Origin: Magallana gigas
Taxonomy: Eukaryota
DNA length: 64,000 nucleotides
Direction: 5' to 3'
Assembly: GCF_963853765.1 (NCBI RefSeq)
Contig: NC_088859.1
Location: 8,804,001 to 8,868,000, forward strand
Shown here: in pieces, positions 1 to 64,000 of the stretch
Numbering within the stretch: position 1 is the stretch's first letter
Layout: every line of letters starts with the position of its first letter
Made by a program: the position numbers and the translations under genes
The notes under the pieces: model-generated
What the model saw: the letters and a program-made list of their open reading frames with translations, nothing else
What the model was told of the DNA's origin: nothing
Database searches by the model: none

Positions 1-105
1 GAACTAGTTAATTTTCAAAACTCCAGAGCATGCATAAATATGTGCAGATTTACATGTACATGTATTGACATTTCAGTTTTCCGTGTACCGGTATCTTGAG
101 TTTTC

Positions 106-107
<2 letters not shown>

Positions 108-160
<53 letters not shown>
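108..160. repeat. (GA)n microsatellite
   Basis: Uninterrupted GA dinucleotide run. Confidence 0.98.
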
Positions 161-164
<4 letters not shown>

Positions 165-3100
165 TGCAGAATGTTTTCAATTGTGTTTTCATATTGTTTT
201 TCTATGTATAAATGTATTTGTATGCTTACTTACAATGTATTTATAGTTATGTTTTCAATATTTTGTTAAAAAAGTGTCATCAGATTTATTTATAATGATG
301 AGTGCTAATAAAGGTAGTTACTCTGGTTAAACCATGTTTTGCATGATATAGTTTTGTGTGATTTTTTCTTTCTTATATGAATAATTATAGTTAACACAAG
401 AGAACAATTATGTTGGATAGAATATAAACGGTGCTCTTCAACTGCTCAAAATGTTCATATTGCAATTTTGCAAGTGGTGGTCATTTTTTTTAGATTCATC
501 GATAGGAGCTTCTCGTGTCTTTAGTGAAATGTTCGTAGAAGAGAAAATAATGTTCCCCCGACATGGACATTGGGGTGTATGATGCCACAATATCTTTAAG
601 TCACCAGAACAAAAACTACTCGGGGAAGTTTATAAACAGCGCAAATCATCGTAGAATTAGCCTTCTCTTCTGTGTGTAGTCCGAGCAATGCGCAGTGTAA
701 GCTGTTTGTTTTTGGGATTAGCTTTGTCTGGCGCTGTTGCCCTCGCGCTATTTACACAACTGGAATGTCGTTGTGTGCTGTTTTTCTGTTACAGTAATTA
801 GTTGGATATATTACATCGCTTGTGTACAATACTGATATTTATTAGGACTATCGTCGTCTCAAGCCACGGTCCGGAGTTCGCATGGCTTTCTCCTACACGA
901 CCAGATGGGAGAGGATTGTACATCTTGGCCGTGGTCTGCGATGATATAGGACTATATGAAGGCGTAAAAACTGCGCAGAATGTCTCATACTATTAAATTA
1001 TTCTTTTCATGTTGGTATTTAACAAAGAGAATTTTAGGAAAGGTGAAATATTGTTAATTTTTTTGTCTGTTTTTTGTTGTACTTGATCTGATTATGCCAA
1101 TATTTCTTATATTTTGCAAATTCATTACATTAGTGTACAAGTAATGTAAACTCGCACAATATTTTAAAAATGTCTTCGTTTGAAAAAATCAAGCTGTCAA
1201 TATAAAGTTGTGTTGTTTTTTTTAATTCATGAAGGCTCTTTTTGAAAAAGACACGCGGTGTACTGTTTTCAGAAAATGCAGGGGGGGGGGGGGGTGGGGA
1301 GTAGGAGTGGGGACTTTGAAAAAAGTTGGATAAAACTTGCTTTTCCATGCATACTTTTTCAGAGAGAAATCGGAGAGGACGTCTTGCTTAAATAAGATTT
1401 TATGAAATGAAGGGAAAAGTTCATGTCTACAAATTTTACATTCCTGTCAAATATTGAACACTTTGAACATGTTGAATGTGTTGTTCCTATAAAACACACA
1501 ATCAAAACTTCTAATCAACTTCATGTAATTTATTTTTGTATGTGCAATTTTTATCGTACCGGTATAATCCTCGTAAATCTCTTTTAAAATAGTCAGGTTG
1601 TGTATTTTATTTATCAAAATAAATTCTATCAGAAATTAAGGACACTTGTATGAACAAAACACGTGGTGTTGTAGTGTATAGATATCTGATACAAGTTCAA
1701 TATGTTTTTTGAATTACTGAAGAGTATCGCTTGTCCGAAATATCAAAAGTGAATTTTTGCGACATTACCATGTATTTTTCTTCGATAGTTGAATTCGAAA
1801 TAGATGTGGAAAACGTGTGCATGAAGAGATGAAGCTTTCAGGCAAACATGATTATTATTGTCGTTTAAACGATAATATATGTGATACCAAAGTAACACCT
1901 TTTATCCGGTGTGGCGCTATCGAAATATATCGCACTCACATTCGGAAGGAAAGTTAAAGCAATATGAGCTGTATTTTTTAGAATTTTATTTTGGTGCAAA
2001 AACCTTCTAGTATAATAAGTCTGCCTGAAACTTAAACTTTGATGATAAAAAAAAAGATTAAAACAAATCATTAATTTATTTCAGGAGAAATATTTCAGTT
2101 ATAAGGAATATATAGCAGATCAATTTTTGTACAGGACGACAATAATTCAATGTTGCTCCAATTAAGGCTTCTTAATGGCTTTTCCCTTAAAAACAGAGCT
2201 AACAGAAATTTAAAAACCATGATATTTTTGTCATTTTAGTAGAAAATAACATTTTCTTTAAAAAAAATTTCAACATGAAAATTGCAGCTCATATTGCTTT
2301 TATGTATTTTGGTATTTTGGTATACATGTTGCTTCCTTGCTTTATATGTCTAACAAAAAGCAGATACGTTGATTTTTCTATGAAAGCAAATGCTCCAATG
2401 TGAATTTTTAAAAATTCAAACACAAAGAGGGAGTAGACAGGGCTTGTGTACATTAAAAATGTGTAATCTCAGAGACACCAGAACAGCAACTTTTAGTCTT
2501 TGCAAATATTCATCACGAAAATTATTGAGCACATAATGAATATACCCAGAACGATTTCAGTTTATTTAACACCTTATTCATTTAAACAAAATGACTGTGT
2601 CATTTTTGGTTAGCAATCCTCTGGGGCTTTCTGTTACTATTTGAGACCAGCATAGCCCGTACACATGGTCATTTACCAGTACAAGTACTGGTGATGTTAA
2701 ATTAAAATTTCGATCTTCGTTTCCCAGGCTCCATGCAATAAGTCAACTAATCTTAGACGCATTTTATGTTTAATCACGACACGAGAACTCGTCGTGCTTT
2801 AATAGAATTTTTTATTTTTGAATCAAATATTATACATTCATACAAATATCTTAATTGCAGAGACACTTACAAGTTTATCACAGACACGCTTTTTACCGAG
2901 GTTGTTACGTATCCCTGCAGTTTATAAACAAAAAATACAACTGTATGAAAGTAATTATTTAGACACCTTAATTAAATGTAAGATATTTACAAAGTACAAT
3001 ACATAGAAATACTATAAGATATTGACGCGATAATCTCACTGAAATCCCACGTTGCATTGAATGTCACAAACAAAGCAGTCATTGATGAACATCTAGTCAT

Positions 3101-3708
3101 TTAATTCTCTTGCGAAAACTCGAAAAAATACATATTCGATGATAAAGACGTTATTTCTTTTCTCTCTGTGACTTAGTTTCTTCTTTCGTGGACAATCCGT
3201 GTCGCTGTATTTCACATAAAACTGTCACGTGTTTTTCTACGTTGCTCCCAGATGGGTTACTTCTTACTGAATCTTACATGCTCAGTCTGTTTATACAGTG
3301 AGGGGCATGATCACGATGTTAGCAGCACGGGTGGAAACAAAAACACGGAACGAACTTTTTTTTACACAAGAAAAAAGTGTAGGCTCCGTATACCTCGCTT
3401 TCAGCTTAACATATAACATTCTAGTTAGACAATCTAGACTACAGCACATGAAAAATAAAATTTGACGCTCAAAATTTCCGCTCAAATCGTGATCATGCCC
3501 CATTGGCAAAACAATGATAGGCCGACATAATAACAGAATTCTCTATGTTTGTGTACATGTATTTATGTTCAGTCCAGTAATTTGATGTCCACATCGGAAA
3601 CTCCAGAGAGAAGAGACGAAACGCGAAATGGGGGTGTCCAAGGGATCGAACAACGGCTTCAAGAGAGGAGTATCGTAGATGTCCATGTCGTCTCTAGATT
3701 TTTCTAGA

Positions 3709-5660
3709 TCACTGGAAACTCTTCAGTGCCAAACTACAAGCCACGAACAGAGCGGCTAGCAGTCCCTGGGCCTTCAGAGCGGGACCTCCATCTGGAAAGA
3801 TAAATACATGTTTAGAATATATACATAGATCGTGTTCATTTCTGTCCACTAGGGCATTGTTTTATTCACTACATTTAGTCTTAATAAATTGGTTACCACT
3901 TAACGACTATTGTTGTTTAAACATATTGTTTAATTTGATCGACAAAGTAAAGGACTATTCTTTGTTGAAATGCATTACTTTTCAAATCAACACAGACATA
4001 CGTATGGGAGAATTGTTAAAGCTTGCTTACTGAGCTGGATGTTGAGGGTGTATTCCATGGCTCTCTCGTAGCCGTCATAAGCGGCCTCGCATCTGATTTC
4101 TTGGTGCTGGTCCAAGCCTGTTAGAGCCATAGCCATCGTGCTCATTGCGTCTCCGTAACCTGCAATTAACAGCACATTGCTATTAGACCAATTAACCACT
4201 ATCTTTTAATCAAAGATTAGAAAGGTGAAATATTGAGACTATGAATTAGTTTATGCATGTCGTAGTCTTACCACTGGATCTGACGTTAGTTGTGTAGTAG
4301 TAAGCGTTCTGTGTGAGTTCCATCTGATTTACGCCCTTGAACCACTTCAGGTAGGGTGGGGGGTTAGCGTAGGTGGCTTTACAGGTGATGTTCACCACTC
4401 TACCGGCATATGGTGGGTTCTCCCAGTACACAGAAACGTTGTTTGGAAGAACTAATGAATGAAAAGATAAAGACTTCAACGTAGAAATACAAAATACAAT
4501 TAGTATATCAAGAATTAACAGTTTGATTATTGTTTTTAATAGAATGCATTTTGAAATCTGAAGAGAATGCCTACCGACTGGGGTGAAGGAAATTTCCCGG
4601 GTGGTGGACCCGATGCTGCATTGGTATAGTCCCTCATCAGACGAGGCCACATTGTTGATAGTCAGGTTAGCCGTGCCAGATACAGCATATTTGTTCTGGG
4701 TAGATGACAAAATGTTGGTGCCGAACGTCAAAGAGTCGTAGCCACTTCCCGAAGACTGTTTCTGGAAAGTAATACAATGTACCTGACAATGAGTACTTTC
4801 AAGCCTTTGATTTCTTTTCCAAATTGAAACCGCTGGACTTGTTTATTAACAACCTACTGTTGATTGATAGATAAAGTTAACAATTAATTTACCTTTTTCC
4901 ATGACACGTTGTCTGACCCAAGATTAGTAGCAATACATGCAAGTGTCCCAGTGCTTCCAATGGCAGCTGAGGTGTTGAATGGTTCAATGACAAAAGTCAC
5001 CGCCTGACTCACTGCAAACACAAATAATTCCATTTCTTTAGCTCTGGCATACAGATTAACGCGTTTTAATATGAGTTTCTCTCATTTCTAGGATGTCTTT
5101 AAGAAAATAAAACGTTTTAAAGTGGTAGGGTGATTGATCTTATTGTTTGAATATATTGCAAAATTAATTGAAGAGATAGACATTGAAAATAATTTCATTC
5201 CTCGTATCTTCTAGTATATCAATCCATACAATTGATCAAAGTAAGATTTTTATTTCTTTGTATGATATTTTCAATGCAATTTTTTTTTTAGAAATGGGAA
5301 AAAATAATTTGCTTTCTTAATGAATATACGTATAAATATGGAATTTATTGCATAGTATATATCGATATCTAAAAAACATGTCATGGAAAGTAAGAAGAGA
5401 CGAACAGTTTTAGATTTTTAAGGAATAAAAATCTCAATCAATTATAATTTTTTCAATTTTTGTAGTCATATAATTAAAATGTATTACATATACCATAAAA
5501 TACATAAATTCGAAAATATTACTCTTAAAAAATATTTTGAAATAACGAAGTTATAGTAATTTTTTAAAAGAAAATTTTAAAATATTAATTGAATGGTAAA
5601 ATAATCCGACAACAACTTACATCCGACTAAACAGCAAGCGAGGATCAAATATCCAACCAT
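3709..5660 (-). CDS. GPI-anchored two-Ig-domain cell-surface protein (~245 aa; V-like plus C2-like Ig domain)
   Basis: Six GT-AG exons splice in frame: 5660-5621, 5011-4893, 4761-4575 (in-frame alternative acceptor at 4782), 4451-4272, 4159-4031, 3791-3709. Signal peptide MVGYLILACCLVGLSQA; Ig1 with LAC...VSW...LTINNVASSDEGLYQC; Ig2 with ITCKATYANPPPYLKWF...IRCEA; C-terminal NGG followed by a hydrophobic tail and no cytoplasmic domain (GPI-signal-like). Confidence 0.85.
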
Positions 5661-5750
5661 GATGAGGCGTTCACTTTTTCCTTGGTGAGGAGGGGGTATC
5701 AATTCCAGGTGTCCACTCAGTCAATGGCCGAGAAACTCTGGACCCGTGAA

Positions 5751-5758
5751 TTTATATA
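5751..5758 (-). promoter_or_regulatory. TATA-box candidate for the Ig gene
   Basis: TATATAAA on the minus strand about 90 nt upstream of the ATG. Confidence 0.4.
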
Positions 5759-6424
5759 GATATTGTTACCGTGGAGACCGAGTCCGTCGTGCTTTTGTCT
5801 CCTAAATTGTAGGATCCATGTCCCCACTCGAATTAGAACTCGGCGCATGATGTCAGAAAGATGGCTAGTTAACATTTTTTGGATATAGTGATGCCCCTTT
5901 AATTAGCTTCTTATTTCTGTAAGCGTTGATCTTTGGTTACAAGCCGAACTGTTTGAATTGAGTAACAATGGTCTCGATGGCTCTAATGTAATTAGCTATG
6001 TAGAAGACAATCTGTCTATTATAGTTAGTAGTATATACTAAATATATGTATACTAAATTCATTTCATTATATTTGTTTGGTGAGATTCCATGGTGTTGTT
6101 TACTGCATATGGCCATTGATTTGTTTAGTTAAATTAATATTGTTAAATTCGTTGATACAGAGTCAACTAGACTTGTCACTAGACTTTTAAAAAGTTGGCA
6201 TCCTCTTCACTCGAATTAAAAGTATCATTCCTGTATAATTATTGAAAAATTGCAAAAAAAAAAATTAGACGTAACACACCCCCCCCTTTCCCCCCAACAC
6301 ACACACTAAATAAAAAGTCTGAATTTTGTAAAGGTCACGTGATTTTATATGCATGAAAAACGTGTTTTTACAATTCTTAGGTGTATTTGACCCTGCCTCA
6401 AGTGTTAAGCACATACATTATTAT

Positions 6425-6583
6425 CAGACACGTAGCATCGTTTTTGAAAGTAGGTGCATGGAAGGGGGGGGGGGTTGCAGACTCATCAAAAATATCTTGA
6501 CAAGGAAAAAAACAACTATGAACTTCCCAAAATCAAGAAATGTCTAATCCGTTGCAGCCCCTCCCCCAGATGCTACGTCCCTG
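6425..6583. mobile_element. Short non-autonomous element (MITE-like)
   Basis: Imperfect 15-bp inverted ends CAGACACGTAGCATC / GATGCTACGTCCCTG with an internal G-run; no clear TSD. Confidence 0.5.
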
Positions 6584-7023
6584 ATCATAAAATTCATTAT
6601 AAATATGTTACCTGCATATAAAACGTATAATCAATACGAGTAGGCCCACGCAGTTGTATCAGCACAGGGGTTTGATCCCAATCATAAATCTCCGTTATTC
6701 ATGTCTCAATTTATTTTAGAAGATACACATTTTTCTATATCCGATCTTAAAGCAATCTTATTGGTCCTTATTAGGTAACTTAATTATCAATTATTATCTT
6801 AAATATATTAAAATATAAACTGCATCTTAATTTTGGTATTAAATGTAAGTTGACACAATATAAAGTACTCGATTCTAGGATTCAAGCGGATGCCCGATGT
6901 TAAAAGTATCTATATATTTCACATTGTATATATACATATAGTTGTTTTTTTCCTTGTCAAGATATTTGTGATGAGTATAATATATATATACTCGTAATGA
7001 GATTATCCCCTGTATTATCATAA

Positions 7024-7044
7024 TTCAATTTCAATTTCAATTTC

Positions 7045-7079
<35 letters not shown>

Positions 7080-7480
7080 TGAAGATTGTACATACAACAT
7101 CCAATGTACATAAAACATTCAAAAGAGTTGGATGATTGAAAGAGCTAGGACAGACATGAACATTTAATTAGTATATATATGTATGTTTCTACACACTCAA
7201 TACAGTGTCTTCTGTATATTTATGTTAAACACCATACATAAATATGTCAAAATACAAATGTACATACAAATTTGAAATAGTTTATCATATGATTGAAAAG
7301 TTAAAAACCAATACTGATTTGACTAGGAAATACAAATTAAGGCAATGCCTTTTGTAAAAATTTACCAAGAGAGTTTAATATATCTAATTCTTCACAGTTT
7401 AAAATCCAAAATAATTTTTGTTTATCTTGCAAACTAGTATCATATTATTAAAAGAAATATTTTTAACGTCAGGCGCCTTG
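7024..7480 (-). mobile_element. 3' end fragment of a LINE (CR1/L2-like)
   Basis: The minus strand ends in AATAAA followed by an (AATTGA)n tail. Upstream residual frame FWILNCEELDILNSLGKFLQKALP* resembles a LINE ORF2 C-terminus (inference). Confidence 0.5.
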
Positions 7481-8174
7481 CCCATGGGGTAATTAAAAAT
7501 TCAATTCATTTTATTGATAATTACCATGTCGGCATACAGTCATGAATATGAGTTACATGTATTATAATGAAACAAAACATCAAACATAAGCATGCAAAAG
7601 CTAAACATTAACTACATGTAAAAATACCAGGGACGTATATATACTTCCCTGCTAATACATCTACAATGGACAAAACAGTGTGTGGACAAAGCTAAGGCTA
7701 GTGCAAAAATTATTGGTATTCATAACTGAATTGTATAAAGGTTCATCTTTGACTTTCCAGTCAAACAGACAGTACTGTATTAATTCTCCGGTTCTGAAAA
7801 CAGTAAAAAAGCAGATCGAGACATATACATATATACGTGAATCAATAACATGTGACAGAAATACGTCCCTGAAAAAAAGTAAAAAAAAAAATATATATCA
7901 TCAACTGAAGAAAAAAACCAGTCAATTTGGAAACTTAATTAAAAAAACCCATCTATTTGTCTGTTAGTGCTGGGTCGTGGTCATGGAGAATGTGCTTGAT
8001 TGATTAACTATGCACACGGATATTCACGCACCCCCCCCCCCCCCCCCCCGGCCAAAAAAATGTATCGAACGTACCAACGTACGAGTTACTAAATACGCAA
8101 CTCATTCGTATACTTTTGAGAATTATCCTTTAAAGTGATCAAATTTGAAGTGAATTCCGAAAGTAACTTTGAAA

Positions 8175-11100
8175 ATGGAGGGTAAAGATGAAAACAACGT
8201 TGGACATCCAACATTAAACTCCCAAATTGACGAACAAACTACAACGACGTATGCTATAATAGAAGACGCTGGACAAGTAATTGAGGGATCTCTAGCAGAT
8301 GCAGTTCAAGAAGCGGTAGGGTCCTTTCCTTTTCATGAATTTCATTTTCGTAGTTTGATTATGGGCTTGATCACTGCACATGCCTTTGAATTTCTATCAA
8401 TAAGCCGCTAAATGTAGGAGAAGAGAAAGATATATATCCTATCTATATAAAAAGTGTATTTATATATAGATAGGGTATATATCTTTCTCTTCCCCTACAT
8501 TTAGAGGCTTATTGATAGAAATTCAGAGGCCTATAGCTGTGATCACTGCATGATATTGCTAAATGCCATGCTTATCGTTAGAAGATTGTGATTCGTTTTA
8601 ATCAGACTAAGGGAAATTTATTAAAGTTGAACACTAGGATAGTCACTTACATTGAAGTTTAAGATGTGTTTATGTGTGGAGACCTCGTTTGTGTGTGTGA
8701 AAAAATTCCACTAGAATTTTCTTAGTTCTCATTCAGCAGCACTTATAACACTGTTTGAATCTCTCGTTGTAAACCCTCAATAACACACACGAGGTGCTTA
8801 GAGAATTTGTAAATAAAGTGGAGACAAAAATTAAATGAAAAGCATAAACAAAGAATATATGTTTATCAAGTTAATTACTTTAAACATTTGAATTAATATG
8901 GGAAGTTCAGTCCAATATCTTTTAAATCTGTTTTCTAGAGTGTTCAGTATTTTGAGGTATCGACTGATCAACTAGCCAACTTGGGGCTGCTGGCCACAGT
9001 CTCCTCAGATGAATTTCACAGCTTTAGTGTGGGCACTGAACAGGGACCCTCGGGATTCCAGCTGGTGCAGGCAGAGGAAGGTGGACAGGGGCCCTCAGGA
9101 TTCCAACTGGTGCAGGCAGAGGAAGGGGGACAGGGACCCTCGGGATTCCAACTGGTGCAGGCAGAGGAAGGGGGACAGGGTGTGAAGATGCCAGGGATAG
9201 AACCAACTCTTCAGTACCTGACAGGTTGTAGAATGATACCTATAACCTTACACATTCAAGCGCCTATTCTTGCTTACTTGTTTTAAAGTGAAAAGTTTAC
9301 AGTGATTTACTGTTTTTAAATTGAACGAACTTTTGGTTTTTTGTTTTGTGAATAGATACCACTCTTTATTCATTAACTTGTAAGTTTAACAGAGCAGTTC
9401 TTAGAAAAACTTGCAAGTAACAGGTAGTTTCTTTTTATGATTATTGTTGTTCCTTTATTTTGTTTTTCCTGTCTTTATATAATTAAAATACTTTTGATAT
9501 AGGAAACATAACTAATGAATCTGTAAAAATTGTTAAAACAGATGGAAATAAAATTTGCCCTTTACACCATAAAGAGAATTGAAAATGATTTTTAATTTTC
9601 AGGAAAAATAAGTTTCACAGAGTTCAGTCAGCTGATGGACACAGATGATTCTGAGCAGGTTGTTGACATTGACAATGTGGCCCAGACAATACATGTGACA
9701 GATGTCATCATGCCAACAGAGGAGACGATTGTAGAGGAGGAAGAGGACGAGGAGGGGGCGGATGATGGAGGCGGCCAATCAGAGGACATGGAAGCAAATG
9801 AGAAATCTCCCAGAAAGAGGATGCGTGAGTACATTGTGGAATTGGTAAAATTTGTAATAAGTTTCTATGATTTTGTTGTTACCCCTCACTCATGAAATAC
9901 TTAAAATTACATCATCAATTGAATATGAAATCAAATCAAATCTCTGTATACAAATGTAAGTAATTTTATATACATATTATACCAATATTTTTTCTTTGCA
10001 GGTAAAAAGAAAAAGGTATGTATCCTCAGTAATTTAGACTAAAATAGTTTTTGATGGAAATACAGAATTTGATAAATATACATGTATATCTTTATTATAC
10101 CTCTGTTTCGGGACAATAAACTCATTGCCAGTAAATAGGTATACTGTAGAAGCACATATATTCGTTAGGTCCAAATTTCGTTTGTTTTTGAACCAAATAA
10201 AATTTCGTTGGCATTTAATTTCATCATATCGTATTCTCTTTGTATTCATTAATACATTGGCTAAAAATTCATCATGGATTTAATTTTCGTTGTTTTTTAC
10301 TGCCAACGAAAATAACGAAATTAAATTTTGTTTGATATCGGTATTCTTTACTTTAGTTTTTGCTTTTCTGGTAGAAATACAGCGATTTACCCATACATCT
10401 AGAGGGACTGATGGGAGAAGCTAATATCAAGTTTGCTCAAGGAGATCATGAAAAGGCCATATCAATATGCATGGATATCATCAAGATGGGTATAAAGGAC
10501 ACATTGTCTGCTGTATCTTGTTTCAAAGACATCCTCACACATAACTTAAATCAAATTCTTTACACATAAAAGTTGTGGTGCATAGATATCAAAACTCAGT
10601 ATTCATACCTGTATCTTGCTCGAATCGTCCAAAACAAGACCCCTGTATTCTGTATTATTAAAAGAATTAATTTTTCTGCTCTGGTCAATATTTATTCTAA
10701 CCCTGATTTCAGCTCCAGAAGCATACATGCCCTTTCAGACACTGGGCCTTATTTATGAGGACCAGGGGGACCTCAAGAAATCCCTTCAGGTGAGATGATA
10801 CAGACTCTAAGTTGTGACAATCAAGATTGGTGATAGTTATACTTAAGTCATGTTATTTGTTTTGATATCATTTTACATGATAGACATGTTGTTTTTTGAA
10901 ATTCCTTTATTGCCGTACCGATAAATAATTCTAATGTTGATATGTACAATATAATTTGATATATTTTATTTCTTGTTGTGTACAGTACAGTTTGATATCA
11001 GCGTACCTAAACCCAGTGGACCGTAACAGCTGGATCCGACTCGCTGAACTATGTCAGGAGCTGGGAGACAAACAACAGGCCACTCTCTGTTACACCAAAG

Positions 11101-14100
11101 GTAAGATATTGTAGGGAAAAAAAAAAACGCAGCAGGTTGTTATAAGCTTGTCATTTTCAGTAAAGTTCCTAAATTTATTTTTCCATTTTTGTATCTATCA
11201 GAACCTACATGAACATTGTATTATTGGTCAAGATTGATGTGTCTAATTTTTAGGCAAGTTCAATTTGTTCATGGTAATTTTGTGAATGCATGTACATTTT
11301 TGTATTTTGTTTATGGATTGTTGTTCATTGTTCAGTGGTACTGGAACAATAGAAATGTGTGCCCATTATATTTTATTAACCTTTAAGCACTACGAGCTGA
11401 GCCTCAAAATCCTCAAAACCTTGACTTATTCTGGAGCAGAAGTCATTTATATGAAGAGTTAGGGGAGAAGAAAAAGGCCCTAGAAGGCTATAAGTCCATG
11501 CTGAGGATAACTCCATCTCAAGATGGCGAGCGATACATGGAGATTGCTAGAACAATCACCAAGGTAACCAACAGCCAATAAGGAGCTCTGATTGGTTAAC
11601 GTTGTAATTTTATGTGTCAACTTTCAAAATAAGAAATACCGGTAAATAATAATCGACTTTTATTTATGATGACGAATCACTTACATTAATTAAATGTTGG
11701 CTTTGCAGCATAAAAATGTATTTACATACATGTATTAACGGTAATGTGTATATCTTGCTGAGTATGGTTGATTTATGCTATGATTTTACTTTTCTATGTT
11801 TTATCTCACAAAAACATTGAAGAAATGAGGCTTTGATATGATGAATATTCACATACATATGTCTAGTGTTGGTTTTGCAGCATTACTATGAAGAAGATGA
11901 TAAAGTGTCTGCCATGGAAACCATGAGAAATGCATTTGAGGCAAATTCTGAAAATGTGACAGCTGAAGGTTTAAATTTATAATTGAATGTTTGTTAATTG
12001 ATCAAAGTACAGTACAAAACAGGTTTTGTTAAAAAAATCCATGCAATCTTTAATATAAAAGCTAGAAAACATGACAAGTTATTGGTATTTTTTTGATTGT
12101 TATTTTAAGCAAATTGATGTATGCTAGAGATTTATGTGTAATGCATTCACTGAATGTGTTTACTATAGTTTCAATAACATAATATATTTTTTTTCAGATG
12201 TGAATTTATTCATGGAACTGTTAATGACTCAAAGACAGTTTCTGCAAGCCATTGAGGTAAATTGAATTGAAATTAGCATGAAGTATAATGAATACAATGT
12301 GCACACATTAAAATGAAAAAAATAATTTCTTAAAGTTTAAAAATAATTTTTATATGAAACTATGATTGAAGTTACAGTAATTGATGTTATGTTTGAAATT
12401 CACACATGGTTAATATGTATATAGTATTTCCATCCTCTACATTGTCTTGCATTATGTGGTATATAGTACATGTATTGCAATGCCTGCATTTCTAATTAAT
12501 GTACATATAACACATATATTTTGTTTTTTTAACCTCTCTTCAGGTGCTGGTGAATCACTGTGGGGTTGTATTTCAATTAAATGTCAACAGAGAATGGAGC
12601 AAAGCTGTACCCATAGGCATCTCCCTCATAGAAAATGGTGCCGTCAAAATCAGCTCGTAAGAAACATACCTGTATATAAATCATTAAGTTAGACATTTTG
12701 AATATCAGAAGTTAGTATCGTAGATACCTTAACTGTAGAACACAAGCCTCAGTGACCATAGACTAATGGTCAGTATCATATAGTTGCCTATTTTATCCCA
12801 ATTTGACACTTAATGTTTTGTGCTCTCAAGATGATACATGTACAAGGACATTTATTTGTACATTACGTGTCGGTACATGTTAATATGTGTTTTCCTGTGT
12901 GGAGCTTTGTAAATACAATTGTTTTATAGTGTTGCCATACCAGAAATCCTTCCCATTGACTTGAGGGTGAAACTTGGAATATGCCTGATACAGAACAAAC
13001 TCTTTACTATTGCACAGGTAACAGAAAACAAGCAGGCTTCAAGTTAAATACAGATATCAATTAATAATTAAACTTGTATTGCTCACTTCTCTATAACCGT
13101 AGAAATGCATGCCAGTTAAATTTTCTGTTGTAGGTTGTCATAAATCAACTGTTTCAAGAGAGTGTGGAAGATGTTGGTGATTTATATTTGGATGTAGCGG
13201 AGGCATACATGGACCAGAGATGTTTTGTTGACGCAAAGCCAATCCTGAAGAAACTTGTCAACTCAGAGAATTACAACTTGGTATTTCTGACAGTCTTATT
13301 GAAAAATATATGTCAATTGCATAAATAAATCTGTTGCAAAGGTTACAGTTTCATTCATAAACACAGCAACAGTAGAAATACATTTATGTAAGGCCCCATA
13401 AAGCAAAGTTTCAAACCTTGTTATATTTAGATCAGTATAAAAAAAGAATGACATATCAAGGGATTTAAGATATTAAGATAAAAAAACATTTTGAAGAGAT
13501 TATTAATGAACTCCATTATATTCATGTTATTCGAGATATTGTGTGTTTGTGTTATCAAACATGAACTGTATGTCATTTGAAATTTACATGTACTGGTACA
13601 TGTCTTAGTAATGGCAGTAATTTTTCAGGCTGCTGTGTGGCTGAGGCTTGCGGAGTGTCTGAACTCCCTGGGGGAGGTGGAGAGAGCAGTGGATGCCTAC
13701 AGCAGGGTAGTGGAGATGGCCCCCTCTCACATCGAGGCCAGGATGTCCCTGTCCACCCTGCAGTCACAGCTGGGGAAACACGAGGAGGCATTGAAAGCAC
13801 TCAGCAGGGGTAAATAAAGCTGGGGGGAGGCATTCAGCAGGGGTAAATAAAGCTGGGGGTGGGAAGGGGGGCCTTCTTATAGCAAGGGAAAACCAAAAGG
13901 AAGAAGGGGTGGACAGTCAGCTGTCTAAATAGCTTTTGGCATGGGTAAAACTAAAGGGAGTAAGGGCGGTTGGGGGGGGGGGGGAGGGCAAACTCAGCTA
14001 TTCTCAAAGCACTCAGCTTAGGTTATGCTACAGGGGTTGGGGATGGGATGGGGGCTGACTCAGTCATGTAACACTTAATGTGATGAAGCTTTTGTTGTGT

Positions 14101-16470
14101 CTGACCACTCTGACATCTGTTTCTGAAATAAAGCGATAAAAAAACATGCAATTTTCTGTTTTACTGTTGATTTTGGCATTTGTTTTTGGTTTTAGTAATA
14201 TATTAGATATTTGAGGGCACCTTTCTGATAATTGATAAAACTGCCAATGCACCTCATTGTAATTTTTTGTCTTTTATATCTTTACAGATGAGTCTGATGG
14301 TTTACTCACAAAAGAGGTATATATTACGTACATTAAGAATAAACTGAAGTCCAAAACTAACAAATCTAAATGCATCCTTCCAAAAACTTGACATTTTTTC
14401 TTTAGGAGAAAACTTTGCTGCTCCAGAGATGTATGCTGTTTTATGCCCATGGTCGATTGGACGAGTTTTACCACGAATGTAAAGCCTTGTTGTTCAACAT
14501 GTTCAAGGATCTAAATGACCCAGACTTCATCAAGGGTGCGTACAACTGGAATGAATAGTCACTTTGATGATTGAACAATATTTTGATTTGATCTGAAAAG
14601 TGCACCTTTATATGCTATAATATACAAGCATATTCCAAATTATATGAAGAATGTTAGTTTTCATTTACATGTACATTTCTTGACTTAAATGCACTGATAA
14701 GAAATAATTCACTCTTTTGCAATTTACAGTAGTAGTTTCATGCAATAAAATAATGAATTTTTACTATTGAAAATAACACAAGAATTTTGACTTTCACAAA
14801 CATTAAACACAGCATTAACTATATGATGTATATTCATAGTTCGTTACCAATTGAAATACATGCATATGTATTGTTTTCTATGAATTTCAGCTGTATATTG
14901 CTGTAGATCTAATAAAACTAGGAGAGAAATGCTGCAGGACCATTTTAAACCTGGCTATAAAGGTATGATTAGAACTCAATTGAGGAATATCAATAGAGTT
15001 GTATTAGGACTAAAGATAATATTGAATGCACTAGAACATTGCTGTTTTACTGAATATCTTCATAGAAATAGAATTTTTTAAGTTTTTTTTTTTCTTTTAG
15101 TTGGAGATTCATCAAAGTCTGACATTCCAGTTGATGACTTATGGGATTTGTTTGTTAAGGTAAAACAGTGCATATTTTTTTTGCAAAATTGGGAAGCTTT
15201 GGTTTCAATATGTCATAATACAATGTAATAGATGTATCTCTTTACATGGTCAATAATTTACGAAATTTTATGCCCTATTTAGTATTCACCGTGGTAAAAA
15301 AAAAACTTTTTTAAGTACCGGTATTCATTGTTCAAAAGCGATGTTTCAAATTTTTGGAAATAATTTGAAACATAAACATTGGGAAATATAAAAGACTTTT
15401 GCATTTTATTATTGTTAAGGTTCAGTACTAGTTATCAGTACTGTGAATGATTTGTATAAAATGTGTCAGCATAAAAACAATTTCTGTACATTTATAGCTG
15501 TGTGAATTGTTGTTAAACAACAAGAAATATGACGATTTACTAGAAGTGACGGCCCTTAGTATGTCCTGTCCCTACTTCATGCTAGAGCCAAGGAAAGTCA
15601 AGGTAAATAAAATTGAAAAAATTACAGAAGATGTCATATCATTGAAATTAAACAATATTTTTTATGAATTATTGAATTGTTATATGTTATATTTCTGTAC
15701 AAATGACATATGAGAAAGTACAGGTCTTGGACTTAGCTTTATGAAAATATTATGTGTTTTTTAAAGTCTTTATCTAAAAACTTTTGTCTTCAACATTTTA
15801 TACTGTTGACTTTTAAGCAAGCTGAGTTTATGTGTCTGCTGGCCTGTATTCGATCAAAGAATGAACACTTTGCCTTCAGTCATATCAGAGAAATCTGTAT
15901 CAAGGTATGCTTAGAAAATATACAACACTTTACAGCATATCACAGTTATTAAGTCGGCCCAAATTGTGTTGTGTCTCATTTATTTTTTATTTCAAAATTT
16001 ACAGGAAGGGCACAAAAACCAAGCATGGAATTTACTGAACCAAGTATTATTGATTTCCACTGAAAACAGACATAGCAGATTTTGTCTTCGCTATCTACTA
16101 ACTGTGAGTGTTAGCTGTGTTATCTGTTTAATCTGATGCCTGTAATCTGTCACAGCACAGAGAGAAATGTGGGTTTTTTTACCCCTTAGATGTTGAATTT
16201 TCAGTTTCAAATTAAAAACTAAAATGTCAACATTTTTATATACTAATAGTTATATTCATTGTGGTGTATGTTGTTGAATCAACAATTATTGCTCAAATGT
16301 AAATTAAAATGCAATTATAATATTTATTTCATTTTCTGGTTCATTTTCAGAATCCTGATCATGCTCCTGTAGAGTTACTTAATGGGCATAATGCAACCAT
16401 ATCCGGAACCTACAAGTATGCACTAGGTAAGAGAGAAAGTGATATCTGGAATCTAATCGTCAATATGCTT

Positions 16471-16520
<50 letters not shown>

Positions 16521-18022
16521 TATGCACTTGGTAAGAAAGAGTGATATCTGGAACCTACAAGTATGATCTATGTTAGAGGGAAAGTGATATCTGGAACCTA
16601 CAAGTACACACTAGGCATGGGAAAAAGTGATGTCAAAAGCCTTTAAGTACATTCTAAATAAGGAAGAAAGTGTTATCTAGATTTCACAAATATGTTCATT
16701 TTAAAAGAGAAAAAAATGTTTAACCATATTTGATAGTATTTCCATTACTCATTATAAAAGCAGCATTTTGATTGCCTTGACGTAGACATTTTGTGACTGT
16801 AGGAGAGTATGTGGCAGTTCTCCGGACGTGTCCTGAGGACCCATTGGTCAATCTCTGTATAGGACTCACATTAATCCACCTGGCTGGCCAGAAGTATTCC
16901 TCTAAAAAGCATTCCCTCTTTGCTCAGGTGAGGTGCAGGTTTGATCTATATTTAAGTCTATTGATTTCATGTAGAAAATGGATGTTCGAAACAAAAAGAT
17001 CATGTTTTAAGTCTTGTGATTTTGATTTACATGTTTTACATGCTTTGCAGGGACTAACCTTTATATACTGATTTCATGTAGAAAATGGATGTTTGAAACA
17101 AATTGATCATGTTTTAAGTCTTGTGATTTGTATTTACATGTATTACATGTTTTTCAGGGACTAACCTTTATAAACAACTACATGGAACTTCGAGGGGAGT
17201 GTCAAGAGATATACTACAACTTGGGTCGAGCACTGCATCAGCTGGGTATGAATTTTGAGCCATCTTTTAAAAAAACTGTTTGTTTGCCCTCTGCTGACTC
17301 AATGTTTAAACTTTAGATTGGTAGGAAGTTAATTTTTGTTTTTTATGCAATAAAAAGATCTGCAAACAAGCAAAAACTTTGGTCAGATTGTTATTGATAA
17401 ATCTTGAGTCAGAGTTTTCTCAACAAATTGTCAGTTGGTACTTTTTGTAAGTCTGTCAAGATACTGCAAACTATCTATTTTCAAAAGGTGGCCTTTGATT
17501 TAATTAATTCTCACAGTTTAATTAGTTTAATTTATGTCTTTCTTTTATATAACAATAGTGCAGTTTTTGATGATCATTGATGGTGTTGTAATTGTCTGTA
17601 GGGCTGACCTATGCTGCCATCCATTACTACAAAAAAGGCCTGACATTTCCTCCAATCATCGAGGATGGAGAGGTCAGTATCTGCTATTGCTTTGTATATC
17701 AAATTAACACAGTGCAACTTGATTAAAATATTTCGTTTGCAGGAAAGAGGAATAGATTTTTGGGGCATGGTAAACTGCTTTATTGGTGAAAAAACACTTG
17801 CCAGTAATAACATTTTACAAATTGACATATCCTTTAGACCTCACACGATTAAGATTCCTTTGAGATAATTAAAGTACATGTAAACTTACTAGTAAATCAT
17901 TTTCCCATTAGAATCGGTTTGACCTGACGCACCAGTTGGCTTACAATCTGATGATTATCTACAAGTCCAGCGGCTCCGATGCCCTAGCCAGACATATCAT
18001 GAATCGATACTTGGTCATCTGA
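8175..18022 (+). CDS. GTF3C3: General transcription factor IIIC subunit 3 (TFIIIC102, TPR protein), ~957 aa
   Basis: 26 in-frame GT-AG exons: 8175-8315, 8939-9224, 9603-9824, 10002-10015, 10375-10489, 10713-10789, 10986-11100, 11388-11563, 11881-11968, 12198-12256, 12544-12656, 12930-13017, 13134-13280, 13629-13809, 14288-14316, 14406-14535, 14891-14962, 15101-15159, 15498-15602, 15818-15904, 16005-16103, 16351-16426, 16803-16927, 17158-17245, 17602-17672, 17912-18022. Family motifs YLTGKISFTEF, GLMGEANIKFAQG, PFQTLGLIYEDQGD, YYNLGRALHQLGL, LAYNLMIIYKSSG. Confidence 0.95.
8368..8545. repeat. Long imperfect palindrome (hairpin/MITE) in GTF3C3 intron 1
   Basis: Arms of about 70-85 nt (…TTTGAATTTCTATCAATAAGCCGCTAAATGTAGGAGAAGAGAAAGATATATATCCTATCTATATAAA and its near reverse complement) around a short loop. 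Confidence 0.9.
9041..9180 (+). repeat. Coding 45-bp tandem repeat (3 copies of QGPSGFQLVQAEEGG)
   Basis: Units start at 9041, 9086 and 9131, with a partial unit at 9176, all inside GTF3C3 exon 2. Confidence 0.95.
16406..16678 (+). repeat. Degenerate 43-bp tandem repeat derived from an exon/intron junction, interrupted by (AG)n at 16474-16514
   Basis: Unit GGAACCTACAAGTATGCACTAG|GTAAGAGAGAAAGTGATATCT recurs about 5 times; the first copy contains the true donor of GTF3C3 exon 22. Confidence 0.85.
16962..17172 (+). repeat. 107-bp tandem duplication including a 3' splice site
   Basis: Two near-identical copies ending CAG|GGACTAACCTTTATA, with acceptors at 17051 and 17158. Confidence 0.92.
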
Positions 18023-18501
18023 GGTAAAATGGACTCTTTTGCTAATGCCAATTTCTTTCTTTTTTTGGTATTTTTTAAAGATATAATATTTACATTCAGT
18101 GTATATTTCCCCTTATATTTAGTGTGGAAATCTGAGATGTTCAATTTCCCTTGAATCCACTTAGCCAATACATGTGCAATGAGCACAAATATAAACGTCA
18201 TCACACGTTTTGAATTATTGTAAGATTAAATGAAACGTTCAAACTTTCATAACTAACTTGATATGTACCAAGGGAAAATAATCGTTAAATCAAATCTATT
18301 CATCAGTAGAAAAAATTTTCGACAAAGTTTCAGACGCTATATTTATAGTTGGGGAAGCGAACTAAATAACATGTTAATATGGCTGTTCCATGTATGTTTC
18401 ATATCCCTGATTAAGAGCTTATATAATGGCTTTAAAGCAATGTCACACAAATATTTTATACAAATAGACATCAGTATGATTATAAATATAAGCATTGAAT
18501 G

Positions 18502-18590
18502 CCTATAACACACCAAGCGGTGCAGACAAATTGAATACTGCACATTAGCGTGGTATGATAATTTGTCTGCACCGCTTGTTGTGATATAGG
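18502..18590. repeat. Palindrome with ~30-bp arms in the GTF3C3 3'UTR intron
   Basis: TATAACACACCAAGCGGTGCAGACAAATT ... AATTTGTCTGCACCGCTTGTTGTGATATA. Confidence 0.85.
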
Positions 18591-20229
18591 GCCAACAACA
18601 TACATAGATAAGCATTCAATGCATAAATGAAGAATTTCCTGTAGCGGTAATCAAAATTTATTTATATTTCTGCTTGGTCTTTTGAGAATATAGTATCGCT
18701 GGAAGATTTTCTGAGGTCTAATAGTCTACATGTATATCATGAAGCTCTTTGAAATAATAATTTCAACCAATATCATGATTAAATTCAAGCAAACACACTT
18801 GTTAAGTTTTAATTATTTTCCAAGAAAATGAAGTACATGTACTAAAATATTCCTGTATAACTAGTGTATACATGAAAAAAAATAAATAGATTTAATATTT
18901 AGTCCACTATTATTGAATTGTAGTATTTTTTTGTAAATACACAGTGTAGTACATCTTATAACTTGTTTTGTTTCTTCTTAGGAAACCAACGACTGTTTTG
19001 AAAGAGAAGTTACCCACTGTAGTCAGTCTGTTTTGACTTGACTTAAAAAACTTACAGCATAGATGTACTTACCTTAAAATTATCAGTACACTTCACATGT
19101 GGCAGGGGAAAGATATTCTATGTGAAATTGGAGTGATGGAGCAAGTTTGGTAGACATAAATTACAGGTGTCTGACAAACACACATTGGTCTAGTCAGAGA
19201 CACTTAAGGATGTGCACTCACACTCTGCCAATAAGTCTGCAGGTGCTCTTATAGAGACCCCAGTGTCTATTTTACAGATTGCAGCCATAGAGTCTTGTGT
19301 CAGGGATTTAGTACCTCTGCCATACTTGGGGAATCAATACACTGCAGAATGTATGGGAAGAACAGTACACCCTGACTGAAAGAACATCTACAATGTGTGT
19401 GAAGACTTTGAAAACCTTCAGGCCATTTTTTGTTGATATTTTTTTTAATTGTATGTTTATGCCTAGAAAAGATGTTGGATCTAAAATTCTCTCATTTGTG
19501 ATGATTGATTATTTAGAAATGCAGTCTTTAGACAACTAGATGGAAGTCATTAAGATGATATTACATGTATTTACTATAAGAGAGATCAACTGAAAAAAGA
19601 AAATGATCATAAATATACATTGATTTATATTCACTGATAACAACAAACGTTGACCAAAACAGATCAGATAAAAATGGTCATTACACTAAGAGCAAAAAAA
19701 TAACCTGTGTACAATGTATTTGAATGCAATTTTTTGCCAAATAATCAATGGTTTTAAATATAAATACATTGACAATTATTAAACAGAAACTGTCTATATG
19801 CCTGCAAATTACAGCCTACATGTTTTCCCCTCTCCTGCCTGTAAGAAAGAGTGCGTGGTAGTGATTTTTTTGCCTAAATATTATTTTTCACAGAACCTTT
19901 GTTTATTCATCGCTGTTCCCTTGCCTTTTTCTTCTGATACCACATTAGGTCTGGGCACAATCTTGTGACTGTTATATTTGAAAGATTATTCACAAGTGGT
20001 AGCTCAGTAGCCTTATTGGTCGGTTTCGGCTGTAGAACTGTCATTTTACTTGCCATTGTCCGTCAACCTTCTTTAATGTCAATGTCGGTCGGGGGTCAGG
20101 GGGGCATGTCCTTTGAGTGAGTTGGTGGTTAATGCTCTTACTCTCAGAAACCCCCAAAATGCTTAGCAAAATGCAGCTTTAAAGAGGTGTACTTCATAAA
20201 TTTTGTCGTACCTGGAGTAACACTACTAG

Positions 20230-20537
20230 TATGGCACGCCAAATCCACAAAAATGAGATAAACATATTTCACATTTGATAAATGAAATTAAATTTATCGA
20301 TTTATCGATAAACCATGTTTTGCAATTGCAAATGGTTGTTTTTCAGTATTAATTATAGTTTAACACCTCTGAAACAACAATGGTCGCTTTAACTGTGGTT
20401 TACAGATGTGAAATATAGAATTTATAGATTATCATATTTAATTATATAATTTTATGTTCGTAAACTATAGTTTATCAACGTTAAATCTAGTTTATCGATC
20501 TTGAAACTATGATTAGCTCATTTTTGAGTGCCACATA
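20230..20537. mobile_element. Short copy of the TATGG-terminated, 6-bp-TSD element family (IS3EU-like MITE)
   Basis: Left end TATGGCACGCCAAATCCACAAAAATGAG; degenerate right end CTCATTTTTGAGTGCCACATA; flanks TACTAG / CACTAG; internal AACTATAGTT-type modules as in the 25707-27710 copy. Confidence 0.8.
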
Positions 20538-20619
20538 CACTAGCATTTACAAAGTAATAGGGGCTCGTCTCGGAGTCCGTGGAGTCAGAGACATAAAGTT
20601 ATTTAGTCTCTGGTAGGGT

Positions 20620-20820
20620 TTATGTGCGGATCTAAAGTGGGTTCCAGCGGGTTTGTAGCCCCCCTCCCCCCCCCCCCCCCCGAAAATTAAACTTCTTAAT
20701 TTTGCATAGTAAAATTACCGAAATATAATTACCGAAAATATGTCTATGACCCCCTCCCCCATTTAAGGAAAATTAAAGATCTTTCGCCCCCCCTTTCCGG
20801 AATTTTTTTTGGCGCATGGT
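20620..20820. repeat. Dispersed repeat fragment with poly-C tract (ATGTGCGGATCT...GGCGCATG type)
   Basis: Weak inverted ends and C-runs typical of a short interspersed element; family not assigned. Confidence 0.4.
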
Positions 20821-21246
20821 GTTATAAATGTGACGATAAAGAATTTCAACTTGATTTTAAATTAGACATTATTTGTGTTTATTTAAAATCTTTACTTCAG
20901 GCCAATATATATCGATTTGAGTTCATCACGGTACCATGTCGAGCGTATTTTGTATTTGTTTGTCACATTCTCAGCTAGTGTCGAAACACGCGCCAAGTCT
21001 AAAAGTCTCCGTATCTATCAGCATGCATGCAATGTAAAAAAGTTTTCTTGTGAACATCATAACCAACTTGGAAGAGAACATGATGGAAAGCGAATATTTT
21101 CCTCACTATGACTGGTATGTGTGATGCGCTATTTTCGTCGAGACATTTTATCGAAAAATTCGGCTGACCCCAGTATATGCCGTTGTTTAAATGGCTTTTT
21201 AAGTGGTCTGTTTATTAATATGCATAAAATGTTTTACGAGATAGAT

Positions 21247-21819
21247 CTAATAGCCCTTCATGATTCCATCCCGGGCAACATTTTTTTGTACGTATTCCTC
21301 TTTGTGACAATCCATAAATAATCCTCGACGAAATGGTGTATTTTCGAAAGTAATTGCACATAAAATATCCCACTCTTCCGATGCGGATTTCATAGAAACT
21401 AATCTACAGCCGAATAAATCCTTGTCGTTCCATAAAGAACTGGAATTGTGGCAAGATGAGCCTTTCTGGTATTGCTGTATTACTGGTCCTCCGATAAACT
21501 CTGTAGAAGAGATCGAGAGCATCACAGCAGCTAGATGGTTTTCTTTGTGGATGACTCCTTTGATGCAGCATTAATAAGAATTCATTTTTTTCAAATGTTC
21601 ACGTAATAGATCATATAAAAACTATAGGAACTGATTAAAAAGGGATAAATTTTTGGCGTTATCTCTGAAAGTAAACACCTGGAGACGATTCAACATCTTT
21701 TTTATATCTGTAGCAATGATTCGTCTTGCCGTATGGCGATTCACGCATGTAATTCTGTGAAGTTTATAATCATCTGTCATGTTGTAAATTTTGAATTTTC
21801 CGGGTGGCAGTAAATACAA
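21247..21819 (-). pseudogene. Decayed reading frame, possibly a Tc1/mariner-type transposase remnant
   Basis: ORF-track entries 21622-21819 and 21247-21525 share one frame and are separated by only two stops (~190 codons in total). Loose motif resemblance (RRIIATDIK, YQKGSSCH, FGCRLVS...W), but the spacing is shorter than expected. Confidence 0.3.
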
Positions 21820-23197
21820 AATGACACATCTCGCAAATTTTTAATTCTAACAGTTTACTAAGAAGAATAAATCAAGGTCTGCTACATTATCTAATGCCGA
21901 AATGTAGATTGATTATATACAATAACTAAACGCATAATTAATAAAGATTAGATATGATCGAGTTTTTTTGGACATCGATGTCGGAACTGAGACGCTGATA
22001 TTTTGTTTCTCTTTGAAATGCCTTGCCTCCCTACAGTGAGATGACCGATACAAAATCTTAAACGTGAACTCCAACATACTATCCCATGGCGTGCGTGTAA
22101 AGCTCTTGTAAACCGTACCGTACCATTGGCCCTGTCAAATCGATCATGGAGGAAGGGTGAAATTCACTTACAGTACTCCAAAAGATGGGAATAAAGATTT
22201 CTTTAACGTCGATAATTCCTCAAACAAAGTTGACGATATAAATAGAAAACCGTCTAATTCTGACGATTTTAAGTTTTCAAACATTCCAGCGATCCTGTGT
22301 TTGTGTGTGTTTGGAGCCACATCGCTTGCTGCATGATTGCAAACCTCGGTCTATTAACAAGAGGTCGCCCGATGGATCACTTAATGCTAAAAGGGGGAGT
22401 GCAGAAACTGTTAATGGGCTAGTATTCACAGGGTCTTCAGAGTCACGTTCGATTTGCTGTACTTGTTGGATATTGCTGGTCAGGTGACGTCCAACAAGCG
22501 CTTTGTTCGCCGTTGTGTAACTCGGCAGGGTGAGAACTCAGGCGCTGGTTGGCGTGGTCGGACGATGAATTGGCATCGCAATTAATTAGAGGGAAACGCG
22601 CTGAATCGATTAGAGAGATAATTGCGGATAGACCGTACGCAGATCTTCCCACAGGTTAATAGGAAACGGAAGGCTGCTCTTTTACGTAAGTTGTTATACT
22701 TGGCTATTAATTTTGCAAATGTTTAATTTCTCGAAGACTGCTTTTGGTTTTTTATTATTTAGTTAAAACATTAATAGTAATTTTTTTTATTCCAATATTT
22801 TATCACTGTCTGTCTTTGTCTCTGTTTCTTTCACCCATCTTCACATATTTTTTTCTAAATATAAATTAAATTCTATAAATATATATAAGTTACCAGCGTC
22901 TGGAATCTATGGCATTTAAAGCGCGCCAAAAATTTAGATCACAGCTTATAGATAATGCAGATATTCTTAATCGCCGGGAAAAACTGAATTAGTGAGTACT
23001 TTTTCTCTTAGATCAGGGGTAAGGTTATTGCTCTCGTCAATAAATCGGTCCATGGTTCACTACGAGAGGAATTGTTGATCAATATTGACAAACAAACATT
23101 TTTTTTTACAGGCCAGACCAAATCTCGAACGAATTTCCTTAAGATGAGGAAATCGAATCCATATTTACCATAGAAAAAGCCAACAAGTGGCCACAGC

Positions 23198-23578
23198 ATG
23201 TTAGCGCTGAATGCGAGCGAGAGTGGCTTAGCGGAACCATGTACCGTTACTGTGACCTCATCCGAGTCTAGCACGGTAGCAGAGGACTTTCAAAAAACCG
23301 ACAAAGAGGCTCTGTTTTATATAATAACTGTGCTGATGTTTTACGCTGTAAGCATTGTCACCCTTATGGTCAAATATCTACGGCAAGAGAAACAAGAAGC
23401 GGAGTACACCAATTACTATTATGAGTATGTGTCACGTGACAAGTTCCAGGACCCTCTCTACCAAAATTCCCTGAACGTGCAGCGAACGCTGAGCGCCGTG
23501 CGCGACAGTTATAATAAAGTCGTTCCAACAGACTGCATACCCCACACAAAGCAAGCTTTCTCGGAGACCAGCGTCTAG
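23198..23578 (+). CDS. 126-aa single-pass type I/III membrane protein, KCNE/MinK-like candidate
   Basis: Intronless ORF with an N-terminal sequon (NAS), one TM segment (ALFYIITVLMFYAVSIVTLMV), juxtamembrane KYLR, a YYEYV motif and C-terminal ETSV. A non-coding upstream exon is suggested by a donor at ~22686 (TAC|GTAAGT) and an acceptor at 23111. Confidence 0.8.
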   Translation: MLALNASESGLAEPCTVTVTSSESSTVAEDFQKTDKEALFYIITVLMFYAVSIVTLMVKYLRQEKQEAEYTNYYYEYVSRDKFQDPLYQNSLNVQRTLSAVRDSYNKVVPTDCIPHTKQAFSETSV

Positions 23579-24392
23579 CTATATAGTTATATCAAAACCG
23601 AACTCCTGGAAAACTTTTGCACCGTTGGGAGTAGGTAGTTCGATCTGTCCTGAAGTTCTTATTTCTTTATGATGAGATTTTATACCACACTGTTTACATA
23701 TGTCACAGAAACTTAGACTAAATAAAACATTCAGTGTTTTTACTTTTTAGAAATACCATATTATAGCCGTTATTGGGCTCGTTCTTGTCAGTGAAATTCT
23801 CTTGGCAAATGATTCAAGAAATGGGGTTTTGGAATTTGATTGACGAGAAAAATTGTATGCAAGGAAAGTTTCGCCCTGGTTTATATTCGTCCCGTCTTAT
23901 ATTTTTCCCTATATATTTTCGCTTTATTTACCCTCATTTTCATTTGGCAAATTTATCGATAATTACAATTGTGTTAAATTAATTTAAAACGGGCAGAAAT
24001 CTTAATTTTAAATAACTAAATAACTTTAGTGGTGAAAATAAAAGGGCGCAAATATAATCCTGTATATTCAGTAATAATCCAAAGGTTTGTACTTTCACAA
24101 TTTTTTAAATGTTCCCCAATTTATTTTGCAGAAGACATGATTGTTTGTTGAACTGTGATAGACATATGCTAACCAACAAGTATGTAGAGGTTAAAGAAGA
24201 AAGAGAGAGGGGGGAGAGAGATTTTTATTGACAATTTTTGATCGATAAGCAGACCCCTTCTAATTCTGACCATAATTGGAGTAGACATGTCGCCACAGAA
24301 AACCCACCACCGCCACCAAGCATGTAGCGTTGATTTATGGATCCAAGACCTCTAGTATTTACTTATACAAAAGATGATGCAGGAATCAATAG

Positions 24393-24397
<5 letters not shown>

Positions 24398-24438
<41 letters not shown>
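24398..24438. repeat. (AG)n microsatellite
   Basis: Pure dinucleotide run. Confidence 0.98.
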
Positions 24439-24442
<4 letters not shown>

Positions 24443-25696
24443 AATCAAGTTTTACAGATTGAAGAAAAACAAACGGGATAACATCATATCCAAATTAGTT
24501 TTGGAGGAAAACAGATTTTTCAATTCTTCCCCGGGCAAGCTGCATGGAAGAGTCATCAATCTTTGAGCGGAAATCAAACGAAAGGCCACACTAATATAAT
24601 TTCTTGTTCGTTAGACCCCGAGCGCTCATATTTAAATAAAACTTTACGAATAACATTATATATTATTAATTTCCCACATCCAGGAATTTCTGCGCTGTTT
24701 TCTGTTCTATTTCCGCTCTATTCTTGCATTTTTTTCAAAGCATATGTAGTTTTATTTTATAAATCAGAAACAAGTAGAGGAAATGTAACCGTCCGCTCAA
24801 ATTTACTTATGTACCGCCTAAAAATGTTTGCTACAAATTTTTATTTTTATTTTTTAATCGCTCGCCCGCTCGTTCTCTTTTTCACTGAATGTCGGTCAAG
24901 CAGATATGTGTGGCCAAAATGAAAAAAAATCTTTGGTGGAGACAAATAGAACCATTTTAACAAGACCTTGGAGTTTTGGTAGGATGTAACTATATCTTTT
25001 TTGCATCAAAGCTAGTTAAAAATGACGCTGGTTCCAAGAGAAATATGCAGAGATTGCGTAGTCTTAGCTCAAATGCCAGACAAATCTTGTTGCTTTCAAA
25101 GAGTTCTGGCTGCATGAGGAACAGGCAGGCCTACGCCACATTGCTGTTTGACACAACTACTCAAAGTTCTAGCTCTTTTTAAAATGGTTCTAATGTTCAA
25201 ATAAGCGATATAAGCGACAAATAAATCGGTAGCTGTTCTAGCCGAACGACCTGGAGTTGGAGAATAGCAAAAATATAGACTCTTCATACCGGTACTTGTA
25301 TGCAAGCCAAGAATTGAAAAGTTCGATGAAACATTAAATTTAATGCGAGAAATTAACTGCCTGCTTCAAAACAACTGATGTAGAACAAGCCAAATGATGT
25401 ATGATTTCGGGAAGGGGTACGTAATCATGTTTCTTTAGGACACGTTGCGAATGCAAGCATGGATCATGGATCTAAATACCTTTATAGAACCGTTTAAAAT
25501 GAGCTTGGACTTTGGGCAGTACGTGATCAACTCCGATTTGATGAAGGCGGGGTCTTCTTGTGGTTAACTGTCATTGGCTAATATATATGCATATATTGAA
25601 CGCAATGACACTCGTCCGACTTCATCCAGGGATGTATAATATACCGGTAATTCACTGAAACAGCGTCAGTTTCACACAGCAGAGCAGCGGCTTTGA

Positions 25697-27954
25697 TAGT
25701 CTTGTCTATGGCACGCCAAATTCACAAAAATGAGCTAAACATAGTTTCACAGTCGATAAACTAGGTTTATCGACTGTTAACTATAGTTTACGGATCGATA
25801 ATCTATGTTTCACATCTGTAAACTATAGTTAACACCGAAAACAATCATTTGCGGTTGTTAAACATAGTTTATCTGATAAATAGGGTTTTATGATCAGGAA
25901 ACCACGGTTTACAAATCTAAAGCACGCCAAATTCACATAAATTAGCAAAACATAGTTTCACAGTCGATAAACTAGGTTTATCAGCTGTTAACTATAGTTT
26001 ACGGATCCTAAACTATAGTTACAGACGTTAATCTATATTTCACATCTGTAAACTATAGTTTACGAATGTATATCTATGTTTTCTGTCTGGAAATACACGT
26101 TAACAATAGATTTTGCTGATAAATATAGATTCACATCTGTAAACTATAGTTTACATTCGTAAACTATAGTTTAGAATTGATAAATATAGTTTCACGATTG
26201 TGAAACTATATTTATCAGATAAACTATGTTTTACAATCGTTAATTATAGTTTTCGGTTCTAAACTATAGTTAACTGTCATTTATATTTATAAATTTAAAA
26301 GACATAAACTATAATTCACGATCCTACACTATAGTTTTGAGAGATGAACTATTATTTACGTTTGTTAATCATAGTTTATCGTCCTACCCCGACTATAATT
26401 GTCGTTCGTAAACAATAGTTTACGTATGTTAAACATAGTTTATGCGTATAAATGTGTGTTAACTATAGTTTTCAATTTAAAATCTCGAGTAACCAATCGT
26501 GAGAGGCGATACAAAATGTGCTCCATTGTAAAAATGGCTCTTCATAGGGAAGCACGTGCGAATTTGCCCTCCGTACAAAAAAAAGATCGTTACATTGTCA
26601 GTATGCCTAAATGTAAAAATTGATATATAGCCTACCCATATTTTCGCTGTTGCTGGCCATCGCGTCCCTCATCAGCTTCCGCCGTACAGTAAATACAATA
26701 AAAAAAAGCCAGCGTTTTTTGTTGTTGTTGTTTGTATTAATTTTTTTTAAATCAAAATAAAAAAGGTTAAGTTATTTTAATAATTTCACTTGCCATAAAG
26801 TTATCGAAAAATCACTTTTCTTGTCAAAAAGAAATATATATCATAACAACCAATGAAAATGGTCGTTGTTTAGGCAAAATCTTATCTTGCTGTAACTAGG
26901 ATTAACGTATCTATGATTTACGAACAAAACTCTAGTTAACTATAGATTCAATCGTAAACTATAGTTTAGGGTCGTAAAATATAGTTTCACAGAGAATTCC
27001 GCATGTCAGATACTAAATGAGAGATTCTGTTTGTAAACCATGCTTTACAAACGTAAAACTATGTTTATCACATTTTTGTGAATTTGGCGCCTTAATGTCT
27101 AAACAATACAATTTGCATTCGTGAACTATAGTTTAGAGTTGTTAATCATAGTTTCACAATGGTGAAACTATATTTATCAGATAAACTATGTTTAACAATC
27201 GCAAATGATTGTTTTCAGTGTTAACTATGGTTAACAGATGTGAAACATAGATTATCGCGTTAACTATAGTTTACAGACGTGAAATATAGATTAACGTCGT
27301 TAACTATAGTTTTCGATCCGTAAACTATAGTTAACCTAGTTTATCGACTGAGAAAATATGTTTAGCTCATTTTTGTGAATTTGTCTGATAAATGTAGTTT
27401 CACGATTTGTGAAACTATAATTAACAACGCTAAACTTTAGTTTACGATTGTAAATTATAGTTAACAAATGTGAATCTATATTTATCAGCAAAATCTATTG
27501 TTAACGTTTTTTACAGATAGATAAACTATGATTATCATTCGTAAACTATATAGTTTACATTCGTGAAATATAGTTTCACAGATGTAAACTATAGTTAGCG
27601 AATCGTTAACTATAGTTTAGGATCCGTAAACTATAGTTAACAGCTGATAAACCTAGTTTATCGACTGTGAAACTATGTTTAGCTCATTTTTGTGAATTTG
27701 GCGTGCCATACTTGTCCCATGATCACCTGCCCTAGGGGTGTATTCGTTTGGTCGATTGGAGAGCTGCAAGAGTAATCCTAATTTGCTCGTTTGCAGTATT
27801 GAGATCTCCAGTAGATCTCCATTGTCTACTTTTCAAATAGTAGGTAGACAATGGAGATCTACTGGAGATATTCAGGACCAGTTCTGGAGGTAGCAAGCGA
27901 ATACACCCGCTGCTCTTCGATTGGAGAGCAGCCCGGGATCATGGGACAAAACTA
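25697..27954. mobile_element. Small MITE (~250 bp when reconstructed) whose left TIR is split by a later insertion
   Basis: Reconstructed left TIR TAGTCTTGTCCCATGATC (25697-25700 + 27711-27724) versus right TIR GATCATGGGACAAAACTA (27937-27954), 17/18 match. Internal hairpin ATCTCCAGTAGATCTCCATTGTCTAC...GTAGACAATGGAGATCTACTGGAGAT. Confidence 0.75.
25707..27710. mobile_element. 2.0-kb non-autonomous foldback-like DNA transposon (IS3EU-like ends)
   Basis: First 65 nt identical to the reverse complement of the last 65 nt (TATGGCACGCCAAATTCACAAAAATGAGCTAAACATAGTTTCACAGTCGATAAACTAGGTTTATC); exact 6-bp TSD CTTGTC; arms of many AACTATAGTT modules around a unique core (~26450-26900); no transposase ORF. 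Confidence 0.92.
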
Positions 27955-28411
27955 CGGTTTTGACAATCTATGAATATAAATAAGGTTCTCATAGCGAATT
28001 AGAAGAAAGGAGGTCAAATCTGGTCAATGCTTCACAGCTTGTTTTGATGAGCAAACAAGACAGTAACATCCTACCGAAAGCCCAAGCTCTTGTTAAAACG
28101 GTTCTACATGTATTTTAATCAAAGCTTTATTTTCCGTTAATCACTTTACCATAGTATTTTCAAATATGACGTTCAAGATTTGGAAAAAAAAGAAGAAGGA
28201 GTGTACAGTTAAAGATACATTTAAATGTTTTATATGTTAAAAAAAAAACACAATTAAGATAAATCTAAGAATATCCTGAGAAAAATAATGTATCATGGCG
28301 TACAAAACATTGCTTTATGTGTAATAAACTTGGTGTTTTTAAGATTGACTAGTGTTGCCAATGCAGCATTTTGTTTCTAAAATAGGATTGCCCATGTGGT
28401 AAACAAGAAAT

Positions 28412-28640
28412 ACCAGCAGAACATTATGCTCTGAACTACATAGCCTAGTGTTCTTTACTAAAGGAACAAGCGTAGGATGGCGTTTTATACCAGTGGTATC
28501 GTATGCGTTTTCTGTAATACTAGTATGGTTGACCGTGTACTAAACAAGACCAGCACAGGATTGTGTTCTGAACTACTCAACCTTACAGCCCATAGTGTTA
28601 ATAAATGAACCAGCGTAGGATGGTGTTCTATACCAGAGAT
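28412..28640. repeat. Degenerate tandem repeat (~140-bp period, ~70-bp subunit)
   Basis: Recurring ACCAGC..AGGAT.GTGTTCT motifs at ~28412, 28465, 28549 and 28610. Confidence 0.6.
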
Positions 28641-28848
28641 GTTTGCAATATTAAGGTCACCTTTGTGACGTTGTCTTAATTCAGTACTAATCAGTAACAA
28701 TGAAGAGGTCAGGGTCGCAGGCCTAGTCACCAGTCTGAGCTCGTCACCTCAAAGCAAAATTACTGTTAAAAGATCACAGTGATTGCCACAGGCTCCTGGC
28801 ATTAAAATATTTCTTTCTATAGCTATAAGATTTTCCCTGCACTTTACA

Positions 28849-29425
28849 TTATTAGCTCACCTGAGCCTTGTCCGTCGTTTACCGTTGACATTGTGGTAAA
28901 CTTTTTACATTTTCACCTTCTACTCCTAAACCACTACCACTTCGCCAATTTCAACAAAACTTGGCACAATGCAATATTGCGTGATGGGGATTCAAATTTG
29001 TTCAAACGAAGGGCCACATCCTCTTAAAAGGGTAGATTTGAATTTTTGAAATGTTCTTCGTATTTTTCAAAATCTTCTCTAAAACCATGTGGTCAGAAAA
29101 GCTGAAACTTGTGTGGAAACAGCCTCAGGTAGTGTTAGTTCAGGTTTGTTCAAATCATCAGCCCAAGGGTTAAGATGGGGACCACAACTGGTTTTTTTTT
29201 TGACAATGCATTAGAGAAACATCTTTTTAAATCTTTAATCTTATTCTGAAAAACTGAAACAACAAAAGGAGCTCAATGTTTAACTTAAGAATAAGTTGAG
29301 AAAAATTTGAAAATTATGGTATATTCTCTACTAAGTTCTCTAGATATTTTTGTATTTGAAACTTGAAGACAGGTCTAAAGCTTTTGTTGCTGATGCGAGT
29401 GGTGTGGCCCCCTGAACATCTTGTT
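28849..29425 (+). mobile_element. Degenerate non-autonomous Helentron-like (HINE) element
   Basis: 5' TTATTAGCTCACCTGAGC, body similar to 39892-40690 (AAACTTGGCAC, GCTGAAACTTGTGTGGAA, CTCAGGTAGTG), 3' GTGGCCCC...CTTGTT end. Confidence 0.7.
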
Positions 29426-30509
29426 TCTGTAGAGGGAATAATCTTAATAATGAAAGAAATATTTTTAAATTAGGCGCATGTCAGTATAACTAGTCACCAT
29501 TGAGGTGTCTTATTCTGTCACTATCTAGGCATAGTATTCTGTACGTCACCAGCATATTATACTAACAGGCACTATCAGGCAGTGTACTTTGAGAGGGAAG
29601 AGCTGGACATGAAGAATCAACAAAGTGCAATTCGTAACACTGAGCTTTTCTTTACAATTTATTTTACAAAGTAAATTTCGATCATGATATGAATAACATT
29701 TACAACAATGAAATTTGATGCCTAGTTAAGAAAATTACAACACAAGCACATGTCCATTGCATTATGACACCATGAGAAAAAGCCCCTAGTCTGGGACAAG
29801 AGCCCCAATGGTTGTGCTGTACATAAAATTATACATAACCCATTCATTAAAAATTACATGTATAAATAAAAAAGAAACATTTCACACAGTAAAAAGAGGG
29901 AAATTTAGCTCTGTATGTCATAAGAAAAAACAATCTAGATAACATTGTGTCCTCATAAAACTCAACTAATGCATATGCATGTATATTTTCATAGGTCATA
30001 AACTGCTTAACTGTAAAAAATGTAGAAGTCTGGGAATATTCACACAATGCAACATATGAATGATTCATAAGAAACATATTCATAAGAAACATTTTAACAG
30101 GTATGCAGAAATACAAGATGAAGATTTTGATAATGTGTCTAAACATTTTGAACAAATCACACATTCGAGTATGAATGAAATGAACAATTTTTTAATTCGG
30201 TCGTCAATTAATCAAACCTTTAATTTCACAATTTCAATCTGAATCACAACTTTCCAGATTAACAATCTGCCATATTTATACACAGTTCCATCCCCTATTA
30301 TTTGGTGTGGTTCATCCAGAAGTGAGAAATCATTGTGGATTTTATCCAGAAGTAGAGGAGAAAAATAATTGTGGATTACATCCAGAAATCACAGTTTGCA
30401 CAGAGACCATGGAAAGCCATTTACAGCAAGTGTTTAGCTCCCCTTGATTACACTTCCAGACACCCTGCTGCCATTGTTTGGTAAAAATAAGAAATCGTCT
30501 GAGGGGTGG

Positions 30510-33500
30510 TCACGATATCATCTGGAAAATAAATCAAATTTGGTTAAAATGTAATGAATTTATTTTGTCCTTTGCTTACTACAATAATAAATCATACAAC
30601 AATATCATATACAATCTATATTTAAGGAATAAGGAATCATTCTTTGAGTATTATGAGGTGATAATTTTGGTCGGGGCATGGTCAAACCCAACAAAGCCCG
30701 AAGGGCTTTATGATAGATTTGACTACGCTCCAATCAAAGTTATCACCTCATAATATTCAAATAATGATTCCTTATTATTAATATTTATATATTTCCAATT
30801 TGTACACTTTAAAACAACATTTTAAAACCACTATTTTATCATATAGCACATGCTATTTATTACTACGTGGCACAGCAAACACTGTTTTTCAGTTATGCTA
30901 TAAGACACATCCATTTTCTGTCACTCATGTTTTATGAAGTTATTTGGCTGGAGGGTTCAAAAATTGATTTGTAGAGTTATTACAAAGAGAGTTGAAAATG
31001 TAAATATAATGTGTATCTACAACATATTCATGTGATATTATTATACATAACATAATATATATGCACAGAAAATACTCAATGGTGATAAAAAAATGTATTA
31101 GATAAAGCAATTTCATGAATATCGTTAAAAAGAACTATACTTCCATCAGATTATAAAATGATGAAGCATAAAATACCTCTCGAACTGTTTCTTTGATGAA
31201 ATCTTTTTTATCTGACAGATCAAATGTTGGATACTTTGAATAAACCTGTAAAAAAAAATAAAATAAAAAAATTAACTGAAATTTCTTAAATCTATAATGA
31301 CAAACATCTCATCATAATATTCAAACAATTCATTTGCCTCATTTGCATTATTTTTGTTTTTGAAAATGATACACACCAGAAGACCAGAAGAATGAAGCAA
31401 AGTAAGCTTAATCAGTTGTTCTCATTCCCATCTCTTACATGTACATAGTAAATAAATCAATCAGCATCTTTTATTAATGTTTCAAAAAAATAGTACATTG
31501 TAATAGCATTGAATGCCCTACACTTTTTTTAAAGACTTCAAACAGCATCTTAAACCATGGTCCCATCAAGTGTATGCGTTTATTTATGTACCAGGATTCA
31601 TGCATGTTTTTGTGGTGACCAGCAATGAAGTTCACAGCATAGTACTGACCTGTTTGACAACTGTTTTCATGGTCACTTCTTCTAAGTTGGCTTTGTCGAG
31701 GATCTTCTTTATTAAACCCTTCAATTCTTTATCCTATGTGGAATAAAAAGTTAATTAAGTTAATAAGAAAATATCAACAAACTCTCATCTCCCTATTCAA
31801 ACTTCTAAAATACCAGGGGTTTTCCTTGCTTAGTTTTGGGTCCGTTTACCGGACCCATTCCCAATAAAAAAAATTACCAATATTTTCCCAAAACAAGATC
31901 CAAATTTCCCAATCAAGTGTCAATAATTTTAAATATCAGAACATGTTCTGCTGGTATATAAAATGCAACTTAAACAGCTTTTTTCTTCATATTTGTTTAT
32001 TACTGAGCATAAATAATGGACCAACTAGGGGGCGACTTCAGTGACACTTTCGTTTTCCGTAACTTCGCCAGAATTTCCTCATACTGTGCATTGATTTCAA
32101 CCGATGTTAACTTCTTTATAGTGATGATTTTTAAAATTGGTAATTTATAATTAGTTAATAATTGTGCCTATTTAATGCTAAAATTATCATAAAATTGTAA
32201 ATCTGCAATTCTTTACAAAATTAAAGTTTCTCTGCATAATGGTTGAAATTAGGTCAAAGGGTAGGACTAAATACCCCAAATGCAAATATTGCCATTTTGC
32301 AAATAATTATTTTATTGTATGTTTGTCAATTGGCTTACATAATTAAGAAACATTTCTTCTATAAAAGGTAAAAATGCATGAATTTAATTAACTATTTCAA
32401 ATTGGAAAACTTTTAGAAATTTGAGGAAAAAAAGTACTGGTATTTATTTTAATCTTTGAATATAAGTGTGTGTTTGCTTCAATTTTATTTCAGTAACACT
32501 CATTATTTAAAAATCAAGTTTAAAATCTGTATAAATCATTGTTACATCATAAAATGAATTACATAAATTTCTGTAAGTTGTATTTTTTACACATTCTTTA
32601 AGCACAGTTTTACAAGTAGTTGTTTGGCTGTAGTATATATAGAACCGATCAGGTATAGACAGGTCATCGAAGAGCAATCAACCCTTTGGAACACAAGTTT
32701 TTGTTTAAAGGTACATGTGCGTACGATGAAGTATAATATGTATTTAAATTTAAAATTTACATTATATTTTGTAGTTATATTTGGAAATATACAATTATTG
32801 GGCCTAATTCAAGTTCATCGCTATTAAAGTCGCGTGCTGATTGTATATTACGGCGAATAAACTGGTTGATAGCTAACTCACTCTAACACCTATGTTGTTG
32901 TTATTTATAAAATACTTAGGATAAAAAACTTTATGTTCGGATGAGTGAAACGAAGGAGAACATAAGTCTTCCAAACTTCTCACTAATTTCCGTGGGGGAG
33001 AAGTATAAAATTTGCCACAGGTTGGTCCTCAAATAAAACTAGTACTTTTTTTGTAATTTTCCCAATTTGAACAGTTTACACGTGATTAACATGTCATTTT
33101 TCCCAATTCTACAGACCCTGGCCCCAGTTTAAAAACAGTAGGAAAACCCCTGAATACATTAACTCTACTTTGACATACTGAAGGGGGTTGTGGCTCCTTC
33201 TTCTTTGCAAGTGGTTCTTCATCAGAATCTTCATCACTCTCTTCATCTGATGACTCTGAAAGACATAACACTCTTTACAAAACCATTTAAAGTTTGGATT
33301 TGTTTTTATTTTATCATATTTTTTTGCATGAATCCTAAGAACGTTTGTTTGTGTCATATTTAAAAACGAATTTCTTATAGAAATAATATATAATTCACAA
33401 TCGGATTACAATAAAAACAGTCATCTAAAAATGGTAGGACCGGGGCATTTTTGTAGGTTAGGTTGGGTTACCCTAAACACACAACTTTTTTATTTGGCCC

Positions 33501-36500
33501 AATTACTTCTCATAATGCTGGTCAACAAAATGAAAGATACTAGTATGCACATGTCAGATAGAGAAATCATATTTGTTTTGTGCAATAGAACTTGAAACCA
33601 ATGAAAACTTATTTGAACCCATCAATTAATGTACATCAAAATCAATTACTGTTGTAACATACTACAGTAGATTGTTACTTAATTTCGCTATTTTCATCAA
33701 ATTGAGAATATAAAATCGCAAATGCCAAATTTTAATAATAGTTTCATAAAGTTTATATCTGTCAGACATTATTAAAACAAGATTTTACGATTCTTGAGAT
33801 GTGTTTCTCACAATTTTTTGCAAATATCAATTCCTCACATTAAATTAGGAATAGGAATCTACAGTATAGTTGTAAATACTATTTCGTTGGCTAAAACATA
33901 CCAATCTATCTACATGATTTTGAAATTACATCTTATACAGTAGTTTTAAAGTGTAACCCTACCCCCTAACCCAGTTTGTATGAGTAAGCTATTGAATCCT
34001 AATTTTTTGTACACTAAGCTTCAGATAATTTTAACTCAGTGACCATATGCAGTATGCAGACTTTAATATTGTATTTCTTTATACCTGCTTTCTTTGGTGA
34101 GGCTTTCTTTTCCTTTTTAGCCTCTTTTTTTGGAGCAGCCTTCTTTGCCGCAGGTTTCTTAGGTGTTTCTGTTTTCTTTTTCTTTGCTGGAGGAGTCTGA
34201 AAATAAAATTTAATCAGCTGTCAGCCAAATAAATAATGAGACAATCTTATGCTTGACTAACCTCTAACGCCCCATGAAATTAATTTTTAGATTCTCATCC
34301 CTGCCCGCCCCTCTGAAAATGGGCCGCCCCAATGCATTTTCTTTTACTTTGAAATTTTTTTTTAAAAAAAATCAGGCTCGGTATACAAAAAATTCTAAAA
34401 CATATTAATGGCTGCCTAAACATGTGGATTCAAGTCATGTTTCTTATCACAAGGATACAAATGTCTTCATGCATCAACAGTTAAGTCGAAATAAAATGGA
34501 ATTAAAAGATTACAACTGGGTTTGTGTACTCATATTAGCATTAACAACTTAAAAGAATAAAGCAGTTGTTATATCTAGAACATAAACGGTGAAAAGGGTG
34601 TTTTAAAAAAAAATAAAAATATAATAATATATAAAATCCGCCCACCCGCCCAATCTTTTTTGCAAATCAGGATGAGAATCTAAATATTAATTTTATATGG
34701 CCTAAATAGATATCATTAATAACAAAACTTTCATTTACTAAAATATGCTTATGAAAAAATACAACATTTAACTTCTCTTGATTGTTGAAAAGACAGCATT
34801 AATTCTTCACAGTTTATCATGAGCAACTAAAACTAAATCTTACATCTTCTTCCTCTTCTGCTGATGAAGCAGAGTCTTCTTTGCTTTCATCGTCTGATTC
34901 TTCTTCACTCTCAGAGTCCTCAGCGTCTGACGATGTTTTCTTTTTGCTGGCACTTTTAGGAGTTTTTTCCTTCTTTGCTACTTTTTTCTTTCCCTCGGCC
35001 TTGCCTCCAGTTTTTGACTTCCCTGGGTAGGAGCAAAACAGTTTACTAAATAAATACAGTTGTTTTACCGGTAACGAACCAGTTTGTGGTTTCGTCGTGA
35101 ATGCGACTATTATTATCGGAATTCCAAATGGTTTTATTTTTTGTTTAAATCATGTTTATTTGTCCTTCTAAAATGTAGTATTAAATTTCCGAAAAATATA
35201 AAGGATGAATTACAGAGATAGTAATTTCAACACTCCCTCCATTTTCCCAGTTTCGAATACGTTTTCCAATATCGAATCAAGCGCCCTCTATCATTTCTGA
35301 CCGAATATTTTGGGGCGGATTAATTTTAAAAATGATGCACTAGAGGTACATGTCAATGGATTTATAAATGAAGAAGGAAAAATAATTGTGAAAGTATGTT
35401 ATTCAAACAAATAATATGATCGTTATTTTTTTATCGATGTTATTCAAACAAATACTATGATCGTTATTTTTATCGTACCGTTTTCCAGTCAAATTGAAAC
35501 TGGACTTGAACAGTTTTCATTTTGCGTCACTTTGTGAAATTGAATTTTCATGAAAACACTTTATAATAGTAAATGATGATAAGTAGTTGCCATTTGCCAT
35601 TGTTTTGCCTGTATATCTATCAATATATCCAGCCAAATAATACTTCTGTCGCAATGAACCGACACTAGGAAAACTACACGTGGTTCTTTTTAAGTCGTAA
35701 TTTCATTCAAAGCTCCATTATTGTTTGATAAGATGCATAATCTTATTAAATTGATTATAATTACTAATTATCCACTAAAAAGGGGTCAATAACAAACTTA
35801 TTTTCATAGTTAGGTTTAATTGTTTTTACACTTTCGTTTTTTCTGCCTTGCACTTCCGGCAGTTCTTATCTGGGTCACTTTTTATTTAGTAAACAATACG
35901 ATAAATAACCGTGCAAATGTCAAGCAACTCAGCACACTGATAGAATATTCATAACTACGTAGCTTGGATTTTTAAAACCTTAAATTCGTTTTTCATCGAT
36001 AATTTTTCTAAAAATTATTCGATCCTGGCAAATATTCGTTATAGGTAAAACGACTGTATATTATTCCTCAATAACTATGAAAAATTAATATCAAGGTATA
36101 AAATCTTACTTTTTCGTTTTTTGGAAGCTGGAATGCCTTTTCCTGAGTCTTTTGGACATAAACAAAAATCAAGTATTCTCTCTGCTATTTCATCACGAAC
36201 TCCTTTTCTCTCTAAATCCAACACCTCACACACTTTCTTAAGGACAGCTACAGTGTTTCTTTAAGAGAAAATAACAATCATTATAAAAAGGGGGAAAACT
36301 CTACATTAAACACCATGTCAAAATCTTTATAATTTAACATTGCATCCATAATGCAACTAATATATAACAAAGTTCTCCATAAAAAGTAGTGGTATTGCTT
36401 ATATACTGGTGCATAAGAGTAAAAAAAAAAAGATTTAAAAAAAGAAAATAAATTCAATTTTGTATTCCTTTAGTTTATGTTCTTCCAATTTATTTCTAAA

Positions 36501-38221
36501 ACCCTGTAATTTTTTTTTTTATTGATTTATAACAATGATACATGTGTACCTGTATAGATGTATTTAATCTCATTCTGCGCTCGCCCTAATGGTCGCTCCG
36601 CAAAACATATTAGATTAAAGTTGAAATTAAAAATTTATACACTGTTTTAATGTGATTAATGGGACAATGAAATAAAGCAATGTATAGTCATCTGACACAA
36701 TGCAACACCTTAGACGATAAACATTAAAAAAGAATAAAGTATAATTCACTGTAACACTGAAATTCCCCCTCTCCATAATTACACAATCATACAGTAAACA
36801 GTAAGTACAAGTAAAGCAAGATGTGCAAAATTATATATAAGCTTACTTTTTTAAATTTGCCAATTTCTTTTTGTATTCATCATCACCCTTTTTAAATGTA
36901 AATCCGTTAAAGAGGCGCAAATTTTTTCTTATTAGTGTTGCCTGCAAAAAAGAGGAGAAAATTAACATCAGCAGGAAGAAGACAAATGGTATGTTGATGC
37001 AGTAACCAGGATATGATTTTATCAGGTACCTTTCCGGGACTGTTGAAGCAGAGTCTGTGTAAGGCTTTTAAATCATCAACTTTTCCTTTTGAAATATGAT
37101 ACTCAACTGTGAAAAAAAAACCCAGACAAATATTTCATGTTACATCAAATTACAACATAAAATCAAATACCTTGGAACATATACATAAATGTGCATAAGC
37201 ATAAACTATTATGTGATAAAATTAATTGCAACATATACAATCATAACACAAAAATTTCAATTCATTTACTAAAACAGATCATTTGCTATCAATTTCGCAT
37301 CTTGATAATTAAAAAAAAGAAAAATCAGGGAAAGTTTATTTCTATACACACGCCTGCAGTGTTGGACTTACTTCGTGCACAGTCTCCTAGTTTGTCACCA
37401 GAGCCTTCTCCCACCTCAAACTTTCTAGCTTCTTTTGGGACTACTTCTTGCATGCTGAGACGTTCTACTTTCTTTTTCTCTCTTCTTTTACCAGATTCAA
37501 TAATTACAGGGCGCTCTAAGAGACCAGCTGTATGTCAAAAATTATTTAAAACTTAGACATCTTCAAAGCAAAGCGTTCATGTAATAAAGTTCATCATGAT
37601 TATTGAAAAATGGTCTTTGATTGTATTCAGAAAAAGAACATCACGTTTTTCATAACCTGCAGTAAATGGTTAAGAGAATGAGATATTACGTTGTAATTCT
37701 TCCTCTTCCTCTTCATCATCATCATCACTCATTGCTTCTTCTTTCCTTTCATTCGTGGACTTTTTAGGAGATTTAACTGGACTCTTCTTTTCCTTAGCTT
37801 CATCCTCTGAGTCTTCTGATTTGGATGTATCATGAACTGGCTCTTTGTCTTCTTCCTGCAGAAAAAATGTGCACGTTATTTGTTAGCAGATCAGATGACT
37901 ATATCGAAGAGGTTGATTAACACGTGTTCAAGTCTTGAATACTTGGCAAAATGGCAGTCATTTAACCAAGGTACGGACATGAGATTAAGGGTGAAAATGC
38001 ATTTGTAGAGAGACAATTATTCACATGAGAAGATTTGCGACAAAACACGGGGCGAAAATGTAAACAAGGGTTCTCCACCCAAAGTGCAAATTAATTAATG
38101 AGAGTTTTAGATACGAAATAGCATAAAATGCTTTGCATATATATATTTTCTATCAGATACTAAGTGTTACCATCTCTTCTTTCTCTGGAGCAGATTCTCT
38201 GTTGTTCTCTACATCTGACAT
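30510..38221 (-). CDS. DEK: Chromatin protein DEK (~408 aa; SAP and DEK_C domains)
   Basis: 12 in-frame exons: 38221-38171, 37855-37690, 37527-37372, 37106-37030, 36941-36847, 36258-36110, 35022-34844, 34196-34085, 33255-33179, 31733-31650, 31245-31177, 30521-30510. Motifs GKRREKKKVERLSMQ, LKALHRLCF, RKNLRLFNGF, LKKVCEVLDLERKG, KILDKANLEEVTMKTV, DFIKETVREMIS*. Confidence 0.95.
31814..33152. mobile_element. CAGGG-terminated non-autonomous DNA transposon with 5-bp TSD (DEK intron)
   Basis: Perfect 13-bp TIR CAGGGGTTTTCCT / AGGAAAACCCCTG; AATAC on both flanks; subterminal TTCCCAA motifs near both ends. Confidence 0.75.
34267..34704. mobile_element. MITE-like element in a DEK intron
   Basis: Imperfect inverted ends AAATTAATTTTTAGATTCTCATCC / GGATGAGAATCTAAATATTAATTT with subterminal CCGCCC motifs. 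Confidence 0.6.
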
Positions 38222-38246
38222 GATGCTTGAGGTTTTAAATTCTTAC

Positions 38247-38282
38247 AATGGCGGCAAAATGGCGCTTATCCTACGAGCCAAT
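38247..38282. promoter_or_regulatory. DEK proximal promoter: YY1/E2F-like ATGGCG motifs and a CCAAT box
   Basis: AATGGCGGC (38247), AAAATGGCGC (38256) and CCAAT (38278), 25-60 nt upstream of the DEK ATG. Confidence 0.45.
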
Positions 38283-39891
38283 CAAAACTAAGATAACAAC
38301 CGCTCTTGATCATAACTTCAAAAAAGCCAAAATCTTGAAATTCGGATAAGTTGGCAATTTTACTTTTATAATAAGTCAGTAGATTCATTTTTTAAATTGT
38401 TGTTTGCTTGTTCGCTTTACATTCAAAAATATTTCTTAATACTGTTAACTTTTAAAATGGTTAAATATTTGGAAAACGAAGAACGACTTAATGTCATGTT
38501 TAAGCGTTAAAATGACGCAGATAATTTTGACAACCTCTGGCTGTTTTTCATCTTTCAGGAAAATATTGTTCACTTTGTTGATGTCTAATCTATTCCGGAC
38601 GACGACGTGAATAATCATATCACACTTACGTTTATTTTTTGAAATATGAATAATTATTTAGAAAAAAACAGTGTATAAGTGCGCTGCAGGTAACTTTTAT
38701 TTTCTTGTATTTATGTGAACATTGGTAAATTTTACAACGTTTTTGGCCTTTCATGTATTTTGAGATATATTTAAATGTATTCGACGAAACATGCGAAAGC
38801 AGTTTGTATAAATTTAATTTTCACCAACTTTAATGTGTTTCTAATGCCATTATGAGTGAATTAGTTTGCATAATAAAGTGAATGGATATGTCTCAAATCT
38901 AGTGCAATTATGTAGGAATGTTAGACACTTTGGCCCAAATACACCTTGCTCCACAGAAATTTTGGCCCAAACACACCTCTATCTAGCTGCAGGTCTGTAG
39001 TTTCTGCCCTGAAAAAAATCGGACGGACAACCTGGGAGCAATAACTCCTTACATGGTTGGCAATTTAAATTGCACAAAAACTTTCGCTAGTTTTGGGCCG
39101 ATTAATCTTATTTACAAACACATTCTGTTTCTATTCAATTCCTAAAAAATTTCCTGGACATCTTACTACAGAACATCACTGTACTTGCCTCTGATATTCT
39201 TTTAAACATTATCACCAGCCCCGTAAACATGGTAAAGGGGAGTGGTGCAGTTTGTTTACATATAAAAGTGGTGACTCTTGATCTGCATCCAAATTTAATG
39301 TACTTTATTTTCTGAGGTCGTTTTAGCCTTTTAGGTATTTAAGAGAGAGTCTGTAAAGCAAAGACATCAGTAGTAAATTGTCTGAAGAATTTAATGGTAA
39401 TAATTATTTAAACAGAATTTATGGAAAAGTAAGGTTATTAATCAGTCCAAGATTTTGCGCTCTGTAAATTGCAACTTTTTAACGCGAACTGGAATTTTTT
39501 TATGAACTGTAGGTCCAAGGTCATCAATCTAAATTTTTTTAGACCGGGAGCTAGAGAACTGCAGCTAACCTCTGCTCAGAAGGGTCGGCTCTAAATTGAA
39601 GAAATCTTGGCTAATACATAAGACACTTTGGCCCTGTCACATTTAATGAATTGTATAAATCTATATTATTTTGAATGATATATATATATATGTATATTGA
39701 TTACCTACAAAATAGTAAATTGATAAATGATCTGAACTCATATCTTTCAAAAATTATTGCCACTTGAATCAAAAATTCCTCTGATTCTAATTCTTGCTTT
39801 AACAAGGATCACCCACATCTTTAGAGAAAGAAACAACATTACAAATATGATCATAATGATTTAAATTTTGTTTATAAAATAATAAAGATGG

Positions 39892-40033
39892 TTTTTAGCT
39901 CACGGAGCTGAAAGCTCAAGTGAGCTATTCTGATCACATTTTGTCTGTCGTCCGTCTGTCTGTCCGTCTGTCTGTCCGTCTGTCCGTCTGTCTGTAAACT
40001 TTTCACATTTTCAACATCTTCTCAAGAACCACT

Positions 40034-40072
<39 letters not shown>

Positions 40073-40690
40073 CCTAAGGGGATTCAAAGTTGTGAAAATT
40101 AAGGACCACGCCCTTTTGCAAAGGGAGATAATTAGGAATTTATGAAAATTTTCGAGAAATTTTCAAAAATCTTCTTCTCATGAACCATAAGACTAGGAAA
40201 GCTGAAACTTATGTGAAAGCATCTTCAGGTAGTGTAGATTCGTGAAAATCATGACCCTCGGGGGTAGGGTGGGGCCACAATGGGGGGTCGAAGTTTAACA
40301 TAGGAATATATAGAGTAAATCTTTAAAAATCTTCTTCTCAGAAACTAATCACCCAGGAAAGCTGAAACTTGTGTGGAAGCATCCTCAGGTAATGATTCAA
40401 ATTTGTGAAAATCATGACCCCCGGGGGTAGGGTGGGGCCACAATGGGGGGTTGAAGTTTAACATAGGAATATATAGAGTAAATCTTTAAAAATCTTCATC
40501 TCAGAAACTAATCAGCCAGGAAAGCTGAAACTTGTGTGAAAGCATTTTCAGGTACTGTAGATTCAAAGTTGTGAAAATCATGACCCCTCGGTGTAGGATG
40601 GGGCCACAATGGGGGGTCGAAGTTTAACATAGGAATATATAGAGTTAATCTTTAAAAATCTTCTTCTCAGAAACTAATCAGCCAGGAAAG
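39892..40690 (+). mobile_element. Non-autonomous Helentron-like element carrying about 3 copies of the ~166-bp oyster satellite unit; 3' end missing
   Basis: 5' hairpin AGCTCAC..AGCTGAAAGCTCAAGTGAGCT, (GTCT/GTCC)n tract at ~39944-39995, tandem units with GGGGCCACAAT at 40271, 40434 and 40600 (periods 163 and 166). Confidence 0.85.
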
Positions 40691-41194
40691 CTTATTGATA
40701 TTCATAGACTGGCAAATTGGAAAGGTTTTTTCCCCCAAGATTTGCTCATTTGTGTATAACTGAGGCTGTTTCAACTGAAATATACAACCCTGGATGAAGC
40801 TGAACATGTACTGTAGATTTTTAATTAACATGAGGAATTGATATATGCATTAAATCGCAAGAAGCATATCGCAAGAAGCACATCTTGCAGATTTAAAATC
40901 TTGCTTTTATTTTTCGGACAGATGTAAACTATAACAAACTATTATAAAAATTCAGCATTTGCAGTTTTATATTCTCGTGATTTGATGCAGAACAAATAAG
41001 GAATCTATAGTATGTATTCATATCTATTAGCCAAGCTCTAGAGAGTTAATCATGAGTATCGATAGACCCCCACCTTGATCAAATCTGAGTTTGTCACGTA
41101 CTGCTTACAGTTCAAGTTCTTGTTACAATGACTCTTTATTCAGAGATGTGCATATTACTTGGATTTTACTTATATTTATGCAGATTGGAATAAA

Positions 41195-44100
41195 ATGGCG
41201 ACATACTCGGCAGGAAATAATTCGGTGGACCTGGCCATTGATCCTCTCATCACGTGTCGCCTGTGTCTGATGGAATGCTCCCTACAGGAGATGTACGAAT
41301 TACACGACTGTAAATGTCTCTACTGTGAGAAGGTACACTGATAAGTTACAGTCAAATTAGTGGCGAAATGTACATCTTACAAATTGTTGATATTGGCATT
41401 TAATTTTAATTTGTTTTAACACCAATATGCTGTTTGTGTTTATTGATTTTGTTTGCATTATTTCAGTGTGTGAAACAGTATCTACAGGTGTTGATCACTG
41501 ATGGGAGTATTCTTACAATCACCTGTCCAGATGCCAAGTGTAAAAAACAGGGGAGGATTGAAGCTCCAGAGGTGTGTATTGGAACCAAGAGAGGATTGAC
41601 TGTAAAATGTGTAAAATGACTGAGAGAGTATTGATAGTGATTGAAAAATGCATTTAAGAAATGCAGCCAAATCTTACAAACACTTTAGAAACATGAGCAT
41701 TGAACTCTAAGGCCAGTGAACTAAAAATGAATTATGGTCTTTCACTGAAGGACCATAGTAAATTCTTAATGTACATGGGTATTAATGACACTCTGAAATC
41801 ATTTACCATATCTTTACCTTAATGTCAAATTAAGATACATTTGCAGAACTGTGCTTACATTTGTAGAAGCAGATGTGTAAATTATAAATTTAAATCTTAT
41901 ATTTTTATTTTTTAGATTGAATCTTTAGTGGATGGTAATATGTATGAAAGATATCGACGACTAAGACACCAAAGAGGTATGCTAGCTACTAATGGAACTT
42001 TTGAACATTTTGGATACTAAATGTTTCAAAGTCAATTTTATTAACTGTTTCATTCATGACTTGTACTTTAGAGATTGAGCTGGACCCCAATCGAACGTTT
42101 TGCCCAGAGGCTGGATGTGAGGCTATCTGCCATGTTTGTAGCACATCAACAGGAGAAAGATACAATCCTACTCAAGTAGACTGTCCAGAGGTACTATATA
42201 TATAAGTCCATAGGTACTTTTTATCAGTTCAGAGGTAATACCCGGTATATATCAGTTCAGAGGTACTTTATATCAGTCCCGAGGTACTTTATATCAGTCC
42301 AGAGGTACCATATATATCAGTCCATAGGTATTATTTATCAGTTCAGAGGTCTTACCCGGTATATATCAGTTCAGAGGTACTTTATATCTGTCCAGAGGCA
42401 CTTTATATATCAGTCCAGAGGTACTTTATATCAGTCCAGAGGTACTATATATATCAGTTCAGATGCACTTTATATCTGTCCAGAGGTACTTTATATCAGT
42501 CCCGAGGTACTATATATATATCAGTCCAGAGGTACTATATATCAGTCCAGATGCACTATATATATCAGTCCAGAGGTACTATATATCAGTCCAGAGGTAC
42601 TTTATATCAGTCCAGATGCACTATATATATCAGTCCAGAGGTACTATATATATATCTGTCCAGAGGTACTTTATATCAGTCCAGATGCACTATATATATC
42701 AGTCCAGAGGTACTATACATCAGTCCACACTGTGGTGTTCCAAAATCCATAACACCCCTCTCTGAAAACGCTGACTTAGCATGTTTAAAAAGAGTTTTTT
42801 TAAAGATGGTTTTACCGTATTTGTTAAGTTAATGTTGTAAATTGATTTAAAAGATGGTTTTGTTACCTTTTAATGGAAGGGTATACCTGTATAATTCCAG
42901 TAAATTTATCATCATAATATAAACTTGATCCAAAGGGTGGATCACGTCGAGTTGACAGGTGTGGATGATCAGACCAAACAAGACGTTTCATCTGATGATC
43001 TGTGCCGAGCAACTCTATGGGGTGCGACCCTTTGGATTAAGTTACCGGTACTATTATGATAATACAGAATATATGAGTGTCTTGTTTTGTAGTGTGGCCT
43101 ACAGTTTTGTTCAGTGTGTAAGGCTAAGTGGCACGGAGCCATGACCTGTGATGACCTGATGTTCAGCGGAAGACAGGAGGATGCTGGGTAATTTCTTTTC
43201 TTTAGATAATTTTAACCTTTTTTCTGATGGATGATGTGTTGTTTTTTGTTACAGGTATTTATCATCAAAAAGTTAAATTTTAAAAACAGACAATTTGGAA
43301 AATAGGATTTAAATTTGTGTTCTTTATTGATACATAGATAATGTACATGTATATAATGAGTTTCTAATGACCAAAAAGAAGCAGTTTCTCACCCTTCTTT
43401 AGAGATTGAAGTTAATTATGTTTTTCATTCCTTCTGATGTACAGCCAATTTGAATGCATGATAATGGTTTCTCTACTTTAGCATCCCCTACAATAGTCAA
43501 GAGGACGCTCTGATCAAGCGATGTCCGGTCTGCTGGGTTCCGATCGAGCGGAATGATGGTTGTGCCCAGATGATGTGTAAGCGCTGTAAGCACGTATTCT
43601 GCTGGTACTGTTTGACTTCTCTAGATGTAAGTGAAATGGAGGTAACATGCCATAAATTATTAAGTTTTTGGCCAGAGCGTAATTAATATGACTAATTTTT
43701 TGGGCCATATATTGTTATAAAAAGAGGTTTTTTAAAAAGTTTAAACTACTTTTTAATTAAATAAGCCATCATTTTAAATTTTATGGGTAGGTATTTTATA
43801 GAACATTGTTATTTTGTATGCATTATTTGTATGTAAAACTGAAACAGAGTGTTTAGTTGTATAACTGAATGAAAAGTTTATAAACACGTTCTAACAGTAA
43901 TTAGTTTGTTTTATAAATAATTTTTTTTCAGCATGACTTTTTGCTGAGGCATTATGATAAGGGACCATGTAAAAACAAACTTGGACACTCCAGAGCCTCT
44001 GTTATTTGGCACAGAACACAGGTGAAATTATTTTGAAAATCTCATTCTAATGAATTCATTTGAATACCGTATACCCAGGGGTTTTTCCCCTTTTGGCAAA

Positions 44101-44417
44101 TTTTGCATAATTTAGTCTGAGATATTTTTATTATGGTAGGTTATTTATATTTTGAAAATTTAAAATGTTGAATAGCTCATGATAACAAACATAGTTTCTG
44201 TCTGTTGTGTTTCATGAGATATGGTAGGTACTAAAGAAATAGCAAGTTTTGTATTTTTGTATTTTAGGTGGTGGGAATCTTTGCTGGATTTGGTGTGCTG
44301 CTCCTAGTTGCCTCCCCTTTCCTGCTCCTTGCAGCTCCATGCATTCTATGCTGTAAATGTAAGCTTTGTAAATGCTGTGAAGAGGAGGACGATGTCATTG
44401 ATGTAGTGACAGCATGA
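41195..44417 (+). CDS. RNF144A: RBR E3 ubiquitin ligase RNF144 (RING1-IBR-RING2-TM), ~300 aa
   Basis: Exons 41195-41332, 41467-41571, 41916-41976, 42072-42190, 43093-43187, 43482-43626, 43932-44021, 44268-44417. Motifs [75 protein letters not shown]. Probably pro-orthologous to both RNF144A and RNF144B. Confidence 0.95.
42183..42727 (+). repeat. Minisatellite of ~20-26-bp units, each copying the exon 4 donor site of RNF144
   Basis: 24 units by manual count of (TA)nTCAGTCCAGAG|GTACT; the first unit is the real exon end GACTGTCCAGAG|GTACT. Confidence 0.95.
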
Positions 44418-47400
44418 TGATGTAATATCCTAACAGAGACCAAAGAAAAAGACTTAAAAGTGGCTCTAGTCGGATGTGCTATACAACATATTTATTCACC
44501 CCAAGTCAACGGGTATTTTGTTAGAGAATGGTTTGAAAATTCCAGGTAAAATCAGTGATTTTTTAATGAAGTTTAACACTCATTTACCTTAAAAAAAATT
44601 GTGTTTTTTCGTATTTTCAAGTGCATTGGATATACAGTGTAGATTGTATCTCCTAGTAGATATATGTGTCAAAACACTTTAGCATGTGAAACTATACGCA
44701 CATGTAGCAGATACAAATTGATGATTATGAAGCATTCTCTTCCATTTACACCAACAGATATTGTTTCCAGAGTGTTTTTTATCAGTAATATAAATTATTC
44801 AAAGTATTTTGCCAATCAGGGTATGTTATGTCAGGGTATACATAACTGCAAATTTTGTCAGAAATGTTAATTGAAAATCTAGTACCTTACTTCCTACTTA
44901 CATTTTTTTTTCTAAGTGTTCCAATTTAATATTTTGTTTATGAAATTGTTTGTTTATGAAATTATTTTGTAATGTTTTTAAAAAGTTGATATGAGTCATA
45001 AATTAAATGATTGATAATTGCACAATAGGCATGTGCATTTTGTTGCGTGTATGTTTTAAATTTTAAAAGATTGAATCAAGTTTTGCTATAATACAATTCA
45101 AAACTCTTTTAAATATTTATTGCCTGCAATATTTGGACTTTTCTTTGTTTTTATTTTTTTATTGGTTGTTTATTTTCTTAAAACTTTTAAATAACTATGA
45201 AATGCATATTCTATCCATCATTTACAAATTTTAAACAGTAAAATCTTGATTTTACATTGACTAAATTTTTAGGTTTCTTTAAAGTTGTTTTTCATGCAAA
45301 TTCATAAGAACAATTCAATTTAGAATTAAATGAAATCATTTGGGATCTTGTTTTTATGAAAGGTTATCAGTGATCAACATGCTCTTTTGTTTTACAAATA
45401 TGCATGCAGAGTTTTGCTATAGAAATTAGCTGTCAACATAAGAAGCTACATCATATGATGTCATGAGGCCTTGTTAACATTGTTTGAAAATGAAATTCCC
45501 AATTTAATTTCAAACCTGTTTTTATCTTAAGATAGCTACGTTAGCTGCGATAGCTAAGATCTTTTTTTTTTCATTTTTTTAATGCCTGTTTGTAGTTTTT
45601 ATTTGTTGGCTTATTATCTGTGATATGTCATTTGAATCTGTGTAATGTACGTGTGCGATGAACAATTCGAAGTGTAGACATGCATATAGATACATGTATT
45701 GGTTCTTGTAAATGTTTACTATTTCCTTTATTGTTGCTGACTCATTGATATTTGTTGTGCAATGTAGTGTTTTATTTGTAAGTTGTGTTCTTATATTAAC
45801 ATCAGCAAACAATATTTTCGGTTTTTTTTTTTTACAAAAAATACATGCAATTGCTTTCTCCAAATTAAGAATATACCGGTACATGCATTTGTGTGGCATT
45901 CATGCAAATTTCCATAATTTATATAATTTTTATAGTATTTCACACAGCCTAACTATTGCTGAGATTTCAATTTTGCTGTTTATGGCTGGCCATTATTAAT
46001 AATTAAAGCAAACATTTTTAATCACATTCTTGGTGTCCTAGACAACAAAGCTTAAATCTTTGTAATTCAGTGACTACATCATTAGTTGTTTAATGATAGT
46101 GATAAGCAGCTAGACATTCTATGATGGGTTGCAGTATGACATGTTTTGTTTTGTATTTTGTCTGTGATATTGTCAATTTTACAAGGATATTATCCTATGT
46201 ACTTGCTGCATGCCTCATCAAATGCAGGCCTCTGCTCTAGTCTTGCATGTTTTGTTCATTGTTGTAAACTCATTATCCTTTTTGTAATGTTCACATATAA
46301 CAGACTCGTATTCATAATCAGGGGTAATCATTGTTTTGCAAGGCAAAGAAAAAATCATAATTCTATTACTTTTATCTGTATCTATGTTAAATAACTACAC
46401 GTATGCATGTATATATGTTCATTTATATGTGCATCAGACATTTTGGTATTGTATGCTTTCTGTCTCATTAATTTTTCTTTGACTATACTAGTGTATAAGA
46501 GCGTTTTACAAAAAAATCTTACTGAGTGAAGCTCCCAAACATCCACTTGATTTCACAAAAGAAAAAAAAATGTTGTAACCGTCGACTTTCATTTTGACTC
46601 CTAGCTATATTATTATGGTGCATCTTTGCAAGCCCAGTGGACCGAAAAATCCTTGGATATCGAAGATGGTTGTAGTATTGATTGTTCAGAACATATATTG
46701 CATGAAAGATAGAACTACCGCTACCAGGATAGTTGCAGTATTTTTTCACATTAAAACTACCGGGTATATATAAACTCCTGCAGCTAAGTCCATTGTGCAT
46801 TTTTTGCTTTGTCCTTCATTACAGTGTATTTATATCTGAAGATCCTTTGTATCAAATACATGACTTTCAAATATTGCTAATGAAATCTATTCTCAATGTG
46901 AATTATGTAGCATTATGTTGAACCAGTTGCTTTGTTTTCTTTAAGATTAAATTATTGATGTATTTAATTTATTAAAGCAGGCCTGGGGATCTGACATACT
47001 GAACAGAGTTTTTTAAATGATCTTTAATATCTGTAACTAATGGTATTACTTTTCTATAAATGAAAAAGACCACATGTGATGTAGTTTCATTCCAGATTTG
47101 TTTTGTTCTGTGTGGGGTATATATCTAATAGTACCTGCAAGTGCTAGTAAAGGTGAATGTTTTATTGTGATATATGTTTCTGGTCATAAAATACTGTTTA
47201 TTTGCTGTTGAGAAATAAATTATTGTAAATATTAATCCTTTTGTCTTCATACAGTTATGAAAGCAACATCAGGCTTATATTGATTGAGAGCTTAAAAAAT
47301 GATTAAATTATTATATTGAATAAATTTATTACGTCATCAAATTATTTGTCGAGACGGCATTTCTTAAATCTAGGATTTGAAAAGGGCACATAATTAAATG

Positions 47401-47466
47401 TTTTGAAAGGGGAAATTTTCTTTAAGGTGAATATCACGGGGTCTAAAAATTTTATACCCCTATACC

Positions 47467-47520
47467 GCATCTTTGCTAGCCAAGGGTTTCTAATCCGAAA
47501 TCCTTGGCTAGCAAAGATGC
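47467..47520. mobile_element. 54-bp palindromic mini-element with 6-bp TSD
   Basis: GCATCTTTGCTAGCCAAGGGTTTC-TAATCC-GAAATCCTTGGCTAGCAAAGATGC (23/24 arm match), flanked on both sides by TATACC. Confidence 0.85.
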
Positions 47521-48934
47521 TATACCAGTACTTTATAAATCAATTTACAGTCAATGTAAATGTTAACAAGTAAGATTGTTATACTAAATAGTTTGTAAAC
47601 ATTCAAATAAAAGTTATTGAACGATTCAATATTTTTAAACATTTACATCTACCGAGTATGATTCCCTTCATTTCTTATGGGAACTTAGTTAATTCATAGC
47701 CCTATAGAAACAGGCAGACCGAAATCTGCATGCCCCGTTTATCGATTAGACGAAACATAGCGACCTAAGAAAAATCAAGGACTGGACTGCATGAAATAAT
47801 CATGATGTCAGACTCGATTTTGCTGTTTCTTTTAGCTAACGTTCTGATGTACGTTAACAATAATATGGTTAATTTTTCTTACTTTTTATTGTGAAAAGAA
47901 AGTTGTCAATATAAACAATGAAATGCTTTCTTTGATGATTCATGCCGGTCATGAGAAATTATGGAATTTTGATGTACAGTTCCTTTTTCATTGAAAAGCC
48001 ATTCCATTTCCGAGGTGGGCATGGAGCTATGCCATGCTAAATTGTTTAACACTGATTTTTTAAATATTTTATGGTTCTCAATACACACATTCGTTCTTAA
48101 TTTATGCCGTCTCAGCAAAATTGCTTGAAAATTTAAAGCTTAAAAATTTTCTGTCTTCAGGAATGTGAAGAATAAATTCTTCTGAGGAATTATTCTCTAC
48201 CAAGAAAACTACAATTAACGTAGACCTGGATTTCAAGTTTAAAGAAACGGTTTCAACAGCTTTACCATTGAAGAATATTTCAATGTTCTTCCCAGCAATT
48301 TTAAATAATAGTAGCGAGAAGGCTAAAATAGGCTTCGTTTGCTGCCTTAACCCATTCAGTATTGCATTAATATTTCTAAGACAAGTGTTTTTAGCGCAGG
48401 AGTTCCAAGACCAATCTACTCATTCATGTAGCATTTCTTTAAGATGTTCTCATTTAAAACATGTCATCTTTATTTTCAAATCCAATTAACTAAAATATTT
48501 CTGCAACATACCAACCCTTTCCCTGACATTAACAACACTGCTTGTACATATAAAACATTTATTGTTCATCATTCATAAAACACTAAATAACAAACTTGCA
48601 CTAAGATTCTCTTGCACACATAAATAGTCAATGTCTATACAACATAAAATAGGGCAAAATAAAGGAATAAAAAATGATTAATGAGGTATTCATCTTAAAA
48701 AGCTAAAAAATCTAAATACCTCAAAACATCCACATGAGCATAAGAGATTTTAAAATCTTCAAATTAAAAAAAATGAAATTGGAGGATTAAGAATACTTCA
48801 ACTTTTTTGAATGGCTAAATATTTCATTATGGAGCTAAAAGAAAATAAAAAAAATGTTTGCATGATACCTTAAAATGTGTAAATGAAATGTAAAATAATT
48901 TTTGATAAATGATAAGATGCAGTTATATGAGCAT

Positions 48935-51931
48935 TTAGAAGTCGGCATCAAGAGTAAACTCATGCTTGGAGGAATTATTTCCATTCATGACGCCCATTTT
49001 CTGGTATTCCCCGACACGCTTTTCAAAGAAATTTGTCTTTCCTTCCAAGGATATGTGTTCCATAAAGTCAAAAGGGTTCTCGACATTGTAAACCTGAAAA
49101 ATACAAGCAAGAATTAAGACCACTGTATTTAGATTCTTCATTTATCACAGCAATAAAAGAAAAAAAAGAAGAGACCATGTTTCAGTATCATTTATGGAAT
49201 GTGGACCTACCTTTTCACATTTAAGTTCTAGTAGTAGTCTGTCAGCAACAAATTCAATGTACTGTTTCATCAGTTTGCAGTTCATCCCTATGAGGTTACA
49301 AGGCAGAGCTTCCGTCAGAAATTCTTGTTCAATCTTGACGGCATCACAGATGATTTCATATATTCTTTCTTTGGATGGACGGTTTAAGAGATGGCTGAAC
49401 ATCAGGCAGGCGAAGTCGCAGTGTAATCCCTACGAAAAAATAATGGGGATGAAAATTTCTGAATACATAGCTATTAATCATTTTCAAATTAAAATTGGAA
49501 TTAATTTAATTTACAGAATTTGACTGGAAAGACAAGCTGCAATTCTTTAAAACTGAACTAAACTCATATAAGTAGGTTCATGCTTTTGGGCTTGTAGGTT
49601 TTTCATTTCTTTAGATATCAGCCAAAGCATATTTATGATGACCAAATATAAAAAAAATAATTAGAGACACAAAGGTTGTTGGTCCATACCTCATCTCTAC
49701 TAATCAGCTCATTACTGAAGGTAAGCCCTGGCATGATTCCTCGCTTCTTCAGCCAGAAGATGGCAGCAAAGCTTCCACTGAAGAAGATACCCTCCACTGC
49801 AGCAAAGGCCACTACTCTCTCTCCAAAGTCAGCTTCCTGGTCACCGATCCACTTAATGGCCCAGTCTGCCTTCTTTTTGACACATGGCAAGGTCTCAATG
49901 GCATTGAAGAGGTAATCTCTACAATAATTGTTAAATAAGATTTTATTTTCAAAGACTGACAAGTAGTATTTTCAGGGATGTAAATAACAGAAGAAAAAAA
50001 TTAGGAAATCAATTGTGAGTCTGTACTGATCTCTAAAGTGAACATTTTCATTTGTAAATCTGCTGACAAATCACATTCCTGATTTTTTTTCTTTTCTAGC
50101 ATTGTTTAGCAAATCACAGAAGAACGAACTATTATCTTATCTTTTTAATTAAGAAAAAAAAAACCATTTTGAATTAAGACTGATTTCTTGTCACACACAC
50201 CTCTGTTTGGGGTCTTTGATGTAGGTATCAATGAGTAAGCTGTACATTTCGGAGTGGATGTTTTCCATAGCAATCTGGAATCCATAGAAACATCGGGCCT
50301 CTGTAGCCTGTACTTCTTTACTGAATCTCTCCACCTGCAAGTCAAATAATGGTACACAATGAATTCATATTATTACATCAATAAGTATAGGGGGCTGTAG
50401 TCATTGCATACATGTAGCTCTATTATTTGTTGAATCTCAGAACAAAAAAGACTTTGATGGATTTTTATCGAATGAATATTTTTTTCTTCACATTGCATGT
50501 GTTTGAAAACCGTTCCACATACCAAATTTTCATTGACGATTCCATCACTGGCAGCAAAAAAAGCAAGAACATGGGAAATGAAGTGTTGTTCCTCGTCCTT
50601 CAGAGCTTCCCAGTGACCCAGATCCTTGGAGAGATCGACCTCCTCAGCAGTCCAGAATGAGGCTTCAGCCTTCTTGTACATTTGCCAGATGTCATGGTAC
50701 TGGATTGGGAAGACTACAAAGCGTCGGGGATTGTCCTCCAGCAAGGGTTCAACTTTCTTGGGCTTTCTGGATGTTTTCTTAATTGGCTAAAACAGGTACA
50801 ACACAGTTTAGTAAAAGGACAGACACACTATACTAGGCATAAGGAAATATGAATCTGTTTAATAGGACCATGAAAGAAACTTTCTTACCTCGTTTGTTTT
50901 TTCTATAATATTCTGTGGAATAGAAGAAAAAAAACTATATCATATCACTAGCAATTAAAATTATGGTTAAAAAAAAATTACTCAAACTTTTATGCACCAT
51001 ATAATTTTAAATTGTTGATGAGATTAACACCTGTATAGCTGCTTGAATGATATTTATTGCTTTTATCAAGTTTGTAAATTTACCCAACAACTGCAATTCT
51101 ACATCTTATAAATTAACTCACAGGTATATTGCTGTCTCCAAGAACTTTTCTGTTGTTTAAAACTGTGTTTTTTAAGTTTTCTGGCATCTGGAACAGCAAG
51201 AAATAAAGAATGCAATAAATCTCCATAATTTGTTGTAATTTTTACACCTATAACTGTAACCTATAAATCACATACTATGATAGCTGAATTTGTTCCAATT
51301 TCTTCATACAAACAGAAGAATATAAGTTTGAAAATGGTTTTAACTTCTACTCTGACGTTATTTTTTAGCAATAGCCTACGTTTCCGTACTGCAAGAAAAA
51401 AAACTTAACAGTTTTGCAAAACTAATATGACGTGTTTGTAAATGGCGCTAAAATTGGTCAACATCCGTAAAACAATATTTCCCTCCAAAATTACAAAGAC
51501 AAAGCATACAAACATTTTCGTGCTGCGGTGCATATTTCATTCAGATAAATAACAATTGCATAACTGTCCTAGGATAAAAATTGTATTGTATTAATAGCCT
51601 ACTATTCTCCTGAAAAATATTTAAATTTTGTGACTATCCCAATCGATAACTCAGATTCCGACAAATCAGTTTTTCGTTGTTCAATTTCTTTCTTTATCAT
51701 TGAATTTACAGTTATATATCAAAAGGATAAAACTAAATTCACAGCAAACAATACAGTCAATTATATTTATTTTGCATCAACGTAGATTATTTACATAACA
51801 CGTCTACTGACAAAGAAAATCTTGTATTTAAGCGCCAAGTGTTTCTTTACCTCGTTTTCGTCGTTAATCTTCGATTTCCTCAGTTGTGCAGTAATTTCTT
51901 GAGTAGCTCTTGGTGACCGGCTTGAAAGCAT
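48935..51931 (-). CDS. RRM2: Ribonucleoside-diphosphate reductase small subunit (~391 aa)
   Basis: Exons 51931-51851, 51187-51122, 50912-50889, 50786-50523, 50334-50201, 49918-49690, 49429-49211, 49093-48935. Motifs [89 protein letters not shown]. Confidence 0.97.
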
Positions 51932-52079
51932 CTTGACAAAATTAAGAAAATATCAGTATCTTTAAAGGAACAAGAAATCTGGATGTCGTTCTCTACTAAC
52001 TGAGGTGCCAATTGACGTTCAGTGCGTGAATCTCGAGTTAAAAACCGCGCTAAGCTTGCACCGGATTGGTTTTCATTGG
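51443..52079. promoter_or_regulatory. Cell-cycle-type motifs at the RRM2 5' end (E2F-like sites and CCAAT boxes)
   Basis: Minus-strand TTTAGCGCCA (51452-51443) and TTGGCGC (51838-51832) in intron 1; CCAAT/ATTGG at 52008, 52065 and 52075. Confidence 0.45.
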
Positions 52080-52506
52080 TCAATAATGGTATGTTCCGTC
52101 ATTGCGTTTCATAATCATCAATTTTTTTAAATATAAAAAATAGCTTTGTATCTTATCATTAGACATTATGTTGTATGGTTTTATAAGTTATAAAAATTTT
52201 GGCCCTTATTACAGAACAAATGCATTTCAACAAAAACAATAAGCACCCCTCTATTTTGGATTATTCCATAATTTGTTCTTAGCAACTTTGCACTATTTTC
52301 AAGTGGATATTCCTACACATTTTGCACAAAATCTTTTGAGTTAGTGTGTAAAAGATGCTAATATCTCAAAAGATAAAAAGCAATATATTTTAAATATGCC
52401 TTTTGGTAATAAAACACACCAAAATCTGTATAAATTATTCATCTATATGTTTACTATTTTATGTCGTAATTAGATCCGAAATGTCGTTGTACGTCATTGT
52501 TTAAAC

Positions 52507-55500
52507 ATGGCGGCTACCGATAGTATTCGTGTAGTCGATGATGATTATGTGAAAAGAATTCATAGTAGAACAACATCAGGCCATTTGCATAAGGGTAATT
52601 AGTTATACACTACACTAACATGTATGCAGAAGTAAAAAAAATATTTTTTCAAAAGTATGTAAGCATTTTAAATCAATGTTCAATACATCCAAACACTGAG
52701 AAAAGAGTAAGACAAGACGTATTTGTGTTGTAGGTCATGGCATTGTTGCAGCGACAGCCTCAATACCCAGTAAATATCAAACTATTGTGACTGACAATAG
52801 CGACAAGAGAGGATTCGGGGCACAAGCGAAGCGTTTTCAGTCAGATTTTGCCATGGTAAAGTTTAAGACCCGGTGTGTTTTAATATAAACCAGAGTACTT
52901 TTCAAATAACGTATGATTGGGCTATATATTAGAAAAAGGGTTTAAACATGATTGTTTTATAAACAAAGCAGTTTTTATGTACCAGTAACATGATAAATTA
53001 AGACTTTCAGCATGTTCTTGTCATAAATTTAAAAGAATTGACATATTCTGGGAATTATTCTTACATTAATTTTCATTTTTTTCAATGACTATAGACAGAT
53101 GCACCTGGTCCAGGCAGTTATGTGAAACATAATTCAGTAGAAAACAGTAGTGTTTCCTTTTCAAAGAAAGGAACAGGGGGATTTGCATCAAAGGTAATAT
53201 ATTCGTATTATAAAAATCAAATTAAGATCAAAATATTTTTGAAATACTGTTTTAGTACAAATTCCTTTCAAAATATATATCAATCTATGGCAATTTATTC
53301 ACGTTGAAATATGATATATAGCACTCATATCCATTTGAAACATGCGAAGAATATTCTGTATTTTTACAGTCCAAGAAAGGTTTGAAGTATGTCGGTACCA
53401 GTGCACCTGGACCTGGTGTCTACAGTTTGCCAAATATGTTGAGGACACAGAATGATTTCAATCGCTCAGAGGTAGGAAGGCTGTTCCAAAAACCCATAGC
53501 ACAAGCAACAGAACCGGAGAAGAGAGAAAAGAGACCAGCACCTAATCAATATCAAGTAATTCAAACTTTATCTTTTGTGTGTGTGGTTGGGGGGGGGGGG
53601 GGGGGGAGGGGGATTTATTATTTATATCTTGGTATTATTGTGAAAGGACATAAATATGTTGAAATATATACACATTTTAATGATGATGATTTTGTCCATG
53701 TTTGGTCAAATGAAGATGATGGCTTTCAAATAACTTTTATAAGTGAACTTCTTGTGGTACAACTCTTGTCATTTTTCAGGTTTTAAAAGTACAGTTGGGA
53801 AAAGCTAATAATGTGTCAGCAGATGCAGCTTTTAAATCAAGAAGTAAAAGAGAAGTTATCAATATAAAAGATATAGCCAGAAATCCTGCACCAGGTAATA
53901 AAGTAAAATCTTTTTTTTGTATAGCTTCTGTCTCAGCGAGTTTAAAAAAAATAAAAAATAAATATATGTTCAATGCTTGATAAAACAACATTCCTTCTGT
54001 AGAAGAACTTGTCTTAATTACTGATAAAATAAGTTGTTATTTTATTTTAAATTTAGGCCAGTATACAGTAAAAGATCATCTCCAACATGAAAGTGTGAAA
54101 GTTCCATTTTCTAGTTTCAAATCAAAATCAAAGCGACAGATGCAACCAAGTCCTGTTCCAGTAAGTATAAAAAGTCTCTTAATTTAGAGTAGTATTTAAT
54201 GTTGAATTAAATGGTACATGCCTGAATATTTTTGTCCCTAATCTATCAATGTTTGTAGGTGCCAGGACCCGGTGCATATAAACCAAATGAACCTGTTGAT
54301 CCTGCCAAAAAACAGCTTTTCCCGTGAGTAAAGAGTAATTTTTGTTTCCAACTTTTCCCTTTTTTTTGGGGGGGGGGGGGAGGGAGGTTGTGTTGATATA
54401 AAATGTAAAATATCCCATTTATGAATATTGATTATGTATACTTTATCATGTAAACTTGAAATAAAATAATATTTTTTAAAATAAAGGATATTTAAAAAAG
54501 TTGACTTGACTACATTAACAGGAGGAAGCACTACCTGTGTATCTCTGCCCCCGCCATGCCCCTACCGAACACCCCACCTCAGCCCGGACCCGCTGCCTAT
54601 GACCTGGTCGACTATGAGGGTCCTGCCAAACATTATATGTCTAGTTCTGCTTTTGTGTCCACAACCAGTCGATGGACAGGGAATGGTCCAACTGGAGAGT
54701 TACCTGGGCCAGGTGAGTTTGATTAATATCTAGACACGGATATCAAATGATATTATCTATGGCAGGGGCTGACAAATCCAATTGCCTGACACCCGGGGCA
54801 AGTGATTTTTCCGATCGGGCAAGTAAAAAATCGGTAGGGACTTGCCCGTGGGCAAGTAACTTTTTAAACTTTCGCATGTGTACTGGAAATGAAAATATTG
54901 TATTTCACCGAATATAATGCATACTTTTTTTTCTAGAAAACTCTTTAGGATCTAAGGATGCTTAAATTATACATCACAATAGGATTTTATTGATCATAAT
55001 CTGCTAATAGATAAATACTTATAAAATGGCAATTTAACGCCATTCTGAGCTGTTTATACTATGATCAACTTCTTTGAGCTGTGTTCACCTTCTCCATGTA
55101 CGCCGCTATAACTGATGATAAAAATAGATGTGTGCCTGTTATCACTCGCTAATCATAATCATAGCCTAGAACTTTTTTTAAATTAAAATATTAGGCCTAA
55201 TATGTTTATATATAATTAGTTTAAATTAAACAACTCACTGCAGATTTATTTCATCTTTATTTTTAACACTTCTTTGGCCATGAACACGCATTCATGCTTG
55301 TTACCTATTATCTCGGACATTCACTTAAGGTAAAAGAAATTATGAAGACACCGAAAACTGTTAATAAAATGTGTTTTTTTACCTTTACAACAAATCCAAC
55401 TAAATATCAATACGTAATGTGTTGTTTTTTTAACACATTCTCGTGAAAACCAAGAGGAAGAGATGTTGAATCAAAACTATATACCGGTATTATGAAGAGT

Positions 55501-57912
55501 ATCAAAGGTGGAAAAAATTAAAGTAAAGGGCAAAAACATCGTGTAGAATGTGTATTGTTTTCTTAATCACAATAAAGAATTTGGTTGGGCTAGTAGATAT
55601 TGAGGTAGGGCAAGTAAATTTTGCCTAGCCACTTGCCCGAGGGCAAGTGCTTAAAAAATGTATTATCAGCCCCTGCTATGGCGATATGTTAAGCAAGAAA
55701 ATTTAACAATTTTCCACTATATGCCACTAAATGTGAAGTTTTACTTTGTTCTGAATTAAGCTACTGATTTTTAAAGAAAACTTCATGAGTCATTTCTCTA
55801 TTTTGGATCACAAGGTTGTGATCCTTTGCATATTTTATGATCACTTCCCACTCTCAATCTAAAACAGTGATACAAGGCTGGTAACTCCTGCTCTCTATTT
55901 AACCTTGCTTCAGAACAGGAAAGGTTGTACTGCTTGTGTGCTGATGAACTATTTATACTCCCCCATTTTCTTCTGAAATTACCGGGTATTTAATCAAGAC
56001 AAGCATGCAACACCTGAGAGATATCTATGTAAAAGTTATCAAGCTCTTTTAATTATGTCCATTTTAATTTCCCAGAAAATCAAGGTGCTAATTAAAATAT
56101 TTTTATGGATCTCTTGTGAATTAGAAAATTCCCTCAGGAGATGAGTCTCAAGTAACAAAATGTCAGTAAAATGAAGTTCATTTTAATAGCAATGATTTTC
56201 TCTAGAATCATGCACTGAATTCAGTATGTTGTCCCCAGAAAACCCTACATCAGCAAACAATTAGACAACTTTTATTAAAAAAAAACCTTTTAACAAATTT
56301 TGTATGTGGCAATTACGTAATAAAATCTGTAACCTTGTGATCAGAATGAAATTGATGCTGGAGTAGTATAACATTCAGACTGTAAATTCTATAATAGGAA
56401 AGGGTTAAAGGTGCACTATAAATAATTACTGCCATTGGCATTTTGTGTGTGGGTGTGATGAAAATGTACTACCAGGTACTTTTGGGACACTGGGAAATGA
56501 ATTTCACTATAATGAGAAAAAATGATGTTAAGCTTTTACTCCACATCGAGTTGTTTTTACAGATTGATAAATTTTATTGACATGTTTTCATGTTCAATTT
56601 TTCAAACTGACATTTTTCAAACTGACATTGTTTTTGGACAAAGGTCTTTCCCCATATATTTAACACTGTTATACTTTCATGTTAAATACTGAAATCTGAT
56701 TGGTTAAAACGCAGTTCATAATCCGTTCTATTACCCTCAGCGTTAGCAATGCAGTTAGCAACGGGTAACATTACAAATTGTTACATGCGCGAAAATTATG
56801 CGCGTATGGTTCGCTGTAGAATTCACGTTATTCCTATATAAAAGCAGTAAAATTTTCTTAAAAATTAAGACATTCAGTATAACAAAATAAATAGTGCCTG
56901 TTTGGGAGGATAACAGTTGAAATTGCCACCCATCGAAAACCATTGTCAACTTCCGCTTTGCGTCGGTTGACAATGGTTTTCTCGGGGTGTCAATTTCAAC
57001 TGTTACCCTCCCAAACAGGCACTATTTATATAATAAAGGAGCCAGAAATGTCTGTAAATAGAAGATAAATATTGCTGTTTATGAAAATGAGTTTTCTGGA
57101 CGTGAAAACTTAGTTGTGTTCTTAATTTTATATAAATTTTTATATAAAAAAGTTTGACTTATTTCACTTGTACACCAGCTCTATTGATCATACATCTGAT
57201 ATTTAGAAATCATAGTTTAGTAGAAAGAAATTATTGGCATTATTTTTTTTTTTTTGAGAAAAAAAATTAATTTGCACTCCCCATTGCTGATATATATAGA
57301 CTGAAATCAACAGAAGTAACCAATATGCAAGAACTGAAAGCATTTGCAATATCATGCAATTTATGTAATTTCCATCCGATTTTAGTAAAATCAAAAAGTT
57401 AAGAAATATTATCCATTCATGTTTGGTTTCATCGATGCTCTTTTTAGTATTGATTTTTTCTCCTCATTTTATTGTGAAATGGCTTCCCCCAAATTTTGTC
57501 CCTAAGAGAGATAGATCATTATTCCTGATGACAAGCTGTCAGATTTGTCGACTGACACCGTCCTAGAGCCTCCACTTTATTGATTTTAGAACTCACAGAT
57601 CACAGAATCTCAAATTCCTTTGTGTAATATGATATCAGGAGTAAAATGACAATATTAAATTAATAACAAATGAAAAGAAATGGAGTAACTAAAGATGTAC
57701 TGTGGTTAAATATTTTATGAATGCCAAATGATTTTATTTTGAAAGACTGAAATTTAAATAAAAAAATACAGGAGTTATTATTATTTTTTTGTAAAATACT
57801 AATATTTTATTCTAATTTTTTCTTTTTTCCTTTTTTTTTTTTAGCTCATTATCGACCTGTTGAGCCAAATAAACAGTCATTTATTTACAACGCTGCAGGA
57901 AAATGGATTTAA
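52507..57912 (+). CDS. STPG1: Sperm-tail PG-rich repeat protein 1 / O6-methylguanine-induced apoptosis 2 (~345 aa)
   Basis: Exons 52507-52594, 52734-52855, 53095-53193, 53370-53555, 53780-53894, 54057-54160, 54259-54323, 54522-54712, 57845-57912. Repeated PGPGxY/PAPxxY motifs; SIPSKYQ, KRGFGAQAKRF, SFSKKGTGGFAS, SSSAFVSTTSRW, KQSFIYNAAGKWI*. Confidence 0.9.
54763..55675. mobile_element. CAGGG-terminated non-autonomous DNA transposon with 6-bp TSD (STPG1 intron 8)
   Basis: TIR CAGGGGCTGA / TCAGCCCCTG; CTATGG on both flanks; clustered GGGCAAGT/ACTTGCCC subterminal motifs at both ends. Confidence 0.85.
56660..57029. mobile_element. Dispersed element ending in a 143-bp palindrome (Crypton-like, family tentative)
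   Basis: Arms 56887-56950 and 56966-57029 (ATAAATAGTGCCTGTTTGGGAGG...CCATTGTCAAC) are near-perfect reverse complements; the left boundary is approximate. Confidence 0.6.
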
Positions 57913-60900
57913 TTCTCAGAAGATGATTAAGTTTTATATTAATAATGAGTAAAATAAAGAAGAAGACAAACATTATTAATTTGCTTGAAATACAACTTTT
58001 AATTAATGAAGTTTTTAAAAATCACACACTGGAAATGATGTTCAGGAAATATAGGATCTTGCTCCTTGCAATGTATTCTGTCTGCTGGTTGACTGGTAAT
58101 TTGCTTGATGTCAGATCCAGGGAAAATGCCATTTGTTGTGATCATCCTTGGATTTACAGTTGTTTCCAATGGAAATCAGAGTATTAAGATACATTGCATT
58201 GGTTTATTGAACCTTAAATTGCTGAACTGACAACAAATCCCATCTATTTAAACAATGGCATATATTGTTTATTGTGTTTGTAATTATAATGTTTTTGTTT
58301 ATCAATGAAAATAAGTTTACCTTTGAGGAACTACAGAATAGTATTCAATATTTCTGTTTTTGTTCCACTGCCTACTTTCTCCAAGTGTTGAATGATGCTA
58401 TGATTTCCGTCCAAGTTTATCATGAAATGTCTTAATTCTCCCCGTCACCATTTTTCTACTATAGGCATCCGTTACTTACCTGTATGTGTGTGTGAGAAGT
58501 TAAAACTGACTTGTATGTGTGGTGCTGATTGAGAAATGAATGTCCAAACTATTGTGAAATGTCAATGGTGCCTTCATACTATTAGACCCAGGAATATTTT
58601 TTTTCTACATTTTAGCTTGAATTGTCTCAGTAGCCAATAAGATGTTTTACCCCTTGTACTCTTACCTTAATGTTTGCTTTTCAAAGCAAGTTATTTTTGT
58701 GATACATTATAGCATTCTGTGTCATCTTTTGGCAAGATTAATTCTTATTTTTGTTGATGTTTTGATATAATATTTTATGAATTATATTTGTTTATATTCT
58801 GTGATAAAATCATGTTTTAATAAATCTGTGAAATATTGCTAAGATTTTGTAATTTATGATAATGTCACTTTAATCTTTGAAGTTTTACATATTTTTTTCT
58901 TTAATTAGAAAAAAATGGTTTCATAACTTTTTTAAAGTTACATAAGTGGAAATTTTGGGTTTATGTAACCCGGCGTTACGTAATATGACACAATCTGACC
59001 AGGAGTGATGTTTGCTCAGTTATCTCAGTGTAAACAACAAAGTTAATTGTGGCCTCCCTGGGGGTTTACGACACTACCTTATTATAACACTACCCTATAG
59101 ATAGCGGGCTTTTAGTGCGACATGCGGATTATAGATTATTCAATCAACGCTTTATAAAAACGCGTTTCATAACTCAGAAATTTGATGTAAAGATAATTGG
59201 AATTTACTGCACGTTCTTTATCATTACAGTCACATGTACACGTTTATCCCCTGTTTTTATTTCCGAAAAAGTGACGAGGATTTTATAGCTATCACTCATG
59301 TGACATTGCCCAGCTCAAACCACGCTGATGTATCCCCAATTGAATCTTCTCTCCCCCATTTGAAATTCAAAATATAAAGCATCCAAACAGTAAATCGCGA
59401 TGAAAAACCGTTCTGTTTAAAACACAACGCCCTACCAGGGCCCAGACTCGGTTTGTTTCTTAATGATTTAACCTGTTTTACTGAAAATCAAATGACTATA
59501 CATGTACCTATAAGCACAATGTATTATTTTGTATTTATTTTAAAAGAAGTTTTTTCTGGTAATTAAATTTGCAGCACAGTAAATGTTGATTTTTCTGAAT
59601 AGATTTTCTTTTCCCGGTTAAACTGGTTATTCTGCGAATTTCGTACAGAACAAACGAGTATTTTCTAAGAAATTAGCAAAAATCCGGTTAAATTCCAGCC
59701 CGTCCCGGGTTTCGCTACCCATTTTAGTCATACTCCCTTACCCTAAACCACCCCCAAACCATGCGCGCCAAACTTAACATACGTGTTCTGATGGCAATGT
59801 ACACATTGTAGTTTCATAATCAAGGTTTAAATACAAGAAATATGACCAAGTTGGACAATATTGACAAGAAAAAAATTATAACAAACGACGCCCGCATATA
59901 ATGTTGTTCAACCGCTCTGGGTTGATGTGAGTAACATCCCGCATTAATGCATGTGGGAATTTATTTTGATGTTAAAATATTTATAGGAAATGGAACGAGT
60001 TGACAAAAAAATTATTCACTCACCATTTTATAAAAAGCACTCAAGAGTTTTTAGCCACGATTTCTAAGTCATTATAATAGTTTGGGCAATACTAGTCTTG
60101 GTATTCAAACATTCTTTTGGTAAGTAAATCAAAATTATTTGAAATTATTAAACATTTCCCCACACTATCTTTTTAGGGGTTAGATATCGCATAGACCGAT
60201 CCTTCTAAAGAGAGACGGATCTGTTCTATATCTCAGAGCAGACCGATTTAGTATTGTATAATTGTGGAGACACCAGACCATCGTTTGTTTATTTTAATCA
60301 GAAAATAGATGCACCAGCACGAAAACACTTCACAGCTGTGATCTAGGGGTGCAGTAGAATCATACATGTATAAAACAGTGATACATATTCGGACGGGTTG
60401 AGACATACTCATTTGTCCACTTAAGATTTAGAAAGTGACTAATAGAATGTTTAGATCATTAATACCAATTTTAACAATGAAATTTTCATAATGACAAAAA
60501 GTTGAAAAATGGATAAATTTATTGAGTTACGAACACAAGAATATATCTATAGGGTGCATGCTGAGTAAGCATCGGGAACGTCCACGGAGAAAAAAGCTAA
60601 TATCTAGCTCTTAACCAAACACTTGACATAAAACGAATGGGTTTCAAATATGAAAATCTTAAAAAAAACCCTTAAACTAGTAGCCGTTTACCAACTGTTT
60701 GCTGTTCGGATGCTTAACAAATTTCGCATAAGATCTACCTTAAAATTTAAGATATGATTATAATTCGCAATAAACTATATCGATATCTATCTAAAATTTT
60801 TAAAAATCCAAATATTCTACGCTTCAATCTCTTTCTATATCTTTACCTACAGAGCTCTTTATTTCAAGGAGATCAATATAGTCTAAAATGATGTTACGAC

Positions 60901-61226
60901 TATCCAGCCCCCTTAATGACATGCTATCTTTGACGACCCACAATCAGTAAAAATTCTACAACGAGTCTTTTTAATTGATCAGCAAATGAAATAAAGAACT
61001 AAGGCTGTAATTAAATTTGTCGGCAGAGTCTGAGACAGAAAACGAACAAATTTTGATCTTACTGCAACGAAATTCATTGAGTAATATGCCATTGCTTAAC
61101 AGTTTATACAATCACAATTTTAAACAATATCCACGTATAGCTATTTCTTGGAACAGCGATTTAATGCAGGGTGACAATTTTTGGGTAAAAAGGGATTTCT
61201 TTTCCAAACCCAAGATCATGCTGCAT

Positions 61227-61958
61227 TTACTGTTCCTTGAATTTTACAGAATCTTCTTGGAAGTGAATTTTCTGTTTAGAACTAAATGGCGGTTGAACAC
61301 CTTTCACTTTGGAGGTGGCGGGTATGGTCATCTCAATAGGACTCAGGGGTGGCTTCTCCTCTCCCGACTGAATCCGGATCGCCTCCTCGCCTATGTCATC
61401 GGAACACATGTTGGACATGAATGTCGGAAACATAAGGGCCACAGCCAGAAGGATTCCCCCGACACAGAACAATATCAGACCAACTAGCTTCAACAGATCA
61501 AGCGTGGTATTGAATCTGACAGCATCTTCGTCAACGTATCCGACGTTCTCTTGAACGTCACCCTTACGGATGATGGATTTCGTCGGTATGAAATACCCAG
61601 CCAGAATTGCAAGAACACCCAACACTAGAAGATTAACTCCAATCCATATACAAACTTTCAACCAAATCGGACGACATCGGCGTCGGCGCGCATGCGGGTT
61701 GAGGAGGTACCGGTTGTCATCATCTTCCTCGTAGATGCTGGGATCCTTGTACGTCGCCGAGTCGTAGAAGTTATGGAGGTAGGATCTCACGCCAAAGTAG
61801 TAAGGACACACCCCTTTCTTCTTCTCCGGCACATCATCGTCGAAGAACACCTTCCCTGTCTTCTTCTCTTTGGGTGTGGAGACTGAATCATGCGTTTCCT
61901 CGGCGTATTTCGGAGAGGTCGGTTTGTCCTTAAATAAACCCGTGCTCTCCTTTGACAT
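61227..61958 (-). CDS. NRSN1: Neurensin (vesicular membrane protein, 2 TM), 243 aa
   Basis: Intronless ORF with the family motif FGVRSYLHNFYD, TM1 WLKVCIWIGVNLLVLGVLAILAGYFIP, AVRFNTTLDLLKLVGLILFCVGG and TM2. An acceptor at 62020 implies an upstream non-coding exon. Confidence 0.9.
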   Translation of the reverse strand: MSKESTGLFKDKPTSPKYAEETHDSVSTPKEKKTGKVFFDDDVPEKKKGVCPYYFGVRSYLHNFYDSATYKDPSIYEEDDDNRYLLNPHARRRRCRPIWLKVCIWIGVNLLVLGVLAILAGYFIPTKSIIRKGDVQENVGYVDEDAVRFNTTLDLLKLVGLILFCVGGILLAVALMFPTFMSNMCSDDIGEEAIRIQSGEEKPPLSPIEMTIPATSKVKGVQPPFSSKQKIHFQEDSVKFKEQ

Positions 61959-63463
61959 GACGCCTCTAAACGTCTCCCGACAAAGAACGTCCTCACATCA
62001 TGCTCCAGGTGGCAGTAACCCTAAAAAATAATCCCCCACAAAAACAAGATCACAAATCATTTTTATTTGAAGCAAAACTTAACTAGCAATATCCGCCGCC
62101 CACAAAATGACATCATTTCATTGATTACTGGGAGAGGGTGAACTGGTAAATGAAATAGCTGCAATTCTGTTCGTTTTTTCTCGGGCATGGATTGGTGATA
62201 ATGCGATAAGGACGTTAACAATTTGATTCAAAGCTCATCGCAACCTATTATTTACATGAATTAGTGTACATGTAAATACATGACATCCAAATCTATTGAT
62301 TTAGTCAGCGACATTCTAGGACACTCATCTTTCCCCGATTTTGTTTACCAAGTCTCTGGACAGTAAATCCATATTCAGCAATTCCATACAGAACCGATCT
62401 CTAAAATTGTATGGAAGTCGTTTTCCCGATTTCAGAATTTATACCTGCTTTGCGTCGAGTACATTGATCAATGCAATCTAATTAAAGAACCTATACTACG
62501 ACCCGAAGCCTTGTATCTGGTATTCAACCTCATAATTGATTTAAGAATCTAAATCTTAATCAGACTGATAACAATTGATCTGAAATTAAATAAAGATGCA
62601 AGAGAATAAATAAGTCCGAGATTTAACCGAATTTTTCAACAGTATTATTTAAAGGGTTATAAATCTATGTCTTCTAATATTCAAAAGTATATTTTATATG
62701 AACAAAGTCTTGAATTATACTGTAAAAAAAATGCTGGATTCCTTGTTCTACAATCAGAAAATAAATCAAGACACATAATTCTATTATAATTTTTTTTATA
62801 ACTATCTTAGGGACTAGCGATGGTCTACCAGATACTATTTAAGTGCTACTTTATTTCGCTATAAACAAATATGATTAGAAACTGGGAATTTTTTAAAATA
62901 AACCACAAACGACAATTTTAAAAGATGAAAATATTTCATCAATTCAATTCCTTTTGAAAGAGAACAACACGATAGTGTTGAAGTAGAAGGAATAACAGGA
63001 AAGCCAACTCATAGCATTGAACAACCCACAAACCTTATCATCGATTTATACACCTGAGATGGACTTTCAATTACCTGTGATTTTCTCGTACACCGATATA
63101 AAAAGTCAAGCTCCGGAACTGTCATTGGGGGTTCTTAAACGTTTATTGATTCGAAACAGCCAAAAAACGAAGCAAAGCATACAGATTCCTACAGCATAAC
63201 GGTTAATGTATAGGGTCAATTAATTGGTAGCGATAGCGAAACGCAATAAAAATGACTCTGTATTGCTGATTTTCAGGCAATGAGATGGAAATGAATGAGA
63301 TACAAATAAAAAGCCCAAAAATATTCCATGAATACTGTGGAAAGGAATAAACCATACTGATGGTTTGAGTTAGAGATCGTTACGTGCAAATGAACGCATG
63401 TTAGCAGGAACCACTTCGCATGCGAGTCTAAAGTTGTGAAATAACGTTACGTAGGAAGAGAAC

Positions 63464-63471
63464 TGACGTCA
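63464..63471. promoter_or_regulatory. Full CRE palindrome upstream of neurensin
   Basis: TGACGTCA, with TCGCATGCGA (NRF1-like) about 45 nt away; function not demonstrable from sequence. Confidence 0.3.
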
Positions 63472-64000
63472 TCAGACAAAATGCCACCAATAACAGTTGA
63501 TAGTACAATACCATATGACCTTTTAACGTTAAATACGTCATAGAATTTTTGATTAAATGTTGATTGCAGGTCTCTATTCAAATTAAGCGATACTCCAAAT
63601 GTGGTTCACACATTAATTTACAGTTAAATCCCAAGTGGAATACCAAAAAATCCATACTGTACATTGCTTGTCTTCTGTGAACCAGATAAGTTATTGGAAT
63701 AGATAGATTCCACTCTTGGAAATTAAATTAAGTCATTATGATCTAAGAATGCAGTTTAGAGGCCTCAAGTAAGGAAATCGATCTTACTTTACAATTCCCC
63801 ATAATAACCGATGTAAATCTATAGATACTTAACGATTTTTTAAGAAGTCAGACCATGGAATACAAATCTTGCAAGAAATTTTTATATGACTTTGATATAA
63901 TTGTTCGTGGATTTTTTATTTTCATCTCACTGTTGACAGTAATCTAAAAAAAACCCCAGCTAGTCAATAAATTGATGCTTGAGTCTACTTAATCATCAAG

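What the first reader, a model, noticed from the sequence alone, without database searches (positions are those of the whole stretch)
23198..23578. Candidate molluscan KCNE (MinK/MiRP)-like potassium-channel beta subunit
Seen in sequence: a 126-aa intronless ORF with an N-glycosylation sequon at N5 (LALNAS), one TM helix, then KYLR, then YYEYV about 11 residues later, ending in a class I PDZ-binding motif (ETSV). A non-coding first exon is suggested by splice signals. From recall, human KCNE3 YILFVMFLFAVTVGSLILGYTR aligns without gaps to YIITVLMFYAVSIVTLMVKYLR (8/22 identical, including the Y-x-R after the TM). KCNE3 YHVYI and KCNE1 FNVYI match YYEYV, and KCNE1 has EALY where this protein has EALFY. 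The size and the single coding exon behind a non-coding exon also match KCNE genes. KCNEs are generally treated as vertebrate genes, with divergent MPS proteins in nematodes. A lophotrochozoan member would point to an unrecognised Kv/KCNQ/ERG accessory-subunit system in molluscs (inference).
Basis: partly seen in the sequence, partly recalled or inferred. Interest (0 to 1): 0.85.

Follow-up and report, generated by a model that had tools for sequence, protein, structure and literature searches.

The report
Oyster KCNE-like channel subunit gene
An expressed, strongly conserved oyster gene encodes a small single-pass membrane protein that belongs to a large, unnamed family in molluscs, annelids, nemerteans and arthropods and looks like a distant relative of the vertebrate KCNE potassium-channel helper subunits, which the field currently believes are absent from invertebrates.

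Summary
The 126-aa ORF at 23198-23578(+) is real. It is transcribed and spliced (non-coding exon 1 ending at 22685, GT..AG intron, exon 2 from 23112) and is under purifying selection (dN/dS about 0.11).

The KCNE reading is largely supported at the sequence level:
- Pfam ISK_Channel is the top hit (E 2.2e-4; 21.4 bits against a cut-off of 22.1).
- 71 of 104 relatives hit the same model at E<=0.01 (best 3.5e-8). Eight of 20 relatives scanned singly pass Pfam's own threshold.
- Family profiles searched against all PDB sequences return essentially only KCNE1 and KCNE3 (best E 5.7e-4).
- The sub-family that hits KCNE3 best is tied to the oyster sub-family at hhalign E 2.4e-22.

The family has at least 431 clusters at 50% identity. 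Named members come from Mollusca, Annelida, Nemertea and Arthropoda, and every one is labelled hypothetical or uncharacterized. Papers from 2024 and 2026 state that no kcne genes are known in invertebrates.

Two features differ from vertebrate KCNEs: a very strongly conserved TM and juxtamembrane helix, and a C-terminal class-I PDZ ligand (58% of members).

Channel binding is not tested. I rate common ancestry with KCNE at about 0.8 and a channel-auxiliary function at about 0.6.

The parts
22138..22685 (+). Exon 1, non-coding 5' UTR. The 5' end is uncertain: RNA contigs begin at 22138 and at 22375. It carries short uORFs.
   Evidence: Spliced RNA contigs X12 (22138-22683/5) and X1 (22375-22685). 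Stranded reads have the first mate on '-', so the RNA is on '+'. There are 8 uATGs from 22138, or 4 from 22375. The 4 from 22375 were translated and all stop before the main ATG.
22686..23111 (+). Intron, 426 nt, GTAAGT...polypyrimidine tract-CAG
   Evidence: Joint 22685->23112 'skips 426, GT..AG' in 2 contigs and 8 raw read pairs. Depth is 0-0.11 in bins 22704-23091 against 5.6-7.2 in the flanking exon bins of X23. Sequence.
23112..23750 (+). Exon 2: the last 86 nt of the 5' UTR, the whole CDS and the 3' UTR
   Evidence: RNA contigs cover 23112-23738 and 23112-23750.
23198..23578 (+). Complete coding sequence, 126 aa plus stop, uninterrupted
   Evidence: In-frame TAG at 23171-23173 upstream. 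dN/dS 0.106 against an orthologue.
23210..23218 (+). N-glycosylation sequon N5-A-S in the predicted extracellular N-terminus
   Evidence: The sequon is kept in close relatives (LN[AST]S). 145 of 156 family members have at least one sequon N-terminal of the TM.
23309..23371 (+). Transmembrane helix, residues 38-58 (ALFYIITVLMFYAVSIVTLMV). Y41, V45 and Y49 are invariant in 104 sequences.
   Evidence: Conservation is helically periodic (96 degrees; 0 of 5000 shuffles reach it). AF2 pLDDT is about 95 here. The segment aligns to the KCNE1/2/3 TM.
23372..23449 (+). Conserved cytoplasmic juxtamembrane helix, residues 59-84 (KYLRQEKQEAEYTNYYYEYVSRDKFQ). Basic start, then the family motif YY-x-E-[FY]-V-x-R.
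   Evidence: Column conservation. AF2 predicts one continuous helix from 27 to 84. The segment aligns to the post-TM Y-I-R-S-K-K region of KCNE1.
23564..23575 (+). C-terminal E-T-S-V, a class I PDZ-binding motif
   Evidence: 96 of 165 family members end in x-[ST]-x-[VILF]. ETSV is the commonest ending, with 18 members.
23721..23726 (+). AATAAA polyadenylation signal
   Evidence: Sequence. RNA contigs end 12-24 nt downstream, at 23738 and 23750.

Best explanation
This is a two-exon, protein-coding oyster gene. Its product is a type-III single-pass membrane protein: N-glycosylated N-terminus outside, no signal peptide, C-terminus inside. It is a distant homologue of the vertebrate KCNE (MinK/MiRP) subunits. 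It belongs to an unnamed, strongly conserved family found across protostomes (molluscs, annelids, nemerteans, arthropods).

Shown here: the gene is expressed, spliced and under purifying selection, and it has profile-level similarity to KCNE.

Inferred mechanism: the transmembrane helix has a conserved stripe that includes the positions aligned to the KCNE3 residues facing S1 of KCNQ1. That helix packs against the voltage-sensor and pore periphery of a voltage-gated K+ channel (KCNQ, or possibly an ERG- or Shal-type channel) and tunes its gating or trafficking. The basic start of the juxtamembrane helix sits at the inner leaflet. The C-terminal E-T-x-V tail ties the complex to a Dlg/PSD-95-type PDZ scaffold.
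For: The ORF is real and expressed. A GT..AG splice joins 22685 to 23112, stranded reads show RNA on '+', the intron is empty, and 20 runs from 15 studies hold the stretch. Purifying selection: dN/dS 0.106.

KCNE similarity:
- Pfam ISK_Channel is the top hit at E 2.2e-4.
- 16 of 17 close relatives hit it at E<=1, and 71 of 104 broad relatives hit it at E<=0.01, with a best E of 3.5e-8.
- 8 of 20 relatives scanned singly exceed the gathering score: P0224 30.5, P0080 25.9, P0220 25.2, P0221 25.1, P0122 24.9, P0143 24.2, P0150 23.2, and Babylonia P0098 22.9.
- With the single sequence against PDB, 7 of 8 hits are KCNE1/2/3.
- With profile A2, all 7 hits are KCNE3 or KCNE1.
- With profile A3, the four best hits are KCNE3 at E 5.7e-4 to 4.6e-3, and the alignment covers the extracellular helix as well as the TM.
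- A1 against A3 by hhalign gives 99.5% probability and E 2.4e-22.
- ESM feature neighbours are KCNE clusters at 0.93-0.94.

Architecture: an N-terminal sequon in 145 of 156 members, a PDZ ligand in 96 of 165, and a long TM-plus-cytoplasmic helix with disordered ends. Conservation in the TM is periodic along one helical face. KCNE3 residues S57/I61/M65/A69/G73/I76 face KCNQ1 S1 (PMC9671499). They align to A38/I42/L46/A50/V54/M57, which are all conserved columns.
Against: The window protein scores 0.7 bit below Pfam's cut-off. The best direct E-values to solved KCNEs are only 0.016-0.065, or 5.7e-4 through a sub-family. Most of the score comes from about 45 residues around one TM helix, where convergence is hardest to exclude. 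The D-P motif after the TM of KCNE1-3 is absent. Four divergent sub-families (P0254, P0255, P0205, P0190/P0195) do not hit ISK_Channel at all. The S1-facing columns are only modestly more conserved than other TM columns (3.6 against 2.9 bits). I could obtain no alignment of vertebrate KCNEs, so no profile-profile comparison with them was run. There is no evidence on any partner channel.
Confidence: 0.6

Rival explanations
1. It is a true KCNE homologue whose main partner is not a voltage-gated K+ channel. The family would be a PDZ-anchored single-pass auxiliary or trafficking subunit for another membrane protein, such as an HCN, Ca2+ or Cl- channel, a transporter or a receptor. K+-channel partnership would then be a vertebrate specialisation.
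For: The homology evidence is the same as above. The PDZ ligand and the YY-x-EFV-x-R juxtamembrane motif are family-specific and absent from the aligned KCNE1-3 sequences. [quoted passage not shown] Vertebrate KCNEs are already reported to act on HCN channels (PMC6591248 title and abstract, seen).
Against: The best-conserved part is the TM helix, which is the channel-binding element of the KCNEs. The columns aligned to the KCNE3 residues that contact S1 are all conserved (PMC9671499).
Confidence: 0.2
2. It is an unrelated family of small single-pass proteins that converged on KCNE-like sequence features: an aromatic-rich TM, a basic juxtamembrane stretch and an N-terminal sequon. The Pfam and PDB matches would then be marginal false positives.
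For: Scores sit near the threshold (21.4 against 22.1 bits; PDB E 0.016-0.065). Other TM families (COX2_TM, CrgA, COX6C) appear at E 0.01-0.07. Some sub-families give no ISK_Channel hit. Foldseek finds nothing, as expected for a single helix.
Against: KCNE is the only family recurring across 71 of 104 members, and the best E of 3.5e-8 is far beyond the competitors. PDB hit lists are almost purely KCNE out of 177,635 sequences. The 14-residue stretch at the outer TM boundary is 9/14 identical between KCNE3 and sub-family A3 (NsYMYILFVMFLFA against NAYMYILFVLTFYA), and the match extends into the extracellular helix. The HMMER bias terms are 0.0-0.4.
Confidence: 0.15
3. It is a chance ORF in a non-coding transcript.
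For: The 5' UTR is long and holds several uATGs.
Against: There are 431 homologous clusters across four phyla. Core residues are invariant, dN/dS is 0.106, and both the start-proximal sequon and the C-terminal motif are conserved.
Confidence: 0.01

Closest known systems
Vertebrate KCNE family (KCNE1-5, KCNE6, lamprey KCNE0; Pfam PF02060 ISK_Channel)
   Same: Small single-pass protein with a glycosylated N-terminus outside and no signal peptide. The TM helix runs on into a cytoplasmic helix. A Y-x-R basic stretch follows the TM directly. The whole CDS lies in one exon behind a non-coding exon. It is the top Pfam match and gives an almost exclusive reverse match in PDB. The 'triplet' position (FTL in KCNE1, TVG in KCNE3; PMC11659587) aligns to S52-I53-V54.
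   Different: Sequence identity is low (8/22 in the TM against KCNE3). The D-P motif after the TM is missing. Conservation of the TM and a 25-residue juxtamembrane helix across phyla is much stronger. The family has its own YY-x-E-[FY]-V-x-R motif. Most members carry a C-terminal class-I PDZ ligand (E-T-x-V), which the aligned vertebrate KCNEs do not show. From memory, human KCNE1-5 do not end in such a motif. The family occurs in protostomes, where the literature says no kcne genes exist (PMC11659587, PMC13516689). Function is untested.
Caenorhabditis elegans MPS-1 to MPS-4 (MiRP/KCNE-related subunits of KVS-1 and KHT-1)
   Same: These are invertebrate single-pass proteins described as KCNE-like, with the N-terminus out and the C-terminus in. 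Their TM is sufficient for channel assembly, and they modulate Kv channels in neurons (PMC4210162).
   Different: A 2026 paper regards MPS proteins as nematode-specific and only 'sometimes described as' KCNE-like (PMC13516689). MPS-1 is 256 aa with a long disordered tail. I had no MPS sequence to compare, so whether MPS proteins belong to this protostome family is not tested. No named nematode member turned up among the labelled hits.
PDZ-anchored single-pass auxiliary subunits of other channels (for example Shisa/CKAMP proteins of AMPA receptors; recalled from memory, not tested)
   Same: One TM helix that binds the channel, plus a cytoplasmic tail ending in a class-I PDZ ligand that couples the complex to a PSD-95/Dlg scaffold.
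   Different: There is no sequence relationship and no cysteine-rich ectodomain here. This is only an analogy for how the C-terminal motif may be used.

Membership tests
KCNE (Pfam PF02060 ISK_Channel) | Sequence match to the curated family profile at or above its gathering score (22.1 bits) | tested here: inconclusive
   The window protein scores 21.4 bits at E 2.2e-4. It is the top hit but 0.7 bit short. Eight of 20 relatives scanned singly pass, at 22.9-30.5 bits. 71 of 104 reach E<=0.01, with a best of 3.5e-8. Those relatives are tied to the window protein at E 1e-16 to 1e-60 and at hhalign E 2.4e-22.
KCNE (Pfam PF02060 ISK_Channel) | Reciprocity: a profile of the candidate family recovers KCNE proteins specifically | tested here: met
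   With profile A2 against 177,635 PDB sequences, all 7 hits are KCNE3 or KCNE1, best E 0.016. With profile A3, the four best hits are KCNE3 at E 5.7e-4 to 4.6e-3. With the single sequence, 7 of 8 hits are KCNE1/2/3.
KCNE (Pfam PF02060 ISK_Channel) | Single-pass topology with an extracellular, N-glycosylated N-terminus and no cleavable signal peptide; about 100-180 aa | tested here: met
   The protein is 126 aa with a hydrophilic N-terminus, sequon N5-A-S, one hydrophobic helix at 38-58 and a basic C-flank K59/R62/K65. 145 of 156 relatives have a sequon N-terminal of the TM. This is sequence-level prediction only. Glycosylation was not measured.
KCNE (Pfam PF02060 ISK_Channel) | Juxtamembrane Y-x-R-[S]-[KR]-[KR] stretch directly after the TM helix | tested here: met
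   K-Y-L-R-Q-E-K aligns to S-Y-I-R-S-K-K of KCNE1 and to G-Y-T-R-S-R-K of KCNE3. Y60 is 98% conserved and R62 70% conserved in the family.
KCNE (Pfam PF02060 ISK_Channel) | Post-TM N-D-P-[FY] motif of KCNE1-3 (D76/P77 in KCNE1) | tested here: not met
   The aligned residues are T-N-Y-Y. From memory, this motif is also missing in KCNE4 and KCNE5, so it defines a sub-group rather than the whole family.
KCNE (Pfam PF02060 ISK_Channel) | Entire coding sequence in one exon downstream of non-coding exon(s) | tested here: met
   RNA joint 22685->23112; CDS 23198-23578 is uninterrupted. P0080 was shown directly to be one ORF (131 aa) in a 1.4-Mb genomic contig, and other relatives lie on contigs of up to 4 Mb. 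That vertebrate KCNE genes share this layout is from general knowledge.
KCNE (Pfam PF02060 ISK_Channel) | Physical assembly with a voltage-gated K+ channel alpha subunit and modulation of its gating | not testable with these tools
   This needs co-expression electrophysiology or biochemistry. The only indirect evidence is a conserved, helically periodic TM face that overlaps the columns aligned to the S1-facing residues of KCNE3 (PMC9671499).
Nematode MPS (MPS-1..4) | Sequence relationship to C. elegans MPS proteins | not tested
   No tool supplied an MPS sequence. The literature describes MPS proteins only as KCNE-like and nematode-specific (PMC4210162, PMC13516689).

The most novel reading that the evidence does not exclude
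KCNE-type auxiliary subunits are not a vertebrate invention. They date back at least to the protostome-deuterostome ancestor. A conserved, PDZ-anchored KCNE clade persists across molluscs, annelids, nemerteans and arthropods, unannotated and unstudied, and modulates invertebrate Kv (KCNQ-type) channels.
Probability: 0.5. Interest if true: 0.85.

Novelty: new variant of a known kind. Interest (0 to 1): 0.72.

Why it matters
[quoted passage not shown] A conserved protostome family that matches the KCNE profile would move the origin of this class of channel regulators back by more than 100 million years. It would supply candidate beta subunits for invertebrate KCNQ, ERG and Shal currents that are currently modelled as alpha subunits alone, including in classic molluscan neurophysiology preparations and in insects. 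The very strong conservation of the TM helix gives a natural data set for working out which KCNE-channel contacts are ancestral. The PDZ tail suggests a scaffolded mode of use that vertebrate KCNEs lack. The question can be tested directly with standard oocyte co-expression.

Tried and rejected
1. I tried to obtain vertebrate KCNE sequences as session objects for a profile-profile (hhalign) test and a joint tree. The word-indexed searches with profile A2 and with P0143 returned only family members (one search was a parameter error). The one exhaustive search lists only its best 150, all of them family members. That test was therefore not run.
2. Foldseek of the AF2 model against PDB gave no match. 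A lone helix with disordered ends (mean pLDDT 64) is not searchable by fold, so this result is uninformative.
3. The narrow bivalve profile A1 against PDB gave herpesvirus gO above KCNE2 (E 0.012 against 0.2). I take this as a chance match to the low-complexity juxtamembrane and tail region. It disappears with the broader profiles.
4. Organism names: the look-up of encoding contigs gave only sample codes. Names came from cluster look-ups for a minority of members. One label, 'archaellum biogenesis protein FlaJ' for P0193, is an evident mis-annotation of a 100-aa eukaryote-like family member.
5. There are no paralogues in the window: all 284 tblastn hits of the family proteins fall on this ORF.
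6. Rfam finds no RNA family in 19000-26500.
7. I compared conservation of the six columns aligned to the S1-facing KCNE3 residues with the other TM columns (3.6 against 2.9 bits). The result is suggestive but not decisive, so I do not use it as proof.

Full report
OBSERVATION. The window holds an ATG-initiated ORF of 126 codons at 23198..23578 on the + strand. An in-frame TAG lies at 23171-23173, so the first ATG is the start.
- sequon N5-A-S;
- a hydrophilic N-terminus without a signal-peptide core;
- one hydrophobic helix at about residues 38-58;
- K59-Y-L-R62;
- Y74-Y-E-Y-V78, eleven residues after R62;
- C-terminal E-T-S-V.

The KCNE3 sequence printed by HMMER confirms 8/22 identities in the ungapped TM comparison. 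KCNE1 'EA-LY' does align to 'EALFY'.

THE GENE IS REAL AND EXPRESSED. Twenty public runs from 15 studies hold the exon. I laid two RNA assemblies and two poly(A) stranded raw-read runs on 19600-25400. Spliced contigs cover 22138-22685 joined to 23112-23750, and 22375-22685 joined to 23112-23738. The joint skips 426 nt with GT..AG ends (GTAAGT donor, T-rich tract plus CAG acceptor), and eight raw read pairs also carry it. Depth is about zero in the intron bins and 5.6-7.2 in the flanking exon bins of run X23. All reads over the exons have the first mate on '-', which means RNA on '+' for the usual stranded library. The contigs end 12-24 nt after an AATAAA at 23721-23726.

The 5' UTR is long and contains short uORFs (8 uATGs from 22138, 4 from 22375). 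The transcription start is not fixed.

Against an orthologue with 74% protein identity (L003), dN/dS is 0.106 with dS about 1.3. Residues 36-69 are identical although synonymous sites are near saturation, and the few changes further on up to residue 92 are conservative Y/F swaps.

A LARGE UNNAMED FAMILY. A word-indexed search found 20 relatives. Their alignment A1 has an invariant core running from the TM through a juxtamembrane helix. An exhaustive profile search of 1.84 billion representatives gave 431 clusters (at 50% identity) at E<=1e-3 and 148 at E<=1e-10.

In a 104-sequence alignment (A2), conservation is concentrated in residues 37-83. Y41, V45 and Y49 are invariant. A38, I42, L56, Y60, E64 and R80 are at least 90% conserved. 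Within the TM the conservation is helically periodic: the best angle is 96 degrees and 0 of 5000 shuffles reach the observed power. Over residues 38-84 the period is 3.5 (p=0.005). One face of a long helix is therefore under constraint, which is the usual signature of specific helix-helix packing.

AlphaFold2 predicts one continuous helix over residues 27-84 (pLDDT about 95 in the TM), a second helix over 86-106, and disordered ends. Of 156 members with a recognisable core, 145 have an N-x-S/T sequon N-terminal of the TM. Of 165 members, 96 end in x-[ST]-x-[VILF], mostly E-T-x-V. The chance expectation is a few per cent.

Members that carry a source name come from these taxa:
- Mollusca: Mytilus galloprovincialis, Mizuhopecten yessoensis, Babylonia areolata and Plakobranchus ocellatus.
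- Annelida: Owenia fusiformis.
- Nemertea: Tubulanus polymorphus.
- Arthropoda: Periplaneta americana, Lepeophtheirus salmonis and Amphibalanus amphitrite.

Every one is labelled hypothetical, unnamed or uncharacterized.

IS IT KCNE? Forward test. Pfam ISK_Channel (PF02060) is the best family for the window protein: E 2.2e-4 and 21.4 bits against a curated cut-off of 22.1, with residues 21-85 on model positions 25-89. It matches 16 of 17 close relatives at E<=1 and 71 of 104 broad relatives at E<=0.01, with a best E of 3.5e-8. No other family matches more than 4 members. Of 20 relatives scanned one by one, eight exceed the gathering score at 22.9-30.5 bits, including the gastropod Babylonia protein.

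Reverse test. The single sequence against all PDB sequences gives KCNE2, KCNE1 and KCNE3 as 7 of 8 hits. Profile A2 gives seven hits, all KCNE3 or KCNE1. Profile A3 represents a sub-family reading NAYMYILFVLTFYAFSIVVLMVKYIRREREGSKLEFYYNEFVKRDW. It gives KCNE3 as its four best hits at E 5.7e-4 to 4.6e-3. That alignment covers the extracellular amphipathic helix with its sequon as well as the outer half of the TM, and 9 of 14 residues are identical at the TM entry. A3 is linked to the oyster sub-family A1 by hhalign at 99.5% probability and E 2.4e-22. The protein-language-model neighbours are KCNE clusters at 0.93-0.94.

Together this is a consistent, two-way, transitive case for homology.

The weak points are these:
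- The scores are modest.
- The similarity is carried by about 45-65 residues around one TM helix.
- The N-D-P motif of KCNE1-3 is not present.
- Four peripheral sub-families give no ISK_Channel hit.
- I could not obtain vertebrate KCNE sequences as session objects, so I ran no profile-profile comparison with them.

I put common ancestry with KCNE at about 0.8.

HOW IT PROBABLY WORKS (inference). In the KCNQ1-KCNE3 structure, KCNE3 residues S57, I61, M65, A69, G73 and I76 line the S1 helix of the voltage sensor, and their side-chain volumes are tuned for modulation (PMC9671499). Through the HMMER alignment, these map to oyster A38, I42, L46, A50, V54 and M57. All are conserved columns, averaging 3.6 bits against 2.9 for the other TM columns. 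That is suggestive but not decisive. The invariant Y41, V45 and Y49 lie on the adjoining face. The 'triplet' position (FTL in KCNE1, TVG in KCNE3; PMC11659587) corresponds to S52-I53-V54.

The most likely mechanism is that the TM helix docks in the groove between a Kv voltage sensor and the neighbouring pore domain and alters gating or surface expression. The basic K59/R62/K65 stretch would sit at the inner leaflet. The E-T-S-V tail would recruit a Dlg/PSD-95-type PDZ scaffold. Which alpha subunit is the partner (KCNQ, ERG, Shal or another) is unknown.

The rivals are:
- a true homologue that has a different partner (0.2);
- convergence (0.15);
- a chance ORF (excluded by conservation).

WHAT IS KNOWN. 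The literature I could search has no report of a molluscan, annelid or arthropod KCNE. [quoted passage not shown] A 2026 paper presents lamprey KCNE0 as the earliest-diverging member and calls the C. elegans MPS proteins nematode-specific and only sometimes described as KCNE-like (PMC13516689). Ciona has no KCNE gene (PMC3206303).

Some family members already carry a precomputed PF02060 hit in sequence databases, so automated pipelines have brushed against this. None is named accordingly, and no paper I could search describes the family. Relative to vertebrate KCNEs, the family differs in its PDZ ligand, its own juxtamembrane motif and its unusually strong conservation. I therefore class it as a new variant of a known kind rather than simply a further member.

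VERDICT. Interest is 0.72. The finding contradicts a current statement in the field and makes the origin of KCNE-type regulation directly testable, but it rests on near-threshold similarity of a short membrane protein.

LIMITS. Most family members have no organism label. No tissue information was available because run identities are coded. No complex prediction tool was available.

Noticed in passing
window 24947-25192: A roughly 246-bp element bounded by 36-nt terminal inverted repeats (81% complementary, 174 nt apart). RNA-contig word depth over it is 190-870 and many reads run off into unrelated sequence. It looks like a high-copy MITE that is transcribed from many loci.
   Followed up: partly
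window 21775-21822: A 48-nt segment with much higher read depth than its surroundings. It has dozens of loose ends on both sides and 'opposite strands' or 'goes back' joints in the raw reads. It is probably a fragment of a dispersed repeat or a foldback element rather than part of this gene.
   Followed up: no
window about 16460-19987: A 3.3-kb RNA contig ends at 19756, and stranded reads (first mate on '-') continue to about 19987. This looks like the 3' end of an upstream gene on the + strand. No read joins it to the KCNE-like gene.
   Followed up: no
window 22138-22685 (exon 1): The 5' UTR is unusually long (397-634 nt after splicing) and carries 4-8 upstream ATGs. The four from 22375 open very short uORFs. 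Translation of this small membrane protein may be regulated, or the true start site may lie further downstream. A TATAAATA box lies at about 22238.
   Followed up: partly
protein P0193 (family member, 100 aa): One source labels this eukaryote-type family member 'archaellum biogenesis protein FlaJ (TadC family)'. This is an evident mis-annotation of a contig in a metagenome.
   Followed up: no
proteins P0066 (871 aa, Plakobranchus), P0069 (647 aa), P0071 (715 aa), P0087 (606 aa): Some gastropod-type members have the same N-terminal module (ectodomain, TM, juxtamembrane helix) followed by several hundred extra cytoplasmic residues. These may be long isoforms or fused gene models.
   Followed up: no

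What the first reader, a model, noticed from the sequence alone, without database searches (positions are those of the whole stretch)
30510..61958. Five consecutive genes (DEK-RNF144-RRM2-STPG1-NRSN) map to one vertebrate paralogon
Seen: the five genes lie consecutively within ~31 kb, with DEK(-) head-to-head with RNF144(+). Recalled human positions: DEK and RNF144B are divergent neighbours at 6p22.3, NRSN1 is also at 6p22, RNF144A and RRM2 are at 2p25, RRM2B is at 8q22, STPG1 adjoins GRHL3 at 1p36 (GRHL1 lies near RRM2 and GRHL2 near RRM2B), and NRSN2 is at 20p13. These regions are 2R paralogues. Inference: the window keeps a compact bilaterian gene neighbourhood, with the DEK/RNF144 divergent pair possibly retained since the protostome-deuterostome split. 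Several members have DNA replication, damage or apoptosis roles, which hints at co-regulation.
Basis: partly seen in the sequence, partly recalled or inferred. Interest (0 to 1): 0.7.

Follow-up and report, generated by a model that had tools for sequence, protein, structure and literature searches.

The report
Ancient DEK-RNF144-RRM2 gene neighbourhood in oyster
Five unrelated genes that sit side by side in the Pacific oyster are a leftover of a very old gene neighbourhood: its core (DEK, RNF144, RRM2) is also adjacent in a worm, a limpet, amphioxus and a sea star. This is a solid but ordinary example of conserved gene order.

Summary
DEK(-), RNF144(+), RRM2(-), an STPG1-like gene(+) and neurensin(-) lie consecutively at window 31.1-62.0 kb of an oyster chromosome. 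I found no RNA gene or other convincing gene between them.

Conservation in other animals:
- **DEK/RNF144, head-to-head:** also in Lottia, the annelid Owenia and amphioxus. In Ptychodera the two are adjacent but annotated on the same strand. Papers list human DEK and RNF144B as neighbours.
- **RNF144/RRM2, tail-to-tail:** also in Owenia and the sea star Acanthaster.
- **DEK-RNF144-RRM2:** therefore best read as a trio inherited from the bilaterian ancestor.
- **STPG1/neurensin:** the same order and orientation in Lottia.
- **RNF144 to neurensin:** exactly two annotated genes lie between them in five more molluscs, judged from accession numbering. This fits the oyster order, but the two genes were not identified.
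- **RRM2/STPG1:** about 480 bp between transcript starts. This junction was seen directly only in oyster.

Wider linkage: GRHL lies 582 kb away, and MYC and ODC are on the same chromosome. Syndecan, ATP6V1C, the E2Fs and TPMT are on other chromosomes.

Co-regulation is untested, and I found no conserved non-coding sequence or p53 site.

The verdict is a new member of a known kind (ancient microsynteny). The scan holds seven other microsynteny notes for this genome, none on this block.

The parts
31138..38221 (-). DEK gene, coding exons.
   Evidence: About 11 exon pieces were read. The SAP-region exon matches human DEK (PDB 2jx3, E=8e-13). A DEK_C Pfam match lies at 31620-31733 (30.1 bits, above the cut-off). 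The exons match DEK genes beside RNF144 in amphioxus and Lottia.
38222..41194 (.). Divergent spacer between the DEK and RNF144 start codons (2973 bp). It contains a repeat or TE-like fragment at about 39900-40760.
   Evidence: Start codons were read. The spacer is about 3.0 kb in Lottia, 3.4 kb in amphioxus and 7.4 kb in Owenia. No convincing conserved non-coding sequence was found.
41195..44417 (+). RNF144 gene: an RBR E3 ubiquitin ligase with a C-terminal membrane anchor, in eight coding exons.
   Evidence: The exons align in order to sea-star RNF144 residues 7-298. The RING2 exon hits RBR ligases and the RING1 exon hits human RNF144A (6l99, E=3e-4). Named relatives are all RNF144A or RNF144B.
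42183..42727 (+). Intronic minisatellite built from the exon-4 splice-donor region of RNF144. It is a separate finding of this scan.
Evidence: Tandem Repeats Finder reports periods of 21, 44 and 65 bp with 8-22 copies.
44418..48934 (.). Convergent (tail-to-tail) spacer between RNF144 and RRM2, including both 3' UTRs.
   Evidence: Stop codons were read. The same tail-to-tail arrangement occurs in Acanthaster with a 4.8 kb gap and in Owenia with a 6.7 kb gap.
48935..51931 (-). RRM2 gene: the small subunit of ribonucleotide reductase.
   Evidence: Three exons match Pfam PF00268 at E=2.6e-29, 1.3e-30 and 7.4e-19. Stranded poly(A) reads show joints 51187/51851 and 50912/51122 with GT..AG on the minus strand.
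51932..52506 (.). Divergent promoter region shared by RRM2 and the STPG1-like gene. Two CCAAT boxes in RRM2 sense lie at 52065-52069 and 52075-52079.
   Evidence: RNA contigs of the STPG gene begin at 52477-52498. RRM2 read depth ends at about 51970-52000. The sequence was read.
52477..57912 (+). STPG1-like gene (sperm-tail PG-rich repeat protein). Exons are 52477-52593, 52733-52854, 53094-53191, 53368-53555, 53780-53892, 54055-54160, 54259-54323 and 54522-54712. The last exon starts at 57845.
   Evidence: GT..AG joints appear in three RNA contig sets and in raw reads. The loose end after 54712 maps uniquely to 57845. Family evidence comes from the atlas SHIPPO-rpt clusters at 0.96 and a PDB STPG protein at E=1.7e-4. 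Seven exons match the Lottia gene beside neurensin at 46-70% identity.
61227..61958 (-). Neurensin gene: 243 aa, single coding exon, tail-to-tail with the STPG1-like gene.
   Evidence: Pfam PF14927 matches at E=1.1e-27. Named neurensin-1-like relatives occur in many molluscs. The identical protein is found in oyster sequencing runs.

Best explanation
The block is an inherited piece of ancestral gene order, not a functional operon-like unit.

Its core is two adjacent pairs that share RNF144. DEK and RNF144 are divergent, with start codons about 3 kb apart. RNF144 and RRM2 are convergent. This core was already present in the last common ancestor of protostomes and deuterostomes. Different lineages have since lost one side or the other.

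In molluscs the block continues through RRM2/STPG1-like (divergent, transcript starts about 480 bp apart) and STPG1-like/neurensin (convergent), and then on to a PhyH gene.

After the two vertebrate genome duplications the copies were lost reciprocally. That is why the human orthologues now sit in paralogous regions (2p25, 6p22, 8q22, 1p36, 20p13), and only DEK-RNF144B are still immediate neighbours.

Why the order persisted is inferred, not shown. The likely causes are slow rearrangement in these lineages and short, promoter-filled spacers in which breakpoints are harmful.
For: Gene identities.

DEK/RNF144:
- Lottia has a DEK_C gene(-) at 358-7014 beside RNF144(+) at 10001, with exon matches.
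- Owenia has a DEK_C gene(-) beside RNF144(+).
- Amphioxus has six DEK exons(-) 3.4 kb from RNF144(+).
- Ptychodera has a DEK_C gene next to RNF144.
- In human, KDM1B, DEK and RNF144B are listed consecutively (PMC4846005).

RNF144/RRM2, tail-to-tail: Acanthaster and Owenia, where the last RRM2 exon lies on the minus strand 6.7 kb after RNF144.

STPG/neurensin/PhyH: same order and orientation in Lottia and oyster.

RNF144 and neurensin are three locus tags or accession numbers apart in Sinanodonta, Potamilus, Patella caerulea, Mytilus edulis and M. coruscus.

Wider linkage in oyster: GRHL lies 582 kb from the window, MYC is on C7 and ODC is on C7.

Human 2p25/8q22 paralogy, including RRM2/RRM2B and GRHL1/GRHL2, is stated in PMC2227947.
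Against: - No single non-mollusc shows all five genes together.
- Acanthaster has a Patched-like gene, not DEK, upstream of RNF144.
- Amphioxus has a Quaking-like gene after RNF144, and Lottia has an unknown 559-aa gene there.
- In Lottia the two halves of the block are on different scaffolds.
- In Pecten no STPG exon lies within 10 kb of neurensin. In Mya the RNF144 and neurensin accessions are far apart.
- The two genes between RNF144 and neurensin in the five extra molluscs were not identified.
- Ptychodera DEK is annotated on the same strand as RNF144, and I could not see its exons in the fetched stretch.
- Orthology of the STPG gene to human STPG1 rests on family-level evidence and on my memory of the human sequence.
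Confidence: 0.8

Rival explanations
1. The genes are kept together by selection for shared regulation. This would be a replication and DNA-damage neighbourhood in which DEK, RNF144 and RRM2 respond to common enhancers or to E2F- or p53-type inputs, so that breaking the block would misregulate them.
For: - Two of the four junctions are head-to-head, the class enriched among conserved and co-expressed pairs (Irimia et al. 2012, PMC3514665).
- RRM2 and the STPG gene have transcript starts only about 480 bp apart.
- The DEK-RNF144 spacer is about 3 kb in oyster, Lottia and amphioxus.
- From general knowledge, not tested here: vertebrate RNF144A/B and RRM2B are p53 targets, and DEK and RRM2 are E2F-regulated.
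Against: - No p53-type site occurs in the block. There is one match in the whole window, at 4009, against 1.9 expected by chance.
- No convincing conserved non-coding sequence links the DEK-RNF144 spacers of oyster, Lottia, amphioxus, Owenia and Ptychodera.
- Several lineages have broken one side of the trio without losing the genes.
- STPG1 (a sperm-tail repeat family) and neurensin (neuronal) have no obvious functional tie to replication.
- The RNA runs were picked by sequence content, so their depths cannot be used for co-expression.
Confidence: 0.17
2. The match is only macrosynteny: the genes share an ancestral chromosome, and their tight adjacency in oyster is a local accident or arose independently in each lineage.
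For: - Oyster chromosomes are known to keep ancestral linkage groups, so consecutive genes often map to one vertebrate paralogon.
- GRHL, MYC and ODC share chromosome C7 with the block at distances from 0.6 to 36 Mb.
- The RRM2/STPG1 junction is directly seen only in oyster.
Against: - The same immediate neighbours, mostly in the same orientation, recur in Mollusca, Annelida, Cephalochordata, Hemichordata and Echinodermata.
- With on the order of a thousand or more genes per chromosome, a given gene has a given neighbour by chance in under about 0.2% of cases per lineage. This is my order-of-magnitude argument, not a computed test.
Confidence: 0.03

Closest known systems
Conserved ancient microsyntenic pairs (CAMPs) of Irimia et al. 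2012, Genome Res (PMC3514665)
   Same: These are unrelated, non-paralogous genes that stay immediate neighbours across protostomes and deuterostomes. Head-to-head pairs are prominent among them. That paper counts 593 bilaterian pairs covering about 12% of ancestral genes.
   Different: I could not check whether DEK-RNF144 or RNF144-RRM2 is in their list, because the supplements are not held. A full-text search found no paper that describes this block. Here two pairs share a middle gene and form a trio.
Bidirectional (divergent) promoter gene pairs
   Same: RRM2 and the STPG1-like gene are divergent, with transcript starts about 480 bp apart. CCAAT boxes lie between them.
   Different: The DEK and RNF144 start codons are about 3 kb apart with a repeat fragment between them, and their transcript starts were not mapped. 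Shared promoter activity was not tested for either pair. Conservation of the RRM2/STPG1 junction outside oyster is only indirect.
Genomic regulatory blocks (a developmental gene plus bystander genes that carry its enhancers)
   Same: Gene order is conserved over a very long time. A developmental transcription factor (GRHL) is linked on the same chromosome, 582 kb away.
   Different: None of the five genes is a developmental transcription factor. Their introns are short. No conserved non-coding elements were found. GRHL is far outside the block.
Vertebrate 2R paralogon 1p36 / 2p25 / 6p22 + 8q22 / 20p13-q11 (families ID, SOX-C, MYC, GRHL, RRM2, KLF10/11)
   Same: The human orthologues of all five genes lie in these regions. 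The 2p25/8q22 paralogy, including RRM2/RRM2B and GRHL1/GRHL2, is published (PMC2227947).
   Different: In oyster, other families of this paralogon map to chromosomes C5 and C3 rather than C7: syndecan, ATP6V1C, an E2F and 14-3-3. The human regions therefore mix at least two ancestral linkage units. That 6p22 and 8q22 belong to one post-2R copy is my inference.

Membership tests
Conserved ancient microsynteny (bilaterian adjacent pair) | Orthologues are immediate neighbours in both protostomes and deuterostomes | tested here: met
   DEK/RNF144 is adjacent in oyster, Lottia and Owenia, and in amphioxus and Ptychodera. RNF144/RRM2 is adjacent in oyster and Owenia, and in Acanthaster. This is not met for RRM2/STPG1 or STPG1/neurensin, which are seen only in molluscs.
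Conserved ancient microsynteny (bilaterian adjacent pair) | Relative orientation is conserved | tested here: met
   DEK/RNF144 is head-to-head in oyster, Lottia, Owenia and amphioxus. RNF144/RRM2 is tail-to-tail in oyster, Owenia and Acanthaster. The exception is Ptychodera, where DEK is annotated on the same strand as RNF144. I could not confirm that from exons.
Conserved ancient microsynteny (bilaterian adjacent pair) | The genes are not paralogues, so this is not a tandem-duplicate cluster | tested here: met
   The five genes have five unrelated domain sets: SAP/DEK_C, RBR (IBR), Ribonuc_red_sm, SHIPPO repeats and Neurensin.
Bidirectional promoter pair | Divergent genes with transcript starts less than 1 kb apart | tested here: met
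   This holds for RRM2/STPG1-like. STPG contigs start at 52477-52498, and RRM2 reads end at about 51970-52000. For DEK/RNF144 the start codons are 2973 bp apart and the transcript starts are unmapped, so that pair is inconclusive.
Genomic regulatory block | A developmental regulator gene plus bystander genes that carry conserved non-coding enhancers | tested here: not met
   No developmental transcription factor is in the block, and GRHL is 582 kb away. blastn of the DEK-RNF144 spacers across five species gave only 19-21 nt matches, the best of them inside a repeat.
Vertebrate 2R paralogon (1p36 / 2p25 / 6p22 + 8q22 / 20p13) | Human orthologues of all five genes lie in mutually paralogous regions | tested here: inconclusive
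   Papers give the positions of DEK, RNF144B, NRSN1, STPG1, GRHL3, RRM2, RRM2B, GRHL1/2 and NRSN2. The human position of RNF144A and the four-way paralogy rest on my own knowledge. Oyster markers split between C7 (GRHL, MYC, ODC) and other chromosomes.
RNF144 subfamily of RBR E3 ligases | RING1-IBR-RING2 followed by a conserved C-terminal segment and a single membrane anchor | tested here: met
   All eight exons align in order to sea-star RNF144. The pre-anchor exon is 100% identical and the anchor exon 77-79% identical. Named full-length relatives are all RNF144A or RNF144B.
DEK | A SAP-box region plus a C-terminal DEK_C domain | tested here: met
   The SAP-region exon matches human DEK structures at E=8e-13. 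The DEK_C match is above the Pfam cut-off.
STPG1 (as opposed to other sperm-tail PG-rich repeat proteins) | One-to-one orthology with vertebrate STPG1 in a family tree | not tested
   Only family level is shown, together with exon-by-exon orthology to the Lottia gene. Length limits on exon queries kept full-length named relatives out of reach. The window gene was not among the genome's top SHIPPO-rpt Pfam matches. The C-terminal similarity to human STPG1 is from my memory only.

The most novel reading that the evidence does not exclude
DEK<->RNF144-><-RRM2 could be an ancient regulatory unit for replication stress. In this reading the three genes share control elements inherited from the bilaterian ancestor. 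After the vertebrate duplications the p53-inducible copies (RNF144B, RRM2B) and the S-phase copies (DEK, RRM2) divided an originally common response. The tight RRM2/STPG1 promoter would be a second, independently constrained element.
Probability: 0.1. Interest if true: 0.6.

Novelty: new member of a known kind. Interest (0 to 1): 0.36.

Why it matters
Deeply conserved gene neighbours are rare markers. They help reconstruct ancestral chromosomes, help assign vertebrate duplicates to their pre-duplication locus, and point to places where gene order may be under constraint.

This block adds a well-documented trio, DEK-RNF144-RRM2, seen in five phyla. I found no paper that describes it. It also gives a clean picture of how one ancestral locus was scattered over human 2p25, 6p22, 8q22, 1p36 and 20p13 by reciprocal gene loss.

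It does not change current views. Hundreds of such pairs are already known, and no functional link among the genes was shown.

Tried and rejected
- **p53 sites:** a scan for p53-type response elements found one match in the window, outside the block, against 1.9 expected. I dropped this line.
- **Conserved non-coding DNA:** blastn of the DEK-RNF144 spacers of five species gave only 19-21 nt matches, the best inside a repeat.
- **SHIPPO-rpt in the own genome:** the Pfam scan did not pick up the window gene, and Pfam on single STPG exons gave nothing. Family membership had to come from the atlas, the PDB and the Lottia orthologue.
- **STPG exon as a pivot:** in an unannotated ENA assembly the gene is spread over more than 8.5 kb, so neither RRM2 nor neurensin was within reach (L024). 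A second hit had no DNA on hand.
- **Uninformative loci:** in Lingula the contig ends 1 kb after RNF144 and nothing lies upstream. Pecten has no STPG within 10 kb of neurensin. In Sinanodonta the introns are too long for 10 kb flanks.
- **Ptychodera DEK orientation:** tblastn, tblastx and reading the frames showed no DEK exon in the 2.6 kb available.
- **Literature:** the supplement tables of Irimia et al. 2012 are not held. Searches for DEK+RNF144+synteny and for STPG1+RRM2 found nothing relevant.
- **Left out:** All protein work was done exon by exon.
Full report
**What the window is.** The window is G000:C7:8804001-8868000, from a 564 Mb genome in 29 contigs. It has 30-39% G+C and no N. The neurensin protein it encodes is found identically in contigs of oyster sequencing runs. 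The nearest named relatives are Ostrea and Saccostrea.

**The five genes are real.**
- DEK lies on the minus strand, with about eleven coding exon pieces between 31138 and 38221. Its SAP-region exon matches human DEK structures at E=8e-13. A DEK_C Pfam match above the curated cut-off lies at window 31620-31733.
- RNF144 lies on the plus strand at 41195-44417, in eight exons. The exons align in order to residues 7-298 of the Acanthaster RNF144 protein. Exon 7 is 100% identical over 30 residues, and the membrane-anchor exon is 77-79% identical. A full HMMER search with the RING2 exon returned full-length proteins that their sources name RNF144A or RNF144B.
- RRM2 lies on the minus strand at 48935-51931. 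Three exons match Ribonuc_red_sm at E=1e-19 to 1e-30.
- The fourth gene lies on the plus strand from 52477. RNA contigs from three runs and raw poly(A) reads show eight GT..AG introns. A loose end after 54712 maps uniquely to 57845, which gives a last exon ending at 57912. Its family is sperm-tail PG-rich repeat (SHIPPO). The evidence is the atlas score of 0.96, a PDB STPG protein at E=1.7e-4, and a Lottia orthologue that carries a faint SHIPPO-rpt hit. I did not show with tools that it is the one-to-one orthologue of vertebrate STPG1.
- Neurensin is a 243-aa single-exon coding sequence at 61227-61958 on the minus strand.
- No tRNA or Rfam family lies in the window. I saw no convincing ORF in the spacers.

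**Anatomy of the block.** The orientation pattern is DEK(-), RNF144(+), RRM2(-), STPG(+), neurensin(-), so head-to-head and tail-to-tail junctions alternate. The DEK and RNF144 start codons are 2973 bp apart, with a repeat-like fragment between them. RRM2 and STPG transcripts start about 480 bp apart. Two CCAAT boxes in RRM2 sense lie at 52065-52079.

**Conservation of DEK/RNF144.** I used full-length RNF144 proteins from named genomes to fetch 10 kb flanks.

| Species (locus) | Neighbour upstream of RNF144 |
|---|---|
| Lottia (L022) | DEK_C gene(-) at 358-7014, head-to-head with RNF144(+) at 10001; six oyster DEK exons match it |
| Owenia (L020) | 433-aa DEK_C gene(-), head-to-head with RNF144(+) |
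| Amphioxus (L016) | six DEK exons(-) in a 385-aa gene that ends 3.4 kb before RNF144(+) |
| Ptychodera (L019) | DEK_C gene as the upstream neighbour, annotated on the same strand; I could not see its exons in the 2.6 kb available |
| Acanthaster (L015) | a Patched-like gene, not DEK |

For human, one paper lists KDM1B, DEK, an snRNA pseudogene and RNF144B consecutively at 6p (PMC4846005). The head-to-head orientation in human is from my memory.

**Conservation of RNF144/RRM2.** In Acanthaster a 398-aa Ribonuc_red_sm gene(-) starts 4.8 kb after RNF144(+), and five oyster RRM2 exons match it at 63-84% identity. In Owenia the last RRM2 exon lies on the minus strand 6.7 kb after RNF144. Owenia therefore has the same DEK(-), RNF144(+), RRM2(-) trio as oyster. 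Amphioxus has a Quaking-like gene after RNF144, and Lottia has an unknown 559-aa gene there. One pair or the other occurs in both protostomes and deuterostomes. The simplest reading is that the trio was present in their common ancestor and was broken on one side in several lineages.

**The STPG/neurensin side.**
- In Lottia the order is PhyH(+), neurensin(+), STPG(-), with seven STPG exons at 46-70% identity to oyster.
- In oyster the PhyH orthologue lies about 14.8 kb beyond the neurensin start, on the same strand. Order and orientation are therefore the same, although I did not check what else lies between them in oyster.
- Direct tests of the RRM2/STPG junction in other species failed for lack of reach.
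- Indirect evidence comes from five GenBank-annotated molluscs: Sinanodonta, Potamilus, Patella caerulea, Mytilus edulis and M. coruscus. In each, the RNF144 and neurensin proteins are exactly three locus tags or accession numbers apart. That leaves two genes between them, as in oyster, but those two genes were not identified.
- Against this, the Lottia halves are on different scaffolds, Pecten has no STPG within 10 kb of neurensin, and the Mya accessions are far apart.

**Wider linkage.**
- On the same oyster chromosome (C7), a Grainyhead gene lies 582 kb from the window. Its DNA-binding exon matches human GRHL1 at E=5.6e-12.
- The only Myc_N match in the genome is at 44.6 Mb on C7. A multi-exon ODC gene is at 30.6 Mb on C7.
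- Other markers of the same human regions are elsewhere: syndecan and ATP6V1C on C5, E2F genes on C5, C3, C9 and C8, TPMT on C3, and 14-3-3 genes on C3 and C5.
- Of eight marker families tested, three are on C7, which is 9.5% of the genome. The human paralogon therefore seems to combine at least two oyster linkage units.

**Human positions.**

| Region | Genes | Source |
|---|---|---|
| 6p22.3 | DEK, NRSN1, RNF144B, E2F3, ID4, SOX4 | PMC4131128, |
| 1p36.11 | GRHL3, STPG1, ID3, E2F2 | PMC8269103, |
| 8q22 and 2p25, described as paralogous amplicons | YWHAZ, GRHL2, NCALD, RRM2B, KLF10 and YWHAQ, GRHL1, HPCAL1, RRM2, KLF11 | PMC2227947, |
| 20p13 | NRSN2, SOX12 | PMC6625104, |

A fish paper mentions rnf144a together with a chromosome 3 region that holds klf11, grhl1, id2 and sox11 (PMC11507226). 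The human position of RNF144A itself is from my memory.

**Mechanism.** What is shown is inheritance of gene order. What is inferred is why it persisted. I favour passive retention in slowly rearranging genomes, helped by short spacers full of promoter sequence. I favour this because several lineages have broken either side of RNF144 without losing the genes, and because I found no shared element. There is no p53-type site in the block and no convincing conserved non-coding sequence in the DEK-RNF144 spacers. Co-regulation remains possible, especially for the 480 bp RRM2/STPG pair. The RNA runs were chosen by sequence content, so they cannot be used to compare expression.

**Novelty.** Ancient microsynteny is well known: Irimia et al. 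2012 count 593 bilaterian pairs. I could not check their lists, and full-text searches found no paper on this block. The scan itself holds seven other microsynteny notes for this genome, none on this block. I rate this a new member of a known kind, of modest interest.

Noticed in passing
L020:18508-19267 (Owenia fusiformis RNF144 locus): A 63 bp x 12 tandem array at 96% identity. Each unit is the in-frame 3' end of RNF144 exon 7 and ends in its splice donor (CAG|GT). In oyster the same gene carries an array built from the exon-4 donor (window 42183-42727). Two splice-donor minisatellites sit in one gene in two phyla. This could be chance, an assembly artefact or something real.
   Followed up: partly
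window 8154-17313 (+): A multi-exon TPR protein gene that reads like GTF3C3 (TFIIIC102). I identified it by eye only and did not test it. By my memory its human counterpart is at 2q33, so the conserved block would end at DEK on this side.
   Followed up: no
window 4249-5081 (-): Exons of an immunoglobulin-domain protein, judged by eye only from the translations.
   Followed up: no
window 39900-40760 and 28806-29024: Fragments of a repeated element that share a peptide motif of the NFNQTWHKAS type. One fragment lies inside the DEK-RNF144 spacer, next to a short tandem run that reads SVCLSVRLSV.
   Followed up: no
window 54713-54806 and onward: In RNA run X1 a contig runs on past the exon-8 donor of the STPG gene, while runs X2 and X8 splice to 57845. 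This suggests intron retention or an alternative 3' end.
   Followed up: no
G000:C3:38205208-38227298: Three tandem, apparently intronless TPMT-family ORFs of 235-286 aa open frame, within 22 kb.
   Followed up: no
G000:C6:5792682-5793323: An ornithine/arginine decarboxylase match in a single 353-aa open frame. It appears intronless, unlike the multi-exon ODC gene on C7 at 30.59 Mb.
   Followed up: no
G000:C5 8.27-38.2 Mb: Chromosome C5 holds ATP6V1C (8.27 Mb), an E2F (22.19 Mb), a second CP2-family gene (23.49 Mb), syndecan (26.73 Mb) and a 14-3-3 gene (38.22 Mb). These are families whose human members lie in the same 1p/2p/8q/20 regions as the block's orthologues. This hints that two ancestral linkage units are merged in vertebrates.
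   Followed up: partly
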